Assembly: GCA_051362555.1 (NCBI GenBank) | Contig: CM120640.1 | Location: 47,036,788 to 47,100,787 of the forward strand | Length of the DNA: 64,000 nt | Direction of reading: 5' to 3' | From: Lingula anatina | Lineage: Eukaryota > Animalia > Brachiopoda | Shown: positions 1-64,000 of the stretch, one piece after another | How the letters are laid out: each line of letters opens with the position of its first letter | How positions within the stretch are numbered: position 1 is the first letter of the stretch | Translations under genes and position numbers: made by a program | Notes under the pieces: model-generated | The model's input: the letters and a program-made list of their open reading frames with translations, nothing else | Told to the model about the DNA's origin: nothing | Database searches by the model: none

Positions 1-2817
1 AAAGGCATATCTCCGCCAGTTCTGGAGATATAAGGGACGGAAAGTTCATGGTGAAAAGTAGGTCAAAAGTCAATTTCAAAGTTGTCAGTATGACATTCAC
101 AATTTAAGGGGGCAACCATTCCCGGTTATGCTTACACGATCATTATTCACTTTCACACGTGTTGTGATAGGAAAGTTGCAAATAACCAACTCGCATATCC
201 GCTGTCTTCATGTTTTATGAGAATTTTGTCTTTATTTTTCAGACCCACTTATGCTTTACTCATAATACGCCCCAGCAAGCTTTGTGGATCTATCTGTACA
301 TCATTTGAACTCAGAAATATAACAATATGTTTTTTGTTCAAGTTTTATTCTTGCCGCTATTAACTATAAACCGGAAAGAAATTGCTCTTCCATCGAAAAC
401 CACTTAAAATTAACTATTGTACTAATCTGCAAGTAAGATGCAAGATATGGTGGTATGGCAGTTACAGAGAGTTCACTCTTCCAGCTGTTTTCAGCATATG
501 GGAAAAGCTGAGCCCCCCTTCCTTTGTTACAAAAAGGGAGTAGGGGTTAGGTCACCCGCTAACAGCATTGCTACGGAAAAGTTGCAAAGTTCAGTTCATA
601 GTAAAAAGTAGGTCAAAGGCAATTTTCAAGGTCACAGATTGTCAGTATATGACTTCCTAGTGACCATGGGTGTATCTCTGCTAATTAAGGGGTTATTTCA
701 CATTAATATTTTTATGAATATTGCGACGTTGTACATTTTGATATGGCGCAACTTGCAAACCGTATGGAAAAAACGGATACCACCCCCAGTGTGGCGCTTG
801 ACAAGCTTTATACAATGCAAAAAACAAGAGGTTTCTAGCAGTTATGGATGACATGGATCCAGAATTACTGCAAGCAGTATCAAATCAATTGAGTTATGGG
901 GTGCTTTCTCCTAAAATAAAGGCTACAGTCGAGAACGTAAGACCAGTTTATATTTATTCTTTAAAGAGAGTAAGATGGCTTTGAGAGAGTATTTCAGCAG
1001 GTGTCTATATTTTGTAAAGCTTTTCTGGAAGAGGCCATGGTGGCCTAGAAAAATGATACACATGAATCAGCATCTGTGATGCGTGGCTTTTGACAGCGCA
1101 GAAAAGGCTTCTTCCAATTTTGAAATAGCTAAAACCAAGAAATTCTGCTTTAAAGAAAAAAGAAGACATTTTCTTTGGTTTTGGGGTACAATATGTATCT
1201 GTAATTACAATATCAAGGACAAGATTTTATACATTTTTCATATTAAAGAAAAACGATTCTTTACATAGTTTAATCAAATTTGTACATCACATATTTCGTG
1301 TGCATTGTCCTTTTCATTTCTTTCTTGTTGATTTTACTGTTTGATAAAGTTATAGGTAATCTATGCAAATTTTGTCTGCCAAAACAAATATTTTTCAGGG
1401 GAATTTTTTCTCCTATTCACATATCATTACTCAACCTTTCCCTGTACTTGGATTGGATGTTTTATTCCATTTTAATTTAATAATTTAGTTAAAATTGGCT
1501 GGCCGGTTAAGTCATTTGTTTAACATTTTCTGTAATGACATCAACAATTCACTTTCGGCCATTTCCACTTCATACCTCTATAAAATGGCACTATGATTTG
1601 TAGTGTGGCCTTGTATCATGTACTGTTGTCGCTTATGACAACAATTTGCGTTTACAATCGATCGTATCACTAGTCAGCTTTGTATTATTATGCAAATCAT
1701 TTACTCTGTATATATACTGTATGCAGCAGTTCTGGGCGCGGCCACGTTGTACTGACGAGCGAAGGCTCAGGTCGTCGAGACTGAAGTTTTAGTAGGCAAA
1801 ATTTGTGGATCAACACTGGACGGGAAAGCCACATTTCTCTGTACGTATTGTATTCAATTCTATTGTTAATCATTTGCACAACATTTCCGTTTTTTTTTTT
1901 TATAATTAATTTATTATTTCTTTTTATATTTGTATTCAATTTATGTTATATTTGTGTATTTTGTATAATTAGTTTGGTATTTATCTTTCATTATTTTGTT
2001 ATTTTTAGTTTCACCATATCCATGTCAGTGTGCGTGAAATAAAGTGTGAACATTTCCCGTCGTTTGTTTGTTTGGTGTGGGATCCGCAACATGTACAATT
2101 AAACTACAGACAATTGTCTTGAAATTGCAAGATGTCATATATGGCTACCTCCTTGGCTGAGAAGGTAATAGGGATATTAGGCACACTTCAGTTGAATTTT
2201 TATTTAAGACATTTTGTCATCTTTAAGGTCTGGATGGGAAATATAAAGTTTTGCTTTGATAAAGAAATTATTTTGAATCATTTTCAAATTTGGACAAAAC
2301 CCCTTAGACTTAGCCCTGTTAATTTATTTCATGTTACATTTTCTCCTTCACATTCACCTTGTATATATACATACTATTGTAACTAAAGTCAAGATATAGA
2401 TACTCCAATGTGTAACTAGTATTCTAGCGATCATATTGAATAATGCTTCCTGCTAGCTGGTTTAAATATTTTGCAGTGTGATCCTTTTCAATTATTTCTG
2501 AGTGGCAAATGAGTGGTCAAGTTGGCAGTTTTGTTCATCTTTTTAGGCTTGTCCAACCGCTTTTCATTTCATTAATTATTATGGTAGTAATGCAGCCTCT
2601 GCAATAGTACCGGTAGGAATAATTGTTAATGACAAGTATAAGTGCCATACGGCCATAATAGAATTGAACATAAATCTAAACTTTAAAAGAAAAATCAAGT
2701 TAAATCCTGTTTTATTTCATATCATACTGCATTTTGTAAATGTTAAATGCATAATGCTCATCAAGATATAAAAAAAAAACATCTAAATTCAGGAATGTTC
2801 TTGTTGGTTTTTTCTTC

Positions 2818-5800
2818 TTAGCCTATGTTCTTAATAGCAGTATTAAGTTGGGTCCACAATTCGCCCAGATCAGACTGGTAGGCGCCAACCACCTCCTTCA
2901 GCTCCTTCAACTTCTCTTCACCAGCTTCTTGAGTATGGTTAAGAACCTGGTAATAAACCGTGGGAATATAAATGTAATATATTGAAAAAAGCCGTGGAAA
3001 GTTATCCAGAAGATGTTATATTACGAGAATTAGCATGGCTAAGTGGGGAATGGTGTGGGATGCCTCTTGGACACTATAATCTGGCATGACTGCAGTATGA
3101 TGAATTAAATATAATAACAAATAAAAAAGTCTATGCTTAAAAGACCTAAGCTAGGACCTAACAATTCTTACATTATATTGGGTCCTAGACCTAAGCATAC
3201 ATGTGCATGTCTTCAGAATGATTCAAACAAGTACAAAGTTTACTTACGGTCGCAGTCATCAGCTTGATGTTATCCAAATGTCCTCTGGCTTCATCCACTC
3301 TAGCCCCAAGTTTGTCTTTGACAAATTTAGCAAGATCATCGTATTTACCCTTGAACTTTGCAAATACTGACTGCAAGCTGTCCACGAATTTAGCCCAAAG
3401 GGCTCTAGTTGCCCGTTTTCCTGAAAATATAAAAAAATGCAATTAAAAAAAGGAAATGGGGAAAATCACAGTTTTAGACAAGCTGCTTTGTTACCAGTTT
3501 TCCATTTTGTAATGAAAAATTTTTTTTTTTTTGGGGGGGGGGGGGGGGCGTTTAGATAGACCCGTTGATGGGCGTAGGATTTTTAGTGAGGTGCACGTGG
3601 GATGAGGATGGTGGATGTTCAAGGGTTATGCGTTTCAGGTTTAGAGACATTTTTAAGCTTTAAGAAACCAAGAGTTGGGCATTTTTTCAAAAAACTGCTG
3701 TGGTAGGAGCATTATTGATAGTTTCCTTACAGATGTGAATGGAGCAAATATTAAACTTCACATTTATTTTTGTAAATGTTGTCTTTTATTTATTTGTGCA
3801 ATTGCTAAAACAACGGCCATGTTTATATTGTTTTAAAATCTGAAATATATTGTAATTTTTCGGATTATTAAAATGGAAATAAAACTTGAAGATATGCCAA
3901 TCAAGTAAATACATTGTCACGAGTAAATCTACAAAACAAAAACCAAAACATACCGAAAATTCCCTTGAAAAACCCGAAAAACTTGTCAAACATAGATTTA
4001 AATGCTTTATAGAAGTTCTCTCTGATGCCCTGTAATTGTTGAAGAGTACTTTCAATGGCTTTCTTGGCGTCAGCTGTGAGTTTGCTAAGGATGTTCTTGG
4101 CGTCGTTGTAAGCTCCTTTGCCTTCTTCCTTCAACAGTTCGGTGTAGTTAGCGACATTCTGCAGCATGTCGTCAGTAACCTGAAGAAAGATCGATGTTAG
4201 ACGATCGATGCGATCATTTCTTAAAAGTATGTGTTGTTCCTTATTTGTTCTTTATAGACTAATAGTTAGCTGTTCTGAAAACATAAATTTAGGAATATGA
4301 AAATTTTATAGATTTATAATCAACAGTCAAAAAGGGAGAGCATAATGTTTTATAAGTCGCAGTAAAATGCGGTTAATTCACTTTTTTCTGTTGAAGTATA
4401 AATTTAAATGCTTATAAAAACAACTAGATACCTTAGCTCATAAAACAACAAAATATGTAAAACGTTAACAAAAAGTATACCTCGATAACTGAAAGTCAAT
4501 AGGTCGAAAGTGTTAAGATGTAAAAGTCGCATATGAATGTGTTTAGTTCATATTTTGTCTTAAAAACTAAATCCCACAGCGTGTCATGGCAAACACTTTG
4601 ATACCTTCTTTCCTTGTTCAACGGCGTTGTTTATTTGGTTAACAGTCGTCTGGAGAGCAGACTCCAAAGCCTTTCCCCACTCGGTCTGAACAGCACGAAG
4701 GACGCTGCAAAGCAAAATGTTTAAAACTGATAAAATACTTACCGCTTTTAATATTCATACGCCAATAACTTATCTATTTGATTATGTACAAAAACAGTTA
4801 AAAATACTTTATGAGGCGATAAACTCCAATCAACCCCTAGTCACTGGTCATATTAAAAAGATGATTAAGTCTGGCCCTTGTCATGCACGCCACCAAATTC
4901 GAGTAATGTCCAAAAATTCACGTAATTCCATATGTCAAAATAAATAAATAAAATAATAAAAGAAGAAGAAGAAAAATACTTACGCTTTCTTCTCTTCGTC
5001 CAAATCACGCTTGCTGATCTCCTCATCAAAAACGGATCTGAAAGCACGAACGGCAGCCTGGATCTCGTCCTCAGCAGCTGAAACATTACGATATATATAT
5101 TTTTGTGAAATATATGTAATATAAACCACGAACGGCAGCCTGGATCCTCAGCAGCTGAAACATTATGATATATGTAATACAGGGTAGTGTAGGCCTACAT
5201 CGAATGTAGTCACGAGTGGTGTATGCGTGTATCACATACCCATTTATTAAAAGTATAACTGCCGAAAATGAGTATAAAGGTGAATGCATGCACCTTTGAA
5301 ACAGACGCACAAGAAGATAAAAGTAAAAAGAAGCAGGGTAAAAAGAAGCAGGGTCGACATGCGATATACAAAGATTCTACTTGAAACATAACTTTATGTC
5401 TCTAATCCGACTTAAATAATAAGACGTGAGTATTAAAAGAATGGAATAAACTCAAGCATGGTGTTCGAAATATGGCCGATGACGGCCGCATTTATTGAAG
5501 GTCCCTCTAATAAAAGAAATGAAGCAGATAAGTGATAAACAATTAATAGTGTTGATTAATGATATTAACGTAACCAAACTTCCCTTGCATCTATAAAGGG
5601 CTATCGAGCATAAGACTGCATAGAATTTACTCGTCTTTGAAAAACTTACTTTGAATTCAATCGTCAAGATGCTGTATCCAAGTTTCAAGAGCGAACCTTT
5701 AATTAACATTTTAACTAACATTTTGTCTCATTCTGAGAGAAAACGCGTTCCCGGTTCAGGGGGTGGAGTACTTACATCCGGTCAGAGCAATTTGTTTGGC

Positions 5801-8391
5801 GTTTTTGGCGGCATTCACGACTTGGCCCCACAGGGTTCCAAGATCCTGCTTGTAGGGTCTCAAGAACTCGACAACCTCTTCGGTGACGGCCAGGCTAGCA
5901 TTCTTAGCGTGCTCAATGTACTGAAAGTGATCGATGGATTTCAACAGTTTGATGTTTTAATAGGTCGTATATAATTTAAATGATCCCTTAAGTGAAACAG
6001 ACATTTTACCTCCATAAAGCATTTATAGCAAGTTAAATTTATATAAACACGAACGTCTTTTTGGTGGGAAATATGTCTTGTACATTTTAACACCCATGGC
6101 AACACGTTAAAAAATACCTCTAGTGCAACAAGCTTGACGTTATCGAAGTGTCCCTGAACTTTTCCCCACAGATCTCCTGCGTACTGCTTAACAAAAGCCG
6201 AAAGGTCACTGAAACGTCCTAGGAGTTTAGACAAAGAGTCCTTCAAATTTGCCCACCAGTCAAGAACACCACGGTCAGCTAGAACCAGGGCGACGGTCTA
6301 GAATATAAATAAGGCTAAGTTTCTCGCCAAATAATATTAAATACGAATGAGAAAATGTATCAAGAATATGCTAGTGGTGTATGTCTATGGGGTACAGCCC
6401 TTGAGATACAAGGATAGCAGGTTCATCTAAAACGACGAAAAGATTTAATTATTCATTACTTGATAATAAAAATTGAGATCACGAACAGAGACGAAAGACT
6501 GCTAAAATATTCACTCGGATTAAACGATTTAATATTGATATAGTATATACGAATGATATACTGTTTTTGAAAAATGGATTACTAATATTGACAATGACCA
6601 TCTTGAACTAAAAGTATCAAAACGCCATCAACATGTTTGTTTCAAGTATTTATCGCGCTGCACATAGTTGCCCTTACCTCATCGAGGAGTTCTTGCTCGA
6701 AGTTTTCAAAGAGATCACGCTTGCCTGTAAAGTGAAGTAAATGAATAAAATTTAGAGATTACGCAATTGTTGAAAATTAAATGTACATGCAATTACTCCA
6801 TTTATTCCACGTGTACTTAAAACTTAAAGCTGCGTTAACCTTAGATCTAAAGAGGAAGAGCAATTCCTCATAAGTTCTTTTAGAAAAAAATATTTGCTTA
6901 ATTCTTAGAAACAAATTGCAGAGACGGATGAGCCAAGAAAGTGGTGAGGAGCACAGTTAATGCCTAATGCCTCTTTGAAATTGCAAAGAAACATAAAAAC
7001 GTCACTATCAGTATAATAGGACGCTGAAGAAATACCCAACGATTCATTCAACACCAGATTGACTTTTATCTCTTTAAATTAGATCTTGATTAAGGTAGAA
7101 ATGCAATGATAAGAACAATATTAAACTTACCAAAAATCCCGGCCACCCAGCCAGTGAAACCAGAGAGCTTATCTTTCAGACTGCTCAAAATGGCCTTGGC
7201 ATCGGCCAGGTACTTGCCACCAAGTGCCTTAAGCTGCTCAGTCAGCTCTTGGGCCTGTTCAAGGAGAGCCTTGCTGACCTTGAATAAATGTAATGTTAAT
7301 TATTTGTTAGAGGAAATCGCCGTCTTAGTAAAGTAAGCCTATGCGTATTATTTGGTGATTGAAAATTCTGAAACCAATTCAACCTTTAAAAAGACATAAA
7401 CGTAAATCATTTACTACATACAACGTTAATACCTTCTGTTCATCTATTTTTAATGATAATTCTCAAAATCATTTTAATGGGACGTATACATTCGCAAACG
7501 TACGTGGTGCGTTTTTTCTAGGGCTGAGTTTATCTTATCGGTGACATTCTTCAGTTTTTCCTCCAGCTGCTGTCCAAGAACAGTCTGAGTTGCCCTTGCA
7601 ATTCTGTAATCAACACGATCAAATTTCTTACTTCTTCAAGATTATCAATAATGGATTATCTCAATAGTATAAGCAAAAGTATGACTACGTATATCCGAGA
7701 TGATATGGACCACATAAACGACAGCTATTCAAAAACTTATTTCCAAAGAGAAAATAACTTAAATATTAATTACAAAGCAACTGCGATACATGTAGATCAC
7801 ACATATTGGTCACAATTATATGACGGCTGATACGTGATTAAGTTGGTAAGTAGTGATTTAGATTCTAGAAATAGTAGCTGTTACTTACGGGTTAGTATCA
7901 CGAATATGACGTGGTGAGTTGATTTCACTCACGAGAGAGGAAATCTCATTGTCCAGATTCACTGCAAAAAAAAAAAAAAAATGAATAGTCAGAAGGCATT
8001 TAGCTAATGACACATCGTGATCGTGGCTTTGAGAATGCTATCTATTATATTATATTATATTATATTATATTATATTATATTATATTATTATTTAGTATAA
8101 CGTCCTCTGTAAGATAAATAAAGTTTATTCTAAAAGTTTTACCCTAATGATTTAAAATTAATGATGTTTTGGTAAGTACCAAATGCATAAAAACAGAAAC
8201 GGATAGTTTTTTAAAATTTGAACCATCCACGAATTGCTGTTTGCTGCAAATAGAATAGGTCCAAGATACCAATACATATGTAACCATGAACATGTAACTG
8301 AAAAGAAAAAACTTAATAAACACTTACGGCGAACGAAATCGGCATGGGCACCAACAAAGGCGGCAACAAGTACAAGAAACAAGACCTTCAT
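2818..8391 (-). CDS. G1: secreted Cys-free amphipathic-helix polyprotein precursor (SP-pro-A1-GKR-spacer-B1-linker-A2-GKR-B2), 12 coding exons, 492 aa, intact
   Basis: Coding exons (minus): 8391-8328, 7961-7889, 7603-7504, 7278-7131, 6724-6678, 6297-6118, 5920-5776, 5077-4984, 4704-4605, 4179-3954, 3420-3248, 2946-2818. All introns GT..AG with compatible phases; 1479 nt open to TAA. Starts MKVLFLVLVAAFVGAHA (signal-peptide-like); sites RHIR, GKR x2, SKR. AATAAA at 2711-2716. Exon structure matches paralogs. Confidence 0.88.
8043..8090. repeat. (TATAT)n microsatellite in a G1 intron
   Basis: Pentamer repeat read directly. Confidence 0.85.
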
Positions 8392-8639
8392 AATTGCTGA
8401 AATAAAACAACCAACATATAGACTCAGAGATACTCACAGATTCAAAATATTTGACAGATTACATGAGAAAATATTTCATGTCACACGGGTTCCCAAATAG
8501 GCTGTAAGTTCCCAATAAGTATAATTTATGATTTCCGAAACCCAAGGCATTCTATTCCAAACTGCAGATTGACAGCAGGTAACTCAATAAAACGACGGGA
8601 AATTTTAATTTACTAGGAAACTTTATGATCTCAGCTTAC

Positions 8640-8743
8640 CTTGCTGCCCGTATGAATATATGGAGTGAATCACCACAGAATCTCATCGGTTTTTATAGTA
8701 TTACAGTGTGAGAGTGCGTGGTATGTGTCTTATCTTACGTGAC
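8640..8743 (-). promoter_or_regulatory. G1 core promoter and short non-coding exon 1
   Basis: TATAAAA at 8691-8697; GTAAG donor after 8640; GTCACGTAAGATAA at 8730-8743, shared with G2, G4 and G5. Confidence 0.65.
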
Positions 8744-11700
8744 GAGGTGGGAAGCAGTACGAGACATTACGCGTCACCTTTCAACACGCATTTAGCACAA
8801 GGCGTGATTAGGTGTGTATTTAGAATTACGATGACCGTTTTGGGACACATATTCCGCCTACTTGTAGTGTACTTATCATACTCAGAAATATATTACCACT
8901 TTGATTTTGAAAGGTGGCCAGTGGTCCAAATTCCTTTGTCCTTCTAACATATTGCATCTGCTTTTTGGTTTCTTGTCAGGAACAGTCCGTGATCTATTAT
9001 CTTCTGATTTTCAGCTAAGCAGGTCCAGTTGATGCTCTTTAAACGACAAAGTACTTCATATTTATTGCGATTAGAAAACCAAGAAAAAATTATGTTAGAA
9101 CATAATATCTTTTAAATTGTAAGTCAATCTGGTAATGGTGGATGAAGATCCAGGATATTTCATAAAGTAAACATGTTTTCACCTTCAGTTCCCCCCTTTA
9201 ACCCTTATAATGTATTAAAATCTTCAAGCAAATTCCTTTTATTCTTTTTTTCACTGTTATGCCATGTAAGCAGGTGTAAGCAGCTGATTCTATTATGAAT
9301 CTTATGGGCATAGCACTTTTCTTAATTAGGATATGGGATAAAAGTCGACGATTAAAATAGTCCAAACATATTGTGCCTGTTTTATTTCGCATCTTAATTT
9401 AAGCATCTTAAATTCAGAAATACATTTGTTCTTATTGTGATTGTATTTAAATTTTTAACTGTTGTAAGAAAGTATACACAGTGTACAGAACGTGTCCAAA
9501 GTGATTAAAAATGAGGAATAGAATTGCCCATGTTTTGTAATAAGAAACAAGGGCGGCATGTTTTGTGGTCATTTTGCGGTCCAATCATTGGAAAGGAGAA
9601 ATTAAGATATTCCACTTAAAGATTAATTTAGAGTTTCATCAAACTAAAAAATAAAAGATGCACGCTTTGAAAAAGAAAGTTTGTTTCCATTTATCCAGTT
9701 AAAAACAATCTAGCAAATATGAATATCATTTTGCAGTAAAGGAAATGTATGACGTGTTACAAATGTAAAGGATAACTTGATTATGTTAGTGTAAGTAAGA
9801 TCACATACTAAGCCTGAAACATCTTTATTTTCAGGCATTTCTCTCTGGTATCAACTCAATTGAGTAATGCGTAGGCCTACTCCTAAACTTTGAGACTACA
9901 GACAAGAATGTGGGACCGGACGAGAAACCAGACGACTCTCAAGGCCAATAACCCACGCGGGTCACCAGACAGAGCTTATCTACTAGTGTCAAAGAAGATT
10001 AGGTGCTCGAACTAAGGTCTATTTAAAATAAGTATGAGAAAAAGTGCAAATCCTTTTAATGTCTCCTACATACCCACACACAGCTCTAGTTGTAGGTACT
10101 GTCCACATGCAGTTATTCCTTACTATAGGCCTACAGTATGTGTGATTAATACTTAAGACATTTTGTTTAAAGTTACTAGATTTAAAAGGACTCAAGGTAC
10201 GTTATTTAGCTTATAAGCATTAATCAAAGTATGTGATGGCAATTGTCATCATGGCAATTATAGTATATAATTTTTCAATCATATTGCGACTATATTTAGT
10301 ATTTCGTGTTTAGTTCTGAAGTCACTTTAATCACTTCGTAATGAACGCAATGGCAGTTTATAGAGGCTTTGACTATATGTTGGTTAAAGGTACATACGAA
10401 CCGAGCATCGGTGGAGCGTGGATTCTCAGTAACACATGTAAACCACTTCTACTAGATTCTTATATGACTCAAATAAATTCGACATGCCAAGGGATAAACT
10501 GAATAGATCACTCGATCAGCCATAAAAGAACTTTAGACTGCCCCTTTCTTTAAATTTATGGTTGTAAATTTAACCTACTTTCGTGACCTACTTTCCTGCC
10601 CCATTGACATACAGCTAAGAATGCCAGCAGAAAAATCCGTTCAAACATCATTTTCGGGTAAAATTAAACAATGCCTTTTGGTAATTCTCTTAGTTATACT
10701 ACTTAAAACTATATGCTGACATTTGGTTGGTTTTTGTGACAAAAAATTGACTTTGTATGCATCTTTAATTTCCAAAAAAAATATTTGTGTAGTTATGGTT
10801 CTGTTGTTTTACCACTCTGATATAGTAGGCAAAATATACAGAACATTCTTTTGTTACCCAAAAGATTTTTTCGTGCATACTTTTTTTACAATCATAAAAC
10901 ACTCCTTTTTAACTTGGATGTATGGCACAGACCCTTCAAATTTTCACAACTTTCAAACATTCTAATCTAGCCGTCAGTTCATAGGCTTTCCCTTATTTTC
11001 ATTATGGCGGGGATTTTTAAGCTCTAACGTAATATCTGTTATTAGTATTATTCATAATTACACAACTCTCCGTTATTAACTTTCAATAAAAATATTGTAA
11101 TTGCCTCATTACATAGGTAATGGTTTTATACTTGAGCCCAACTTCTATCAAAGCAAAGTTTCCACTAACTATGATAGAATGAAAACTTATCTGTCTTGTT
11201 GCTATCTGTTACTACAAAATTGTACTCTTTGATTCTCTTTGATTCTCTTCTCTTTCATTCTTTGACTCATTGACATGTGTAAGCTTCATAAATTATCAAG
11301 TGTAAAATTTATTTCACTAAATGCATAAGATGATATTTGTTTCCTAAACTAATTTTCATTTTAACATAGTCAATTTTATTTTTGAACTTGCCACTTCGAT
11401 TTTAAAAATGGACTGCTGTCCTTGATAATTTTTTTCTTCAGTATGCTAAATTTAGTCTTACTATTTACAATCATCGTTTTGTCTGTGTTCTAAATTACAG
11501 AATGCAAAACTGCTGAAAACGATCCCATTATGCAGTGAAGCTCCACTGCTTAGTTTCGTTTTGTTGTCTTCTATCCTTGAATTGAAATCGCAGTGATAAT
11601 TCTTTAGAAATAATATCGACTAACAAACTGGCAAAAGGGGCAATGAGAGTACTATGATGGCCATTATCTTGACAAACACGTTGCTTGTTTTCTAAAATGT

Positions 11701-12803
11701 CGGGAATGAACAGGTGTATTTCTTTGATATGAGAGCCGCAGGACCAAACTGCTGAATTCAAAGTATCGATTTTTTTTCAAACTGCAGAACATGACGTAAC
11801 TTAAAATATAAATAAAATTGTGTAGAGATTCAGTTTGTATTGATTTTTACAATTACCACACACTATGATATACCTGCAACGATAGTTCGCTACAAGGGTT
11901 TCCATCTGGAGAATAGATTACAGGTAGCCGCATCATCTTACCCTTATATTACAAGGTATCTCTTATTTATTGTTGTAGGTTAACAAGCACCAGTGTGGCT
12001 TTTATTTTACGAGCGTCTCATTTTTAAGGAGGGAGAACTGATTTGTTTAAAAACAAAAAAATCCAGATTGTCAAGATTATCAACGACCTGATAATTGCAA
12101 ACTTCCGATAAAAACAAGTACTTTAAAGATTACGCAGAATGCATCAATTGAAAAAAAATGTGCAAAAGAATGAGCAGGCGCTTGTTATAGAATGCAAATA
12201 TCTTATAATATTAAAATTTATGCTCTGGACAGATTTTTTCTCAATCTACACCCCCCCACCTACCGTATGTCACCATCCTTAACCACTGGTGGGGTCAAAG
12301 AAGATTCCATAGCAGACCCAGGAAGACATCTTAATCTAGATGTTATTAAATCTTGCCAATGATGGGCATTTTTTTGTTGATCAGATCAAAATGCATTGGA
12401 TCGAGAAAGAATGTACGTAATATACATTTGTCCATGACACTAAGACAATTTCCTTTTGTCCATCAACTGCATCTTACTTTACTTTGCATGCAGCTTGGTC
12501 TCTGGGAATTTGATCACTCTTTTCAATACCTCTGATGTCTTTTTAAACATTTTCGAAGTTTAAACAAACAAAATAGCAGCCTGGAAGTTTTTTTTTAATC
12601 TTCTACAACAGCTCTATGGGGGAATGATTTTCTGAAATGATACATAAAAATGACCCATGTTTAACAATGTACCACCGAGATACATCAAATTCATATTTTT
12701 ATTTCCCATGAAAGTGTTTGGATATAACAATAAATGTCAAATTTTGTCATTATTACAAAACTTAGTTACTCTGGATCCTTTAAAACGTAAAAGTTGCATT
12801 TGT

Positions 12804-15800
12804 TTAGTTTCCAGCTAAAGCAGCCTTAGTCTGAGCAATGGCATCCAGAAGCTGTTGCCACAAAACGCCCAGATCGGACTTGTAAGGAGCCGCAACCTGT
12901 TTAAGTTCCATAAGCTTGTCAAGACCGACCTGTTGAGGATGAGCTAGGACCTACAACATAATTTAACTTTGTTGTAAATATACATACAGACTTGACATTC
13001 TATTTCGTATAAAAATATCGGTCAGTCTTAAATGAGATATGCTTGCGCATGCGTACTCAGTTAGCTTGTGACATGCGGCTGGGTAGTCAGCCTGAAAATA
13101 GATGCGATCTATTTCTATCAGAATTATAATCTAAAACAAACGTAGTTTGTTTGCTTAAGTTGGAAACATTTTTGCAACGGAGTTGCAATCTTTTATGCGG
13201 CATATATATTGATCTGTAACGTAGTTACACATTGTAGGCTACGAATCATTTGTGTGCCAAACTTAATTTCAATATGGCGGCCGAAAGCACGTGTAGTGCT
13301 GTTTTACCGGGCCTTTCAAAACCCGCAATAGATACATGTAAGAATAGCGAGGACGTTAAAGCAAAGAAAGTAAAAACTAGAACAGGAAAGGGGAAACTAG
13401 ACGACAAAGCAAAATCTAGTCATAACAGTGATGAATATTTAACTATAATGAAAAATATACAAGGAACTGTGCAGAGACAGGAAACGAACATTAACAGCGT
13501 CGTGGGACGCATAGATACTTTAGAGAAACAGTACCTGTATCACGATGAATATTGTGAGGAGAATTATGACTTTGATGAACAGTATGATGAAAGATTGGAG
13601 GATGAAACATGCCCGGAGGCAGGTACTAGTAGCACAAACAGATTTGACGATATGACGAAGAGATATAAATTAATAGAGTATACAGACGTGGAAGTTGACA
13701 GTGTGTTGGCGAGTAGTGTCAATGATTTGTTCACCAATGGGATAGTAGATCATTCAAAGTATACAGAACTTACCAAAGATGAAAATAACTCACGGCCAAA
13801 AAACTGTGAAAGTTTGGTGATAGTCAAAACCAATAAAATGGTATGGAACATTATTCCTCAATATGCCAAAACAAATGATAAGAAGTTACAGGATGTTCAA
13901 ATGTCAGTTGTAAAAGCAGCTACGTTGATGACTAAAGGAATAGACAAACTGGCTAAGTTAGAAACAGGAAATGATACGAGTGAAGGGCTTGGAAAACTCA
14001 TTGATATGTTCAATGACAGTATTGCTTTGCTTGGTCATGCCAATACACAGATTAACTGTTTTAGAAAGGATTTGTTAAAACCAAACCTCAAGCCAGAGTA
14101 CAAACCTTTGTGCAATCATAACATTCCGTGCACAACTTTTCTCTTTGGAGATGATATTACCAAATCTGCAAGGGAAGTGGAAGATTCTGCGAAAATGAGT
14201 TATAAAATGATGCAGAGTAGAATGGGCTTGGATTATAGAAACCGCCCATACCAAAGGGGCCCACGATTCAGGGGACGCATGAGAGGAAGGTACAATCCTG
14301 GCCGAGGAAGTTCTTCCCAGAGGGGTGCACATGCAGATTCAAAAAACTTCTCATGGCAAAGCAGCCAGTGGGATCAGAACAGATACTAGAGGTGAGACAT
14401 AAATTTCAAGCTGGTAGATTGCATTTGTTTGTAGATGAATGGAGAAAATTGACCAGTGACCCATATATCTTGGATATAGTACAAAATTGTCATATAAATG
14501 TTGATACCAACATTGGATTTCAAAACTTAAATGATATGGTGAAATATAGGTTTAACACAGAAGAAACAATTATAATCAGGAAAGAAATTTCTAAACTACT
14601 TGATCTTGGTGTTATTAAGAAAGTTCAAAGTGTACCGGGGCAGTTTTTATCTCCTATTTTTGTACGCCCTAAAAAGAATGGAGAATACAGAATGATATTA
14701 AATCTTAAGAAGCTGAATCAACACATTCCCTATGAACATTTTAAAATGGACACTTTTGAAAAGGCATTGACCTTAGTGACAAAAGGATGCTTCCTAGCAT
14801 CAATTGATATAAAGCATGCATATTAAAGTGTGAAAATAGCAGAAGAACAGCAAATTCTTTTTCGATTTGTTTGGGAAGGAAATATCTATCAATACACATG
14901 CCTTGCAAATGGCATTTCTGAAGGGCCCAAAATATTTACGAAATTATTAAAGCCTGTATATGCAAAATTGAGAAGTCTTGGCCATTCTAGTTCAGGATTT
15001 ATTGATGACAGTTTATTGTGTTCAGATAATTACCTTGAGTGTGTTGAAAATATAAGATGCACAAAACATCTAATGGAAACACTTGGTTTTATAATCAATG
15101 CAGAAAAGTCTGTCCTTATTCCCCAACAATCATTGTTGTTTTTGGGAAATATAATTGATTCTGAAAGTATGACAGTGACTTTACCTAAAGATAAAATGGA
15201 TCACATTGTACAGCAGTGTAAAATGCTTATCATTAAAACAGAAGCAAAAGTAAGACTAGTAGCTAAAGTGATTGGAATTATAGTTTCAACATTCTCAGCT
15301 GTTGAATATGGTAAACTCCATTATAGAGAACTTGAAAAGCAGAAGATAAGTGCTTTAAAAAGCAACAATGGAAATTATGATGCTATGATGCACATGACAA
15401 TTAGTATGAAGCAAGAATTACAATGGTGGATGGAAAATGTCCACTTGCAAAGAAGGAAAATTGACAAAGGAAATGTTGACATTATATTGTATACTGATGC
15501 ATCCAAATTAGGCTGGGGTGCTCATTTGGAGGGTCAAAAAATTGGTGGTAGATGGTTTCCAGAAGAAGCTAACCTTCATATAAATGCTTTAGAGTTACTA
15601 GCAATATTATATGCATTGCAGTCTTTTACATTTAGATTTGAAAATAAACATGTAAAGATCATGAGTGATAATATTACAGCATGTGACTATATTCAGAATA
15701 TGGGTGGAATTAAATCTTATGATTGCAATAACATAGCAAAAAAGATTTGGCATTGGTGTATCGAGAAAAATGTTTGGCTCACCTGTGTCCATGTGCCAGG

Positions 15801-17582
15801 GAAAGATAATGTAGATGCTGATGATGCTTCTAGGAAGTTTAATGAACGTTTAGAATGGAAGTTGAATGAGAATGTATTTCAAAAGATATGTGAAAAATTT
15901 GGAAATCCATTTATTGATCTTTTTGCCTCTAGATTAAATGCGCAATTTGAAAGATACTGTTCATGGCAGGCAGACCCCTTTGCTTGGGGTATTAATGCAT
16001 TTACTTATGATTGGGGAACACTGAATTATGTTTATCTGTTTCCACCTTTCAGTTTGCTGGGTCATTGTATCCAGAAGATTCGCAAAGACAAAGCCAGGGG
16101 TATTATAGTGGCTCCTGTATGACCAACACAGATATGGTTTGCAAAGTTGATGGAATTACTTGTGGAAAACCCAATAGTCATTCAAAAGAAAAAAGGTCTG
16201 CTAACTTTACCAGGGAACAAGCTCCCAGTGGAACATCCTCTTATGGACAAGTTGAAACTCATTGTATGCAAAGTATCAGGGAACAGTTTAGAGAACGAGG
16301 CCTTTCTGAGCAATCAACCCACATACTTATGTCATCTTGGCGTACAGGGACAAAGAAACAATACAACGTGTTCATTAAACGCTGGTTCAAATACTGTGGT
16401 GAAAGGAAAATTAATTCAATTTCACCACATGTGGAAGAGGTGATAGAATTTCTTACAAAACAGTTTAATGATGGCTTAGCTTATGACAGTTTAAATACAG
16501 CAAGAGGTGCTATTTCATCAATGGGTATTCAAATTGATGGAGTTTCAGCAGGGAGTCATCCATTGGTGATAAGATATATGAAAGGCATTTATAATTTGAG
16601 GCCACCAAGACAATGTTATGCTCAAATTTGGGATGTTAATAAAGTTCTGGTTTTCTTAAGGAAACTTTCACCAGTAAAGCACTTGACTTTGAAGGATCTG
16701 ACTTTAAAACTTACAATGCTCATGGCATTAATTAATGCCACACGTGTACAAACATTGCATTTAATTTCTGTTGTTGATATGAAAAAGTTGAGTTCAGAGT
16801 TTGTGTTTCAGTTATGTGGTTTACTGAAGCAAAGTAGACCAGGTTGTAATTCATCACATATTGTGTTTAAAGCTTACCCTCCAGATAGGAGGTTGTGTGT
16901 TTATACTGTTTTAAAAGAGTATATAGCTCGTACAAAGACATTGCGTAGGCATAATGTTGATAAAAATTTGCTTATAAGTTATATGAAACCTTATAAACCT
17001 GTTCAAAGAGATACGATTTCTAGATGGATCAAAGTTGTAATGACAAAATCGGGAATAGACACTACTTTATTTGGTGCTCACAGTGTGAGAGCTGCTGCTG
17101 TTTCAAAGGCAAAAATGAATTCTGTGCCAGTGACAGATATTTTGAACAAAGCTGGTTGGAGTACTGAAAAAACATTTGCAAAATTCTATGAGAAACAAAT
17201 CGAGGATAAAGCTACCACATTTGAATATGGAGTTTTAAAAAGGAAGTAATGAGCATATTCATATACTAGTATATACTGGCATGTATACGTTTACATGAGT
17301 ATCTGTTGATGATTTGTTGAAACTGTTCTAAACGATATTTTAAGCTGAAATAAAGGCCATTGAATACTGGTTTATTGATGTTTGTCACATTTTACTTTAA
17401 AGTCTCATTTAAGACTGACCGATATTTTTATACGAAATAGAATTTAAAATTAAACGAGACTTACCTTGGTTAAGTCGATGTTTGATTGTAATTCTGTGAG
17501 TGTAAAAATGAGGGAGGGCTTAAATGCCACCCTCCCCACCCAGCTTACTCAGTAATATAATTCCAATGTAATCAGCTCACAG

Positions 17583-17626
<44 letters not shown>

Positions 17627-19601
17627 CATAATACTACTAATAGATAAATAAATAAAAATGTTCTTTAAAAAAATGTGAAAACATCAAGCTTTAAAGGCTG
17701 AGTACGCATGCGCAAGCATATCTCATTTAAGCCCTCCCTCATTTTTACACTCACAGAATTACAATCAAACATCGACTTAACCAAGGTAAGTCTCGTTTAA
17801 TTTTAAATTTTATATTGAATATTTCAGTTTCAAAGGTATGCTAGGTAAAATGCGTTCTTTAAAAAAAAAAACTCCGATGTCATATAAGAAATGTGAATGG
17901 AGAAATGTGTAGTCAGATGTGTCGCTACCAATTAACTGACTGCTGCATTGTGTTATATGCAGTGATTTGTTTGGGTAGTGCTCCTTTGGGCTGGGCAAGC
18001 TTGGCTTTGGCGAGGCATGGTTCTGTCAAAAAATATACATATATCGGCAACTACTGTACAGAAGAATTTGAAATTTTGCATGCAAGAGGTTGGTTTTGCA
18101 GTGCATAAATTGAGATAAGCAGTGTTTTACAAAATTGTTAACCTATGGAAGAATGGCGCAAAAAAGACAGGCATTGCCAGACAGATTATTGTGCTAAACG
18201 GAACACTCCGTACAGTTTTATAGAGTTATGCCCAGACTAATGTACCTACACGGAGGCCAAACCCAACGTATCGAAATCTTACCCCCAGGGTACAGGACTC
18301 ACTGTCCTTCCGGATATGCTGATGCAACTAAACAAAAACCACCCAGTCCGTTCAGAATGAGGGGCAAATTTCCACCAGAACGCTTTTTCAAGGCCCTAAG
18401 CGAACACCAAACTGGTTTTAGCAGGTTAGAATACCAGACGACGTCAGCGGAAGCCACTGTAAACAGTAATACATCATCGTCTGTTTCTCTAATGGATTGG
18501 GGACCATGACCGTTTCTGGGTAGAACACTGAAACCGAGTAGCTGTCTTTATGAGGTCAGATTTCACCTATACCGCTCAACTATTATGGTCAGATTTCACC
18601 TGTAACGTTCAACTAGTCAAAACAGATTTTACAGACAGCCAGAAGAGGCCTACGATGAAGTGTGTGCCGCGCCTTAAGTGACTAGGGTCACAGACAGCGT
18701 CAGTATTTGGAGTGGATACCACAATGGTGCCAAATCACAAACGGTAGTCATGGATGAAAACCTGAACCAGATCAAATAAAGGAATATCTCGGAACCACTT
18801 GACTATCATTTGATAGGGGGCACCTTAGAAACAATTTTAAGTTGCACAATGTCAGTTCACAAAGGGCACTTTTAATAGAAGATAACTTACAGAACCAAGG
18901 GAATGAGCAGCTACCTTGGTCATCAAATCCGCCATATTTGAACCACACAGACAATATTTGGGTAGTAATTACTAGCCGAATAACTGGCCTACATGTACTA
19001 CAACAAAACTGAACCAAACTGGATATTTTGACCTATGCCTGGAATGTTATTCCAGATTAGACTCCAAAAACCTATCCCGAATAATGCCTTGCCGCTTTAG
19101 AGCCCTGGCAGCAGCCAGATGAGGTCAGGCGTAACGGCTACTGTTGCTGTGACTAGACATTGACATGAGGGTCATTTGTGGGACGTGTAACCATTTTACA
19201 CCCCATTTGGAAAATATGGAAATCCAAAATGTCGCTTTTAATGGTTGTCGTACGACTTAGAATATAGGCAATGCATTTTTGTTTGCTTCATTGGCGAATT
19301 CAATTAATGAACTGATGTCACAATGACATCAAAGAGATTATTAAAAGTTATTAAAACACGAATTGAATTCCTATTTTCATTTTTCAGTCAGCAAAACAGG
19401 AAAAAAACTGATGAAAAATGATATGGAAAAAACATCCCATATTAAATGTCAAGTCTGCAATTCGGGCAATGTTTTATATCAGTTAATCAAATTACAGAAT
19501 TTACTTACGGTAGTGATCAAAAGTTTGATGTTTTCAAGATGTGCTTGATTCAGGGCCTCAGCAAGCTTCTCCTGCACGTATGTTTTAAAGTCAACAGCTG
19601 A

Positions 19602-19674
<73 letters not shown>

Positions 19675-22600
19675 CAAACAGCAGCACGAATCTCCCCAGC
19701 AGCTGAAACACTATGATATAGAAATGTAACATAAAGCACGAACGGCAGCCTGGATCTTGTCCTCAGCAGTAGTGCAAACAATGAATCAATAAAAAGTTTA
19801 AACAACATATATGGAAGATTGGAGACAAAATGACCAGCAATTGCTGTTGGATATATGATACAATTATGTGAAGGTAAGAGCGTAAACGAAGAAGATGAAG
19901 ATATATTGCGTTTCATACTTTTTTACCTTTTAGTTATTTTTAGATGCACAAGTCAATGCCATTTACTTAATCCAAATGCATTTGCTACAGCTTTTGATTT
20001 ACGTGGTTTGTACTTAATCCATTGTCATCTTCGCCCCCATGAGACCCAATTAATAAATTAGGTTATTTTTTATAGAAAAAAATTACCATCTTTGCTTTAA
20101 GCACACATAGTTAGGTTATTCTTTGTCGTATTCTTTGTCGTATCTCGAAAAAGCCAGACAACAATGATTTCTTAATCTCCATAACGAGCCTCTGCGCGTA
20201 ATGTCGACTTTGTACATTTTAGTCATTGCTTGTCAACTACATAACTCTAGATTACAAAACTTTCTCATTTGTCTCGAATTAACTAGTACTCTCCGTGTTC
20301 AAAGGCGCGTACTTGGGAGTACAGGGGGTGGGGTAAATCTGGGCAAGACAATGTGCTTTCTGTTGTAGGCAGCCTGCACCACCTGGGTCCACAGACTTCC
20401 AAGATCCTGCTTGTAAGGCTCCAAGAACTCCAGAAGTTCCTTAGTGACGGCAAGGCTAGCATCCTTGGCGTGGGCAAGGTACTGAAAGTGACATATTTTG
20501 TGAGTATACTTTATGTATCATGCACATGTGCTGAAGACATAATATTTTGTACTTGTAAGAAATCCCGAAAACGTAACAAGCAACGAAGGTTAAGCTAACT
20601 TACAAGCAATTCAAGAAGCTTAAAATAACCAACACATCATTGCATAAGTTGTGCAACTACAATTTTGTTACACGAGACAATCCATAATGAAATACACGTA
20701 CACCAAATGTCTGACACTGAAAAAAATTAGCAGTGTTTTTACCAACCATTACACAGTTGAAATGTGTGCTCAATTTTTTCAAATAATTTTTCATTACCTC
20801 TTGGGCAATAAGTTTGACGTTGTCGAAGTGTCCCTTGACTTTGCCCCACAGATCTCCAGCGTACTGCTTGATGAAGACTTGGAGATCAGCGAACTTGGAG
20901 GTGAATCCTCCCAGAGCCTGTGACAAAGTGTCCTTCACTCCCTGCCACCATTCAGCTACACCACGGTCAGCCAGAACCAGTGCCACGGTCTGATAATAAA
21001 TACAAACGATACAAATATAGGTTAAAAAATCTAATTCATCCAACTATTTCATGCACCCTAAGGCGGCGACATGGTACCAGAAAAAATATATCAACTAATA
21101 TAGGGAGAGTTTTGATTGTCATACTTAAGTATAAAAACTAAGTCTTGCCTTCTATGACTTTTTGTTAATGGAAGTATCCTCATAACATGAAACTGAATTG
21201 ATATGATGCCGACAGATTGACGGTCTTACCTCATTTAAAAGTTCTTCTTCGAAGTTTTCAAACAAATCACGCTTGCCTGAAAAAAAAAAGATGATATAAG
21301 GAAATGCACATTGAACTTTGCAAACTGACTTACACAAAGATGACATAAAGAAATGCACATTTTCACTCATTCTCAGTATACATGTATAGGTCCATTGAAG
21401 AAAACAGAAAAGTGCATATTTTACTTTTTCTAAATCTCTGATGACAGAAAGTGATAAATCTAGGATGTTTTAATAACTGTAAAAATCATGCCGTAGTAGT
21501 ATTGGGACGAAGTGACGAAGGTTTAGCCTATTTTGGTAACGAAAGTTTTAAAATAACCACCCTTTTGGATAATATTTACACGTTATTAATAGTAACAAAA
21601 ATATAGGGGTATTACGAGATGCACATTTACTTTATATTTACTTACTTTTTGTCCTCAACCTTAAGTTAATTTTTACTCAATGCCTTGTATCGAAGGTTTT
21701 GCAAATTACTTTCTACGAAAATGCAGCTTTGCCGTGTTACATCTAAAGTGACTGCGTCACGTCACCATATTCTCTTACTTATAATGAATAAAACTAAATT
21801 GAAGATTTTATTAACGGCTAAATGTTACAAAATACATAAGGCAACTGAAAGTAATGAAATTAGACACCATACTCGCTTCCTGACAAGTTGAAGATTTTCT
21901 TCTATAGTAAAAATGAACTAGATCGACTGGAGAGAAATGGTTCTGCAAGTGACTGTAAGGAAGATTTAAAATTGAGTATGTTTATGTTGTTTATGTGAGA
22001 ATAGATAAAGCTAGTGATTTTTATCGTATTTTTAAGTTCCTAGACTCATTTTAGCTTAAGACGAAAAACTAATTCAACAATCATGAAGTTGTTTCGTACC
22101 GAAAACACCCACGTTCTTTTCAAAAATGTATTTTAACTGTGCTTTGATTTCATTAAGGTGATTTTTAAGAGATACAAGTAGGTCCAAGGTGGTCAAATTT
22201 CGTAGAAGGGCAGGATGGGCTTCCAACCAGTGCTTGCCGCCCAATTGTTTCAGTGCCTCTAACAACTGATTTGACTGCTCTAGCAGAGCCTTGCTGACCT
22301 AAAGAAAGGGAATTAGACATGAATAGTTTCTGATTTATATTCAGACATTTCGATTATGATGTGTTATCATCGCCAGTTTTATTAAATAAGATTATTGCAA
22401 AAAAAAAACAGTATTTAAATCAGATAAAAAAAGTGTTGAAAGGTAATTCACATTTAACCGTCAATGTCATTCCAAAAATGTCATATCAAATTGCTTCTGC
22501 CGCTGTATTTGGGGCGGTTGATGAGTCTGTATCATGTACGACAAACATCAGTCCTTCATAAAACGTCACCAGTAGCAAATGCAAAGTATCCTAAGACAAT

Positions 22601-23515
22601 TTCAATTTAATTTAAACATATTCTATTCTACGTATTCTACTTCTATGATTCACATTGAAAGCATATCAATATCATCTGCGTCATGGACTTAAAATGAAAT
22701 CCCCATCCTTAATTTAGTACTTTAGTATATTAATAATGTAAAAGAAATCACTGACCGTGCGGCCGGTTGCCACAAGATTTTTGATTTTGTCTGTGACGTT
22801 CTTCAGTTTCTCCTCCAGTACCTGGGACAGGACAGTCTGGGTGGCTCTCGTAAGGCTTTTACAAGTGTCAAATATTAAACTAAACAACTTATTTAACACA
22901 ATTGTCCTACTTCAAGTTTTCAATCAATAACACTTGAATTATTTTTAAAATATTAGACTGAAATACAACGCTCTCCTGAAAATCACCTCTGCTTTGAAGT
23001 TAAAATAGTTAACTTTTACTGTAGATACAATAAGTTCAAATTCGTTATTAACAACTATAATTTTCAGTTGTTAAATTTTTGTAAGGAATACCGCTGCCAA
23101 TTGTGTTTGTGCAACGTTACCCGCCCCTGTTGATGACATCCAGCTGCAAACTTTATTCTAAAAACTGTATCTGTCTTAAATCTCTGGTACTTACGGGTTG
23201 GTTTCGCGGACATGGCGTGGAGAATTGACTTCGTTCACGAGAGATGCAATCTCATTGTCCAGATTCACTAATGGCATGAATCCAAAACCAATAAAATTCT
23301 ATGTAACTAATATTTATACTAACACATCAGTGTTTTATGCCCAAAGAATTGTTTGTTAAAATGAAGAAAAGATAAGTTCAAACTGTATTCAGATAAAGCT
23401 GAACAAATCCAATCGAAATACTTGCAAATAATGTAAAAGTATTCCACTTACGGCGGACAAAATCAGCCTGTGCTCCAATGAAGATGCCGACAAATACGAA
23501 GGCCAAAAATTTCAT
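12804..23515 (-). CDS. G2: paralog lacking module A2 and the N-half of B2 (in-frame deletion), 9 coding exons, 359 aa; last intron holds nested transposons
   Basis: Exons 23515-23452, 23267-23195, 22855-22756, 22298-22100, 21276-21230, 20989-20798, 20481-20313, 19597-19509, 12950-12804. GT..AG boundaries; 1080 nt open from MKFLAFVFVGIFIGAQA to ...TKAALAGN*. Confidence 0.75.
13274..14389 (+). CDS. DIRS Gag-like protein (ORF1)
   Basis: Intact ORF (first ATG 13274; ORF track from 13250) with RPKNC..L...KTN..VW, D.KLQ..Q, LLGHAN, LFGDD motifs and an RG-rich tail; lies upstream of and overlaps pol. Confidence 0.85.
   Translation: MAAESTCSAVLPGLSKPAIDTCKNSEDVKAKKVKTRTGKGKLDDKAKSSHNSDEYLTIMKNIQGTVQRQETNINSVVGRIDTLEKQYLYHDEYCEENYDFDEQYDERLEDETCPEAGTSSTNRFDDMTKRYKLIEYTDVEVDSVLASSVNDLFTNGIVDHSKYTELTKDENNSRPKNCESLVIVKTNKMVWNIIPQYAKTNDKKLQDVQMSVVKAATLMTKGIDKLAKLETGNDTSEGLGKLIDMFNDSIALLGHANTQINCFRKDLLKPNLKPEYKPLCNHNIPCTTFLFGDDITKSAREVEDSAKMSYKMMQSRMGLDYRNRPYQRGPRFRGRMRGRYNPGRGSSSQRGAHADSKNFSWQSSQWDQNRY
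14353..16443 (+). pseudogene. DIRS pol (reverse transcriptase, RNase H, DNA N6-adenine-methyltransferase-like domain) with two premature stops
   Basis: ORFs 14353-14826, 14830-16122 and 16147-16443 share one frame. Motifs: SPIFVRPKKNG, ILNLKKLN, IDIKHAY, GFIDD; TDAS, HINALE, SDN; DLFASRLN, YLFPPF. Stops TAA 14824-14826 and TGA 16120-16122 (the latter at the W of AP.WP.Q.W). Confidence 0.9.
16011..17249 (+). CDS. DIRS tyrosine recombinase (probable start ATG ~16266)
   Basis: Intact ORF with YR motifs R (ATRVQT), HSVR, AGW and TFAKFY; overlaps the 3' end of pol in another frame. Confidence 0.9.
   Translation: MGNTELCLSVSTFQFAGSLYPEDSQRQSQGYYSGSCMTNTDMVCKVDGITCGKPNSHSKEKRSANFTREQAPSGTSSYGQVETHCMQSIREQFRERGLSEQSTHILMSSWRTGTKKQYNVFIKRWFKYCGERKINSISPHVEEVIEFLTKQFNDGLAYDSLNTARGAISSMGIQIDGVSAGSHPLVIRYMKGIYNLRPPRQCYAQIWDVNKVLVFLRKLSPVKHLTLKDLTLKLTMLMALINATRVQTLHLISVVDMKKLSSEFVFQLCGLLKQSRPGCNSSHIVFKAYPPDRRLCVYTVLKEYIARTKTLRRHNVDKNLLISYMKPYKPVQRDTISRWIKVVMTKSGIDTTLFGAHSVRAAAVSKAKMNSVPVTDILNKAGWSTEKTFAKFYEKQIEDKATTFEYGVLKRK
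17403..17526 (+). repeat. DIRS internal complementary region (ICR)
   Basis: First part is the reverse complement of the left terminus (~12997-13037), second part of the right terminus (~17724-17809), joined through a single AAT. Confidence 0.92.
19605..19670. repeat. (TA)n microsatellite; others at ~17589-17623, 37784-37830, 45861-45900
   Basis: Read directly. Confidence 0.9.
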
Positions 23516-23746
23516 GTCTGAAATATTTTAAATTTCTTATGAACGCAAACCTTTAAAACGTTTCCACAAAATAAATCGATTTGTAAATTCCAATTCTAAA
23601 TCTTGAAAGCTTAAAGTTTACTTGTACAAATTCCCATAACTGATGTACTCTCTCTGTCAGCATTCTGTTCGTTTGAAATACGTTTTCTTGACTTGCATAT
23701 ACAACTATATGTGGCAGGGTATTTTAAAACTTATATTTCAACTCAC

Positions 23747-23849
23747 CTCCTAGTTGCTGGGGTGCTTATGTGGACGAACGGTATTAAACGTCGGTTTTTT
23801 ATAGCCTTGGTATATGGGAGTGTGCAATCTGCGCCTTATCTTACGTGAC
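23747..23849 (-). promoter_or_regulatory. G2 core promoter and non-coding exon 1
   Basis: TATAAAA 23797-23803; GTGAG donor after 23747; GTCACGTAAGATAA 23836-23849. Confidence 0.65.
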
Positions 23850-24975
23850 AAGGTCTGAGACGATCCTAGAAAACGGTCCCAGCACATGGCACTCGTTAGA
23901 CGTATTTAAAGAGCATGACTGATTGGTGAGATTAGTTGTTGTCATGACTAATGTTTAAATGTTCTCGGTGTTCATCAATTAGGTGTCATATGCGTTCTTT
24001 GGAGAGCTAACTTTTATCAACCATTAAGAGACACATGGCCATTGCCCATTTGCGCAACATCTACCGACTACTTGGATATTTGTAAGGGCCTAGGAAAGTG
24101 CTCGCACAAGACAGAGGTGAAGGTTTAGCCCCAATGATATAGCCATATCTACATGAACAAGTTCTGACTAAGAAAAATTAGATTGCCTTTGCTCACGATG
24201 CGCCCTTACAAGTTTAAAGTGAGACCATTGTTCATAACTTTGGTTAAAAGTTAGTAACAATTAATGAAAATGTTATCTCCTTATTACCGAAATTCTGGTC
24301 GCTACTCGTGAATTCATCTATTCTGTAAGTGTGATGGAAAGCTAACTCAAGCTTGTACCAAATATGAATTTTAGGAATAATAACTATTTGTAATCAACAA
24401 AAGATTTATTCCCTGATTTTTTCATTAATTTTTGTACGAATAATAACCCCGGTCATGTAGCATTTGCAAAACGTTTTCGGGAAGGCGATAGGATGAAATA
24501 TCTTTTGAAATTTGGACTTTTCATTATATGGTTATAAAACATGTTTGTGCGGAATCAAACCAATGTCAGCTATCACCAAAGCAATCCACAGCATGGGGGT
24601 AGGACTTATCTTTATAACTTGGCTAGACATTGTTATCAAATACATGTAGGTATCCCACCAACACCACCACCACCACCACCACCGCCACACAAGCAACACC
24701 GTGACACATTAAAAATTTTTGTGATAGTCATTCATAGCTTCATTGTGTATTTGTATACGACTACAGCTGCATTATTTGGAAATTTGGCTCGCCCTTAGTA
24801 ATACAAAAAAGGAAAACAAGAGACAGACTAGTGGTATGCAATATCCACCAAATCCCTCTAATACCTCAGTGTGAGATTACACTAAAATTGATAATTTGTG
24901 TGAAGACTTATAATTTTGCATCATTTTGAGTTTTTAACCAATGAAAAAGGGTAGATCCCTGTCTGACAAATGTTG

Positions 24976-26956
24976 TTAAGATACTTCATGGTATATTACC
25001 ACTTCATGGGATAAATGCTCTGATTTTACTGTCAAATCGACTTCATAGGATAAAATGCGACTTCATCTCCACATAAGATATTGCCTGTGACTATTCATGG
25101 GATAATGGTGAAAAAGTACCTGTTGTTGGTCCAACGTTATGAGAGAGAACTTTTTTGAAATATTATGTTTTTGTACTGTAAATATTATCCAAAATAGGTA
25201 AACTGTACGTTTTAATTTACTTGAATGACTGAATAGGGTTTCTTTAGTGGTATTGGATGCATGTTTTGAGCAATTTTAAAATACACAGGCATATGTAGGT
25301 GAGGATCCAGTATTTCTAAAAATCAGTACATTATGGGAGATTATGGTCAGCGTTGAAGAAAAGGGGGTGCAGACCCCTTGGGCCCTCCCTTCCCAAATCC
25401 GCTTGATACATAAAACTACTGGATCAGGTAAACCAGGCTATGAAAACATAATTTACGCGTAGGTTACTGGATTATAAGATGGATAAATAAACAAATAGGA
25501 ATCAATTATTAGAAATAAATAAATAAAGAAGAAGCAGAGAAGGTACATGTATATTATTGTGCACTACAATCGTCTTGATCAAGTCGCGTCCCACTCTGAA
25601 AAGACTAATTTTTCCATGAGGAAAGACGAGCAGGTGTAATGCTTTACGTCTGTCCCTTGGTATCTGAGAGACTCTGTTCTGGTCTTACACCTGTGAATGT
25701 CCATCATGGTTTGATCAAACGTGTTCCTGAAATGTGCTCTTGGCTTGATTTGACCCGAAAGTTTTATCTGCGGCACAGTCTGCATTTGGAAACCTGTTAA
25801 TAAGGCGTTCGGAGGGGGGGGGGGGGGGGTAGGCCTACTTGTTGTTTAGCAGCCTATTTAACATAGTTGATCTGCGAGATCAACAGGCTTGTAGATTGAT
25901 ATTTATTCAGAATAAATTGATGATTTGAAAAAGTTAAGTTGCTAAGTAACCTTGTGTCTCAAGTATATTGCTTATGATTGTTTATTTCTTTTGTGCTTAC
26001 ACCTTACCCGAGCACTTGTAATTGATACCCTGTTACTTGCTTTTAATGTGAAAGATAAGAGCGTAAATAACTACAGCACACTACAGCCTGGGGAGTCATT
26101 CCTTAAGATAGTTGTAAAGCCGCATTTTGCAACCAAAGAAATACGTGAAAACGCAATCTGCAACTGTAACGCATTTAGCAACCAATTTCTTTTAAGTAAC
26201 TGGAACTATTTAAATTAATTTAGAGATAGAATCGGGATGGGAACGGGGTTGCCTTGACACCATGGGCTGAATCTGGTGCCTACCCCCGGGGTGGATGATT
26301 TATATTTTATACATATCACAATTTCTGTCAACTCCCCCAAGCACACAACAATCAGTTTTTTAATGGATTCCTTGACCTACATTCAAGCACTCAGCTGTCC
26401 AGTGCTGTGTGCTGCCCTTTTCTTTTTCATATTACTTAAGGACCCATTCACAATCATAATGACAGTTGTAGAGCCGCATTTTGCAACTGAACGCATTTTG
26501 CAACTGCAACGCATTTTGCACCCAAAGAAAATCGTGAAAACGAGTTTTGCAACTAAAATGCATTTTGCAACCAGGATTTTTTTGTAAGTCCCAGCATCGG
26601 TTTGAAGTACGGGGCGTGGTTTTGGATCACAGGGTAGTTGATTGTAATTTTTACATCGTAATTTTTGCTATCTACCAGTAGATCTTTAGTAGTGTGACTT
26701 TGCAGTCCTTTTGGGGGGGTATATTTTTTATATCTTTAATTGTTACTGTTATCCTCTATCCATTAAAGTGAGGAACATGAGACGTTGGGGATATTTAAAC
26801 TTGCCAATAGGGATGTGCACGTGTCCTTCGGATTTTTGGTGACTATGGGTGTTGCCGTCCCTAGGGGTGGTTGATTATTATCTTTGAATTGTATTTCTGC
26901 CATATACCAATAGGTCTTTAAGTTGAGGAAACTAAAATGTCGGGGTGAGCATAGGC

Positions 26957-26990
<34 letters not shown>

Positions 26991-28905
26991 TTTTGACCTG
27001 GGGTGTGGCTGTCCCTTGGGATGGTTGACTAGTATATTACCGTAATTTATTTTATCTCCTCCTAGACCATTCGAATTAGGAACATATGAGTCTTTGGTGC
27101 ATGAGTGGGCTACATGGGAATTTTAGTGTGACTTGGGGTGTGGCCGTCCTTTGGGGCTGGGGTGATTAGTGGTTTGTCAGACAATGAAGCTGATTCCATA
27201 GATTGCACTTAAGTCAGATTCCTTGCAGAGTTGGACCGACCCAGCTAGTACGATGTGTGAATCTGAAGGCGGTCTTCCAGTTAGGAAGGAAGGGGAAATG
27301 CAGAGAAAGCAGCAGAAAGTACTAATAACAGACCTACAGTCGTATTCTTGAATATAGGTCAAGTTAATTAAAACCCATTCAAGACCCCATACTTTCAGGA
27401 ATCCAAGGGTTCAAGTCCCGTTGTTCTTTAACATAAAATACACATGTTAATTACTGCTCTTGGGTAATAAACATTTTTGTTTTTTGTTAAGACGCTACAG
27501 CAGTTGAACGCTAGGATTCCTGAGTGTGTGGAGTCATGAATTAGTTTGGATTCCCTGACCTATATTCATGCATATGGCTGGAAGTCCATTTAGTTCTGTA
27601 TGTACTTCTGCTGTTCTCTACATTTCTCAAGGACCCATGCATATTCATTAAAAATGACTGGTTCATCAATCTCCAACTTTTCATGTTACTTAAAATTTAA
27701 GGGTATAGATGGCAGATATAACGATGTGAAAAATAGAATCAACCACCCCCGGGATAGCCACACCTGAAATATCATACTAACATTCCCGTAAACCTATATA
27801 CAGTATATATATGCATATGCTCAATGGTAAGCTTATCAGCCCGGAAGGTTTCATGTTCCTAACTGTAATGGCGTAAGGGTAGAAGCTCGAATAACAATGT
27901 AAAATTAAAAACAACCTCCCCACGGACTGCCACACCCAATGCCACAAAAACCCAGAAGGACCCATACACATCCCCAAAGACAGATTTTTCAATTCCCAAA
28001 GCCTTACGTTCCCAAGTTTATTGGTCTAAGGGTAGATATCATTCAAATCATTCCGATTTCAGACTTTCCGACCTTAAACGTTTTCATTAAGTATATAGGC
28101 CAGGGGGTCTATAGTTTTAAACGACCGATATATTTTCGAAAGATTATGTTGCATATCAATAGAAAAGCTTATTTTGACAGCTTGTTATTGCAAGTCATAA
28201 CATTTTTGTCATAGTTACAAAAGAAATACTTCTAAAACACGAATAATGGAATAGACGGTTTGTTAAAGATATAATATACACCTAATGTGGAGCAAAATTA
28301 AAACCTCTCTGCCTAGTAGAGTTCTCTACCTACAATGGAAAGATATACATTCTTGCTACTGTGTACTAGCCACATCTATAAACCTGCGCCGTCAATCAAA
28401 TCACACATGGTCAGCTTTATGTCCATGTGTTTATTTATAGACTTCGTTTGCCTTATACATGTACTGCCTTAGACCCGCCATGATTCAACGTCCAAATATT
28501 GCCAGTTTTTAATCGTCTTGAAATCTGTAAAATCTCAAAACAAAATGGGTAAAAAAAAAAAAAAAAAAAAAGCTTTATGCTTTCCGTCACAGGACCGGAG
28601 CTCTTGAAATAAAGTACATTATTTATATACGTTTATCTCACGGGTATCTTCAAGAACATCTGAAAATAACAGCTTCATTAAACTCCAACGAGATAAAATA
28701 CGCACTATCATGTGAGTGAATAATGTTAATCCCCCCCCACACACACACACACGCCCCATTGCAAATACACGCGTCACTCTCGAAATCATGGTCTAGAATG
28801 AAACAACATATCGACCTTTACGCCTAATTTCCACATCCAACCAGAACTGAAACATGTTTGGATACAATGTCCCATGAAGTGGTAATATACTATGAAGTCT
28901 CCTAA
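24976..28905. mobile_element. ~3.9 kb segment bounded by inverted repeats; putative non-autonomous DNA transposon or composite repeat
   Basis: 36 bp inverted repeats (24976-25011, 28870-28905; 3 mismatches); recurring ACTTCAT/ATGAAGT motifs; absent from paralogous intergenic copies at ~40650 and ~51285. Confidence 0.45.
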
Positions 28906-29804
28906 GGGTCCTTATTTTTTAACCAATGAAGTAGCCTTCTATCATGAAGTAGTAATTCTTATTCTATGAAGTGGTAATTCTATCGCATCAGAAGGTAATA
29001 GACTCATCGAAGAATCTTGAATTGAAAAAAGAACCCTTCGTTTTGGATGTATAAATTTTGCTCGTTTTAATTTCCCCAAATGCCTGTTTGCATTTTAATA
29101 CTTCTAAAAGGCCAGTGCTATTTTTCAACAGCATTTTACCTTGAAGAAATCTTTGGATGCAGCTTGGTCTCTGGAAATTTGATCACTCTTTTCAACTTTT
29201 CTGTCGTCTTTTAAAATATTTTTACACATTTGTGCTTATGTCTTATTGTAAAGCGATATTTTACAAGGCAATTGACCGATCTGCATTTTGACAAATTCCA
29301 TATTTTTTCCTACCAACAAACTCCCCACCTCTTATCAGTATTATTGTGTAATAATATAAAGATTTAAGTTAAGACTAACTATTTTATCTAAAATACTTTT
29401 TCAATTCTTCAATGTTTTCATGTAGTAATTTTAAAGGCCATCAAGTTTCCCAAATATAAGTGTTGTTTTGAATTGGTTACCAAACATGTTTTCACAGGGG
29501 TAAAATTAATTTTGTTATGCATTGTATTTCAAAGAACTTAGGGATTTTCTAAGTTTGAACTCACAAAATAGCAGCCTGGAAGTTCTTACATTGCCTTTTA
29601 TAACAGCTCAATGTCGCATGGGAAAATGCTTTTCAGAAATAATGAATAAAAAGTACCCCTGTTTAACAATATACCACCGAGAAACATCAAATTCAGTTTT
29701 TTATTTCCCACCAAACTGTTTGGATATTACAATAAACGTCGAGATTTGCCATTATGTTAAACAAAAATTAGTTGGATCCTTTAAAACGTAAGAATTGAAC
29801 TTGT

Positions 29805-30694
29805 TTAGTATCCAGGTAAAGCAGCCTTAGCCTGAGCAATGGCATCCAGAAGCTGTTGCCACAAATCCCCCAGATCGGACTTGTAAGGAGCCACAACCTG
29901 TTTAAGTTCCTCGAGCTTGTCAAGACCGGCCTGTTGAGCATTTTGTAGGGCCTAGAACATAATATAAACGTTATTGTAAATATATTAATATTGCAATTCG
30001 AACAATGTTTTATATCAGTATATAACCAAATTACAGAAATTTACTCACTGTTGTGGTCATCAGTTTGATGTTTTCAAGATGTCCTCTGGTCTGGTTCAGA
30101 GCCTCACCAGCCTTCTCCGTCACGTATGCTACAAGGTCAGCATATTTCACCTTGAGGTTGTCCAATACATCTTGTAAGGTGTCTTTTACTTTCGCCCACC
30201 AATCTCGAAGTCCTCTCTTGCCTTTGAAAAATGATAGCAGATGAAATATGCATATAATCATATAATGTGAAGTAGATAACTTATTGCATTACCACAATGA
30301 TATTCACATTGGAGTAAGTTAACCGTCAAATATTCTGCTTTATGAGAAACATACACCGAAATCAGAAAAAAAAAGATCTTTAAAGATGCATTTGAACGAC
30401 TTGGCATGTCAAATCTTTGCTCTGAAGAAATACTACAGGTTATCGCTTGTGTCATATAGATAAGCTATTGGAAAAATTAGCAAAAAGACTCTGGAGTCCT
30501 TTGAAGAAATTGTCGGCAAGATCCTTGAAAGCAGCGGTGAACTTGTCCTTCAGGCCACTAAGAGACTTGAGGCCGTCCTTGGCCTGGGCAGTGAGGGCAC
30601 TCAGAATCTGCTTGACGTCGGTGTATGTTTGGGCTCCCTGCTGCTTCAACAACTCGGTGTAGTTGGCAACCTTCTCCAGCATCTCACTGGTGAC
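29805..30694 (-). pseudogene. G3: 5'-truncated paralog with only the last three exons
   Basis: Exons 30694-30481 (donor mutated to CT, 12 nt deletion), 30221-30049, 29951-29805. No upstream exons or TATA box found between ~30800 and ~34530, where homology to the far-upstream region resumes. Confidence 0.8.
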
Positions 30695-31584
30695 CTAAAT
30701 TTTAAATAAGAAAAAAATCAATTAAATTCAGTGATCACCATTTCATCATTAGCAAATTATCATTTCTTTATTAACCAATAATTATTGTTCCGAGTCCATA
30801 CAGTAGTAATAAAAATTAAGTTTCCGTTGTACGACGTTTTAAAAACGTCAGAAACGTTTTAATCCCTATCCTATGAATAGAAGGGGGCGGACAAACAATG
30901 GAGAGCCGTCTAATCCCTTCAAAATTCGAACGCCAAAACACAATAGTTTAGACGTAATAACACACAATACCTTAGGCGAGTGAACCCCATGACGCCTGTT
31001 TCTGTGGTCCAGCGCGAGCGCGACAATCCGCTGTGACCAGGTGTAATTAACAGCAGGATACATCAGCCAGAAGGTGCCTATTGTTTGTTGCGGCGATAGG
31101 ATTATAGCTTTAAGATGCTAGAACCCATGCTAACGAGTGCCACTCCCGTGGCCACCTATCCTTTTGTTCACTAGCTTGGCACGCGCAGCAGATCATGTTT
31201 TAATTAAGTGTTGCAAGAAAACTGCTAGTTTAATTTAGTATCAGTTATTTAATTCAATATGAAGTGTTCTGTGGTCAAAAAATGAACTTGATAGACATGC
31301 ATCAGCATCGTACATCAGCACGATCAACAAATCACCCCTTCTCAAAAAGTTTAAAGATGCTCCGTACACAAATTTCCATCATCGCTACCTGTGTAAAAAT
31401 AGAGTACTGTTTAGAAATAACAAAGAAAGAAACATTATTAAAACAATTTATTCAAATTACAAGCTGACGTGTTGCCTCAATTACTACATTAAGTTACATT
31501 TTATATAAAATAATGGAGCGAATCCGTAAAAGGATAATAATAGAAAGTCTTAATAATAAATAAATAAATAAATAAATAAATAAA

Positions 31585-31750
31585 CAGGCCCGCAGCCAGG
31601 GGGAGTTCGGGAGGTTCGAAAGACCCCCCTTTTGCTGAAAAAAGGTCCACTCTGAAAAAAATTTGACATAATTACATGGGGATTTTCCGGTAAAAGGTCC
31701 ACTTTGTCAGAAAAGGACCCCCCCCTTTGAAACTGCTGGCTACGGGCTTG
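31585..31750. mobile_element. Short MITE in a (TAAA)n tract
   Basis: Imperfect TIRs CAGGCCCGCAGCCAG / CTGGCTACGGGCTTG; ATAAATAAA on both flanks. Confidence 0.65.
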
Positions 31751-34700
31751 ATAAATAAATAAATTATTTAAAGAATAAAGTAAATAATAAGATGACATTA
31801 AGAATCAAATAAAAAAGATAGATAGAAATTAGATGGTATAAATCATTAAATAAAAGATAAATTATTTTAAATAATTTCATAAATAAATTTTGATTTAATA
31901 ATTAAATGAATAAATCGCTGTGAAGTCTACCCATTATCAGGGCCACAGATAGATTTTCACTAGTTGCCAGTATAGACAGATATGCATCTGTTTATTTGAT
32001 GGGACTTTTTTGCACGCGCGTTAGGGGAACGAGCATATAAACTGATTTCTTTTAAGATTAAAGTGAGTGTCCTATCATTTGAAAGCCAACAAAATATTTC
32101 ATTCCACATTAGAGAAATTAGCCTCATATTTACATATGTAAATTTATAACCGGGTGTATGTAACTCTTCGCTGTTCAGTAACAGTTATAAAGGAAAGTTA
32201 GATTTTGCTTGTATAAAACACACTTTTTATTCTGATAAAAAACGACTGCGCACGAAGCATAATGATATTAGGCTTTCGATGATGATTGTGCATGAAACAT
32301 CAAGTCATTTTTCCTTTTCATAATAGTGCTGGGCACCCAGGTGTTGAATCTTTTACTCGACGTGCATCTCCTAATATTGTATACGCATGATTTCAGGTTG
32401 TTCTCGAGCGATGACGATTGCGTTCAAAATGGGTTGTTTGCAGCATAAGTGATGTGAATAAACCTAGCTTACTAATTAACTATTACCAAAGTAAAGCAGG
32501 GCTTTAGGTTTATCAGCCTAAGATTTATTCAATATGGGCAGTTAACTTGGACCAGTCTTGTTTCATTAACTTTGCGAATGAAAGTCTCCGTCGTTAACGT
32601 AAATTTCCAATATGATTTTACATCACTTATCTGATTTAACAATCTTATTGTTTAGGTTTTGTTTAAGGTTGCATGAGAACAGATAATGATCGCGTTTAAC
32701 AACAGATTGAGGGCTATAGTAAGTCCTTCCTCTTTGAGCGATGTCTAAGACTGTTAATTCAACGTACATAAACATGTAGTGTGACCACACTGTCAGCCAT
32801 CCCCCTTGTTGCACGTTACAAGCGATTTGTCTCATAACTATGACAAGGCGTTCTTTTTTCTCGTTGTTGTTTTAAAAACGGACCACTTTGATAAGGCTAA
32901 TTGCTTAGCTCATTGCGCGTCATATGTACTTAGCTCTTTGCGCGTCATATGTAAACGCTAAGATATGAATGTTATACGGGGTAGTTGATTGTTTTGCCCG
33001 GGCGCCGCACTTATGCTTTCTTACTAGAGCGATCTAGAACAAGTCGCTAGTTTGCCCTGTTTGTAACTGTAGCAAATATGTTCGACATGCCGTTTCTGCA
33101 CGACAGCCGGAGACACAGTAATTGTATAAGACATGGTTTAAGCTTGTTCGAGAGATAATAACAGTCGCGTTTAACAAAAGATAGTAAGACCCCCTCCTCT
33201 TTAACTGATGTCTTACACTGTTAATATTGACCGCACTTTCATATATTATGTAATACACTGACAGACTTTCCCCTGTTGCACGTTGGCGTTGGATTGTACT
33301 TGTGCCTCTGTCAATGCACCTCATTTAGTTTAAATATTTTTACCGCATAAACCTTTGTGGTTTAGAGTTATAAGTTTAGTAGTAGGAATAGGATGGTTGG
33401 ACAAAAAGCTTCTAGTCAACTGGCTTAGACCTAGGGTGTGATGCTGCTATCATCCGAGGAAACACCTACACTGAATCCTCTTCCTGAAATCCCCCTAGCT
33501 GAAACAAAAAATGCCCCTTGAACCGGTCCAGTTTTACAGCGTCGAATCATTTTTGATATCATTTTGCGTCTTTAAACGAAAGCTTTTAAGTGACAAAAAC
33601 AGAACCGTGTGGTGATTGTTTATTAAAGCGTAGGTTTTTTTTCATTATGATCTATTTTGTAAACAATACATGCCTAAATTTTACTTGGATTGATCATCGT
33701 CACTGTTTGGCTACTCGCCTATAATGCGTGCTGAACGACAGACAACTTATAAATATTATCTGTGTTACTGTGTATTTGACCAAGTTAAAATAGAACGGTG
33801 TCGGTGATTTAATCCATCGAACATATTTATATTTCTTCTTTTAAAACCAGTGTTAGGTTAACATCAAGTCAAATTAAGTAAAGCTAAGTAAAGCCTGTTT
33901 CTAGTTCATCCACGCTATAAATACATGAAGGATAACAAGTCTCTGTAGCCAATTAACTTTCACAATGCCCTGTGCTTTAGAGTCCCATGTTATACAAGCA
34001 AATGAGTATGGCCTGAGAGAAATATAAATATGAGGCCGTGTATGAAGATGTTTCAAATAATAAGAATCAAGAATTTAAACATGTTAGGTACATGCGCATC
34101 ATTTAATAAGTCATTTCACAAAAATGGCATCTAATTTTTCAGATAAACCTCCACTTTTATCGATCTCAGCGCCTTGTCTGATGTTTACATGTAGGCGGTA
34201 TACTCCAATATTAATTGCGAACAATATCAACAGCGACTCGAGATCGTTGCCTGTCTTTCACACTTTTACACAAACCCATGAAGGGTTAATAAAAGGATTC
34301 GCGTTGCGACATCTATCTCTTTCTTTCGAACAAGCAAATTAAGGGCTGACCCGAAGTAAGCTGGCATAACTAATTTCTCTTTGACTGTACAAGGGTATAT
34401 TGTAATTCCTCCACTTGGTCGCCTCCATTGTCTTGTAACAGTGACAAAGAATGTGTTTTCACACGCTAGTTTACATAACTCCTTTGCCTTGTGTCTTTAT
34501 CAAGGTTATAATCAGTTTGAATAGGTTGTCTTGAGACCATTGTTCAGAACTTTGGTTAAATATTAGCAACAATTAATGAAAATGTTATCTCCTTATTACC
34601 GAAATTCCGGTTGCTACTCGTGAATTCATCTATTCTGTAAGTGTGATGGAAAGCTAACTCAAGCTTGTACCAAATATGAATTTTTAGGAATAATAACAAT

Positions 34701-35138
34701 TTGTAATCAACAAAAGATTTATTCCCTGATTTTTTTCATTAATTTTTGTACGAATAATAACCCCAGTCATGTAGCATTTGCAAAACGTTTTCGGAAAGGC
34801 GAAGTGATTGAATAGTTTGTATCAAAACAAAACCAATTGCAAAACTTAAGGTCTAACACTAGGGAATAGGAATCGAGATCAGTGACCCACAATGGCAACA
34901 GATTGCAATGACATAATGCCGCCACGACAAAAAAATAAATGAATGTATAGATAAATGAATCTGGAAAACGCGTTAACAGTAGATAGTGTTGAGAATTCAT
35001 AGGGTGGTTTTGAAGTTGCATATTAAGGAATAAGCACCAAAACCGCATTGACAATCCACTTGAGGTAGTATTTTGTGACAATTTCCTTTTTATGTACAGA
35101 CACAGATGTGTCTGTACATATAGCCATCATCTGCGTCT

Positions 35139-35170
<32 letters not shown>

Positions 35171-35179
35171 GCACTTTTA

Positions 35180-35640
35180 CCGATAACACGATAAGTGGAA
35201 CACCGTTTTTGCTTTTGGCTTGAAACTTACAGAACTGGTGAATATTCCTAATACGCAGGTCAAGTTCGAAAATCAGCATGATCGGGCCATTTTTAGGGAA
35301 GTTATGCTGTTTTTTCACTTTTTTCAGCATATATGCAGCACCGATAACACGATAAGTGGAAAACCATTTTACCTTTTGGCTTGAAACTAACAGAACTGAT
35401 GAATATTCATAATACGCAGGTCAAGTTCGAAAATCAGCATGATCGGGTCATTTTTAGGGAAGTTACGCTGTTTTTTCACTTTTCTCAGCACATATGCAAC
35501 ACCGATAACACGATAAGTGAAATAACATTTTACCTTTTGGCTTGAAACTAACAGAACTGATGAATATTCATAATACGCAGGTCAAGTTCGAAAATCAGCA
35601 TGATCGGGCCTTTATTTTAGAAGTTATGCTGTTTTTTCAC
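35180..35640. repeat. 161 bp tandem repeat, ~3 copies
   Basis: CCGATAACACGATAAGTG at 35180, 35341 and 35502. Confidence 0.9.
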
Positions 35641-36039
35641 ATTTCCTCAGATTCAATTATTAGGCATGTTAACAGTCTCATTATTTAACTAATAAGATAC
35701 GTAAAAGTGTTTGTTTGATATTTCCTGCATCTTTACAACATTGTTAATTGATTGTGTAAAAATGATGGTAAACTTGTTATCGTGTATTGTGTAATAAAGT
35801 GTCAAAAATGGAAATAAACTCATCATTGCAGTTTGTCAGATTCAATCATCCACTATGTTCAGAATCTCAGAATGGAGGAAATTGGACATTAAACACTGTT
35901 CTATTGATATTTTTCCCATCTCATCAATTTTCTTAGTTGGTCATATAAAAATGGCAACAAACTGTTTATTTTGTTTTATGTTAAAATATGTTAAAAATGG
36001 AAATAAACCCATTTCAGAACAGTGCTGTCTTGTTTACAT

Positions 36040-37570
36040 TTTGGCATTTTTAAGATGTGACTTTGAAGTTTCATGAGCCTGCAGACCTTTGCTAATCACA
36101 TTTTCTGAATATTCATGATACTAATATTTTATGATTAAAAATTGATGGTCATTATGCTGTTAAACATTATGTAATATTGCATCAAAACTTGAAGAAACCC
36201 CTATTTTGGGCACTGCTCCCATGATGACCATTTAAGAAAAACCATGTCACTTACTGTTTTCAAACTTACAGGAAAGAAACATAGGGCTAAAATACAGTTT
36301 CAGTAGGCAATGCAGTCTGTTTGGTAATTTTTTTCTGGCAGTTAAACAGTTTTTTGTGAAAATTTAATTTTTCACATATTGGCATTTTCAAGGTGTGACT
36401 TTGAAGTTCCATGAGCCTGCAGACCTTTGCTAGCCACGTTTTCTGTATGTTCATGTGACTAATATTCCATTATTAAAAATTGATGGTCATTATGCTGTTA
36501 AACATTATGTAATATTGCATCAAAATTTGAAGAAACCCCTATTTTGGGCACTGCTCTCATAATGACCATTTAACAAAAATCATGTCAATTACCGTTCTCA
36601 AACTTACAGGAAAGAAACATGGGTCTAAAATACAGCTTCAGTTGGCAATGCAGTCTGTTTGGTAATTTTTTCTGGCAGTTAAACAGTTTTTTGTGAAAAT
36701 TTAATTTTTCACTTATTGGTATTTTCAAGGTGTGACTTTGAAGTTCCATGATCCTGAAGACCTTTGCTTGTCACGTTTTCTGAATGTCCATGTTACTAAT
36801 ATTCTATTATTAAAAATTGATGGTCATTATGCTGTTAAGCATTATGTAATATTGCATCAAAATAGAAGAAAAAACAATTTTTGGTGCTGCTGCTATGATG
36901 AGCATTATGGGAAAACTGTGTTATGACTGTCAAACCTTTAAAAAAGAAACACAGGACTAAAATGCAGAATGAGTTGGAAAAGCAGTCTAATTGGCTTCTT
37001 TTTCTGGAAGTTATACATTTGAGTGAAATATTCATTATCTTTTTGGCATATTCATTGTGGGACTTGGAGCTCCCATGGACATGAAGCCGAATGGTAATCA
37101 AATTTTCTACATGTCCATGCTATTTATTGTCAATAATCAAAGATTGGTGATAATTATTCTATAATTTATTATGTAATGTTACATCAAAATTGACAATATT
37201 TTTGCATTGCTACTGCAAACATTATGAAAAGAAAACTGTGTTACTTATTATTATTTTTAACTTACAAGTATGATTTTTAGGATTGGCATGCAGTTCAAAT
37301 TAGAAAGCCAGGTCAATTGGGTTATCATTTATTATTGATTTTATGCAATTTTGTGTGAAATTTTAATTTTTCTCATTCTGGCACTTTCTAAGTATAAACT
37401 TGAACTCTGATGGGCCTGAAGCCTTATGCTTTTACTTTCGGCGTTGTTACCTGTTGTGCATAATTAAAATTTGATGTTGACTGTGCAGTAAAACATAATG
37501 TATTATTGCATCAGAATTTGTAGTCTCCTATTTTGTGCATTATTGTTTTGTGCTTTTCTTAAGATGTGAC
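36040..37570. repeat. ~337 bp tandem repeat, 3 good plus ~2 degenerate copies
   Basis: GTGACTTTGAAGTT at 36057, 36395 and 36732; more diverged copies follow. Confidence 0.8.
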
Positions 37571-37781
37571 TTATGGGCCTGAAAGACCTTTGAGAGGGTC
37601 AGTCTGTTAATATCCCTTGGGTATCACGTAGCTAATTTCTGAGTTATAAAGTCATTTGCCTAATTGATAGGCCATTAAAGGAGATTACATAAAGCACACT
37701 TGTTGATATTTCCTTGTAAACTCCCAAAAGTTAAGCTCTCTGCTAGATTAATAATAAGGAAGCAGTGATAATTATGCAGGT

Positions 37782-37832
<51 letters not shown>

Positions 37833-37874
37833 CAAAGATTAAAAGTTTGAATGGCAGCTTCATTGAAATTATAT

Positions 37875-38097
37875 TTACCTCAGGCTCTGCCTAGGAGGTT
37901 ATATTTTCACCCCTGTTTGTCTGTCATCAACATAACTCAAAAAGTTATGGACCGATTTTGCTGAAATTTTCAGGAACTGTCAGAATTGGGCCAAAGAGGA
38001 CAATGATTAGTTTTTAGTGGTGGTCTGGCTCAATAATAAACAATAATCAACAATTGCTGCCTTGGCAGAGGTCTGCACTCTCGGTGGTTTTCTAGTT
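37875..38097 (+). mobile_element. Small nested HINE-like element
   Basis: TTACCTC...CCTAGGAGGTTATATTTTC start, ATAACTCAAAAAGTTAT and TGAAATTT core, CCTTGGCAGAGGT...TCTAGTT end. Confidence 0.55.
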
Positions 38098-38748
38098 TTG
38101 TTAGGTTTTCCTTTACAATTTTTTCTCAAACACTTGCATTTGTGACTTTTAACTCTCATCCGCTCGAGGCTCTGCACATTTTCTGTATTTCCACATAAGC
38201 AATTGTATTGTTTTTTATGTCTTTAAACATTATATAAAATTATTTTATGCACTGTCATCATTTTTCAAATATTGAGACTTTCATCATGTGACTATAGTCT
38301 CTCATGGTCCTGAAACTGTAATCTTATTGAAGGGGTGGATTGAGACCATCTTCTGGGTCTTCTTGAAGACAGGTTATTAAGTTTATATTGACTGGTATCT
38401 ATTTTTTTCTGTTGGAAGACCATCAAAATGGAGGATGGATCAACATAGATACTTTGGAATACTGTCAGAAAGTATCTCAGGGTCCGCTCCTGTTATTGAC
38501 CATGTTACCTGTTGTGCATGATTAAAATTCAGTGTTGACTGACAGTGCTATTATAAGCATTATTTATTATTGCATCAAAATTGACAAAATGACCTTTTTT
38601 TGCATCTTTATTTTCTGTTTTTTGTCTGTACATTTGACAGCTTTGCTGCCTTGTTTACATTTACAGATTATTGAAGACAGAGGCATTTTATACACGCTAT
38701 AGAGCATACCTTTACTAACATAATAATCAGGTTGGATAAGATGAATTA

Positions 38749-40193
38749 CACTGTAAAAACAGTGTTTAGCATTTAAATACATACAACACACGTTAGGCAC
38801 CTATAGCCTACGCATTTAGAAATCTGTGTAAATGCTAAACGCGTATAGCTTTTCAAACGTTTCACAGAAGAAAAAGCTAGACACGTTGGCATTGTTACAC
38901 GTTTAGCTATGTGTTTAGCTTCACCGGCATATGATTCTATAACAAGTCTATCACAAGCTAAGCACATTGGCTAAGCACTTCCCCTGCTAAGCGCGTGAGG
39001 CTGCTAAACATATGGAGCTGCTATAGGTGTGGAATTCCTTAACGCGTGGAGCTGCTAAACAACATGTTTAGCTTTTCAAGCTCGTCACCGAAAAAAATGC
39101 TTCACAATCCCATATATACGATCCCATAACAAGTTTATTTCAAGACTCAACAATTTTGCTTAACACTTCCCCTTGTAAACATATGGGGCTGTTGGAGGCG
39201 AGAAGCAGCCTGCTCGAACACCTTGTGTCCTTCCTTGCAGTAACGTGTGATTATTTAAAATAGGCCTATTAAGTAATAATCCAAATAACAAATAACGTTT
39301 TCACGACGTTATCAGCTGGTTACATGATGGTGTTGGTATAGAATAACGTCATGGTAACGTTATGGGTGTTTTTAACTCCATGCAAAATGATGCCCTTGCA
39401 GTTTTATAAGCGTTTTATAACATTCTGGAAAAACATTATTTAATGTTATGAAAACTTTTTGTATTAATCACCAAAACACGTCTTATGCTGTATGAACTAC
39501 TGTTAGCGGTTAATTTCAAAATGGGCTTGGGTTAGTCGCCGACTAGAGCGGTGCGATTTGAAAAATATTCGGACTATCGTTACCAAAATAACCAGCATGT
39601 GATGAAAGCTTAAATAAACCATTATAATGAATACCCCACAATCATCCTGATGTTCTATTGTTCATTACTTCCGGAAAAATAAATGAACATCAATACCTTA
39701 ACGCATTTTATCAAAATATGAAAAAAAAAATGTTTTAAAGTAAAAGTGGTAGTTGTTTCGTGTCTTTAGTAAACTAGTGAATTTTTCTAACTTGTTTTTC
39801 AGAAATATATTCCAATTAACTTCCTCGCAAGGTCAGCTAACACAAGGATGAATAAGTCTCGCTGTAAAGATGATGGTGTGAATCAACTATGTTGACAGTT
39901 CGCGGTAGCCTGTTATAGATAGAGATAGCTATAGCAGTTAAAGGTGACTGTGACTTCGCGCGCGCGCGCGTGTGTGTGTGAATGTTATGTGTGTGAGAGA
40001 GTGACTGAAACAGTTGAAAACGTTACAACCTTAAAGTTAAACAAATACACCCTACATTTATTAGGCGTCAAGCACGTCAAATCGTGTAACATGTTAATAG
40101 GTTAAACGTGCTTAGGTGCTAAACGCGTGGAAAAAATGAGACAAAACAGGCGCTTAGAAATGTGTCTCAGAGCTAAACACTGTTTTTACAGTG
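38749..40193. mobile_element. Non-autonomous DNA transposon with CACTG termini and TA flanks
   Basis: Perfect 22 bp TIR CACTGTAAAAACAGTGTTTAGC; TA on both sides; many internal GCTAAAC/GTTTAG repeats; empty sites at ~24499 and ~49390. Confidence 0.85.
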
Positions 40194-41478
40194 TATCTTT
40201 TGAAATTTGGACTTTTCATTACATGATTACAAGACATGTTTGTGCGGAATCAAACCAATGTCAGCTTTCACCAAAGCCACCCACGTCATGAGGCTAGGAC
40301 TTACAGGTATCTTTATGGCTTGGCTAGACATTGTTATCAAATACATGTACGTATCCCACCACCACCACCACTGCCTCACAAGCAACACACACATTGAAAA
40401 TTTTTTGTGATAGTCATTCATAGCTTCATTCTGTATATGTATACGACTACAGCTACATTATTTGGAAATTTGGCTCGCCCCTAGTAATACAAAGAAGGAA
40501 AACAAGAGGCGGACTGGTTGTTTGCTATTTCCACCAAATCCCTCTAATACATCAGTGTGAGATTACACTAAAATTGAATATTTGTGTGAAGACTTAATTT
40601 TTCATCATTTTGAGTTTTTAACCAATAAAAAAGGGTAGATCCCTGTCTGGCAAATACGGTTGTAATTTTCTATCGCATCAGAAGGTAATAGACTCATCGA
40701 AGAATCTTGAATTGAAAGAAAGACCTTAGTATCGGATGTATATATTTTGCTCGTTTTAATTTCCCCAAATGCCTGTTTGCATTTTAATACTTCTAAAAGG
40801 CCAGTGCTATTTTTCAACAGCATTTTACCTTGAAGAAATCTTTGCATGCAGCGTGGTCTCTGGAAATTTGATCAATATTTTCAACTTTTCTGTCTCCTTT
40901 TAAATTATTTTTACACATTTGTGCTTATGTCTTATTGTAAAGCGATATTTTACAAAGCAATTGACCGATCTGCATTTTGACAAATTCCATATTTTTTCTT
41001 TTAACAAACTCCCCACCTCTTATCAGTATTATTGTGTAATAATATAAAGATTTAAGACCAAATATTTTATCTAAAACATTTTTTCAATTCTTCATTGTTT
41101 TCATGAAGTAATTTTAAAGGCGATCAAATTTCCCAAATATTAGTGTTGTTTTGAATTGAATATCAAACATGTTTAAAATAAATTATGCATTAAGTTATAC
41201 ATTGTATTTCAAAGAACAAGGAATTTTCTAAGTTTGAACTCACAAAATAGCAGCCCGAAGTCCATATATTGTCTATTAGAACAGCTCAATGTCGCATTGG
41301 AGAATACTTTTCGGAAATAATGGATAAAAATTACCCCTGTTTAACAACACCGTGAAACATCAAATTCAGTTTTTTTATTTCTCATGAAACTGTTTCAATA
41401 TAACAATAATGTCGAAAATTGTCACTATTACAAAATTAAGTTACACTGGATCCTTTTAAACGTATAAGTTGAAGTTGT

Positions 41479-44400
41479 TTAGTATCCAGGTAAAGCAGCC
41501 TTAGTCTGAGCAATGGCATCCAGAAGCTGTTGCCACAAATCCCCCAGATCGGACTTGTAAGGAGCCACAACCTGTTTAAGTTCCTCGAGCTTGTCAAGAC
41601 CGGCCTGTTGAGCATTTTGTAGGACCTAGAATATGATATAAACTTTGCTGTAAATATACATATACTGAAATTTTAACAACGTTCTATATCAGTATATAAC
41701 CAAATTACAGAACTTTACTTACGGTTGTGGTCATAAGTTTGATGTTTTCAAGATGTCCTTTGGTCTGGTTCACAGCGTCACCAAGCTTCTCCTGCACGTA
41801 TGCTACAAGGTCAGCATGTTTCACCTTGAGGTTGTTCAATACGTCATTTAAGGTGTCTTTTACTTTCGCCCACCAATCTCGAAGTCCTCTCTTGCCTTTT
41901 AAAAACGATAGCGGATGGAATGTGCATATAATCGTATAAATACAATAATATTCATATTGGATTAATTTTAGCATCAAATCTCCCGCTTTATGAGAAAATT
42001 ATACAAATTGCACGTGTATCAGTAATGCGTCATACATTACGTTATTTGGCGGATTTTTACGAACTGGAGAGAGGATAAGTACCTGTACGTCAAGTTCGAA
42101 AAAGGTACAGCTTCTTTTCTTTTCTTAACTAAACAAACCGTCATTTCAGAATATCAAATGACTTGGAAAACTTACCAAAAAGACTCTGGAGTCCCTTGAA
42201 GAAATTGTCGGCAAGATCCTTGAAAGCAGCGGTGAACTTGTCCTTCAGGCCACTTAGGGACTTAAGGCCGTCTTCAATGGCTTGCTTGGCTTGGGCAGTG
42301 AGGGCACCTAGAATCTGGTCTGATTCACGGCTTCACCAAGCTTTCCCTTCACGTATGCTACAAGGTTAGTATATTTCCCCTTGAAGCTTTTCATTACATC
42401 ACCCAATGTGTCTTTTACTTTCGCCCACCAATCTAGAAGTCCTCTCTTGCCTTTGAAAAATGATAGCACATGAAATTTATACATACAATAGTATAACGCT
42501 TAAGCAGATAACTTATTTTATAACCACAATGATATTCATAGTGGATTCATTTTACCATCAAATCACCGGCTTTTTGAGATAGGCCTACTTATACTGAAAT
42601 TTTAAAAAGATGTTTACAAATCCATTTAAAGCGAGTTGAAATTTGAACAGATCGTGTATTTTTTTTTCTGTGCTAAATATAACCCTCGGTCTTTTTCGCC
42701 AAGCCCCATTTAAATAATTATGCAATAGCGCGTGTAGTTGGCAACCTTGGTGACCTAAATTTTAAATAAGAAAAAAAGAATCAATTAAATTCAATGATCA
42801 CCATTTCATAATTAGCAGATTATCATTTTATTATTTACCAATAATTAATGTTCCGAATCCATATTCCATTTAAAAAAGCAAGAAAATGATCCATTGTGAT
42901 ACGCAATTGGCCAAATCAACTTATAAAATTGATAAATGTTATCCATTTGAAGATACACGAATGAGACCAATGGAATCCACCCACTGAAATCAAAGATAAG
43001 TAAGAAAAACTGAATAGAAAAACTGATAGTAAAAAGAACATTAGAATTAAAAAGGCTCTCTGTGTGTCATCTCCCCGTCACTTTTTGTCCAATATAACAA
43101 AACTTCACGGCAGTATCCCCCATACCTTCTGTTCATGGGCCACGGCAGAGTTAACCTGTTCTACGGCCTCCAAAGACTTTCCAAACTCAGTCTGGGCAGC
43201 GCGGAGGACACTTGGATTAGAAAATAGCACCTTGCAATAGGCATAAATCGGTGTGACGTTCCAAATATAGCTTACCTTAAGATGAGCAATAATAATATTC
43301 CTACAGTTTTTTTTTACCATGTCAGCGCTAGTCAGCGACTTTAAAAACATGCGTAGAACGTGTAAACGATCAAAACGATTATCATATCTGGGAATCGATA
43401 AGTAGTCACTTACGCTCTCTTCTCCTCGTCCAAATCACGCTTGATTTCCTCATCAAAAACAGACCTGAAAGCACGAACTGCAGTCTGGATCTCGCCCTCA
43501 ACAATAGCAGCAGCTGAAACATTGTGATATATATAAATATATACGTAATATATAAACCACGTCCTCAGCAGCTGAAACGGTGCGAATAATAAATCAATAA
43601 AAAGATAAAACGATATCTATGGAAGATTGGAGAAAAAACGAACAGCGATTACTGTTAGATATGTGACATGAGCATGTTGAGGTGAGTGTTTTGACGAAGA
43701 AGATGAAGATAGATTGATTTTGCGTTTATTACTTTTGGCTCTTTTTTAGATGCGCAAGTCAATGCCATTTACTTTATCCAAATCCATTTGCTACAATTTT
43801 TAATTCGTCTGGTTCGAACTAAATCCATTGTCATCCTCGCCACCTTGAGACCTCGTGCGCAGTGTCAAAATTCAATACAGATTATGTGTTTATTCATTGC
43901 ATATCGATATTTGTAAATACATATTCTATGAATCAAAAATAAATTATATTATTTTTTATAGAAAAAAAATGCCATCTTTGCTTTAAGCACACAAATAAAT
44001 TAATGTGAAGAATCGAATGGACAGAAAGCAGTCAGAGGTGGTTCACTCTTATTACAACGTAAAACGTATGTTTTTTAACAATTTATTTGTTATTTCATTA
44101 TTCTTTTCCTTATTTCGAAATACCAAACCACAATGATTTCTTTGTGGATCGGAGTGTTTCTTTCGGGGCGGATAAGTGGCAAAATTTTCTATTAGAAAGT
44201 ATGCTGATTGCGCCGCGTCACGTTGCATCGAAACTTTTCTTTTGGCGGACGGTCGTACAACTGTAGTTTCCCCTCTTTGTTTATTTCAGAAGATTGCGCC
44301 AAAATGTATTTCTAGATAATGGATAATTTTCATGTTTTTTTCCGGATTTATTCAAGTCAATGACATTAGCGCGTTATGTCAAATCGTTCGTTTTTCATGC

Positions 44401-45858
44401 ATAATATAAATGCTTTAAACATTTTATTTCTTATAATTGCTCACCACCTACATAACTCTTGTTTTCAAAATTCGCTCATTTGTCACAAATTAACTTGCAC
44501 TGTCCGTGTTTATCAATAAGATTAAAGAGGCGTAGTTGGGGGTACAGAGGGTGGAGTAGATCCGGTCAAGACAATGTGCTTGACGTTGTAGGCAGCCTGC
44601 ACCACCTGGGTCCACAGACTTCCGAGATCCTGCTTGTAAGGCTCCAAGAACTCCAGAAGTTCCTTGGTGGCGGCAAGGCTAGCATCCTTGGCGTGGGCAA
44701 GGTACTGAAAGTGACAGATTTTGTATTGATTGAAGGTTACTTATGCTGTAGAGTTACTATATTTCATGCGCATGTGCTGAAGACATAATATTCTGCACTT
44801 GTAAGAAATTCCGAAAACGTAGCAACAAAAGTTAAACTAAATTACAAGCAATTTTAAGTCTTAGTTAAAAGAGGCTAAAAATAGGCACATCATTGCAAGT
44901 TGTGCAACTAGAGTTTTGTTACACGAAACAAACCATGCTGAAATACACATACACCAAATGTCTGGCACTGAAAAAATTAGCTTTTTTTTTTTAAACTATT
45001 ACGCAGACGAAAAGTGTGTTCGAATTTTTCAAATAATTATTCATTACCTCTTGGGCGATGAGCTTGACGTTGTCGAAGTGTCCCTTAACTTTGCCCCACA
45101 GATCTCCAGCGAACTGTTTGACGAAGACTTGAAGGTCAGCGAACTTGGAGCTGAAACCTCCCAGAACCTGAGAAAAGGTGTCCTTCACTCCCTGCCACCA
45201 TTCAGCTACACCACGGTCAGCCAGAACCAGTGCCACAGTCTGATGGTATATACAAAACGATACTGTTTTCGGTAAAGAACCAATTCAGCCAAATAAATTG
45301 CACGCACCCTAAACCGGCAACGTGATACCATGGCAGAAGTAAATATCAACTAATCAAGAGAGTGTTTTGATCGTTAGACTTAAGAATGTAAAACCTAAGT
45401 CTTACCTTCTATAACCCCCTTAGTAAAAGTACCTTAACAATTTAAAACAGAGCTGATTTGATGCCGACAAATTGACGTTCTTACCTCATCCAAAAGTTCT
45501 TCTTCGAAGTTTTCGAACAAATCACGCTTGCCTGAAAATAAACAAAGATGAAGTAAAAAATGCACATTGAACTTTGCCAACTGAGTTTTCAAAAAGCTCT
45601 GTAATTCAACGAAATTTCACTTCATATGACTAAAAGGCTTTGATTCCGGTGTAACGTGTAAGTTCCCCATGATAGGGTGTCCGCTTCCCATTCATTTGCA
45701 CAGGTAAGCCTCGCCTAAGATTTTGACCCACATAGGTCAGATGTCCATTATAACTAAATGGAGGGCGGACTTTCTGTTACACGGACCCTCAGTTTCGTTA
45801 CATCCGGCGCGTTTGACACAATGGCTTTGATAATGGTCACAAAGCTGCAATATGATAG

Positions 45859-45902
<44 letters not shown>

Positions 45903-48042
45903 AAGTTCAGAAACGCCAAGTACCAATAAAGAGCCTTGTACTAAAATGAAATGTGATCCACCGAACAGCATGTTCTTTGTTTTAAGAATTTGCACTTCAC
46001 AAATGGTCTTAATAGAATTTGCTTGTCTCATCTTATGGTGCCGTATTGTATGCGGTCTTGCTAAGACAGCATAAACACACCGATTTGCTATATGCATTCG
46101 ATCTCAACTTTACAGATAATGCATATTTCAAACGATAAATAAACATTTAAGATACAGTAAATAAGTATTTGATTCGTACCGAAAAGACCACCGAACATGT
46201 CCAATAAGCCTTGGAACCAGCCAGAAAATTGGCTCTTCAGTGTGCTAAGGATAGCCTTGGCGTCGGTCAGGTACTTGCCGCCCATTTCTTTAAGTTGATC
46301 TGCAATCTGCTTAGCCTGCTCTAGCAGGCCCTTGCCGACCTAGAAAAGAAGGCCAATTTGAGATGAAACATTTCTATCCAGTCAAAATTCAAAATACGTC
46401 ACAAGCAGCAAATGCATAGTGTCTTTAGATATTTTTTATCGAACTTAGATTTAAAGAATATGAATATTGTCTGGCTCATGGACTTAAAATGAAATCAGAT
46501 GTCCTTACTTTTGTACTTCTGAACATTGATAACGTAAAAAAAATCTCATACCACGTGACCGGTTGCCACAAGACTGTTGATTTTATCTGTGATATTCTTC
46601 AGTTTCCCCTCCAGTACCTGACCCAGGACAGTCTGGGTGGCTGTTGTGAGGCTATAACAAGTATCAATTCTTAATACTAAACATTTAATTTAACGCACAG
46701 GCCTTGTTTTATGATTTTCAATTAAATACGCTTTAAAATAATTGAAAGATTAGACTTATATCCAACCAAACAGCTGCTCAAAGCACTTCCCCGCTATGAA
46801 AATTAATTCAAAATTCTGTAAACACCAAATTAAAATAGCTACAATTAAAACCCAACAACTTTCCATTAATTTCACTTTCCATTTATTTCTTTTTATTTTT
46901 ATCCGGACTACCGTTTATATTTGAGCATGGAATGTTTATGGCATCTAGCTACAACCACTAGAACGCGTAAGAGCAGGTTGAATATCAAACTTCTGCCGTA
47001 CCAGCACGAAAAATCAATGCGACAGCACGTTTTTATGCGTTACGGGCTCGGCACTGAACGGTCGCAACGGTACTAACATTGATGGTCCTCATAATAATGC
47101 ATCTGTCTTAAATTTCTGGTACTTACGGGTTGGCTTCGCGGACATGGCGTGGAGAATTGACTTCGTTCACGAGAGCCGCAATCTCATTGTCCAGATTCAC
47201 TAATTACATAAATCAAAAACCAATTAAATTGCAATTGTGTTACTAACACATCAGTGCTTTACTGCCAAAGAATTGTTTATTAAAATGAGGAAAAGCTAAC
47301 AAGTATAAAATGATGAGAAAAAGTAGTTTAATCAGATACATCTAATGCTGAACAAATCTACAGGGTTACTACTTAATATGGAATAACTGCCCTGGCCTGC
47401 AAACTCCCCAGATATGAGCCCAATTAAAATCTGTGGGCGGAAGTAACTCACAGAATTAATAGCTATGGTCATCGACCGGTAAATAGTGATGAACTGCGAC
47501 AGGCAAATATCACTGCGTGGAATGGAATCCCCATCCAAACTCTAAAAAAACTTGTCACAGGGTATGCCATGTAGGATGAGGGCGCTGCGAGCGGCTGCTG
47601 GAGGTCATACCCGCTATTGATGACTTTCATGATTTACTGTAATGAGTTCGTTGACTGTGTAACGTATCACTGTCCGGAGGCTATCATTTTCTTTAATATC
47701 TTAGCTTAAAATTAATACTGACATCGAACTGTTGATATGGTTTTCTGGGGGTGTTCTTTTCTTTTGAATGACATCTTATGTCAGATTTGATATTATTGAC
47801 AAAAATATCTCACAACAGAAGACTGGATATTTTTTATCACTCAGTGACATACTTTTTTGATGAATCAAGCCAAAAAAATTATTAATCAGCGCTCAAATAA
47901 AAAACATTCCCTATTAAGTAGTAACCCTGTACATTGTAACCTTAATACTTGCAAGTAATGTAAAACTCATCTACTTACGGCGGACAAAATCAGCCTGTGC
48001 AACAACGAAGGTGGCGACGAGTACGAAGGCCAAAAACTTCAT
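41479..48042 (-). pseudogene. G4: rearranged chimeric paralog, probable pseudogene
   Basis: Exons 48042-47979, 47199-47127, 46651-46552, 46339-46180, 45531-45485, 45239-45048, 44704-44536 (donor GT>CT), 43513-43414, 43210-43126 (15 nt deletion), truncated exon 42754-~42732, extra B2 exon copy 42450-42314 fused out of frame to the A2 exon 3' half (to 42176), then 41895-41723, 41625-41479. Confidence 0.8.
47361..47929 (+). mobile_element. Internally deleted Tc1/mariner element in a G4 intron
   Basis: 24 bp TIR CAGGGTTACTACTTAATA(T/G)GGAAT, TA flanks, transposase C-terminal relic LPWPANSPDMSPI...MPCRMRALRAAAGGHTRY*; absent from the same intron of G2 and G5. Confidence 0.85.
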
Positions 48043-48272
48043 ATCTGAAATATGGAAAATTTCTCGTGGCCGCAAACCTTTAAAACTTTTCCGTGCAGCC
48101 ACGAAAGTGAATTAATTTGTAAATTTCAACTCTTAACCAACTGAAAGCTTTAAGTTTAGTTAATTTGTGGTGTTCTTTCTTTGATATCATTCTGTACGTT
48201 TTTCATACGTTTCCTTGACTTTCTATATTACCATACATGGCAAGATATTTTAAAACTTATATTTCAACTCAC

Positions 48273-48373
48273 CTCCTAGTTGCTGGGGGTGCTTATCTAA
48301 ACGAACGGTGACCAACATCAGTTTTTATAGCCTTGGCTTGGGAGTGTGCAGTCTGCTTCTTATCTTACGTGAC
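48273..48373 (-). promoter_or_regulatory. G4 core promoter and non-coding exon 1
   Basis: TATAAAA 48323-48329; GTCACGTAAGATAA 48360-48373; GTGAG donor after 48273. Confidence 0.6.
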
Positions 48374-49812
48374 AAGGTGTGAGACGATCCTAGAAAACGG
48401 TCCCAGTACATGGCATGAGATTAGTTGTTGTCACGACTAATGTTAAATGTTCTCGATGTTCATCAGTTAGGTATCACATGCGTTCTTTGGAGATCTGTCA
48501 ACCACATTGCTATTGCCCATTTGTGCAACATCTACCGACTGCTTGGATATTTGTAAATTCCTTTACAAAGATTTTGTAACGGAGAATTATTGTACAAATA
48601 TAGAGGACTAGTAAAATGCACGCACAAAACGGAGGTGAAGTTTCAGCCCCCAAAGATATAGACGGATCTACATGAACAAGTTCTGACCAAGAAAAATAAG
48701 ATTGCCTTTGCTCGCGATGTGCCCTTACACGTTTTAAGTGAGACCATTGTTCAGAACTTTGGTTAAATATTAGTAACAATTAATGAAAATGTTATCTCCT
48801 TATTACCGAAATTCCGGTTGCTACTCGTGAATTCATCTATTCTGTAAGTGTGATGGAAAGCTAACTCAAGCTTGTACCAAATCTGAATTTTTAGGAATAA
48901 TAACTATTTGTAATCAACAAAAGATTTATTCCCCGATTTTTTTCATTAATTTTTGTACGAATAATAACCCCAGTCATGTAGCATTTGCAAAACGTTTTCG
49001 GAAAGGCGAAGTGATTGAATAGTTTGTATCAAAACAAAACCAATTGCAAAACTTAAGGTCTAACACTAGGGAATAGGAATCGAGATCAGTGACCCACAAT
49101 GACAACAGATTGCAATGACATAATGCCGCCACGACAAAAAAATAAATGAATGTATAGATAAATGAATCTGGAAAACGTGTTTACGGTAGATAGTGTTGAG
49201 AATTAATAGGGTGGTTTTGAAGTTGCATATTAAGGAAATAGCACCAAAACCGCATTGACAATCCACTTGAGGAAGTATTTTGTGACAATTTCCTTTTTTA
49301 CATTTACAGATTATTGAAGACAGAGGCATTTTATACACGCTATAGAGCATACCTTTACTAACATAATAATCAGGTTGGATAGGATGAAATATCTGTTGAA
49401 ATTTGGACTTTTCATTACATGATTACAAGACATATTTGTGCGGAATCAAACCAATGTCAGCTTTCACCAAAGCCACCCTCGTCATGAGGCTAGGACTTAC
49501 AGGTATCTTTATGGCTTGGCTAGACATTGTTATCAAATATATGTACGTATCCCACCACCACCACCAGCAACACACACATTGAAAATTTTTGTGATAGTCA
49601 TTCATAGCTTCATTCTGTATATGTATACGACTACAGCTACACACACTGGACAATAGAAGTGTCACCCCTACTGAACCAATACTATGGGGGAGATAAATGA
49701 CTGTGTAATGATATGCTCCTGGTATCATTTTATTAACATCAAATTTCACAAAAAATCACAAAATGAGAACAAAATATACATTCTACTAAAATATGCAGTT
49801 TCAAGTCCAAAA

Positions 49813-50809
49813 TTAGTACTTAGTGGCATAGCCACGTGACCTAATAACAGGTGCCAGTCTACGAGGCAAGGATTCATATAATTGTCTGATGCGTTCAGGG
49901 CTTATGCTGGCCCAAGCATGAAACACTGAATATAATAGAGTTTCTCTGCTGGTTAGACGGGTATTTGTCAAAAGTTTTGACATATCATTCCACACATTTT
50001 CTATTATGTTTGCATCCGGACTCTGGGCAGGCCACATCACCCTGCCAATGTCCTGTTGGTCAAACCAATCATCAACTGCTCTGGGCCTGTGACAAGGAGC
50101 ATTGTCATCCTGGTGAACAAATGGATAATTCCTGTCACCAAACATGTTAGTGATAGATGGTAACAAGCCTTACTCCAAAATATCGATATATTTCTAGTGA
50201 TTCATGTTTCCATCAACCACTATCAATTCGCCCACGCCATGGATGATGATGCAGCCCCACACCATGATGAATATGCTGCTCCGGGTTCGAAAATTCAGTG
50301 CATGTGGTTCAAATGCTTTACCAGCAGTTCGCCAGCATCGTACCCGTCTGTCATCAGAGGTCAGACCAAAGCGACACTCATCAGAAAAAAATATATAGGA
50401 CTAATTGTCATGGACTGTCCAGTTCCAGATCCTGTTGACCCTAGTTCACTCTACGTTGCCTGTTTTGTAACGATATAAGAGGTTTCAGTCTTGCTACCCA
50501 GCTGTACACTCTATGAGCATGTAACCGACGCCTAGCAATTTTCACAGACACATTCTTATGTGTGAAATTGTTCCACTGTGTTGTCAACTGACAAGCAGTG
50601 TCGTTTGTTGATAACCTGGACATCAAATTCAGTCGTCGGTCTTCACGGCCAGTAGTTTTTCTTGGACGACCCATCAGACGCAATTTGTCTCTTGATCCAG
50701 TGTTTCTATACCGAGACCAGACCCTCTGCACGGTTCTGACTGAACAATTCAATTGTATCGATATTCTGACATTGCTTATATTCCGCCTCTTCAGGTTAAT
50801 AACTTGCAC
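49813..50809 (-). pseudogene. Tc1-like transposase with stops and a frameshift
   Basis: HTH region with GRPRKTT.REDR; FSDECRF; MVWGCI; QDDNAPCH followed 34 residues later by E in SPDANIIENVW; C-terminus RGYATKY. Stop at 50441-50443, further stops near 50170-50200, frameshift near 50400-50440. Confidence 0.9.
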
Positions 50810-50934
50810 CTATAACCGTTACATAATTGCCTGTATCTTGCCATATTGGAGGAAGACAGGAATAACATTTGCTATAACCGTTACATAATTGCCTGTATCT
50901 TGCCATATTGGAGGAAGACAGGAATAACATTTGC
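50810..50934. repeat. 62 bp tandem duplication inside the Tc1 element
   Basis: CTATAACCGTTACATAATTGCC...AACATTTG present twice. Confidence 0.9.
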
Positions 50935-52107
50935 TGTACATGTACAAGACCAACAATACAATTCCATGGTATAGCGGTTTTATACTCATTAGTCACATTA
51001 TAAGTCGACCAGGCATTATAACTACCCAAGATCTGCCTACTTTTATCACTCTGAGTTAGGGGGTGACACTTCTATTGTCCAGTGTGTGTACATTATTTGG
51101 TAATTTGGCTCGCCCCTAGTAATACAAAGAAGGAAAACAAGAGGCAGACTGGTTGTTTGCAAGATCCACCAAATCCCTCTAATACCTCAGTGTGAGATTA
51201 CACTAAAATTGAATATTTGTGTGAAGACTTAATTTTTCATCATTTTGAGTTTTTAACCAATAAAAAGGGTAGATCCCTGGCAAATACGGTTGTAATTTTC
51301 TATCGCATCAGAAGGTAATACACTCATCGAAGAATCTTGAATAGAAAGAAAGACCTTAGTATCGGATGTATATATTTTGCTCGTTTTAATTTGCCCAAAT
51401 GCCTGTTTGCATTTTAATACTTCTAAAAGGCCAGTGCTATTTTTCAACAGCATTTTACCTTGAAGAAATCTTTGCATGCAGCTTGGTCTCTGGAAATTTG
51501 ATCAATCTTTTCAACTTTTCTGTCGCCTTTTAAATTATTTTTACACATTTGTGCTTATGTCTTATTGTAAAGCGATATTTTACAAGGCAATTGACCGATC
51601 TGCATTTTGACAAATTCCATATTTTTTCTTTCAACAAACTCCCCACCTCTTATCAGTATTATTGTGTAATAATATAAAGATTTAAGACCAACTATTTTAT
51701 CTAAAACATTTTTTCAATTCTTCATTGTTTTCATGAAGTAATTTTAAAGGCGATCAAATTTCCCAAATATTAGTGTTGTTTTGAATTGGATATCAAACAT
51801 GTTTAAAATAAATTATACATTAAGTTATACATTGTATTTCAAAGAACAAGGAATTTTCTAAGTTTGAACTCACAAAATAGCAGCCCGATGTCCATATATT
51901 GTCTATTAGATCAGCTCAATGTCGCATTGGAGAATACTTTTCGGAAATAACGGATAAAAATTACCCCTGTTTAACAACACCGTGAAACATCAAATTCAGT
52001 TTTTTATTTCTCATGAAACTGTTTCAATATAACAATAATGTCAAAAATTGACATTATTACAAAATTAAGTTACACTGGATCCTTTAAAACGTATAAGTTG
52101 AAGTTGT

Positions 52108-54746
52108 TTAGTATCCAGGTAAAGCAGCCTTAGCCTGAGCAATGGCATCCAGAAGTTGTTGCCACAAATCCCCCAGATCGGACTTGTAAGGAGCCACAAC
52201 CTGTTTAAGTTCCTCGAGCTTGTCAAGACCGGCCTGTTGAGCATTTTGTAGGACCTAAAATATGATATAAACTTTGCTGTAAATATACATATATTGAAAT
52301 TTGAACAACGTTCTATATCAGTATATAACCAAATTACAGAACTTTACTTACGGTTGTGGTCATAAGTTTGATGTTTTCAAGATGTCCTTTGGTCTGGTTC
52401 ACAGCGTCACCAAGCTTCTCCTGCACGTATGCTACAAGGTCAGCATATTTCACCTTGAGGTTGTTCAATACGTCATTTAAGGTGTCTTTTACTTTCGCCC
52501 ACCAATCTCGAAGTCCTCTCTTGCCTTTGAAAAATGATAGCAGATGGAATGTGCATATAATCGTATAAATACAATAATATTCATATTGGATTAATTTTAG
52601 CATCAAATCTCCCGCTTTACGAGAAAATTATACAAATTGCACGTGCATCAGTAATGCGTCATACATTACGTTATTTGGCGGATTTTTACGAACTGGAGAG
52701 AGGATAAGTACCTGTACGTCAAGTTCGAAAAAGGTACAGTTTCTTTTCTTTTCTTAACTAAACAAACCGTCATTTTAGAATATCAAATGACTTGGAAAAC
52801 TTACCAAAAAGACTCTGGAGTCCCTTGAAGAAATTGTCGGCAAGATCCTTGAAAGCAGCGGTGAACTTGTCCTTCAGGCCACTTAGGGACTTAAGGCCGT
52901 CTTCAATGGCTTGCTTGGCTTGGGCAGTGAGGGCACCTAGAATCTGCTTGGCGTCGGTGTATGTTTGGGCTCCCTGCTGCTTTAACAGCTCGGTGTAGTT
53001 GGCAACCTTCGCCAGCATCTCACTGGTGACCTAAATTTTAAATAAGAAAAAGAATCAATTAAATTCAAAAATCACCATTTCATCATTAGCAAATTATCAT
53101 TTCATTATTTACCAATAATTATTGTTCCGAGTCCATATGTCTTTTTAAAAAAGCAAGAAAATGATCCATTGTGATATGCACTTTGCCAAATCGACTTAAA
53201 AATTGATAACTCTTATCCATATGATACATGAATGAGATCAATCGAGTCCAACCACAGAAATTAAAGATAAGTTAGAAAAACTTATACTAAAAAGAATATT
53301 AGAACTAAAAACACTCTGCGTGTGTCATCTCTTCGTCACTTTCTGTCCAATATAACAAAACTTCACGGCAATATTCCCCATACCTTCTGTCCATGGGCCA
53401 CGGCAGAGTTAACTTGTTCTACGGCCTGCTGGAGGGCGGTCTCCAAAGCCTGTCCGAACTCGGTCTGCACAGCGCGGAGGACACTTGGAATAGAAAATAG
53501 CACCTTGCAATAGGCATAAATCGGTGTGACGTTCCAAATATAGCTTACCTTAAGATGAGCGATAATAATATTCCTACATTTTTTTGGCCTTTTTGAATAT
53601 TTCTGAATATTTACCATGTCAGCGCTAGTCAGCGACTTTAAAACATGCGTAGAAGGTGTAAACGATCAAAACGATTATCATATTTGGGAATCGATAAGTA
53701 TAGTCACTTACGCTCTCTTCTCCTCGTCCAAATCACGCTTGCTGATCTCCTCATCAAAAACAGACCTGAAAGCACGAACGGCAGCCTGGATCTCGTCCTC
53801 CACAGCAGCAGCAGCTGAAACATTACGATATATATATATATGTAATATAAACCACGACCTGTAGTCTGGATCTCGTCCTCAGCAGCTGAAACACGAACTG
53901 CAGTCCGGATTTCAACCTCAGCAGCTGAAAGATTATTATATATGCACTGTATGTAATATATAAAGCACATACGGCAACCTGGACATCGTCCTCTGCAGTT
54001 GAAACGGTGCGAACAATAAATCAATAAAAAGATAAAACTATATCTATGGAAGATTGGAGAAAAAAACGAACAGCGATTACTGTTAGATATGTGACATAAG
54101 CATGTTGAGGTGAGTGTTTTGACGAAGAAGATGAAGGTAGATTGATTTTGTATTTATTACTTTTAGCTATTTTTAGATGCACAAGTCAATACCATTTACT
54201 TTATCCAAATCCATTTGCTACAAGTTTTAATTCGTCTAGTTCGAACTAAATCCATTGTCATCCTCGCCACCATGAGACCCCGTGCGCAATGTCAAAATTC
54301 AATACAGTTTAAGTGTTTAAGTTTGCAAATCAAAATCTGTAAATACTTTTAATACATATTCTATGAATCAAAAATAAATTAGATTAGAAAAAATTTCCAT
54401 CTTAAGCACACAAATAAATTAATGTGAAGAGTGAAGAATTGAATGAACAGAAAGCAGTCAGAGGTGGTTCACTCTTATTACAACGTAAAACGTATCTTTT
54501 TTAACAATTTATATTGTTATTTCATTATTCTTTGACTTATTTCGAAATACCAAACCACAATGATTTCTTTGTGGATCGGAGAGTTTCTCTCGGGGCGGAT
54601 GAGTGGCAAAATTTTTGTATTAGAAAGTATGCTGATCGCGTCGCGTCGCGTTGCGTCGAAACTTTTCTTTTGGCGTATGGTCGTACTAGTCTCCCCTTTC
54701 TGTTTATTTCAGAAGATTGCGCCATTGCGTATTTCTATATAATGGA

Positions 54747-54777
<31 letters not shown>

Positions 54778-57058
54778 GCGTCTGGATTTATTTAAGTCAA
54801 AGGCATTTGCTCACGCCCGTGATGTCGAATTATGCGTTTTTCATGCATAATATAAACGCTTTAAACGTTTTTTTTTTCTAATAATTGCTCACCATCTACA
54901 TAAAACTTGTTTTCAAAATTCGCTCATTTGTCACGAATAAACTTGCACTGTCCGTGTTTATTAACAAGATTAAAAACGCGTACTTGGGGGCACAGGGGGT
55001 GGAGTAGATCCGGTCAAGACAATGTGCTTGGCGTTGTAGGCAGCCTGCACCACCTGTGTCCACAGACTTCCAAGATCCTGCTTGTAAGGCTCCAAGAACT
55101 CCAGAAGTTCCTTGGTGACGGCAAGGCTAGCATCTTTGGCATGGGCAAGGTACTGAAATTGACAGATTTTGTATTGATTGAAGGTTACTTATGCTGTAGA
55201 GTTACTATATTTCATGCGCATGTGCTGAAGACATAATATTCTGTACTTGTAAGAAATTCTGAAAGCGCAACAAGCAACGAAGGTTTAACTAAATCACAAG
55301 CAATTGTAAAGTCTTAGTTTATGAGGCTAAAAATAGGCATTGCATCATTGCAAGTTGTGCAGCTAGAGTTTTGTAACACGAAACAAACCGTGTACTGAAA
55401 TACACGTACACCAAATGTCTGGCACTGAAAAAATTAGCTGTGTTTTTTTTCAAACCATTACGCAGATGAAAAGTGTGTTCGAATTTTTCAAATATTTTTT
55501 TTACCTCTTGGGCGATGAGCTTGACGTTGTCGAAGTGTCCCTTAACTTTGCCCCACAGATCTCCAGCGTACTGTTTGACGAAGACTTGGAGATCAGCGAA
55601 CTTGGAGGTGAATCCTCCCAGAACCTGGGACAAAGTGTCCTTCACTCCCTGCCACCATTCAGCTACACCACGGTCAGCCAAAACCAGTGCCACGGTCTGA
55701 TGGTATATTAAAAAAGATACAATTCTGCATTAAGGAACTAATTCAGCCAACTATATTTCATGGCAAAAAAATATATCAACTAATCTAGAGAGTGTTTTGA
55801 TCGTTAGACTTAAGTATATAAAACTTAACCTTCTTAGTAGAGGTACCCTAAAAATAAAAATAGAACTGATTTATTGCCGACAAATTGACGTTCTTACCTC
55901 ATCCAAAAGTTCTTCTTCGAAGTTTTCAAACAAATCACGCTTGCCTGAAAATAAACAAAGATGAAATAAAAAAAAATTCACATTGAACTTTGCCAACTGA
56001 GTTTTAAAAAAGCTCTGTAATTTAACGAAATTTCACTTCATATGACTACTTTTTATTGATTCCGGTGTAACGTGACAGAGAGTTCCGCATGATAGGGTGT
56101 TCGCTTCCCATTCATTTGCACAGGTAAGCTTCGCCTAAGATTTTGACCCACATAGATCAGATGTTCATTATACCTAAATGGAGGGCGGACTTACTGTTAC
56201 ACGGACCCACGGACCAAGTATCAACCCCAACTCTGAGTTTTACGAAGGTATTCTAGAAGGTATGCCCGATAGTCAAGAAGTGTTTATTTTCAGATCTCGT
56301 GTTTTTTTTAAATTTATTTATTAATTTTAATTGTGCGTAAATGCTCCGGACAGTTGCGCACTCTGTACCACACCCATATGTATATATATATTGGAGTTCA
56401 GAAACGCCAAGTCAGAATACAAACACAGACACATACACACATACACACACACACACAGAATGTCCTTCGTTTTAAGAAGTTACCCGCCACAAATGGTCTT
56501 AACAGAATTGGCTTGACTTACTATATGGTACCGTACTGTATGTGGGCTTGCTAAGACAGCATAAACACACCGATTTACTGATGCATTAAACTTTACAGAT
56601 AATATATATTTCATAATAGAAAAACATATAAGATACAGTAAATGTGTATTTGATTCGTACCGAAAAGACCACCGAATGCGTCCAAAAAGCCTTGGAACCA
56701 GCCAGAAAATTGACTCTTCAGTGTGCTTAGGATAGCCTTGGCGTCGGTCAAGTATTTGCCGCCCATTTCTTTAAGTTGGTCTGCCACCTGCTTAGCCTGC
56801 TCTAGCAGGCCCTTGCCGACCTATAGAGAAGAGCCAATTTGAGATGAAAAGTTTCTGATTTCTATCGAGTCTTTACCATAAAAGTACAAACAAACTTTGG
56901 TAATTCATAACACGTCACGAGCAGCAATTGCAAAGTGTCTTTGGATATTTTTTTAATCGAATTTAGATTAAAAAAATATGAATATTGTCTGGCTCAGGGA
57001 CTATAAATGAAATCCGATGTCTTTATTCTTGCACTTCGATCTGTACATTGACAGTGTA

Positions 57059-57105
<47 letters not shown>

Positions 57106-57962
57106 CATACCACGTGACCGGTTGCCACAAGACCGTTGATTTTGTCTGTGATATTCTTCAGTTTCTCCTCCAGTACCTGGCCAATGGCAGTCTGGGTGGC
57201 TCTTGTGAGGCTATAACAAGTATCAAATCTTAAAATTAAACATTCAATTAAACGCATTTGCCTTGCTTTATGATTTTTAATTAAATGCGCTTTAAAATGA
57301 TGAAAATATTAGACTTACATCCAACCAACTAGCAGCTAAAAGCACTTCCCCGCTATGAAAATTGATTAATTCAAAATACTGTAAAATTCAAATTAAAATA
57401 CCCAATTATTTAACCTTCCATTAATTTCTTTTAATTTTTGTCCGTAATATTTATTGTTTAAATTTGAGCAACCACTAGAACTCGTAAGAGCAGGTTGAAC
57501 TTCAAACTCCTGCTGTACCAGCACGAAAAATCAATGCGACAGCATACTTTTATGCGCTTCGGGCTCGGTACTGACCGGTCGCAAAGGTACTAACATTGAT
57601 CGATGGCCCTGATAAAAACTGCATCTGTCTTAAATTTCTGGTACTTACGGGTTGGCTTCGCGGACATGGCGTGGAGAATTGACTTCGTTCACGAGAGCCG
57701 AAATCTCATTGTCCAGATTCACTAATAATGATATAAATCGAAAACTATCTGTTTTGACTGTGACAAATATCGTTACTAACATATCAGAGTTTAACACCCA
57801 ACATTGTTTCTTTAAATAGAGAAAAAGTTGTAAAGTCAGAGAATGCTGAATGAATCTAACCGAAACACTTGCAAATAATGTAAAACTATTTTACTTACGG
57901 CGGACGAAATCAGCCTGTGCACCAATGAAGGTGGCGACGAGTACGAAGGCCAAAAACTTCAT
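52108..57962 (-). CDS. G5: intact secreted amphipathic-helix polyprotein precursor, 12 coding exons, 517 aa
   Basis: Exons 57962-57899, 57721-57649, 57210-57111, 56820-56661, 55944-55898, 55696-55505, 55152-54984, 53814-53712, 53483-53384, 53030-52805, 52524-52352, 52254-52108. All GT..AG; 1554 nt open from MKFLAFVLVATFIGAQA to ...KAALPGY*. Sites RHVR, GKR, SKR, EKR, GKR. Confidence 0.9.
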
Positions 57963-58196
57963 GTCTGAAATATGGAAAATTTCTCGTGACCCCAAACCTT
58001 AAAACGTTTCCGCACAGCCACGAAAATAAAGAAATTTGTAAGTAACTACTCTTAACCAACTAATAGCTTTATATTTACTTGTAAATTTGTGGTGTTCTTT
58101 CTTTGATAACAATCTGCACGTTTTTATATACGTTTCATTGACGTTCATATATAACCATACATGGCAAGATATTTTAAAACTTATGTTCCAACTCAC

Positions 58197-58298
58197 CTCC
58201 TAGTTGTTGTGGTGCTAATGTGGACGAACGGTATCCAACGTCGGTTTTTATAGCCTTAGCTTATGGGAGTGTGCGGTCTGCTTCTTATCTTACGTGAC
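58197..58298 (-). promoter_or_regulatory. G5 core promoter and non-coding exon 1
   Basis: TATAAAA 58246-58252; GTCACGTAAGATAA 58285-58298; GTGAG donor after 58197. Confidence 0.65.
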
Positions 58299-60896
58299 AA
58301 GGTGTGAGGCGATCTTAGAAAACGGTCCAAGCACAGGGCACACGTTGGACATATTTGAAGAGCATGACTGATTGGTGAAATCGGTTGTTGTCATGACGAA
58401 TGTTTAAATACATGTATTATCTGGCGTCATCATGAGATAGCCTCTGCGTTGATTTGGAGATCTAACTTCTAACAAATATAATGGGACATGCGACTCTTGC
58501 TTGGGTGCTATTAATGCTCAACCTGTCACATGTCACATAGATTATTTCAAATTCCTTTAGACATAAACTGTAATGAAAATGATTGTTGGGGGCCAGCAGT
58601 GCACAAATATAATGTAAAGTTTCGGCTGCCAAAGATATTTTATAGACATGGACATGCTCTGCACGAAGAAAAATGAGATTGTCTGTGTGCGTTTGGCGCC
58701 CTGAGAGGTTTAAAGTCAACGCATTTAAGACAGTTCGTTGCGAGACCATTTTTCATAATTTTGTAAAAAAAATTTGGTTAGTAACAATAAATACAAAAAT
58801 AGTATTTTCTTCTTGCTGAATTTCTGGGTGCTACAAGCAAATTCCTCTTTTATTAATGAATGCGTAAATGGTGACCCCAGTTTTTAACAAATATGATTTA
58901 TTACGAGATATAAATATTTGATACCATCATAGGAATAGTTCCCTAAAAAATTAATTTAATGCGAATAACCAACCCAATACTGTAGCATCTACAGAGCACT
59001 TTCGGACAGCTAGTAATTGAATATTTTTGTATCAAAATAAAACCGGTCGTGAAAGTTATCTTCTAACACTTGAAATAGAGAATTTGAGATCAGTGACCCA
59101 TTATGGCAATGGGATATTGTAGGAACGACAAAAATAACAGAAATGAATGAATAGATAAATAAATCGCATTTAAATAGTGCTATGAATAAATAAGGTGATT
59201 TTGAAGTTGTATATTAAAGAAATAGCACCAAAATCGCTTTGACAATTCGTTTGAGGAAGTACTTTGTGACAATTTCGTTTTTTTACATTTAAAGATTATT
59301 CAAGACAGAGTACGTTTTATGCACACGATGGACCATATCTTTACAATTATAATGACCAGGTTAGATAGCAATATATTTTGAAATTTGAAAATTTCATAAT
59401 AGCGTTACAAAACGTGTTTGTGGGAAATCAAACCACTGTTAGCTATCACCAAAGCCGCACAGGTCATGGGGATGGGACTAATCTTATGACCTGGCTAGAC
59501 ACGGTTACCAATTACATGTACGTACCCACCACCACCACCACCAACACACACGCAGACACACGCATTTCATAAATGTGCGATAGGCATTCATAATGTACAG
59601 GCACAATGTGTGTATTCACTGTATACGTATACGCTTACAGCTACATCATTTGGAAAAATAGCTCGACACCTAATAATACAATTTGATATATGCTTACTGA
59701 TAAATCCATGTAGAGAATTGACACTGCAACCATTAAATGCTAGGATTTCAATGGGACAAATTACAATAATCTGATGACTGTAACATTCAAACATAATGAA
59801 ACTTTTTTTCTTACTTCCCTGGCTAGTGTGTGCTCAGGCAGGCAGGCGGTTTACAATATTTATTATGGAAAGACATATAAGATGTTTTAATATGCAGTGC
59901 AAACCAAATTTCACCAGTAAATAAAGTGAAATTGCAAAGTCACAAAGGAAGGTGAATTAAATACACAAGTAAAGCAAAAATGAAAATGTATCCTATGACT
60001 ATAATAAGAAAATATTGAGAAAGAGGGGTAAATTATCGACGCAAAATTTCATTGCAAGCTTTCTCTGTAAGTATTTCGCAATTTTAACAATGCTTTCTCT
60101 GTAAGTATTTCGCAATTTAACAATGCAACAAATGGAACTTACGATATCGCTATGTATGTTTTGGGCATATAATAGCTATCAAAATATAAATGTAGAGTTG
60201 GGAAAAATCCAAGGTAGCGTTTGTTGAGATGGCATGTGTACATTTCGCCTTCATCAATCACTTTTGCGATGTGTCGTTTAAACTCCACCACACAATTGTA
60301 AGGTTATGTGGTTAGGCAATTTTTTTTTCTAAAATTAAGGTGAAACTTTAGAGAAAATGAAAATCATCATATCTCCCCCCTCCCCCCACAAATTCTAAGA
60401 TATATCTAATTATATACATTTAATAGTTAATGTTTTTTAAAGCGCATTTGAATAAGTCCGTTACAATGAGGGAGTGATAAACAAAATTTTAATTAAAAAT
60501 ATATATCTGGTCCGAGGCAATTTTTTTCGTTTTGTCGATGTACATAAGCGTGTGTGTGTGCATTAATTTGTTACAGCTGGGACAACCTATTTTGCCCTCT
60601 ATACTTTACTAATACGTTTGTTATCCTACAGGTGGCAATTTGAACAGATGCAAGGTTCCACCCGTTTGTAAACAATTCCATAATAATTGCAACAGGTCAA
60701 AATTATTTGCATAATGTTGTCAACAAGTGATTGCTTTGTTTGTCGTTAGACGTTTACCATTAAAATTAATACTAATATCATGCTCAAATATCGACTGCAA
60801 TCACGTTAATATGTTAAAAATAAAATAAATACCAATAAATGAAATAAACAATCAATACAAATTTTATTGCATGAAGTTTCGTAACAAAATTACATT

Positions 60897-63111
60897 TTAG
60901 AAGGTTGGAGGAGGGGTGGAACCAGTGAGGACGATATGTTTAGCGTTGTAGGCAGCCTGAACAACCTGGGTCCAAAGATCTCCCAAATCCTGTTTGTATG
61001 GCTCCAAGAACTCCAACAGCTGCTTGGTGGCGGCAAGGCTGGCGTTCTGGGCATGTCCGATGTACTAAAAGTATAATGAAATATTTGATTAACCTGCTTT
61101 CAACAATTGAACAATTACATAATGGTTTTTACAGGTCAATTGGAACAATTGGCTTGCATTGTGAAATGTTTGTTATATGTGTCTAAAATTTTAAAAAATC
61201 ATGAACAGTGCAAGTCAAATTATTATGCTTACAGGTCAATCTCCAAAACACACGTGCGAAACGAAAATGACAGAACAGTGCAATCTCTATCCAGTTCCAT
61301 TAGGTTGAACAATACCACACAATAATTTTGAAATTTTAGAAAAATCAGTTTACCTCTTGGGCAATAAGTTTGACGTTGTCGAAGTGTCCCTTAACTTTGC
61401 CCCACAGATCTCCAGCGTATTGCTTGATGAAGACTTGGAGGTCGGCGAACTTGGAGGTGAATCCTCCCAGAGCCTGTGACAAAGTGTCCTTCACTCCCTG
61501 CCACCATTCAGCTACACCACGGTCAGCCAGAACCAGTGCCACAGTCTGCATAAGAATGGTATGTGAAGTTTACATGAAAAACGACGATCGAACACCTGCC
61601 ACTTTGATACTTAAAATCAAACATTATTTGGCTTAAATGCATTTTACTATTCAAGCTAGAAAATATGACAATATTATCTATGATATTTTAAAGGTTTATG
61701 GAAAATGCAAATGTTAGTGTACATAAAGAGGGAGAATAAAAAAGAGAAAAATTTTACTTCATCCAAAAGTTCCTCTTCAAAGTTCTCGAACAGATCACGT
61801 TTGCCTAAAAGTGCATAAAATATACAACACATTAATAACTGTAGCCCAGTAGCGGATTTAAGGGGGGGGGTGTCAGAGGGGCCCTGACTGCTTGATGAAG
61901 CGACAGGCACAGTAACAGGCTTTACATGCGCAGATCCCCATCCCCCCTTCAAATAATCTTAGATCCTCCCCTGGTAACCGTACCGAGTAATCAAAATTAC
62001 TCCATACTAGAAGATATTTTGTTTGCACTAGCCTTCTTGCCCATTTAGCATTTATTTGCATACTGAAGCCAAAATGTAAAAGAACACTAACTAGACAGTA
62101 CAGCTCACCCTGAGCTTCAGACATAACTTGACACTAACCTCTTCACTATAGCCTATCTAACTTGACATGATGAAGATAGGCTAAAGTGAAAAGGTTAGTG
62201 TCAAGTTATCTCTGAAGCTCAGGGTGGTACAGCTAAGCTCGCAAAAAAATCGAAAATTAACATCAAAATCCCATAACTAAATTTTAACTAATTGGCACAT
62301 TTAACTAAACAATAAATTTTGTAAAAGTAATGAAATTAAACCGATCGTGCCGATTTTCAAAAGGAAGCTGACTTTCTACTGAACTAACCACCGAACTAAA
62401 TTTCAGGTAAACAGGTGAACAATGGATGTGTTGGACGACAACAGACAGACACAACAACCAGAATGTATACTGACACGTACAGTGTCTGTATGTAATGTGA
62501 CCGCAATAAAGTTGGTGGACTCTACATTACAAAGATCACAGCTTACCAAACAGACCGCCAAAAGAGTCAAGGATACCCTGGAAAAAGCCAGAGAATTGGT
62601 CCTTGAGACTGCCCAGGATGGCTTTGGCGTCGGTAACATATTTGCCGCCCATTTCCTTCAGTTGCGCGGTCAGGGTCTTGGCCTGTTCCAGAAGAGCTTT
62701 TCCCACCTAGAAAAAATGAAAATCTTTATGCCTTGATGAGATAACATTAACTCACTGCACGCCGTTACATACAATAAGTGGCTTGATTTACCAAAGAATA
62801 ATAATGAATAATAAAATGTTGTTATGAACAAAGATGAAGTGTTTTTTATGTGTAAATCTTCATCTGATACCTCTAATACTTTACAACATTATCCCATGTT
62901 TATATATTCTGTATATTCTGTATGTAATATTATGTATTTAAAAAGGTAGAAATATCTTGTCGGTAATTATTCCAATTCTTAGTTATAATTCATAAACGTT
63001 GATATTCTCACAGAGTGACCAGTGGACAACAGGTTGTTGATTTTGTCGGTAACATTCTTCAACTTCTCCTCCAGAGTTTGTCCCAGGGCGGTGGTGGTAG
63101 CTCTCTCGAGA
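60897..63111 (-). CDS. G6: half-size single A-B unit paralog; 5' exons presumably beyond the window end
   Basis: Exons 63111-63012, 62706-62547, 61804-61758, 61545-61354, 61064-60897; open and GT..AG; ends ...IVLTGSTPPPTF*; AATAAA at 60863-60868; no A2/B2 exons downstream. Confidence 0.85.
61847..61973. mobile_element. Short MITE-like insertion in a G6 intron
   Basis: Imperfect TIRs CAGTAGCGGATTTAAG / CTTAGATCCTCCCCTG with inner G and C runs. Confidence 0.45.
62106..62226. mobile_element. 121 bp foldback MITE with 8 bp TSD
   Basis: ~53 bp inverted arms (CACCCTGAGCTTCAGA...); GTACAGCT at 62098-62105 and 62227-62234. Confidence 0.88.
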
Positions 63112-64000
63112 CTGTAAAAGAAGAAAACGAGACGTATTGTGGTTATTGGCCCAGGTTACACAATAGATTGCTATTCTATATTTACCAAATGGAGCATAAG
63201 AGTATGCATCAAATGTAATTTAATTAGCTTCATCAAGGAAGTTTTATGGAACGTAACATTTAAAGTGTAAATTTAAATGAAATAAATAAACAAATGATAA
63301 AAAGATGAATTAAAAAAGGGGGCAATTTTTGTCTTAACTGAGGCGTATTTCATGATTGAAGTGGCATAATGCCAAAACAGCGACGCATTGGATTTGAACT
63401 TATCAGTGTGCAACGGCAAAGAACACCAGAAATTAAGATAATCTTACATGATAATCTTCGGGTCACGAAATATGTAACGTTCCAGTTTTTGCTCCTAATG
63501 GGTTCGTCCCACACAAATGCAACTTGCCCAGATACTGAACTCTCAGCATACTACATGACACGATCAATTTTGTGAAGGGGTGTGAGAGTAGGGACAGTTG
63601 GAGAGGATTAAGTTCAATGCCGCCGGAGTTAAATATAATCACTAAGTATAGTTTTGAATAAAAGCGTGCAGAGGGTTTAGTTGTGACTTCATGTGAAAAG
63701 GATTTAGGGCCATGCTTTTATTATGAAATAACTCAAATGTTTTAGGGTGTCTTTCCGTCATGTTCAAAAAAGATTTACGTTTAATGTGAAAGAATGGTAA
63801 TAAACTTTTTGTCATATATTTTGGGACTATAACGTCTAAGTTCCACTGTAATGTTTGCAATTTTAAAAGATTTTTGTGATTTGATCTTATAATGAAAGTT
63901 TACATGTAGTTATGTACAAATCTTCGTGTGGAAATAGGCTTTAGTTGTAGACAGTTTCAAAACATGTCACATAGTGAGCCACTGACAGTCAACATATATT

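Follow-up and report, generated by a model that had tools for sequence, protein, structure and literature searches.

Exchangeable apolipoproteins are known from vertebrates, in which they are made with a signal peptide and a short propeptide and are encoded in a tandem gene cluster. Apolipophorin III is a single five-helix bundle of ~165 aa that lacks internal cleavage. The precursors of scorpion non-disulfide-bridged, frog-skin and tunicate antimicrobial peptides combine a signal peptide, a Cys-free amphipathic peptide, G-KR and an acidic spacer, and their mature peptides are short, cationic and fast-evolving. In insects, the exchangeable apolipoproteins are represented by apolipophorin III, (PMC9138557, in part). 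Here, we compare with these systems the predicted secreted products of a gene cluster in a 64,000-nucleotide stretch of Lingula anatina DNA (the window).

The cluster comprises six loci on the minus strand (Table 1). The original prediction had taken all of them for genes of a four-module family, which holds for G1 and G5, the two of six loci with 12 intact exons, and not for the other four. The G1 and G5 precursors have the layout signal-pro-A1-spacer-B1-linker-A2-B2. No Cys was found in the spliced ORFs of G1 (492 aa) and G5 (517 aa), and the G1 modules are exactly of the predicted lengths (A1, 86; B1, 99; A2, 109; B2, 97 aa). The predicted sites RHIR/RHVR, GKR, ADR, RAFR, SKR and EKK/EKR were likewise found in the sequence, as were the listed A and B signatures and the sequons N(V/I)T and NYT. 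As its preceding ADR site fits neither the KR nor the RxxR pattern, B1 is less surely released than A1, A2 and B2. In G5, a 272-aa A1-B1 form would result if the exon-7 donor were read through. The possibility that A1B1 and A2B2 are two genes was rejected, as no signal-peptide exon was matched 5' of exon 8 and three reads join exons 7 and 8. A TATA-like box is present ~290-306 nt 5' of the ATG at an equivalent position in G1, G2, G4 and G5, and an acceptor-like TTTCAG directly 5' of the ATG suggests a non-coding first exon.

Table 1. Features of the cluster in the window.
Feature	Position	Strand	Content	Basis
G1	2818..8391	-	12 coding exons intact, 492 aa	GT-AG splice model and RNA reads
G1 coding exons 1-6	8391-8328, 7961-7889, 7603-7504, 7278-7131, 6724-6678, 6297-6118	-		
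G1 coding exons 7-12	5920-5776, 5077-4984, 4704-4605, 4179-3954, 3420-3248, 2946-2818	-		
TATA-like box (G1)	8691..8697	-		
G2 decayed 3' half	12804..19772	-	exon 8 as a remnant (19772-19733), exon 11 as a fragment (19596-19509), exon 12 (12950-12804)	
DIRS-like retrotransposon	12997..17443	+	sits in last intron of G2	
G2 5' half	20299..23515	-	7 GT-AG exons, A1-B1 ORF 285 aa	
G3	29805..30694	-	orphan 3' fragment, exons 10-12 only	
G4 rearranged 3' half	41479..43513	-	pieces of exons 8-12	
G4 5' half	44522..48042	-	7 GT-AG exons, A1-B1 ORF 272 aa	
G5	52108..57962	-	12 exons intact, all GT-AG, 517-aa four-module precursor	
G6	60897..63111	-	exons 3-7: A1-B1, then stop	

G2, G4 and G6 read as A-B only; the A1-B1 ORFs of G2 and G4 are intact, and the 3' halves of these two loci are rearranged or decayed. 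In the A1 module of G2, an unrelated stretch stands in place of the second half, and exons 9 and 10 were not found in its decayed 3' half. The DIRS-like element has gag-like, RT/RNase H/adenine-methylase-like and tyrosine-recombinase-like ORFs (the recombinase match being weak, E 0.011) and inverted ends of 41 bp. Exon 10 of G3 contains a deletion and misses its splice donor, and none of exons 1-9 was found between 31 and 41 kb. The A1-B1 ORF of G4 ends in a Pro-rich tail, with exon 7 lacking a splice donor. The 3' half of G4 consists, in order, of exons 8-9 with deletions, a truncated exon 10, a chimeric exon 11/10 and exons 11-12, the last two within a 1,864-bp block of 97.7% identity to the 3' end of G5. 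For G6, exons 8-12 are absent downstream, and the window yielded no match to exons 1-2.

Four RNA runs, picked by species label, were compared on G1. Run X1 alone gave reads across the G1 exons, on the sense strand and with splice joints; these were mostly 90-95% alike, and their source is an allele or a close paralogue. Runs X4, X7 and X8 gave no coverage of G1 exons, except for one stray read each in X7 and X8. The dN/dS of G1 versus G5 was 0.20 over 492 codons, and because of this value and the spliced sense reads in X1, the G1/G5 structure is not due to chance. Purifying selection acts on the modules, with dN/dS of 0.09-0.24 among intact paralogues (0.09 for G6 versus G5) and 0.50 for the 5' half of G2 versus G5. 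Identity to RefSeq proteins was 238/253 for G1 (XP_013400982), 272/272 for G4 (XP_013400977), 300/303 for G5 (XP_013400975) and 102/102 for G6 (the LOC106166861 protein), and the XP_013400975 model likewise links exon 7 to exon 8. The RefSeq Lingula anatina loci LOC106166856, 857, 861 and 863 and LOC106174647 are the same genes as those of the cluster or close paralogues. All are 'uncharacterized', and none of the models examined (150-319 aa) holds the full four-module protein.

The family extends far past the Lingula cluster. The 88 relatives found include chiton, limpet, two nemertean, horseshoe crab, spider and mite proteins, and this presence in molluscs, nemerteans and chelicerates rules out a Lingula-only orphan family. 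The relatives are sequence-specific (median 50.7 bits forward versus 4.5 reversed, with 0/85 reversed sequences reaching the cut), which excludes a composition artefact as their source. P0063 (2,863 aa), with a reversed score of 23 bits, was rejected as a false match and kept as a control. The commonest form is AB (41 of 76 Met-initiated proteins). B-only, B4, B6, AAB and ABAAB forms also occur, and the fixed A:B ratio that had been proposed does not hold across the family. The four-module form is a Lingula duplication. A word-indexed search gave no match with G5 exon 10 and six proteins only with alignment A2. The ESM Atlas held no match for P0002; for P0012 it returned one unnamed 58-member cluster at 0.79, with Rotifera as the commonest taxon, which serves as a lead only. 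By eye, no apolipoprotein was recognised among the 88 relatives. None of the papers listed in our literature search was seen to describe the family, and six B-motif strings were absent from the literature searched. Motif searches gave no family matches in the supplements of PMC4595640, PMC13425148, PMC5553785, PMC12164160, PMC8557429 and PMC7333891, files that may lack sequences.

Family-wide, a KR, RR or RxxR site was found before B in 40/81 modules and after A in 37/72, compared to 32/816 interior 14-mers (~50% at the borders versus 4% in the background). These conserved border sites support the proposal of a putative secreted precursor, cut by convertases into amphipathic helical modules. 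The G-KR amidation signal is indeed present after A1 and A2 in the Lingula precursor, but when the 46 best relatives were counted, 11 contained G-[K/R]-R, and amidation is therefore not general. The mean angle from the hydrophobic face in the eight Lingula modules was 104° for Lys/Arg and 148° for Asp/Glu (permutation p 2e-4). This puts Lys/Arg on the interface of the helix and Asp/Glu in the middle of its polar face, as in the class A amphipathic helix, reportedly defined by Segrest in 1992. The difference between the two angles was 43° in Lingula and 38° in the family, versus 8° (CI -4 to 21) in 26 E. coli soluble proteins; the unrelated P0063 has the same charge layout (31°). Self-similarity of B peaks at lags 11, 22, 33 and 44, and its hydrophobic period is 98.5°. 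The periodicity of A is 18/5 and not 11/3. The modules contain 13% Leu and 9% Phe+Trp+Tyr, and with 0-2 Pro per module of 86-109 aa there are therefore no Pro-punctuated 22-mer repeats.

In their prepro layout, in which acidic spacers and basic cleavage sites occur, the precursors resemble those of cationic antimicrobial and cytolytic peptides. Together with G-KR after A1 and A2, the aromatic amphipathic termini (the aromatic-rich, Gly-Lys-Arg-capped helices at the A1 and A2 ends resemble lytic peptides) and a tandem cluster with gene birth and death, this layout would suit a one- or two-component membrane-damaging secretion, used in defence or offence. However, the modules are not cationic. 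Their net charge is -1 to +2 in 8/8 G1/G5 modules, the family medians are 0 (B, n=83) and +1 (A, n=73), and a charge of at least +5 was found in 3/83 B and 11/73 A modules. The acidic residues at the polar centre, the purifying selection, the restricted occurrence of G-[K/R]-R and the varying A:B ratio also argue against membrane damage, and no toxin or antimicrobial family was matched at cut-off in the Pfam searches. We consider this function quite unlikely. Near-neutral charge, class A layout and low dN/dS also mean that the analogy to acidic spacers flanking cationic peptides fails. Of the two functions originally proposed, these same features favour the apolipoprotein-like one, as coating of lipid would fit them better than cationic killing.

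Pfam yielded no family above its cut-off and no curated family matched, in agreement with the prediction that the family is an unrecognised one. PF01442 was the Pfam family matched by most members (22/36 at E<=0.01, best E 7.3e-9), with P0002 scoring 34.4 bits against a curated cut-off of 90. The PF01442 match and the class A layout are not specific, because the unrelated P0063 shows both; it passes the curated cut-offs of PF01442 and ApoLp-III. PF07464 matched weakly in 8/36 members and not in P0002, and the NCBIfam matches were scattered and of coiled-coil type. When G5 exon 12 alone was searched, apolipoprotein A-I took up the top 10 places among 18 PDB rows (E 0.009-0.09), with agreement at the Pro-Tyr and Trp-Gln of a single apoA-I helix. 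In the PDB profile search, a phage tape-measure protein and a designed bundle outranked apoA-IV, and apolipophorin III matched at E 0.06-0.11. The AlphaFold model was all-helical, with pLDDT 95-97 for residues ~200-257 and a model pTM of 0.34; from three sequences, the pLDDT was 38. The most conserved part of the family, the end of B, is predicted to form a compact three-helix knot. Foldseek gave no match at E<=0.001, with the B core on its own barely covered. The best hits of the VIA fold search were generic bundles (Z 9.8), and the A1+B1 complex prediction, made without alignment, scored 0.01.

The best explanation, for which we see an even chance, is that the family comprises putative exchangeable-apolipoprotein-like lipid binders made as a polyprotein. 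Furin-type convertases would cleave the predicted secreted, Cys-free precursors into two kinds of helical chain, A and B, each of ~100 residues. The free chains would open onto phospholipid or neutral-lipid surfaces and form lipoprotein-like particles or emulsify fat, in the coelomic fluid or gut. The conserved three-helix end of B may then form the folded core or offer a binding site to a receptor or an enzyme; this modelled end could instead be a protein-binding domain, which would speak against lipid binding. The ancestral unit was probably A-B, which would have doubled internally in Lingula before tandem gene duplication, and most Lingula copies would since have reverted to A-B or be decaying in that direction.

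The 11-residue amphipathic beat of B would also fit a role of the released chains as bulk surfactants or protectants secreted into gut or mucus, which would shield enzymes and membranes as group-3 LEA proteins do and would not build transport particles. Group-3 LEA proteins have apolipoprotein-like motifs (PMC10808001, in part). Thirteen relatives lacking a species name were looked up, and each lies on a contig of 0.9-2.7 kb that scarcely exceeds its ORF in length, as transcripts would. Three unknown proteins described as 'LEA-like' account for ~40% of the digestive fluid of Stegodyphus (PMC5553785, in part); as candidate members of the family, they are a lead only. Against this role, the modules are rich in Leu, Phe and Trp, in contrast to the weakly hydrophobic LEA helices (PMC10808001, in part), and no LEA family was matched by P0001 or P0002 or was among the 25 listed of the 85 Pfam families matched by 36 members. 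Such a role is possible, although we regard it as unlikely. Secreted, Cys-free, modular and repeated chains could also be helical proteins with a structural role in shell, chaetae, egg coat or adhesive, and Lingula shells contain lineage-specific helical Ala-rich proteins (PMC4595640, in part). However, the RefSeq accessions of the cluster are absent from the 54 Lingula shell proteins of PMC13425148. The motifs had no match in the supplements of PMC4595640 (65-protein set) and of the limpet mucus study PMC7333891, from which sequences are perhaps missing, and the family is present in shell-less nemerteans and in chelicerates. A structural role is thus very improbable.

A wider version of the apolipoprotein-like explanation, which we put forward as distinctly doubtful, is that non-insect protostomes possess, in this family, an overlooked set of exchangeable apolipoproteins whose age is at least that of the lophotrochozoan/chelicerate split. 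The family would be made as a convertase-cut polyprotein and act through two cooperating lipid-coating chains, and the end of B and vertebrate apoA-I/A-IV/E would share an ancestral helix. If true, this common ancestry would date HDL-type apolipoproteins to the first bilaterians; descent of the family from vertebrate apolipoproteins is unproven. A polyprotein releasing apolipoprotein-like chains would, if true, be a new way of making them. For molluscs, brachiopods, nemerteans and chelicerates alike, the family also provides named genes in which an exchangeable-apolipoprotein role can be tested. The three-helix end conserved in B can serve directly as a profile. Whatever its function, a broad conserved animal family for which we found neither a Pfam model nor a paper merits a name.

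The family has in common with the vertebrate exchangeable apolipoproteins A-I/A-IV/E a predicted signal peptide followed by a propeptide, clustering of the genes in tandem, Cys-poor, near-neutral class A helices, the 11-residue beat (in B but not in A) and the weak PF01442 and apoA-I/A-IV matches. It differs from them as a polyprotein with two module types split by convertase sites, without Pro-punctuated 22-mers, with 7-12 coding exons and with scores below the Pfam cut-off. Insect apolipophorin III (PF07464) is an invertebrate secreted exchangeable helical lipid binder (PMC9138557, in part), whereas the Lingula precursor is modular and has internal basic sites. Compared to the scorpion, frog-skin and tunicate antimicrobial precursors, the modules are neutral, ~100 aa long and under purifying selection. 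Group-3 LEA proteins bind membranes and form 3-11 amphipathic helices whose interface carries positive residues (PMC10808001, in part). However, their helices are weakly hydrophobic and disordered, whereas the family is rich in Leu and aromatic residues, carries cleavage sites and conserves an end that is predicted to be folded.

The cluster is real, under selection and spliced, and it belongs to an unnamed family spread across protostomes. All family exons lie on the minus strand, as located by six-frame motif searches of the window. At locus G1, 12 exons with GT-AG introns give a spliced ORF of 492 aa, and the spliced product of G5 has 517 aa; both proteins are devoid of Cys and identical at 323 of 488 residues. 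The lengths predicted for the A and B helical modules of G1 (A1, 86; B1, 99; A2, 109; B2, 97 aa) were reproduced exactly. The intron phases 1-2-0-1 of exons 2–4 are seen again in exons 8–10, and exons 3 and 9 both measure 100 nt, so the 5′ half of the gene was copied to give the 3′ half. The original prediction of six genes of this four-module form overcounted the intact genes, as the form is restricted to two of the six loci, G1 and G5.

The A1-B1 ORF is intact in G4 (272 aa) and G2 (285 aa), while G6 has a stop after B1 and no downstream exons, and G3 retains only exons 10–12. The 3′ half of G2 is decayed and contains a DIRS-like element, which is probably a young insertion given its inverted ends and open frames (see table). 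The 3′ half of G4 is rearranged, and its terminal 1,864-bp block is 97.7% identical to the end of G5, which could be due to recent conversion or else to an assembly artefact. The near-identical exon 10–12 blocks point to recent unequal crossing-over or misassembly. The stretch inserted in G2 exon 4 has no other good copy within the window.

Features of the window in and between the family loci
Feature	Position	Strand	Remark
Splice-donor turnover, G1 exon 7	5753-5776	-	donor used by G5 absent; alternative in-frame GT donor 23 nt upstream
DIRS-like retrotransposon	12997-17443	+	long open frames, identical 41-bp inverted ends
Further inverted copies of DIRS-like left end	17698-17731		
G2 exon 4, second half swapped for unrelated in-frame stretch	22100-22234	-	
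Near-identical blocks with exons 10-12	40454-42317 and 51089-52946; 28978-30265		97.7%; about 90%
Tandem arrays, 161-bp and 338-bp units	35179-35650 and 36033-37191		gap where G3 5′ exons expected
Exon-7 read-through to a stop with AATAAA close behind, in G5, G4 and G6	54970-54984, 44522, 60897	-	
Tc1/mariner transposase remnant	49816-50809	-	HTH and DDE matches; between G4 and G5

A search with G5 exon 6 returned two RefSeq proteins of Lingula anatina, each labelled "uncharacterized". G4 corresponds to XP_013400977 (272/272 identical), G5 matches XP_013400975 at 300 of 303 residues, and G6 is identical to the LOC106166861 protein over 102/102 residues. Expression was followed for G1 in four RNA runs, one of which (X1) gave 71 reads, nearly all sense, on exons. 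The joints at introns 6, 9, 10, and 11 were covered by 6, 3, 6, and 5 reads, and the exon 7-exon 8 junction by 3. Of the 71, 46 show no more than 90–95% similarity, so the reads derive from an allele or close paralogue. The three reads joining exon 7 use the donor of G5, which G1 in the window lacks; we therefore infer that G1 itself splices at the alternative donor. This difference represents splice-donor turnover. Read-through of exon 7 leads to a Pro-rich tail and then a stop, with AATAAA close behind in three loci, and intronic polyadenylation may select between short and long forms.

A profile of three Lingula proteins, run against 1.84 billion proteins, retrieved 88 with E ≤ 0.001. The median score was 50.7 bits forward compared to 4.5 bits reversed, and none of 85 reversed sequences reached the cut. 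Seven of the 20 relatives looked up could be assigned to species, all as unnamed proteins: Liolophura (chiton), Patella (limpet), Lineus and Tubulanus (nemerteans), Tachypleus (horseshoe crab), Araneus (spider), and Halotydeus (mite). This breadth had been missed in the original prediction. The range may be wider still, since no organism is attached to the short contigs that carry the other 13, and the lookup covered 20 of the 88. P0013, P0023, and P0096 are animal-type members in metagenome collections, and their automatic names (e.g., phage-related, PIP family, DUF883) are likely misannotations. Among 72 relatives that begin with Met, a crude count found a signal-like hydrophobic stretch in 54. 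The Cys number does not exceed one in 71 of 83 relatives. AB is the commonest architecture (41/76), with some of the B-only rows being fragments. In a phylogeny built from 92 B modules over 103 columns, from which near-duplicates and the unrelated P0063 were excluded, B1 and B2 of Lingula group together as a single clade (support 98/93), which places the origin of the four-module form within the Lingula lineage. Modules were duplicated independently in chiton and Lineus proteins.

With windows set from profile coordinates, which miss single-Arg sites, KR/RR/RxxR occurs directly before B in 40/81 modules, directly after A in 37/72, and directly before A in 12/69, compared to 32/816 interior windows. 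The ADR before Lingula B1 aligns with SKR, ARR, and EKR of relatives and thus looks like a worn cleavage site. From established convertase rules, we infer cleavage of the precursors at basic sites. The G-[K/R]-R motif is present in 11 of 46 relatives. Sequons, judged by eye, are not general across the family. The spacer of family member P0010 carries two identical short Gly-rich peptides, each bounded by G-KR or G-RR, resembling an embedded amidated neuropeptide.

The cut precursors would release helical chains that coat lipid; this is our most likely reading, held at about even confidence. A surfactant or protective secretion is an unlikely alternative function for the chains. Membrane-damaging defence is somewhat less probable again: defence peptides change fast, in contrast to the dN/dS values obtained here (G1-G5, 0.20; G5-G6, 0.09; G5-G4, 0.24; G5-G2, 0.50). 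A structural role is improbable, as the RefSeq accessions of the cluster are absent from the 2026 Lingula shell protein list (PMC13425148). The literature searched, mostly open-access papers, yielded no published description of the family. "LEA-like" proteins are abundant in spider digestive fluid (PMC5553785) and are a lead to possible relatives.

AlphaFold with 36 sequences gave a mean pLDDT of 65 and a pTM of 0.34. Residues ~200–257 were modeled as three short helices (pLDDT 95–97) and include the three most conserved alignment columns. Fold searches gave no clear match. PF01442 (apolipoprotein A1/A4/E) was the most frequent Pfam match (22 of 36 members at E ≤ 0.01), and apoA-I came first among the PDB matches of G5 exon 12. 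Nevertheless, membership in the exchangeable apolipoproteins is not supported, because PF01442 scores are far under the curated cut-off, a tape-measure protein and a designed bundle rank above apoA-IV in the PDB profile search, the unrelated P0063 also passes the PF01442 cut-off, and the modules have none of the Pro-punctuated 22-mers of apolipoproteins. The helical beat is 11/3 in B and 18/5 in A. The eight Lingula modules have net charges of −1 to +2 and hydrophobic moments exceeding those of shuffles (z 1.6–6.2). Measured from a hydrophobic face that was set by the apolar residues alone, the mean angle is 104° for K/R and 148° for D/E (p 2e-4). The gap of 38–43° compares with 8° in 26 E. 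coli soluble proteins, but it reaches 31° in an unrelated tape-measure-like match. An arrangement with K/R at the interface and D/E at the polar centre is known as class A in exchangeable apolipoproteins. The modules share this charge layout, which supports the view that the family may work like an exchangeable apolipoprotein.

Follow-up and report, generated by a model that had tools for sequence, protein, structure and literature searches.

This locus of Lingula anatina raises the question of what the Phe-rich ends of its A modules do, i.e., whether they are membrane-inserting segments of antimicrobial peptides, as an initial annotation proposed, or serve a different function. The split Gly codon of the A2 module of one gene, G1, begins at position 3954 on the minus strand. 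The window, which is the whole 64-kb stretch of DNA analysed, holds six tandem copies of this family, G1 to G6; G1 and G5 are intact four-module genes, G2, G4 and G6 are two-module frames, and G3 is a three-exon remnant. The features of G1 are as follows.

2818..8391, minus strand: G1, intact, 12 exons, 492 aa (gene model; exon-only minus-strand RNA cover in run X1).
4179-3954, minus strand: G1 exon 10, carrying the A2 end (gene model).
3955..4020, minus strand: G1 A2 tail, residues 371-392, a Phe-rich amphipathic helix (gene model and physical scoring).
3421..3953, minus strand: phase-1 intron splitting the A2 Gly codon between base 3954 and bases 3420-3419 (gene model; spliced in 6 X1 reads).
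3395..3420, minus strand: Gly remainder, Lys-Arg and the G1 B2 start, ATRALW (gene model).
7131..7170, minus strand: G1 A1 tail and the first base of its split Gly (gene model).
6253..6270, minus strand: putative G1 B1 start, GVLDWW, behind a single Arg (alignment with B2 starts and K-R-bearing relatives).

All 11 introns of the assembled G1 open frame have AG/GT boundaries. The encoded protein consists of a signal peptide (called by eye from the gene models), a pro-piece ending in R-H-I-R, A1, G-K-R, an acidic spacer, a single Arg and B1, followed by a spacer with K-R, A2, G-K-R and B2. The B1 start relies on one Arg (A-D-R) at a place where a related group carries K-R, and is thus a cleavage start predicted by sequence comparison. 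The B modules had been described as beginning with GVLDWW, GVAEWW or GLRDWW; the pattern G-x-x-WW is present in B1 of G1, G2, G4, G5 and G6 and in B2 of G3, G4 and G5, but the description does not extend to G1 B2, which begins with ATRALW.

Four raw L. anatina RNA runs (X1, X4, X7 and X8) were aligned to G1. Exonic reads were found in one of the four, X1, while those of X4, X7 and X8 were all repeat-derived and lay outside exons. X1 yielded 87 reads of 12.4 million on G1, a low expression. Six X1 reads with five different starts cross the A2 junction, joining 3953 to 3419 (CT..AC), and the A1 junction, which carries a different tail, is crossed by two. Since 62 of the 87 reads are only 90-95% alike to G1, they demonstrate that a G1-type gene is transcribed, which need not be G1 itself; a paralog or a diverged animal may be their source. 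Among the variants listed in X1, 17 of 26 variant codons are synonymous, and the A2 tail has one synonymous change and one Lys-to-Asn change. Additionally, the splice donor after B1 (5775, 44546, 54983 and 60910, minus strand) decides between the two- and four-module forms; G5 has it intact, G4 and G6 lack it, and in G1 it is moved upstream, while three X1 reads splice at its downstream position.

In the window, all nine A ends finish with F-G-K-R, the Gly codon being split in phase 1, as the initial annotation had stated, and the five tails that it quoted from G1, G5 and G6 all match the sequence. The intron that splits the Gly codon has a GT donor at eight of the nine ends, with the exception of G3, where CT is found. 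None of the six unspliced frames contains F-G-K-R; thus, the motif arises only through splicing. The amidation signal at the A ends is real, kept in 9/9 and spliced in RNA at a G1-type junction, while the amide itself is predicted. The remaining copies are located as follows.

20299..23515, minus strand: G2, open 285-aa A1-B1 frame, with broken A2/B2 exons downstream (gene model).
29785..30714, minus strand: G3 remnant, last three exons only, A2 tail donor CT instead of GT (gene model).
41459..48042, minus strand: G4, intact 272-aa A1-B1 protein, A1 tail at 46181-46231 (identical to XP_013400977.1, P0003).
52108..57962, minus strand: G5, intact, 12 exons, 517 aa, four modules, A1 tail at 56662-56712 and A2 tail at 52806-52868.
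60897..63111, minus strand: G6, two-module, first exons not found within the window, A1 tail at 62548-62598 (gene model).

The A1 end of G2 is longer and divergent, yet finishes with F-G-K-R, its donor lying after 22100; the exon concerned (22100-22298, minus strand) carries about 40 unrelated in-frame codons and still closes with V-F-G-K-R. In G4, a chimera that joins a B2 start to an A2 end, and that begins with GLLDWW, takes the place of the A2 exon (42176-42451, minus strand), and the exon preceding it has a 15-nt deletion. A retrotransposon (13238-17246, plus strand) with reverse transcriptase, RNase H and Dam-methylase matches, which we take to be DIRS-like by its layout, sits between the broken B2 exon and the last exon of G2. 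Tandem arrays occupy 35179-37004, their units measuring 161 nt and about 338 nt.

Hydrophobic-moment analysis bears out the physical description of the tails as aromatic and amphipathic, with muH values of 0.49-0.71. In the nine A modules scored, G2 aside, the tail ranks 1-3 for Wimley-White interfacial partitioning among the 18-mers of its module (9/9), and the last 18 residues rank 1-2 for hydrophobicity. Up to seven aromatics lie on one tail face, above the rest of the module. The net charge of the last 18 residues is +3 in G1 A2, the sole clearly cationic tail (muH 0.71), and otherwise +1, 0, -1 or -2, with an anionic A1 tail in G4, G5 and G6. The divergent G2 tail lacks this preference for membranes (Wimley-White +4.4). 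The B starts have a high rank by hydrophobic moment; by interfacial partitioning, their rank varies from 2 to 29 and is high only in G1. The interfacial ranks of the A tails, which the G2 tail and most B starts do not share, make a membrane-anchor role plausible.

The tail is the final helix of a family-wide A module. No basic site upstream of the tail shared by G1 and G5 was found; without such a conserved site, a free tail peptide is unlikely and the tail would stay on its module. Release of a free tail was thus rejected for want of a conserved cut site. The A and B modules are 86-109 aa long, and 15 of them have a net charge of -2 to +2 and a pI of 5.6-8.9; the G2 A1 module has +4 over 103 aa. 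The high interfacial ranks of the tails, the near-neutral modules and the missing release site support our preferred, tentative reading (probability roughly 0.45), in which the tails would be the lipid anchor of convertase-processed, apolipoprotein-like proteins that bind lipid surfaces. It would build on the intact genes, the spliced F-G-K-R and the transcription of a G1-type gene. By established chemistry, a convertase would cut after K-R, a carboxypeptidase would trim the basic residues and PAM would turn the Gly into the amide. The attached A tail would then dock first at the lipid-water interface, amidation having removed its terminal negative charge, and the remaining amphipathic helices of A and B would spread on the surface and carry or solubilise lipid or microbial lipid. 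The subfamily-specific tails would set lipid preference, held by purifying selection.

Exchangeable apolipoproteins feature an 11/22-residue repeat periodicity. The Pfam family Apolipoprotein (PF01442) is the best match for P0002 (E 2.3e-8; 34.4 bits against a cut-off of 90 bits) and was detected at E at most 1e-3 in 12/22 relatives, the best of which scored 53.9 bits, also under the cut-off. The family profile matches apoA-IV (3.7e-6) and apoA-I best among natural PDB entries, with a designed helix bundle ranking above apoA-IV. Strong amphipathicity was observed in 21/41 18-mers, with a helical period of about 3.64 (3.62-3.67), not heptad, which would suit such repeats, compared with 3.5-3.8 in unrelated controls. 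Lys and Arg lie at the face boundary and Asp and Glu opposite, with a gap of 34-36 degrees that 0/2000 and 0/1000 shuffles reach. The charge layout corresponds to class A as defined in PMC7451220, where the Phe-rich amidated 4F peptide is described as forming lipid discs. The same class A gap (38 degrees) was found in nine unrelated long helical proteins, a biased control, as these were picked by the same profile, and the pattern is absent in two of six single relatives (chiton and limpet). Given these controls and the two relatives without it, the pattern carries little weight.

Taken as sequence comparison, the matches to PF01442, apoA-IV and apoA-I, the amphipathicity and the class A layout would support the lipid-anchor reading. 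Nevertheless, the Pfam scores below the cut-off, the designed bundle above apoA-IV and the non-diagnostic pattern and period count against it, and the apolipoprotein likeness may be compositional. The family resembles the exchangeable apolipoproteins (apoA-I, apoA-IV and apoE of PF01442, and apolipophorin-III of PF07464) in being secreted, Cys-free, near-neutral and all-helical, with class A-type charges, a period near 3.64 and weak sequence matches. In contrast to them, the Lingula genes encode a precursor of several modules that carries basic cut sites and an amidation signal, and score below the Pfam cut-offs; no fold match stood out, and homology with them is conjectural. The A2 tails are also similar to the apoA-I mimetics 18A and 4F in being Phe-rich amidated 18-mers with Lys at the boundary and Asp opposite (PMC7451220). 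The mimetics, however, are synthetic free peptides, and what they share with the tails is physical in nature and not evolutionary. In insects, apolipophorin-III both carries lipid and has immune roles (PMC7226336); thus, the lipid-carrier and defence readings are not exclusive.

In an AlphaFold model from 90 sequences (pTM 0.37), residues 201-260, the last 60 of B, form a small bundle with pLDDT 94-97, and the A tail, with pLDDT 46-55 in this weak model, has no confident packing. An earlier fold from 15 sequences had a pLDDT of 41. Fold searches with the model, which is confident only at 201-260, gave a best Z of 6.4 and no match of at least 8. The contrast between the unplaced A tail and the confident B end would, in the model, support a lipid anchor. 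It also bears on a structural or storage role, in which A and B would form a soluble helical bundle or a fibre, mucus or egg component, with the tail packed on protein. This role would suit relatives that repeat A or B many times, as building blocks do, the confident folding of the C-terminal part of B and the generic nature of the class A pattern; however, the tail lacks confident packing even in this weak model (pTM 0.37), a buried helix would not need a conserved amidation signal, and the aromatics are concentrated on one tail face. We regard such a role as quite unlikely.

Regarding the proposed kinship with linear helical antimicrobial peptides, the modules are too long (86-109 aa) and too near neutrality (-2 to +4), and this claim is not upheld. 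Spider linear peptides have 18-48 aa (at most 62-79), charges of +4 to +8 and a pI above 9.5 (PMC7889660). In the same source, the precursors of spider linear peptides (cupiennins and cyto-insectotoxins) share with the Lingula genes a signal peptide, acidic linkers, basic sites, several Cys-free helical products each and a C-terminal Gly for amidation. The Lingula modules differ from the peptides so described (PMC7889660) in length, charge (net -2 to +4) and pI (5.6-8.9), and no sequence match between Lingula modules and spider linear cytolytic peptides was found. The mismatch in length and charge means that membership among spider-type linear peptides fails.

Membrane-lytic defence remains the main rival to the lipid-anchor reading, and we consider it unlikely. 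In this proposal, A, alone or with B, would insert its amidated tail and permeabilise microbial or predator membranes by hydrophobicity, not charge. The spider-like layout of the precursor (PMC7889660), the six tandem copies with gain and loss, and the cationic G1 A2 tail with its high moment would fit such a function, and acidic spacers, amidation and tandem expansion, being also typical of defence-peptide precursors, weigh against a lipid carrier. Against lysis stand the neutral modules, longer than any linear peptide in PMC7889660, the anionic A1 tails of G4, G5 and G6 and the lack of a release site.

The variation of the tails points both ways. The initial annotation held that the tails vary among paralogs, which is correct between subfamilies and not within them, where variation is low. 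Between the G1 type and the G5/G6 type, tail identity is 0.29-0.57 compared with 0.59-0.69 for the bodies, with a 4-residue indel, and this divergence of tails beyond bodies favours lytic defence. Within types, tail identities are 14/14, 12/14, 16/18, 14/18 and 21/22, about equal to those of the bodies or higher, and in the sole unsaturated tail comparison, G4 with G5, dN/dS is 0.44 for the tail and 0.09 for the body, based on very few changes; both observations speak against it. In comparisons between paralogs, dN/dS, for which the annotation had suggested a per-site analysis, was below 1 where measurable. Positive selection on the tails was rejected as unshown, dS being saturated between subfamilies. 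From these alignments, the history of the tails appears to be one of subfamily divergence followed by conservation, and an arms race is not supported.

The proteins nearest to G1-G6 are the L. anatina RefSeq models LOC106166856/857/861/863, LOC106159938 and LOC106174647, all uncharacterized; those retrieved are two-module or partial, and none has four modules. They belong to the same family as G1-G6, XP_013400977.1 corresponding to the first half of G4. Word-index searches recovered Lingula alone or two subgroups, and the family surfaced by a full HMMER profile scan of 1.84 billion proteins, with 112 matches, nine of which were removed by eye as unrelated long helical proteins and then served as the controls for the class A pattern and the helical period. 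The named relatives (7/20 looked up) are from Lingula, the chiton Liolophura, the limpet Patella, the nemerteans Tubulanus and Lineus, and two chelicerates, the horseshoe crab Tachypleus and the spider Larinioides; all of these are annotated as uncharacterized. Profiles from which Lingula or its nearest group had been left out still gave 58-67 bits for the Lingula A modules and 65-99 bits for the B modules, compared with 25 bits or less for reversed or other-type modules, so the homology within the family is real. In a quick tree of the B modules, which is unrooted and poorly resolved, a spiralian group stands apart (SH-aLRT 96) from the chelicerate-side rows. An ESM Atlas lead to an envelope glycoprotein (0.83) was rejected as chance level, all leads being below 0.9.

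The architecture AB is found in 52/119 cases, the others reaching six B or six A plus B. P0007, P0008, P0015 and P0019 have six or four B only, or long A runs before one B, which indicates free module shuffling. In the chelicerate-side P0014, P0023 and P0027, a third helical module stands between A and B, where Lingula has a short acidic spacer. Between the A and B modules of P0011 lie a short neuropeptide-like amidated unit, present twice, and two amidated units rich in Leu and Gly.

A hydrophobic-Gly-dibasic end is present in 21/114 A cores and in 20/83 proteins, namely five from Lingula, 11 from one close-relative group, one each from the chiton and the horseshoe crab, and two others. The recurrence of such ends in chiton, horseshoe crab and three further lineages would, at the sequence level, support the lipid-anchor reading; the 93/114 A cores without the signal, the G2 tail, and a low expression, exonic in one of four runs of unspecified tissue and unlike that of a bulk carrier, argue against it. 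The same distribution touches on a signalling role. Phe-amide ends are typical of neuropeptides, and amidated neuropeptide precursors yield short peptides sharing a C-terminal motif. The amidated end might accordingly be a receptor-binding epitope on a helical scaffold, as in peptide hormones, a role suggested by the Phe-amide-type end, by the two short amidated units of P0011 and by the invariance of F-G-K-R alone. Nevertheless, beyond the last Phe the paralogs have no common motif, the products are 86-109 aa long and most relatives lack the amidation signal, which makes signalling very improbable.

No Pfam entry above the cut-off was found for the family, no description of it in the literature searched (subscription journals and bioRxiv supplements being outside its scope), and no mention in the supplement of PMC4595640. 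A broader, rather doubtful extension of the lipid-anchor reading would see an ancient protostome family of exchangeable-apolipoprotein analogues, made as polyproteins whose shufflable A and B modules would be separated by cleavage in the secretory pathway; in several lineages, A would be capped by an amidated aromatic anchor, and the subfamily-specific sequence of this anchor would choose the lipid target. The targets could be lipid of the animal itself, LPS of microbes or a membrane that is to be lysed, and the products would be neutral two-module effectors, distinct from cationic antimicrobial peptides.

The prediction defines the mature products precisely, and the tail is a sub-feature of the larger result, a secreted family that spans chelicerates and spiralians and has neither a name in the records retrieved nor a Pfam entry above the cut-off. 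If the lytic proposal were true, the family would represent a non-cationic two-module effector class. If lipid binding is true, the family would add small exchangeable apolipoprotein-like proteins from animals other than insects and vertebrates, and their production as amidated polyproteins would be an unusual route.

Follow-up and report, generated by a model that had tools for sequence, protein, structure and literature searches.

Tandem one-unit and two-unit genes in Lingula anatina point to an old join behind an apparent former terminal exon

Results

The stretch of DNA analysed (the window; 64,000 nt of Lingula anatina, assembly GCA_051362555.1, contig CM120640.1, positions 47,036,788–47,100,787) holds a tandem cluster of genes, G1–G6, all on the minus strand, in which one-unit and two-unit copies stand side by side and whose helix-rich products are likely to be secreted. 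On balance, and by a modest lean, the cluster probably goes back to one ancestral gene in which a second, signal-less unit would have joined long ago behind unit 1. Exon 7 of unit 1 would then have two fates: a short precursor would result if the transcript ran on to the stop and poly(A) signal, and a long one if a weak donor were used to splice exon 7 to unit 2. G6 would be a unit-1 copy that lost unit 2 or did not receive it at duplication. Unit 2 may have come in as a complete gene, with promoter and signal exon disappearing afterwards, or as an incomplete duplicate whose start lay in intron 1. We infer all three of the following: the production of both isoforms, the order of events and the function of the proteins.

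Two-unit genes and the exon-7 donor

The features of the intact two-unit genes, G5 and G1, are as follows.

58189–58352, minus strand: G5 promoter-like block, with a TATA-like box and 5′ non-coding exon, common to G1, G2, G4 and G5
54984–57962, minus strand: G5 unit 1, 265 of 268 residues matching P0004
57962–57899 and 57721–57649, minus strand: G5 unit-1 exons 1 (signal) and 2 (propeptide)
57210–57111, 56820–56661, 55944–55898, 55696–55505 and 55152–54984, minus strand: G5 unit-1 exons 3–7
54957–54984, minus strand: composite end of G5 exon 7, with a weak phase-1 donor (A/gtacgc) at 54984
53815–54983, minus strand: G5 linker intron, 1169 nt, with degenerate repeats of the unit-2 acceptor at about 54009–53849
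52108–53814, minus strand: G5 unit 2, five exons
53814–53712 (propeptide, phase 1-2), 53483–53384 (100 nt, 2-0) and 53030–52805 (0-1), minus strand: G5 unit-2 exons 1–3
52524–52352 (1-0) and 52254–52108 (terminal), minus strand: G5 unit-2 exons 4 and 5
2818–8391, minus strand: G1, both units intact, open frame of 492 aa when its 12 coding exons are joined on paper
5737–5776, minus strand: G1 new donor (T/gtaagt, at 5776) and old tail

Joined on paper across a GT-AG linker of phase 1, the 12 coding exons of G5 give 517 aa with no internal stop. Read through instead, exon 7 continues into the tail STRF and a stop after 4 codons (54972–54970), with AATAAA 7 nt later (54962–54957), a signal present within 40 nt behind just 1 of the 39 ordinary internal donors in the cluster genes. 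The donor shared by G5 and G2 scores 2.7, compared to a minimum of 3.1 among the 39 internal donors on which the matrix was trained. Immediately behind the donor come the old tail, the stop and (in G5) the AATAAA, as though unit-1 exon 7 had once been terminal, and the weak donor and the relic tails and stops in G1, G2, G4 and G5 support the original prediction that a terminal exon had gained a donor. The read-through tails also fit the C-terminal habit of the family: among 76 homologues from outside Lingula whose terminal B module is complete, 20 end in F/Y (background 6.4%) and 12 combine such an end with Pro in the last 9 residues. The predicted junction of exon 7 with the unit-2 propeptide exon is present in the RefSeq model P0004, a poor model, since it runs out of frame past that junction.

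In G1 the donor lies 26 nt upstream of the G5-type site (5776 vs 5750) and owes its origin to 4 nt inserted by comparison with P0002; the former coding tail, with 11 of 12 residues as in P0002, is now intronic and out of frame. That a conserved gene pair was joined twice over, once in the G1 lineage and once in that of G2/G4/G5, is very improbable. The 26-nt offset, the GA that G1 carries where G5 has its donor GT, and the modelling of P0002, a close relative of G1, as a single unit would all fit such a double origin, but it requires unit 2 to have lost promoter and signal exon on two separate occasions, and G1 retains the bases that follow the donor in G5, which points to a single old donor that was later replaced in G1.

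Homology and age of the two units

One A plus one B module is the commonest form in the family (41 of 107 stored proteins), so the long form is taken as derived; the ABAB architecture occurred in 0 of the 107, and database searches returned neither a two-unit protein nor a longer protein holding unit 2, an absence that is weak evidence. The unit-2 exon phases 1-2, 2-0 (100 nt) and 0-1 are the same as in unit 1, so that the predicted homology of the halves with matching phases holds for these exons and fails for the 47-nt spacer exon, which is found only in unit 1. The propeptide exon of unit 2 can be aligned to the propeptides in P0009 and P0012, both single-unit proteins (p 0.001 each, 1000 shuffles), but its alignment with exon 2 of unit 1 is weak (p 0.05 and 0.11). 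Between G1 and G5, dS is 1.30 for unit 1 and 1.29 for unit 2, i.e. the same age. Purifying selection acts on unit 2 (dN 0.32, ratio 0.25) even though neither a start nor a signal exon is conserved in it.

Profiles of the signal exon and promoter matched only the four real copies, and no relic of a second gene was found in the linker intron (0.7–1.2 kb). The predicted splicing past the signal exon of the next gene is not supported by any such relic, the sole exception being a weak, unconserved ATG candidate in the G1 intron. A unit-2 signal exon, had one existed, would be divergent or deleted, which bears on this search.

G6 and the loss of unit 2

The G6 features in the window are the following.

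63012–63111, minus strand: exon 3, 100 nt, phase 2-0, start of the A module, identical to P0006 residues 47–80
62547–62706, minus strand: exon 4, phase 0-1, end of the A module, leading into a G-K-R site
61758–61804, minus strand: exon 5, 47-nt acidic spacer exon, phase 1-0, with a weak donor (score 3.2)
61354–61545, minus strand: exon 6, B module, phase 0-0
60897–61064, minus strand: coding part of terminal exon 7, ending in PPPTF and a stop at 60899–60897
60863–60868, minus strand: AATAAA, 28 nt beyond the stop

The end of G6 is as originally described, with PPPTF and a stop closely followed by the poly(A) signal. No first exons were found in 63116–64000; in the RefSeq-named P0006, a signal peptide and propeptide precede the sequence identical to exon 3. 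Exon 6 is 92–97% identical to its counterparts in G2, G4 and G5, and the identity is confined to the exon, which makes gene conversion likely. Between G6 and the G5 promoter, neither a unit-2 exon nor a relic of one was found. A match of the G6 3′ UTR to a unit-2 3′ UTR or to the G5 post-donor sequence was rejected, as 0 of 9 comparisons beat shuffles (best p 0.14); with no detectable sequence common to the G6 tail or 3′ UTR and the G5 donor region or unit-2 3′ UTRs, no deletion scar was seen.

Three further copies are reduced.

12804–23515, minus strand: G2, decayed two-unit gene, donor A/gtacgc at 20313, retroelement in the last intron
29805–30694, minus strand: G3, orphan unit-2 fragment, last three exons
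41479–48042, minus strand: G4, unit 1 identical to P0003 (268 of 268 residues)

G2 had been described as a long gene with PPPVPP in front of gtacgc; the donor is there, but the tail reads PPPVLP and the long gene no longer works. Its exon 4 is cut short, a deletion has removed unit 2 from the propeptide exon as far as the middle of the B exon, and the stop behind the donor has no poly(A) signal within 200 nt. G4 has C instead of G at donor position +1 (44535) and hence no donor, reading through to TTPL and a stop, and its unit 2 is scrambled at 42760–42170 (unit-2 exon 4). A working unit 2 has therefore already been lost in 2 of the 4 two-unit copies (G2, G4). No unit 1 was found upstream of G3, and partial copies do arise in the cluster, as G3 shows. 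Overall, G6 more likely lost unit 2 than predates the join.

Phylogenetic placement of G6

G6 fell within the unit-1 clade of the protein tree both without exon 6 (99/97) and with it (100/98), and appears as a unit-1 paralogue far younger than the split between units 1 and 2. Protein trees placed it beside G4 and G5, excluding the long-form G1, at 91/88 and 88/89. A position of G6 as sister to every long-form unit 1 was not rejected by the AU test (p 0.069, 0.078); the DNA tree without exon 6 put it outside at 46/8, G6 placement not being settled by the DNA trees, and shared derived sites for the G6 placements numbered 9 vs 6 vs 3. The unit-1 and unit-2 clades mirror one another, with stems (unit 1, 0.40–0.47; unit 2, 0.92–0.98) that are long compared to the internode of 0.11 that decides G6. 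Of the claim that a single-unit gene beside double-unit genes marks their origin, the derivation of the long form from one unit stands, while G6 as a relic from before the fusion is not established. The original prediction had set against itself a G6 nested among long forms with outgroups of long form only: the nesting is seen in the protein tree, with the AU test not rejecting the alternative, and the outgroups are mostly single-unit, which leaves the other half of that pattern unobserved.

These trees bear on an unlikely but serious alternative, in which two complete, divergent tandem genes were fused by read-through splicing after G6 split off, a later deletion removed promoter and signal exon of the second gene, and G6 never fused. 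The single unit as the usual family form, the terminal-exon relics behind the donor and the AU result for a basal G6 would all fit it, as would the deep divergence of the units, each retaining ancestral features that the other lost, and the lack of a supported pairing of units 1 and 2 in the tree without exon 6. However, the two units do group when exon 6 is included (90/90), the protein tree favours a nested G6 (91/88), a signal-exon or promoter relic was not found, and unit-2 loss is visibly common (G2, G4). Such a fusion further needs a join within a very short internode and the loss of every stand-alone unit-2 gene.

RNA reads from a relative

Four of nine raw-read RNA runs chosen by species label, with reads from a relative, were mapped, and two of the four gave no exon coverage; coverage was about 4–8x, and the reads were mostly 85–95% alike, indicating another population or paralogue. 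In run X4, unit-1 exons were covered together with ~57 nt beyond the donor (4 reads, 2 starts), while unit-2 depth was zero. Run X1 contained spliced unit-2 joints with 6, 4, 3 and 2 reads, its depth dropped to 0.07 in the bin containing the donor, and 14 of its reads (three listed groups, few starts) lay in or entered the linker intron unspliced. Neither the X4 read-through nor the X1 unit-2 reads were assignable to one paralogue. The 18 best-supported unit-2 read differences tested included 10 silent changes and 0 stops. No joint of exon 7 to unit 2 was listed among the mapped reads (threshold 3 reads from 2 starts).

The missing linker joint, and some sense reads in the intron upstream of the unit-2 propeptide exon, would fit a separate transcription of unit 2 from within the linker intron, or a minor read-through, with G1 and G5 as neighbouring gene pairs and the long protein rare or absent; this we regard as improbable. 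It would also fit the unit-1-only RefSeq proteins P0001–P0003, the unit-2 protein P0010 on another scaffold, and the hydrophobic ATG frame in the G1 intron with a phase-1 GT at 5360. Against it, P0010 begins at an internal Met, and the differing donors of G1 and G5 each preserve phase 1 and an open frame. The ATG candidate stems from a pyrimidine repeat, has a donor score of 1.8 compared to 13.4 in real signal exons and no counterpart in G2, G4 or G5, and is one of a kind of which 8 non-genuine examples occur in 128 kb, with thresholds chosen after the candidate was seen.

Discussion

In the favoured reading of one ancestral gene with an old join, exon 7 of G5 resembles the composite terminal exon with intronic polyadenylation that separates secreted from membrane IgM heavy chain, in that an internal donor, or a stop and poly(A) signal, would provide alternative ends. 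The choice in the cluster would add two whole secreted modules, whereas that in IgM adds a membrane anchor. Cluster paralogues also appear to keep one outcome each, with a strong donor in G1 and only the short form in G4 and G6. Separation of isoforms after duplication has been described for mutually exclusive exons, not terminal exons (PMC4494069).

Read-through gene fusions have been linked to segmental duplication (PMC6764479), and chimeric genes to tandem duplication (PMC5460883); as far as the covered parts of these sources go, they share with the cluster neighbours that are spliced in frame, the upstream gene leading to an internal exon of the downstream copy. The cluster differs from them in that both partners are paralogues of the same family, the join is old (G1–G5 dS ~1.3), and the downstream copy has lost its promoter and first exon instead of having them skipped. 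The mechanism of the join is known, an ordinary kind of gene evolution that will not surprise specialists. Stages of the join nevertheless lie side by side, from a weak donor with intact relic tail (G5) to a replaced (G1) or lost donor (G4), a ruined unit 2 (G2) and a solitary unit 1 (G6), and their coexistence in one cluster makes it a compact test case for terminal exons turning internal and reverting.

The precursor would be secreted, and cleavage at K-R/R-x-R sites would release amphipathic A and B modules that lack cysteine; the A module may be amidated at F-G-K-R, as in prohormone processing. All 12 modules examined (82–108 aa, net charge 0 to +2) have 0 Cys, a peak hydrophobic moment of 0.49–0.64 and predicted models that are helical. 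Being near-neutral and neither short nor strongly cationic, they do not suit a precursor of cationic linear antimicrobial or cytolytic peptides, a candidate that was rejected. By analogy, the modules would probably bind lipid like exchangeable apolipoproteins, which share the signal peptide, the lack of cysteines, the all-helical amphipathic modules and the near-neutral charge; in the cluster precursors, unlike in these, acidic spacers and basic cleavage sites separate two distinct modules. PF01442 (Apolipoprotein A1/A4/E) was matched by 20 of 40 family members at E <=0.001 and PF07464 (apolipophorin-III) by 7 of 40, with PF01442 scores far below the gathering cut-off of 90 (P0002, 34.4 bits; P0004, 19.3; P0003, 14.4), and single-exon Pfam scans gave nothing at cut-off. 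ApoA-IV was the best natural PDB sequence match (E 1e-6), with a designed helix bundle scoring higher. The unit-1 structure model (pTM 0.39) had a generic helical best fold match (Z 8.7) and no Foldseek match at E 0.001. The ESM Atlas yielded only a rotifer cluster at a chance-level score of 0.79.

The top protein matches of the cluster are uncharacterised Lingula anatina proteins. Literature searches, including six accession or locus names (0 hits), returned no paper on the A/B-module family; the covered part of the Lingula genome paper (PMC4595640) does not mention it, and the supplementary shell-proteome tables of that paper could still list the proteins. None of the Pfam models hit was a model of its own for the family. 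The cluster thus points to a secreted A/B-module family that is widespread in protostomes, undescribed, and without an assigned function in the searches made. Known members (Lingula LOC106166856/857/861/863 and LOC106159938, and proteins of Liolophura, Tachypleus, Larinioides, Argonauta and Tubulanus) have the signal-propeptide-A-spacer-B plan and the end of the B module in common with the cluster. More speculatively, and with rather less confidence than in the old join itself, a single weak donor in a formerly last exon may act as a reversible switch between two-module and four-module products in this pan-protostome family of processed apolipoprotein-like proteins, with paralogues fixing its states (both in G5, long-biased in G1 through its new donor, short only in G4 and G6) and with modules multiplied independently in chitons, spiders and brachiopods. 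Module number does differ among lineages, with ABAAB in a chiton, AAAB in a spider, and B x6 and A x7-B in unnamed members, compared to ABAB in the cluster.

Gene cluster and exon structure

The window (GC ~36%; eukaryotic DNA) contains a tandem cluster of six gene copies, G1–G6, all on the minus strand. The long genes consist of two homologous units, each with an A and a B module. The original prediction, that the long form arose by fusion of tandem genes and that the one-unit copy at the window end (G6) preserves the pre-fusion state, rested on a real finding, and its reading was partly right.

8391–2818, minus strand: G1, 12 coding exons, GT-AG introns, open frame of 492 aa
57962–52108, minus strand: G5, 12 coding exons, GT-AG introns, open frame of 517 aa
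63111–60897, minus strand: G6, PPPTF* end, AATAAA 28 nt past the stop
Minus strand: G4, unit 1 intact, C for G in the exon-7 donor, unit 2 scrambled
Minus strand: G2, decayed copy
Minus strand: G3, orphan end of unit 2

Unit 1 runs from a signal exon through a propeptide exon (phase 1-2), a 100-nt exon (2-0), an A-tail exon (0-1) and a 47-nt acidic spacer exon (1-0) to two B exons; unit 2 is the same series starting at the propeptide exon and lacking the spacer exon. A G5 exon used as a query returned uncharacterised Lingula anatina proteins. Among the RefSeq-named proteins, P0003 is identical to G4 unit 1 (268/268 residues), P0004 matches G5 unit 1 at 265/268 residues and P0002 matches G1 unit 1 at 238/252. 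Residues 47–80 of P0006, which also has a signal peptide and propeptide, are identical to G6 exon 3. P0006 stops two residues past G6 exon 5, the donor of which (61758) is weak (score 3.2), and no exon encoding its ending was found downstream of that exon within the window. A misplaced partial copy of a unit-2 B exon lies within unit-2 exon 4 of G4 (42314–42460); the out-of-frame tail of P0004 maps to this copy, and the RefSeq model may therefore be chimeric.

Protein family and the derived long form

With a profile as query, 1.84 billion representatives yielded 106 matches at E ≤ 0.001, the weakest of which may be unrelated amphipathic proteins; named members among the 20 matches looked up were from chiton, horseshoe crab, spider, argonaut and nemertean. 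The stored proteins number 107 (the 106 matches and P0004; four from Lingula). A single A with a single B module is the layout of 41 of them, the ABAB arrangement occurs in none, and several possess other multiples. From these comparisons, the long form is derived. Unit 2 is a complete unit that lacks only the signal exon and the spacer exon, as shown by its propeptide exon, which aligns with the propeptide located behind the signal peptide in the single-unit proteins P0009 and P0012 (p 0.001). Modules have multiplied differently in other lineages (P0005, P0007, P0008, P0014, P0020 and P0021; B x6, B x4, ABAAB, A x7-B and AAAB).

None of the Pfam matches was to a model specific to the family, and literature searches found no papers on it. 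The mechanism is already known: published work describes read-through fusion (PMC6764479), chimeric genes following tandem duplication (PMC5460883) and isoform separation among duplicates (PMC4494069).

A former terminal exon

Exon 7, the last exon of unit 1, appears once to have been terminal, and the prediction that a terminal exon gained a donor held up, given relic tails and stops behind the donor in four genes and a weak donor in G5 and G2. Read through the donor, exon 7 ends in STRF* in G5 (AATAAA 7 nt later) and in TTPL* followed by GATAAA in G4; in G2, the stop comes four codons on and no signal lies in the following 200 nt. P0002 ends in GTRFL*. The G1 intron still encodes 11 of the last 12 residues of this protein, out of frame, at 5772–5737; this old coding tail sits behind a 4-nt insertion that created the G1 donor. 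Of 76 homologues whose terminal B module is complete, 20 end in F or Y (background, 6.4%) and 12 have Pro-containing C-terminal tails with this final residue. The donor scores 2.7 in G5 and G2 and 7.6 in G1; all 39 internal donors score above the G5/G2 donor (3.1–13.4), though as the matrix training set their scores are favoured.

Of nine listed RNA read runs, four were aligned to G5 (51900–56290), with reads mostly 85–95% alike and therefore from another population or a paralogue. Coverage in X7 and X9 was confined to an intronic repeat. X1 contained sense-strand splice joints among unit-2 exons (3, 2, 4 and 6 reads) and an exon 5–exon 6 joint (4 reads); depth was 4.5 in exon 7 and dropped to 0.07 at the donor-containing bin, no exon 7-to-unit-2 joint was among the joints listed, and 14 unspliced reads formed three groups in the linker intron, which separates the donor from unit 2. 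In X4, unit-1 reads extended ~57 nt beyond the donor (an estimate from depth 1.55, 4 reads), with zero unit-2 reads. Among unit-2 read differences, the 18 with the best support (80 further rows fell outside this test) included 10 silent changes and no stop. The RNA is compatible with two outcomes at exon 7, for which the IgM composite exon is the comparison system, and the long transcript itself is predicted.

Search for a second signal exon

The proposal that splicing skips the signal exon of the next gene found no support in the linker introns (698, 1022 and 1169 nt). Signal-exon and promoter-block nucleotide profiles gave meaningful scores at the four real copies only, and a scan for sites combining an ATG, a hydrophobic stretch and a phase-1 GT had no hits in the G2, G4 and G5 linkers. 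The same scan found two weak candidates in the G1 linker (5360 and 5289; donor scores 1.8 and 1.5 vs 13.4 for real signal exons), against a background of 12 such sites in 128 kb, four of them real. A second signal exon thus seems absent, rather than skipped, and its absence would make whole-gene fusion with later deletion indistinguishable from a partial duplication that began in intron 1.

In G1, G2, G4 and G5, degenerate tandem copies of the acceptor and opening codons of unit 2 precede the true exon, several scoring well as acceptors; the regions concerned are:

53712–54009: degenerate acceptor repeats
4984–5162: degenerate acceptor repeats
43414–43580: degenerate acceptor repeats
19597–19773: degenerate acceptor repeats

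The unit-2 propeptide exon is unusually similar between G1 and G5 (94%, dS 0.27).

Position and origin of G6

Exon 6 of G6 (61354–61545) and G2 (20798–20989) is 97% identical amid unrelated flanking introns, and was for this reason excluded from trees. The identity stops at the exon borders and the other exons are far apart; this pattern suggests exon-limited gene conversion. Protein trees were built from 19 rows, 13 of them taken from stored proteins picked among the AB proteins with the best scores. In these trees, unit 1 and G6 formed a clade (99/97 when exon 6 was omitted, 100/98 when it was included) separate from unit 2 (100/100), and G6 grouped with G4/G5 versus G1/P0002 (91/88 and 88/89). 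When only A or only exon 7 was used, most branches were unresolved. Its place inside the unit-1 clade makes G6 a unit-1 gene that arose long after units 1 and 2 had separated, and not the common ancestor of both units.

Constraining G6 outside all long-form unit 1 was ~5 log units worse (p-AU 0.069 and 0.078). DNA trees gave no firm position: the one without exon 6 placed G6 basally at 46/8, p-AU was 0.17–0.45 in the three other partitions, and derived DNA sites (9:6:3) favoured G5+G6. Between G1 and G5, dS is 1.30 in unit 1 and 1.29 in unit 2, so the pair duplicated as one block, and a unit-2 dN/dS of 0.25 indicates that unit 2 remained coding. A primary one-unit state demands a join within one short internode, while a secondary state allows it anywhere along the long stem. 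Because of this demand and the unit-2 loss in progress in G2 and G4, a secondary origin is the likelier reading, by a modest margin, though no deletion scar joining the G6 3' UTR to unit 2 was found. The 2.6 kb between G6 and the G5 promoter contain no unit-2 relic. The pre-fusion status of G6 is the less probable part of the prediction.

Protein features

All 12 modules lack cysteine, have a net charge of 0 to +2 and form amphipathic helices; predicted models are all-helical and confident at the B module end only. Fold searches gave generic matches, and Pfam Apolipoprotein was matched by 20/40 members, far under the cut-off. The modules are flanked by basic sites, and A ends in F-G-K-R, which we take to be a cleavage and amidation signal, as in prohormone processing. 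We infer that these are probably processed, secreted lipid-binding modules acting like exchangeable apolipoproteins, a proposed similarity of mode without assignment to that family.

Mobile elements and repeats

The last intron of G2 contains a retroelement with overlapping long frames (13238–17246, plus strand), presumably a DIRS-type tyrosine-recombinase element. One frame matches Pfam reverse transcriptase, RNase H and Dam-like methylase. For the recombinase frame, Pfam gave no match at E 0.001. Short inverted matches pair 12997–13060 with 17403–17731. Between G5 and G4 lies a Tc1/mariner-type transposase in two frames (49816–50809, minus strand; HTH_Tnp_Tc3_2 and DDE_3 over cut-off), and between G4 and G3, self-matches mark tandem repeats of ~161 nt and ~338 nt (35179–37517).
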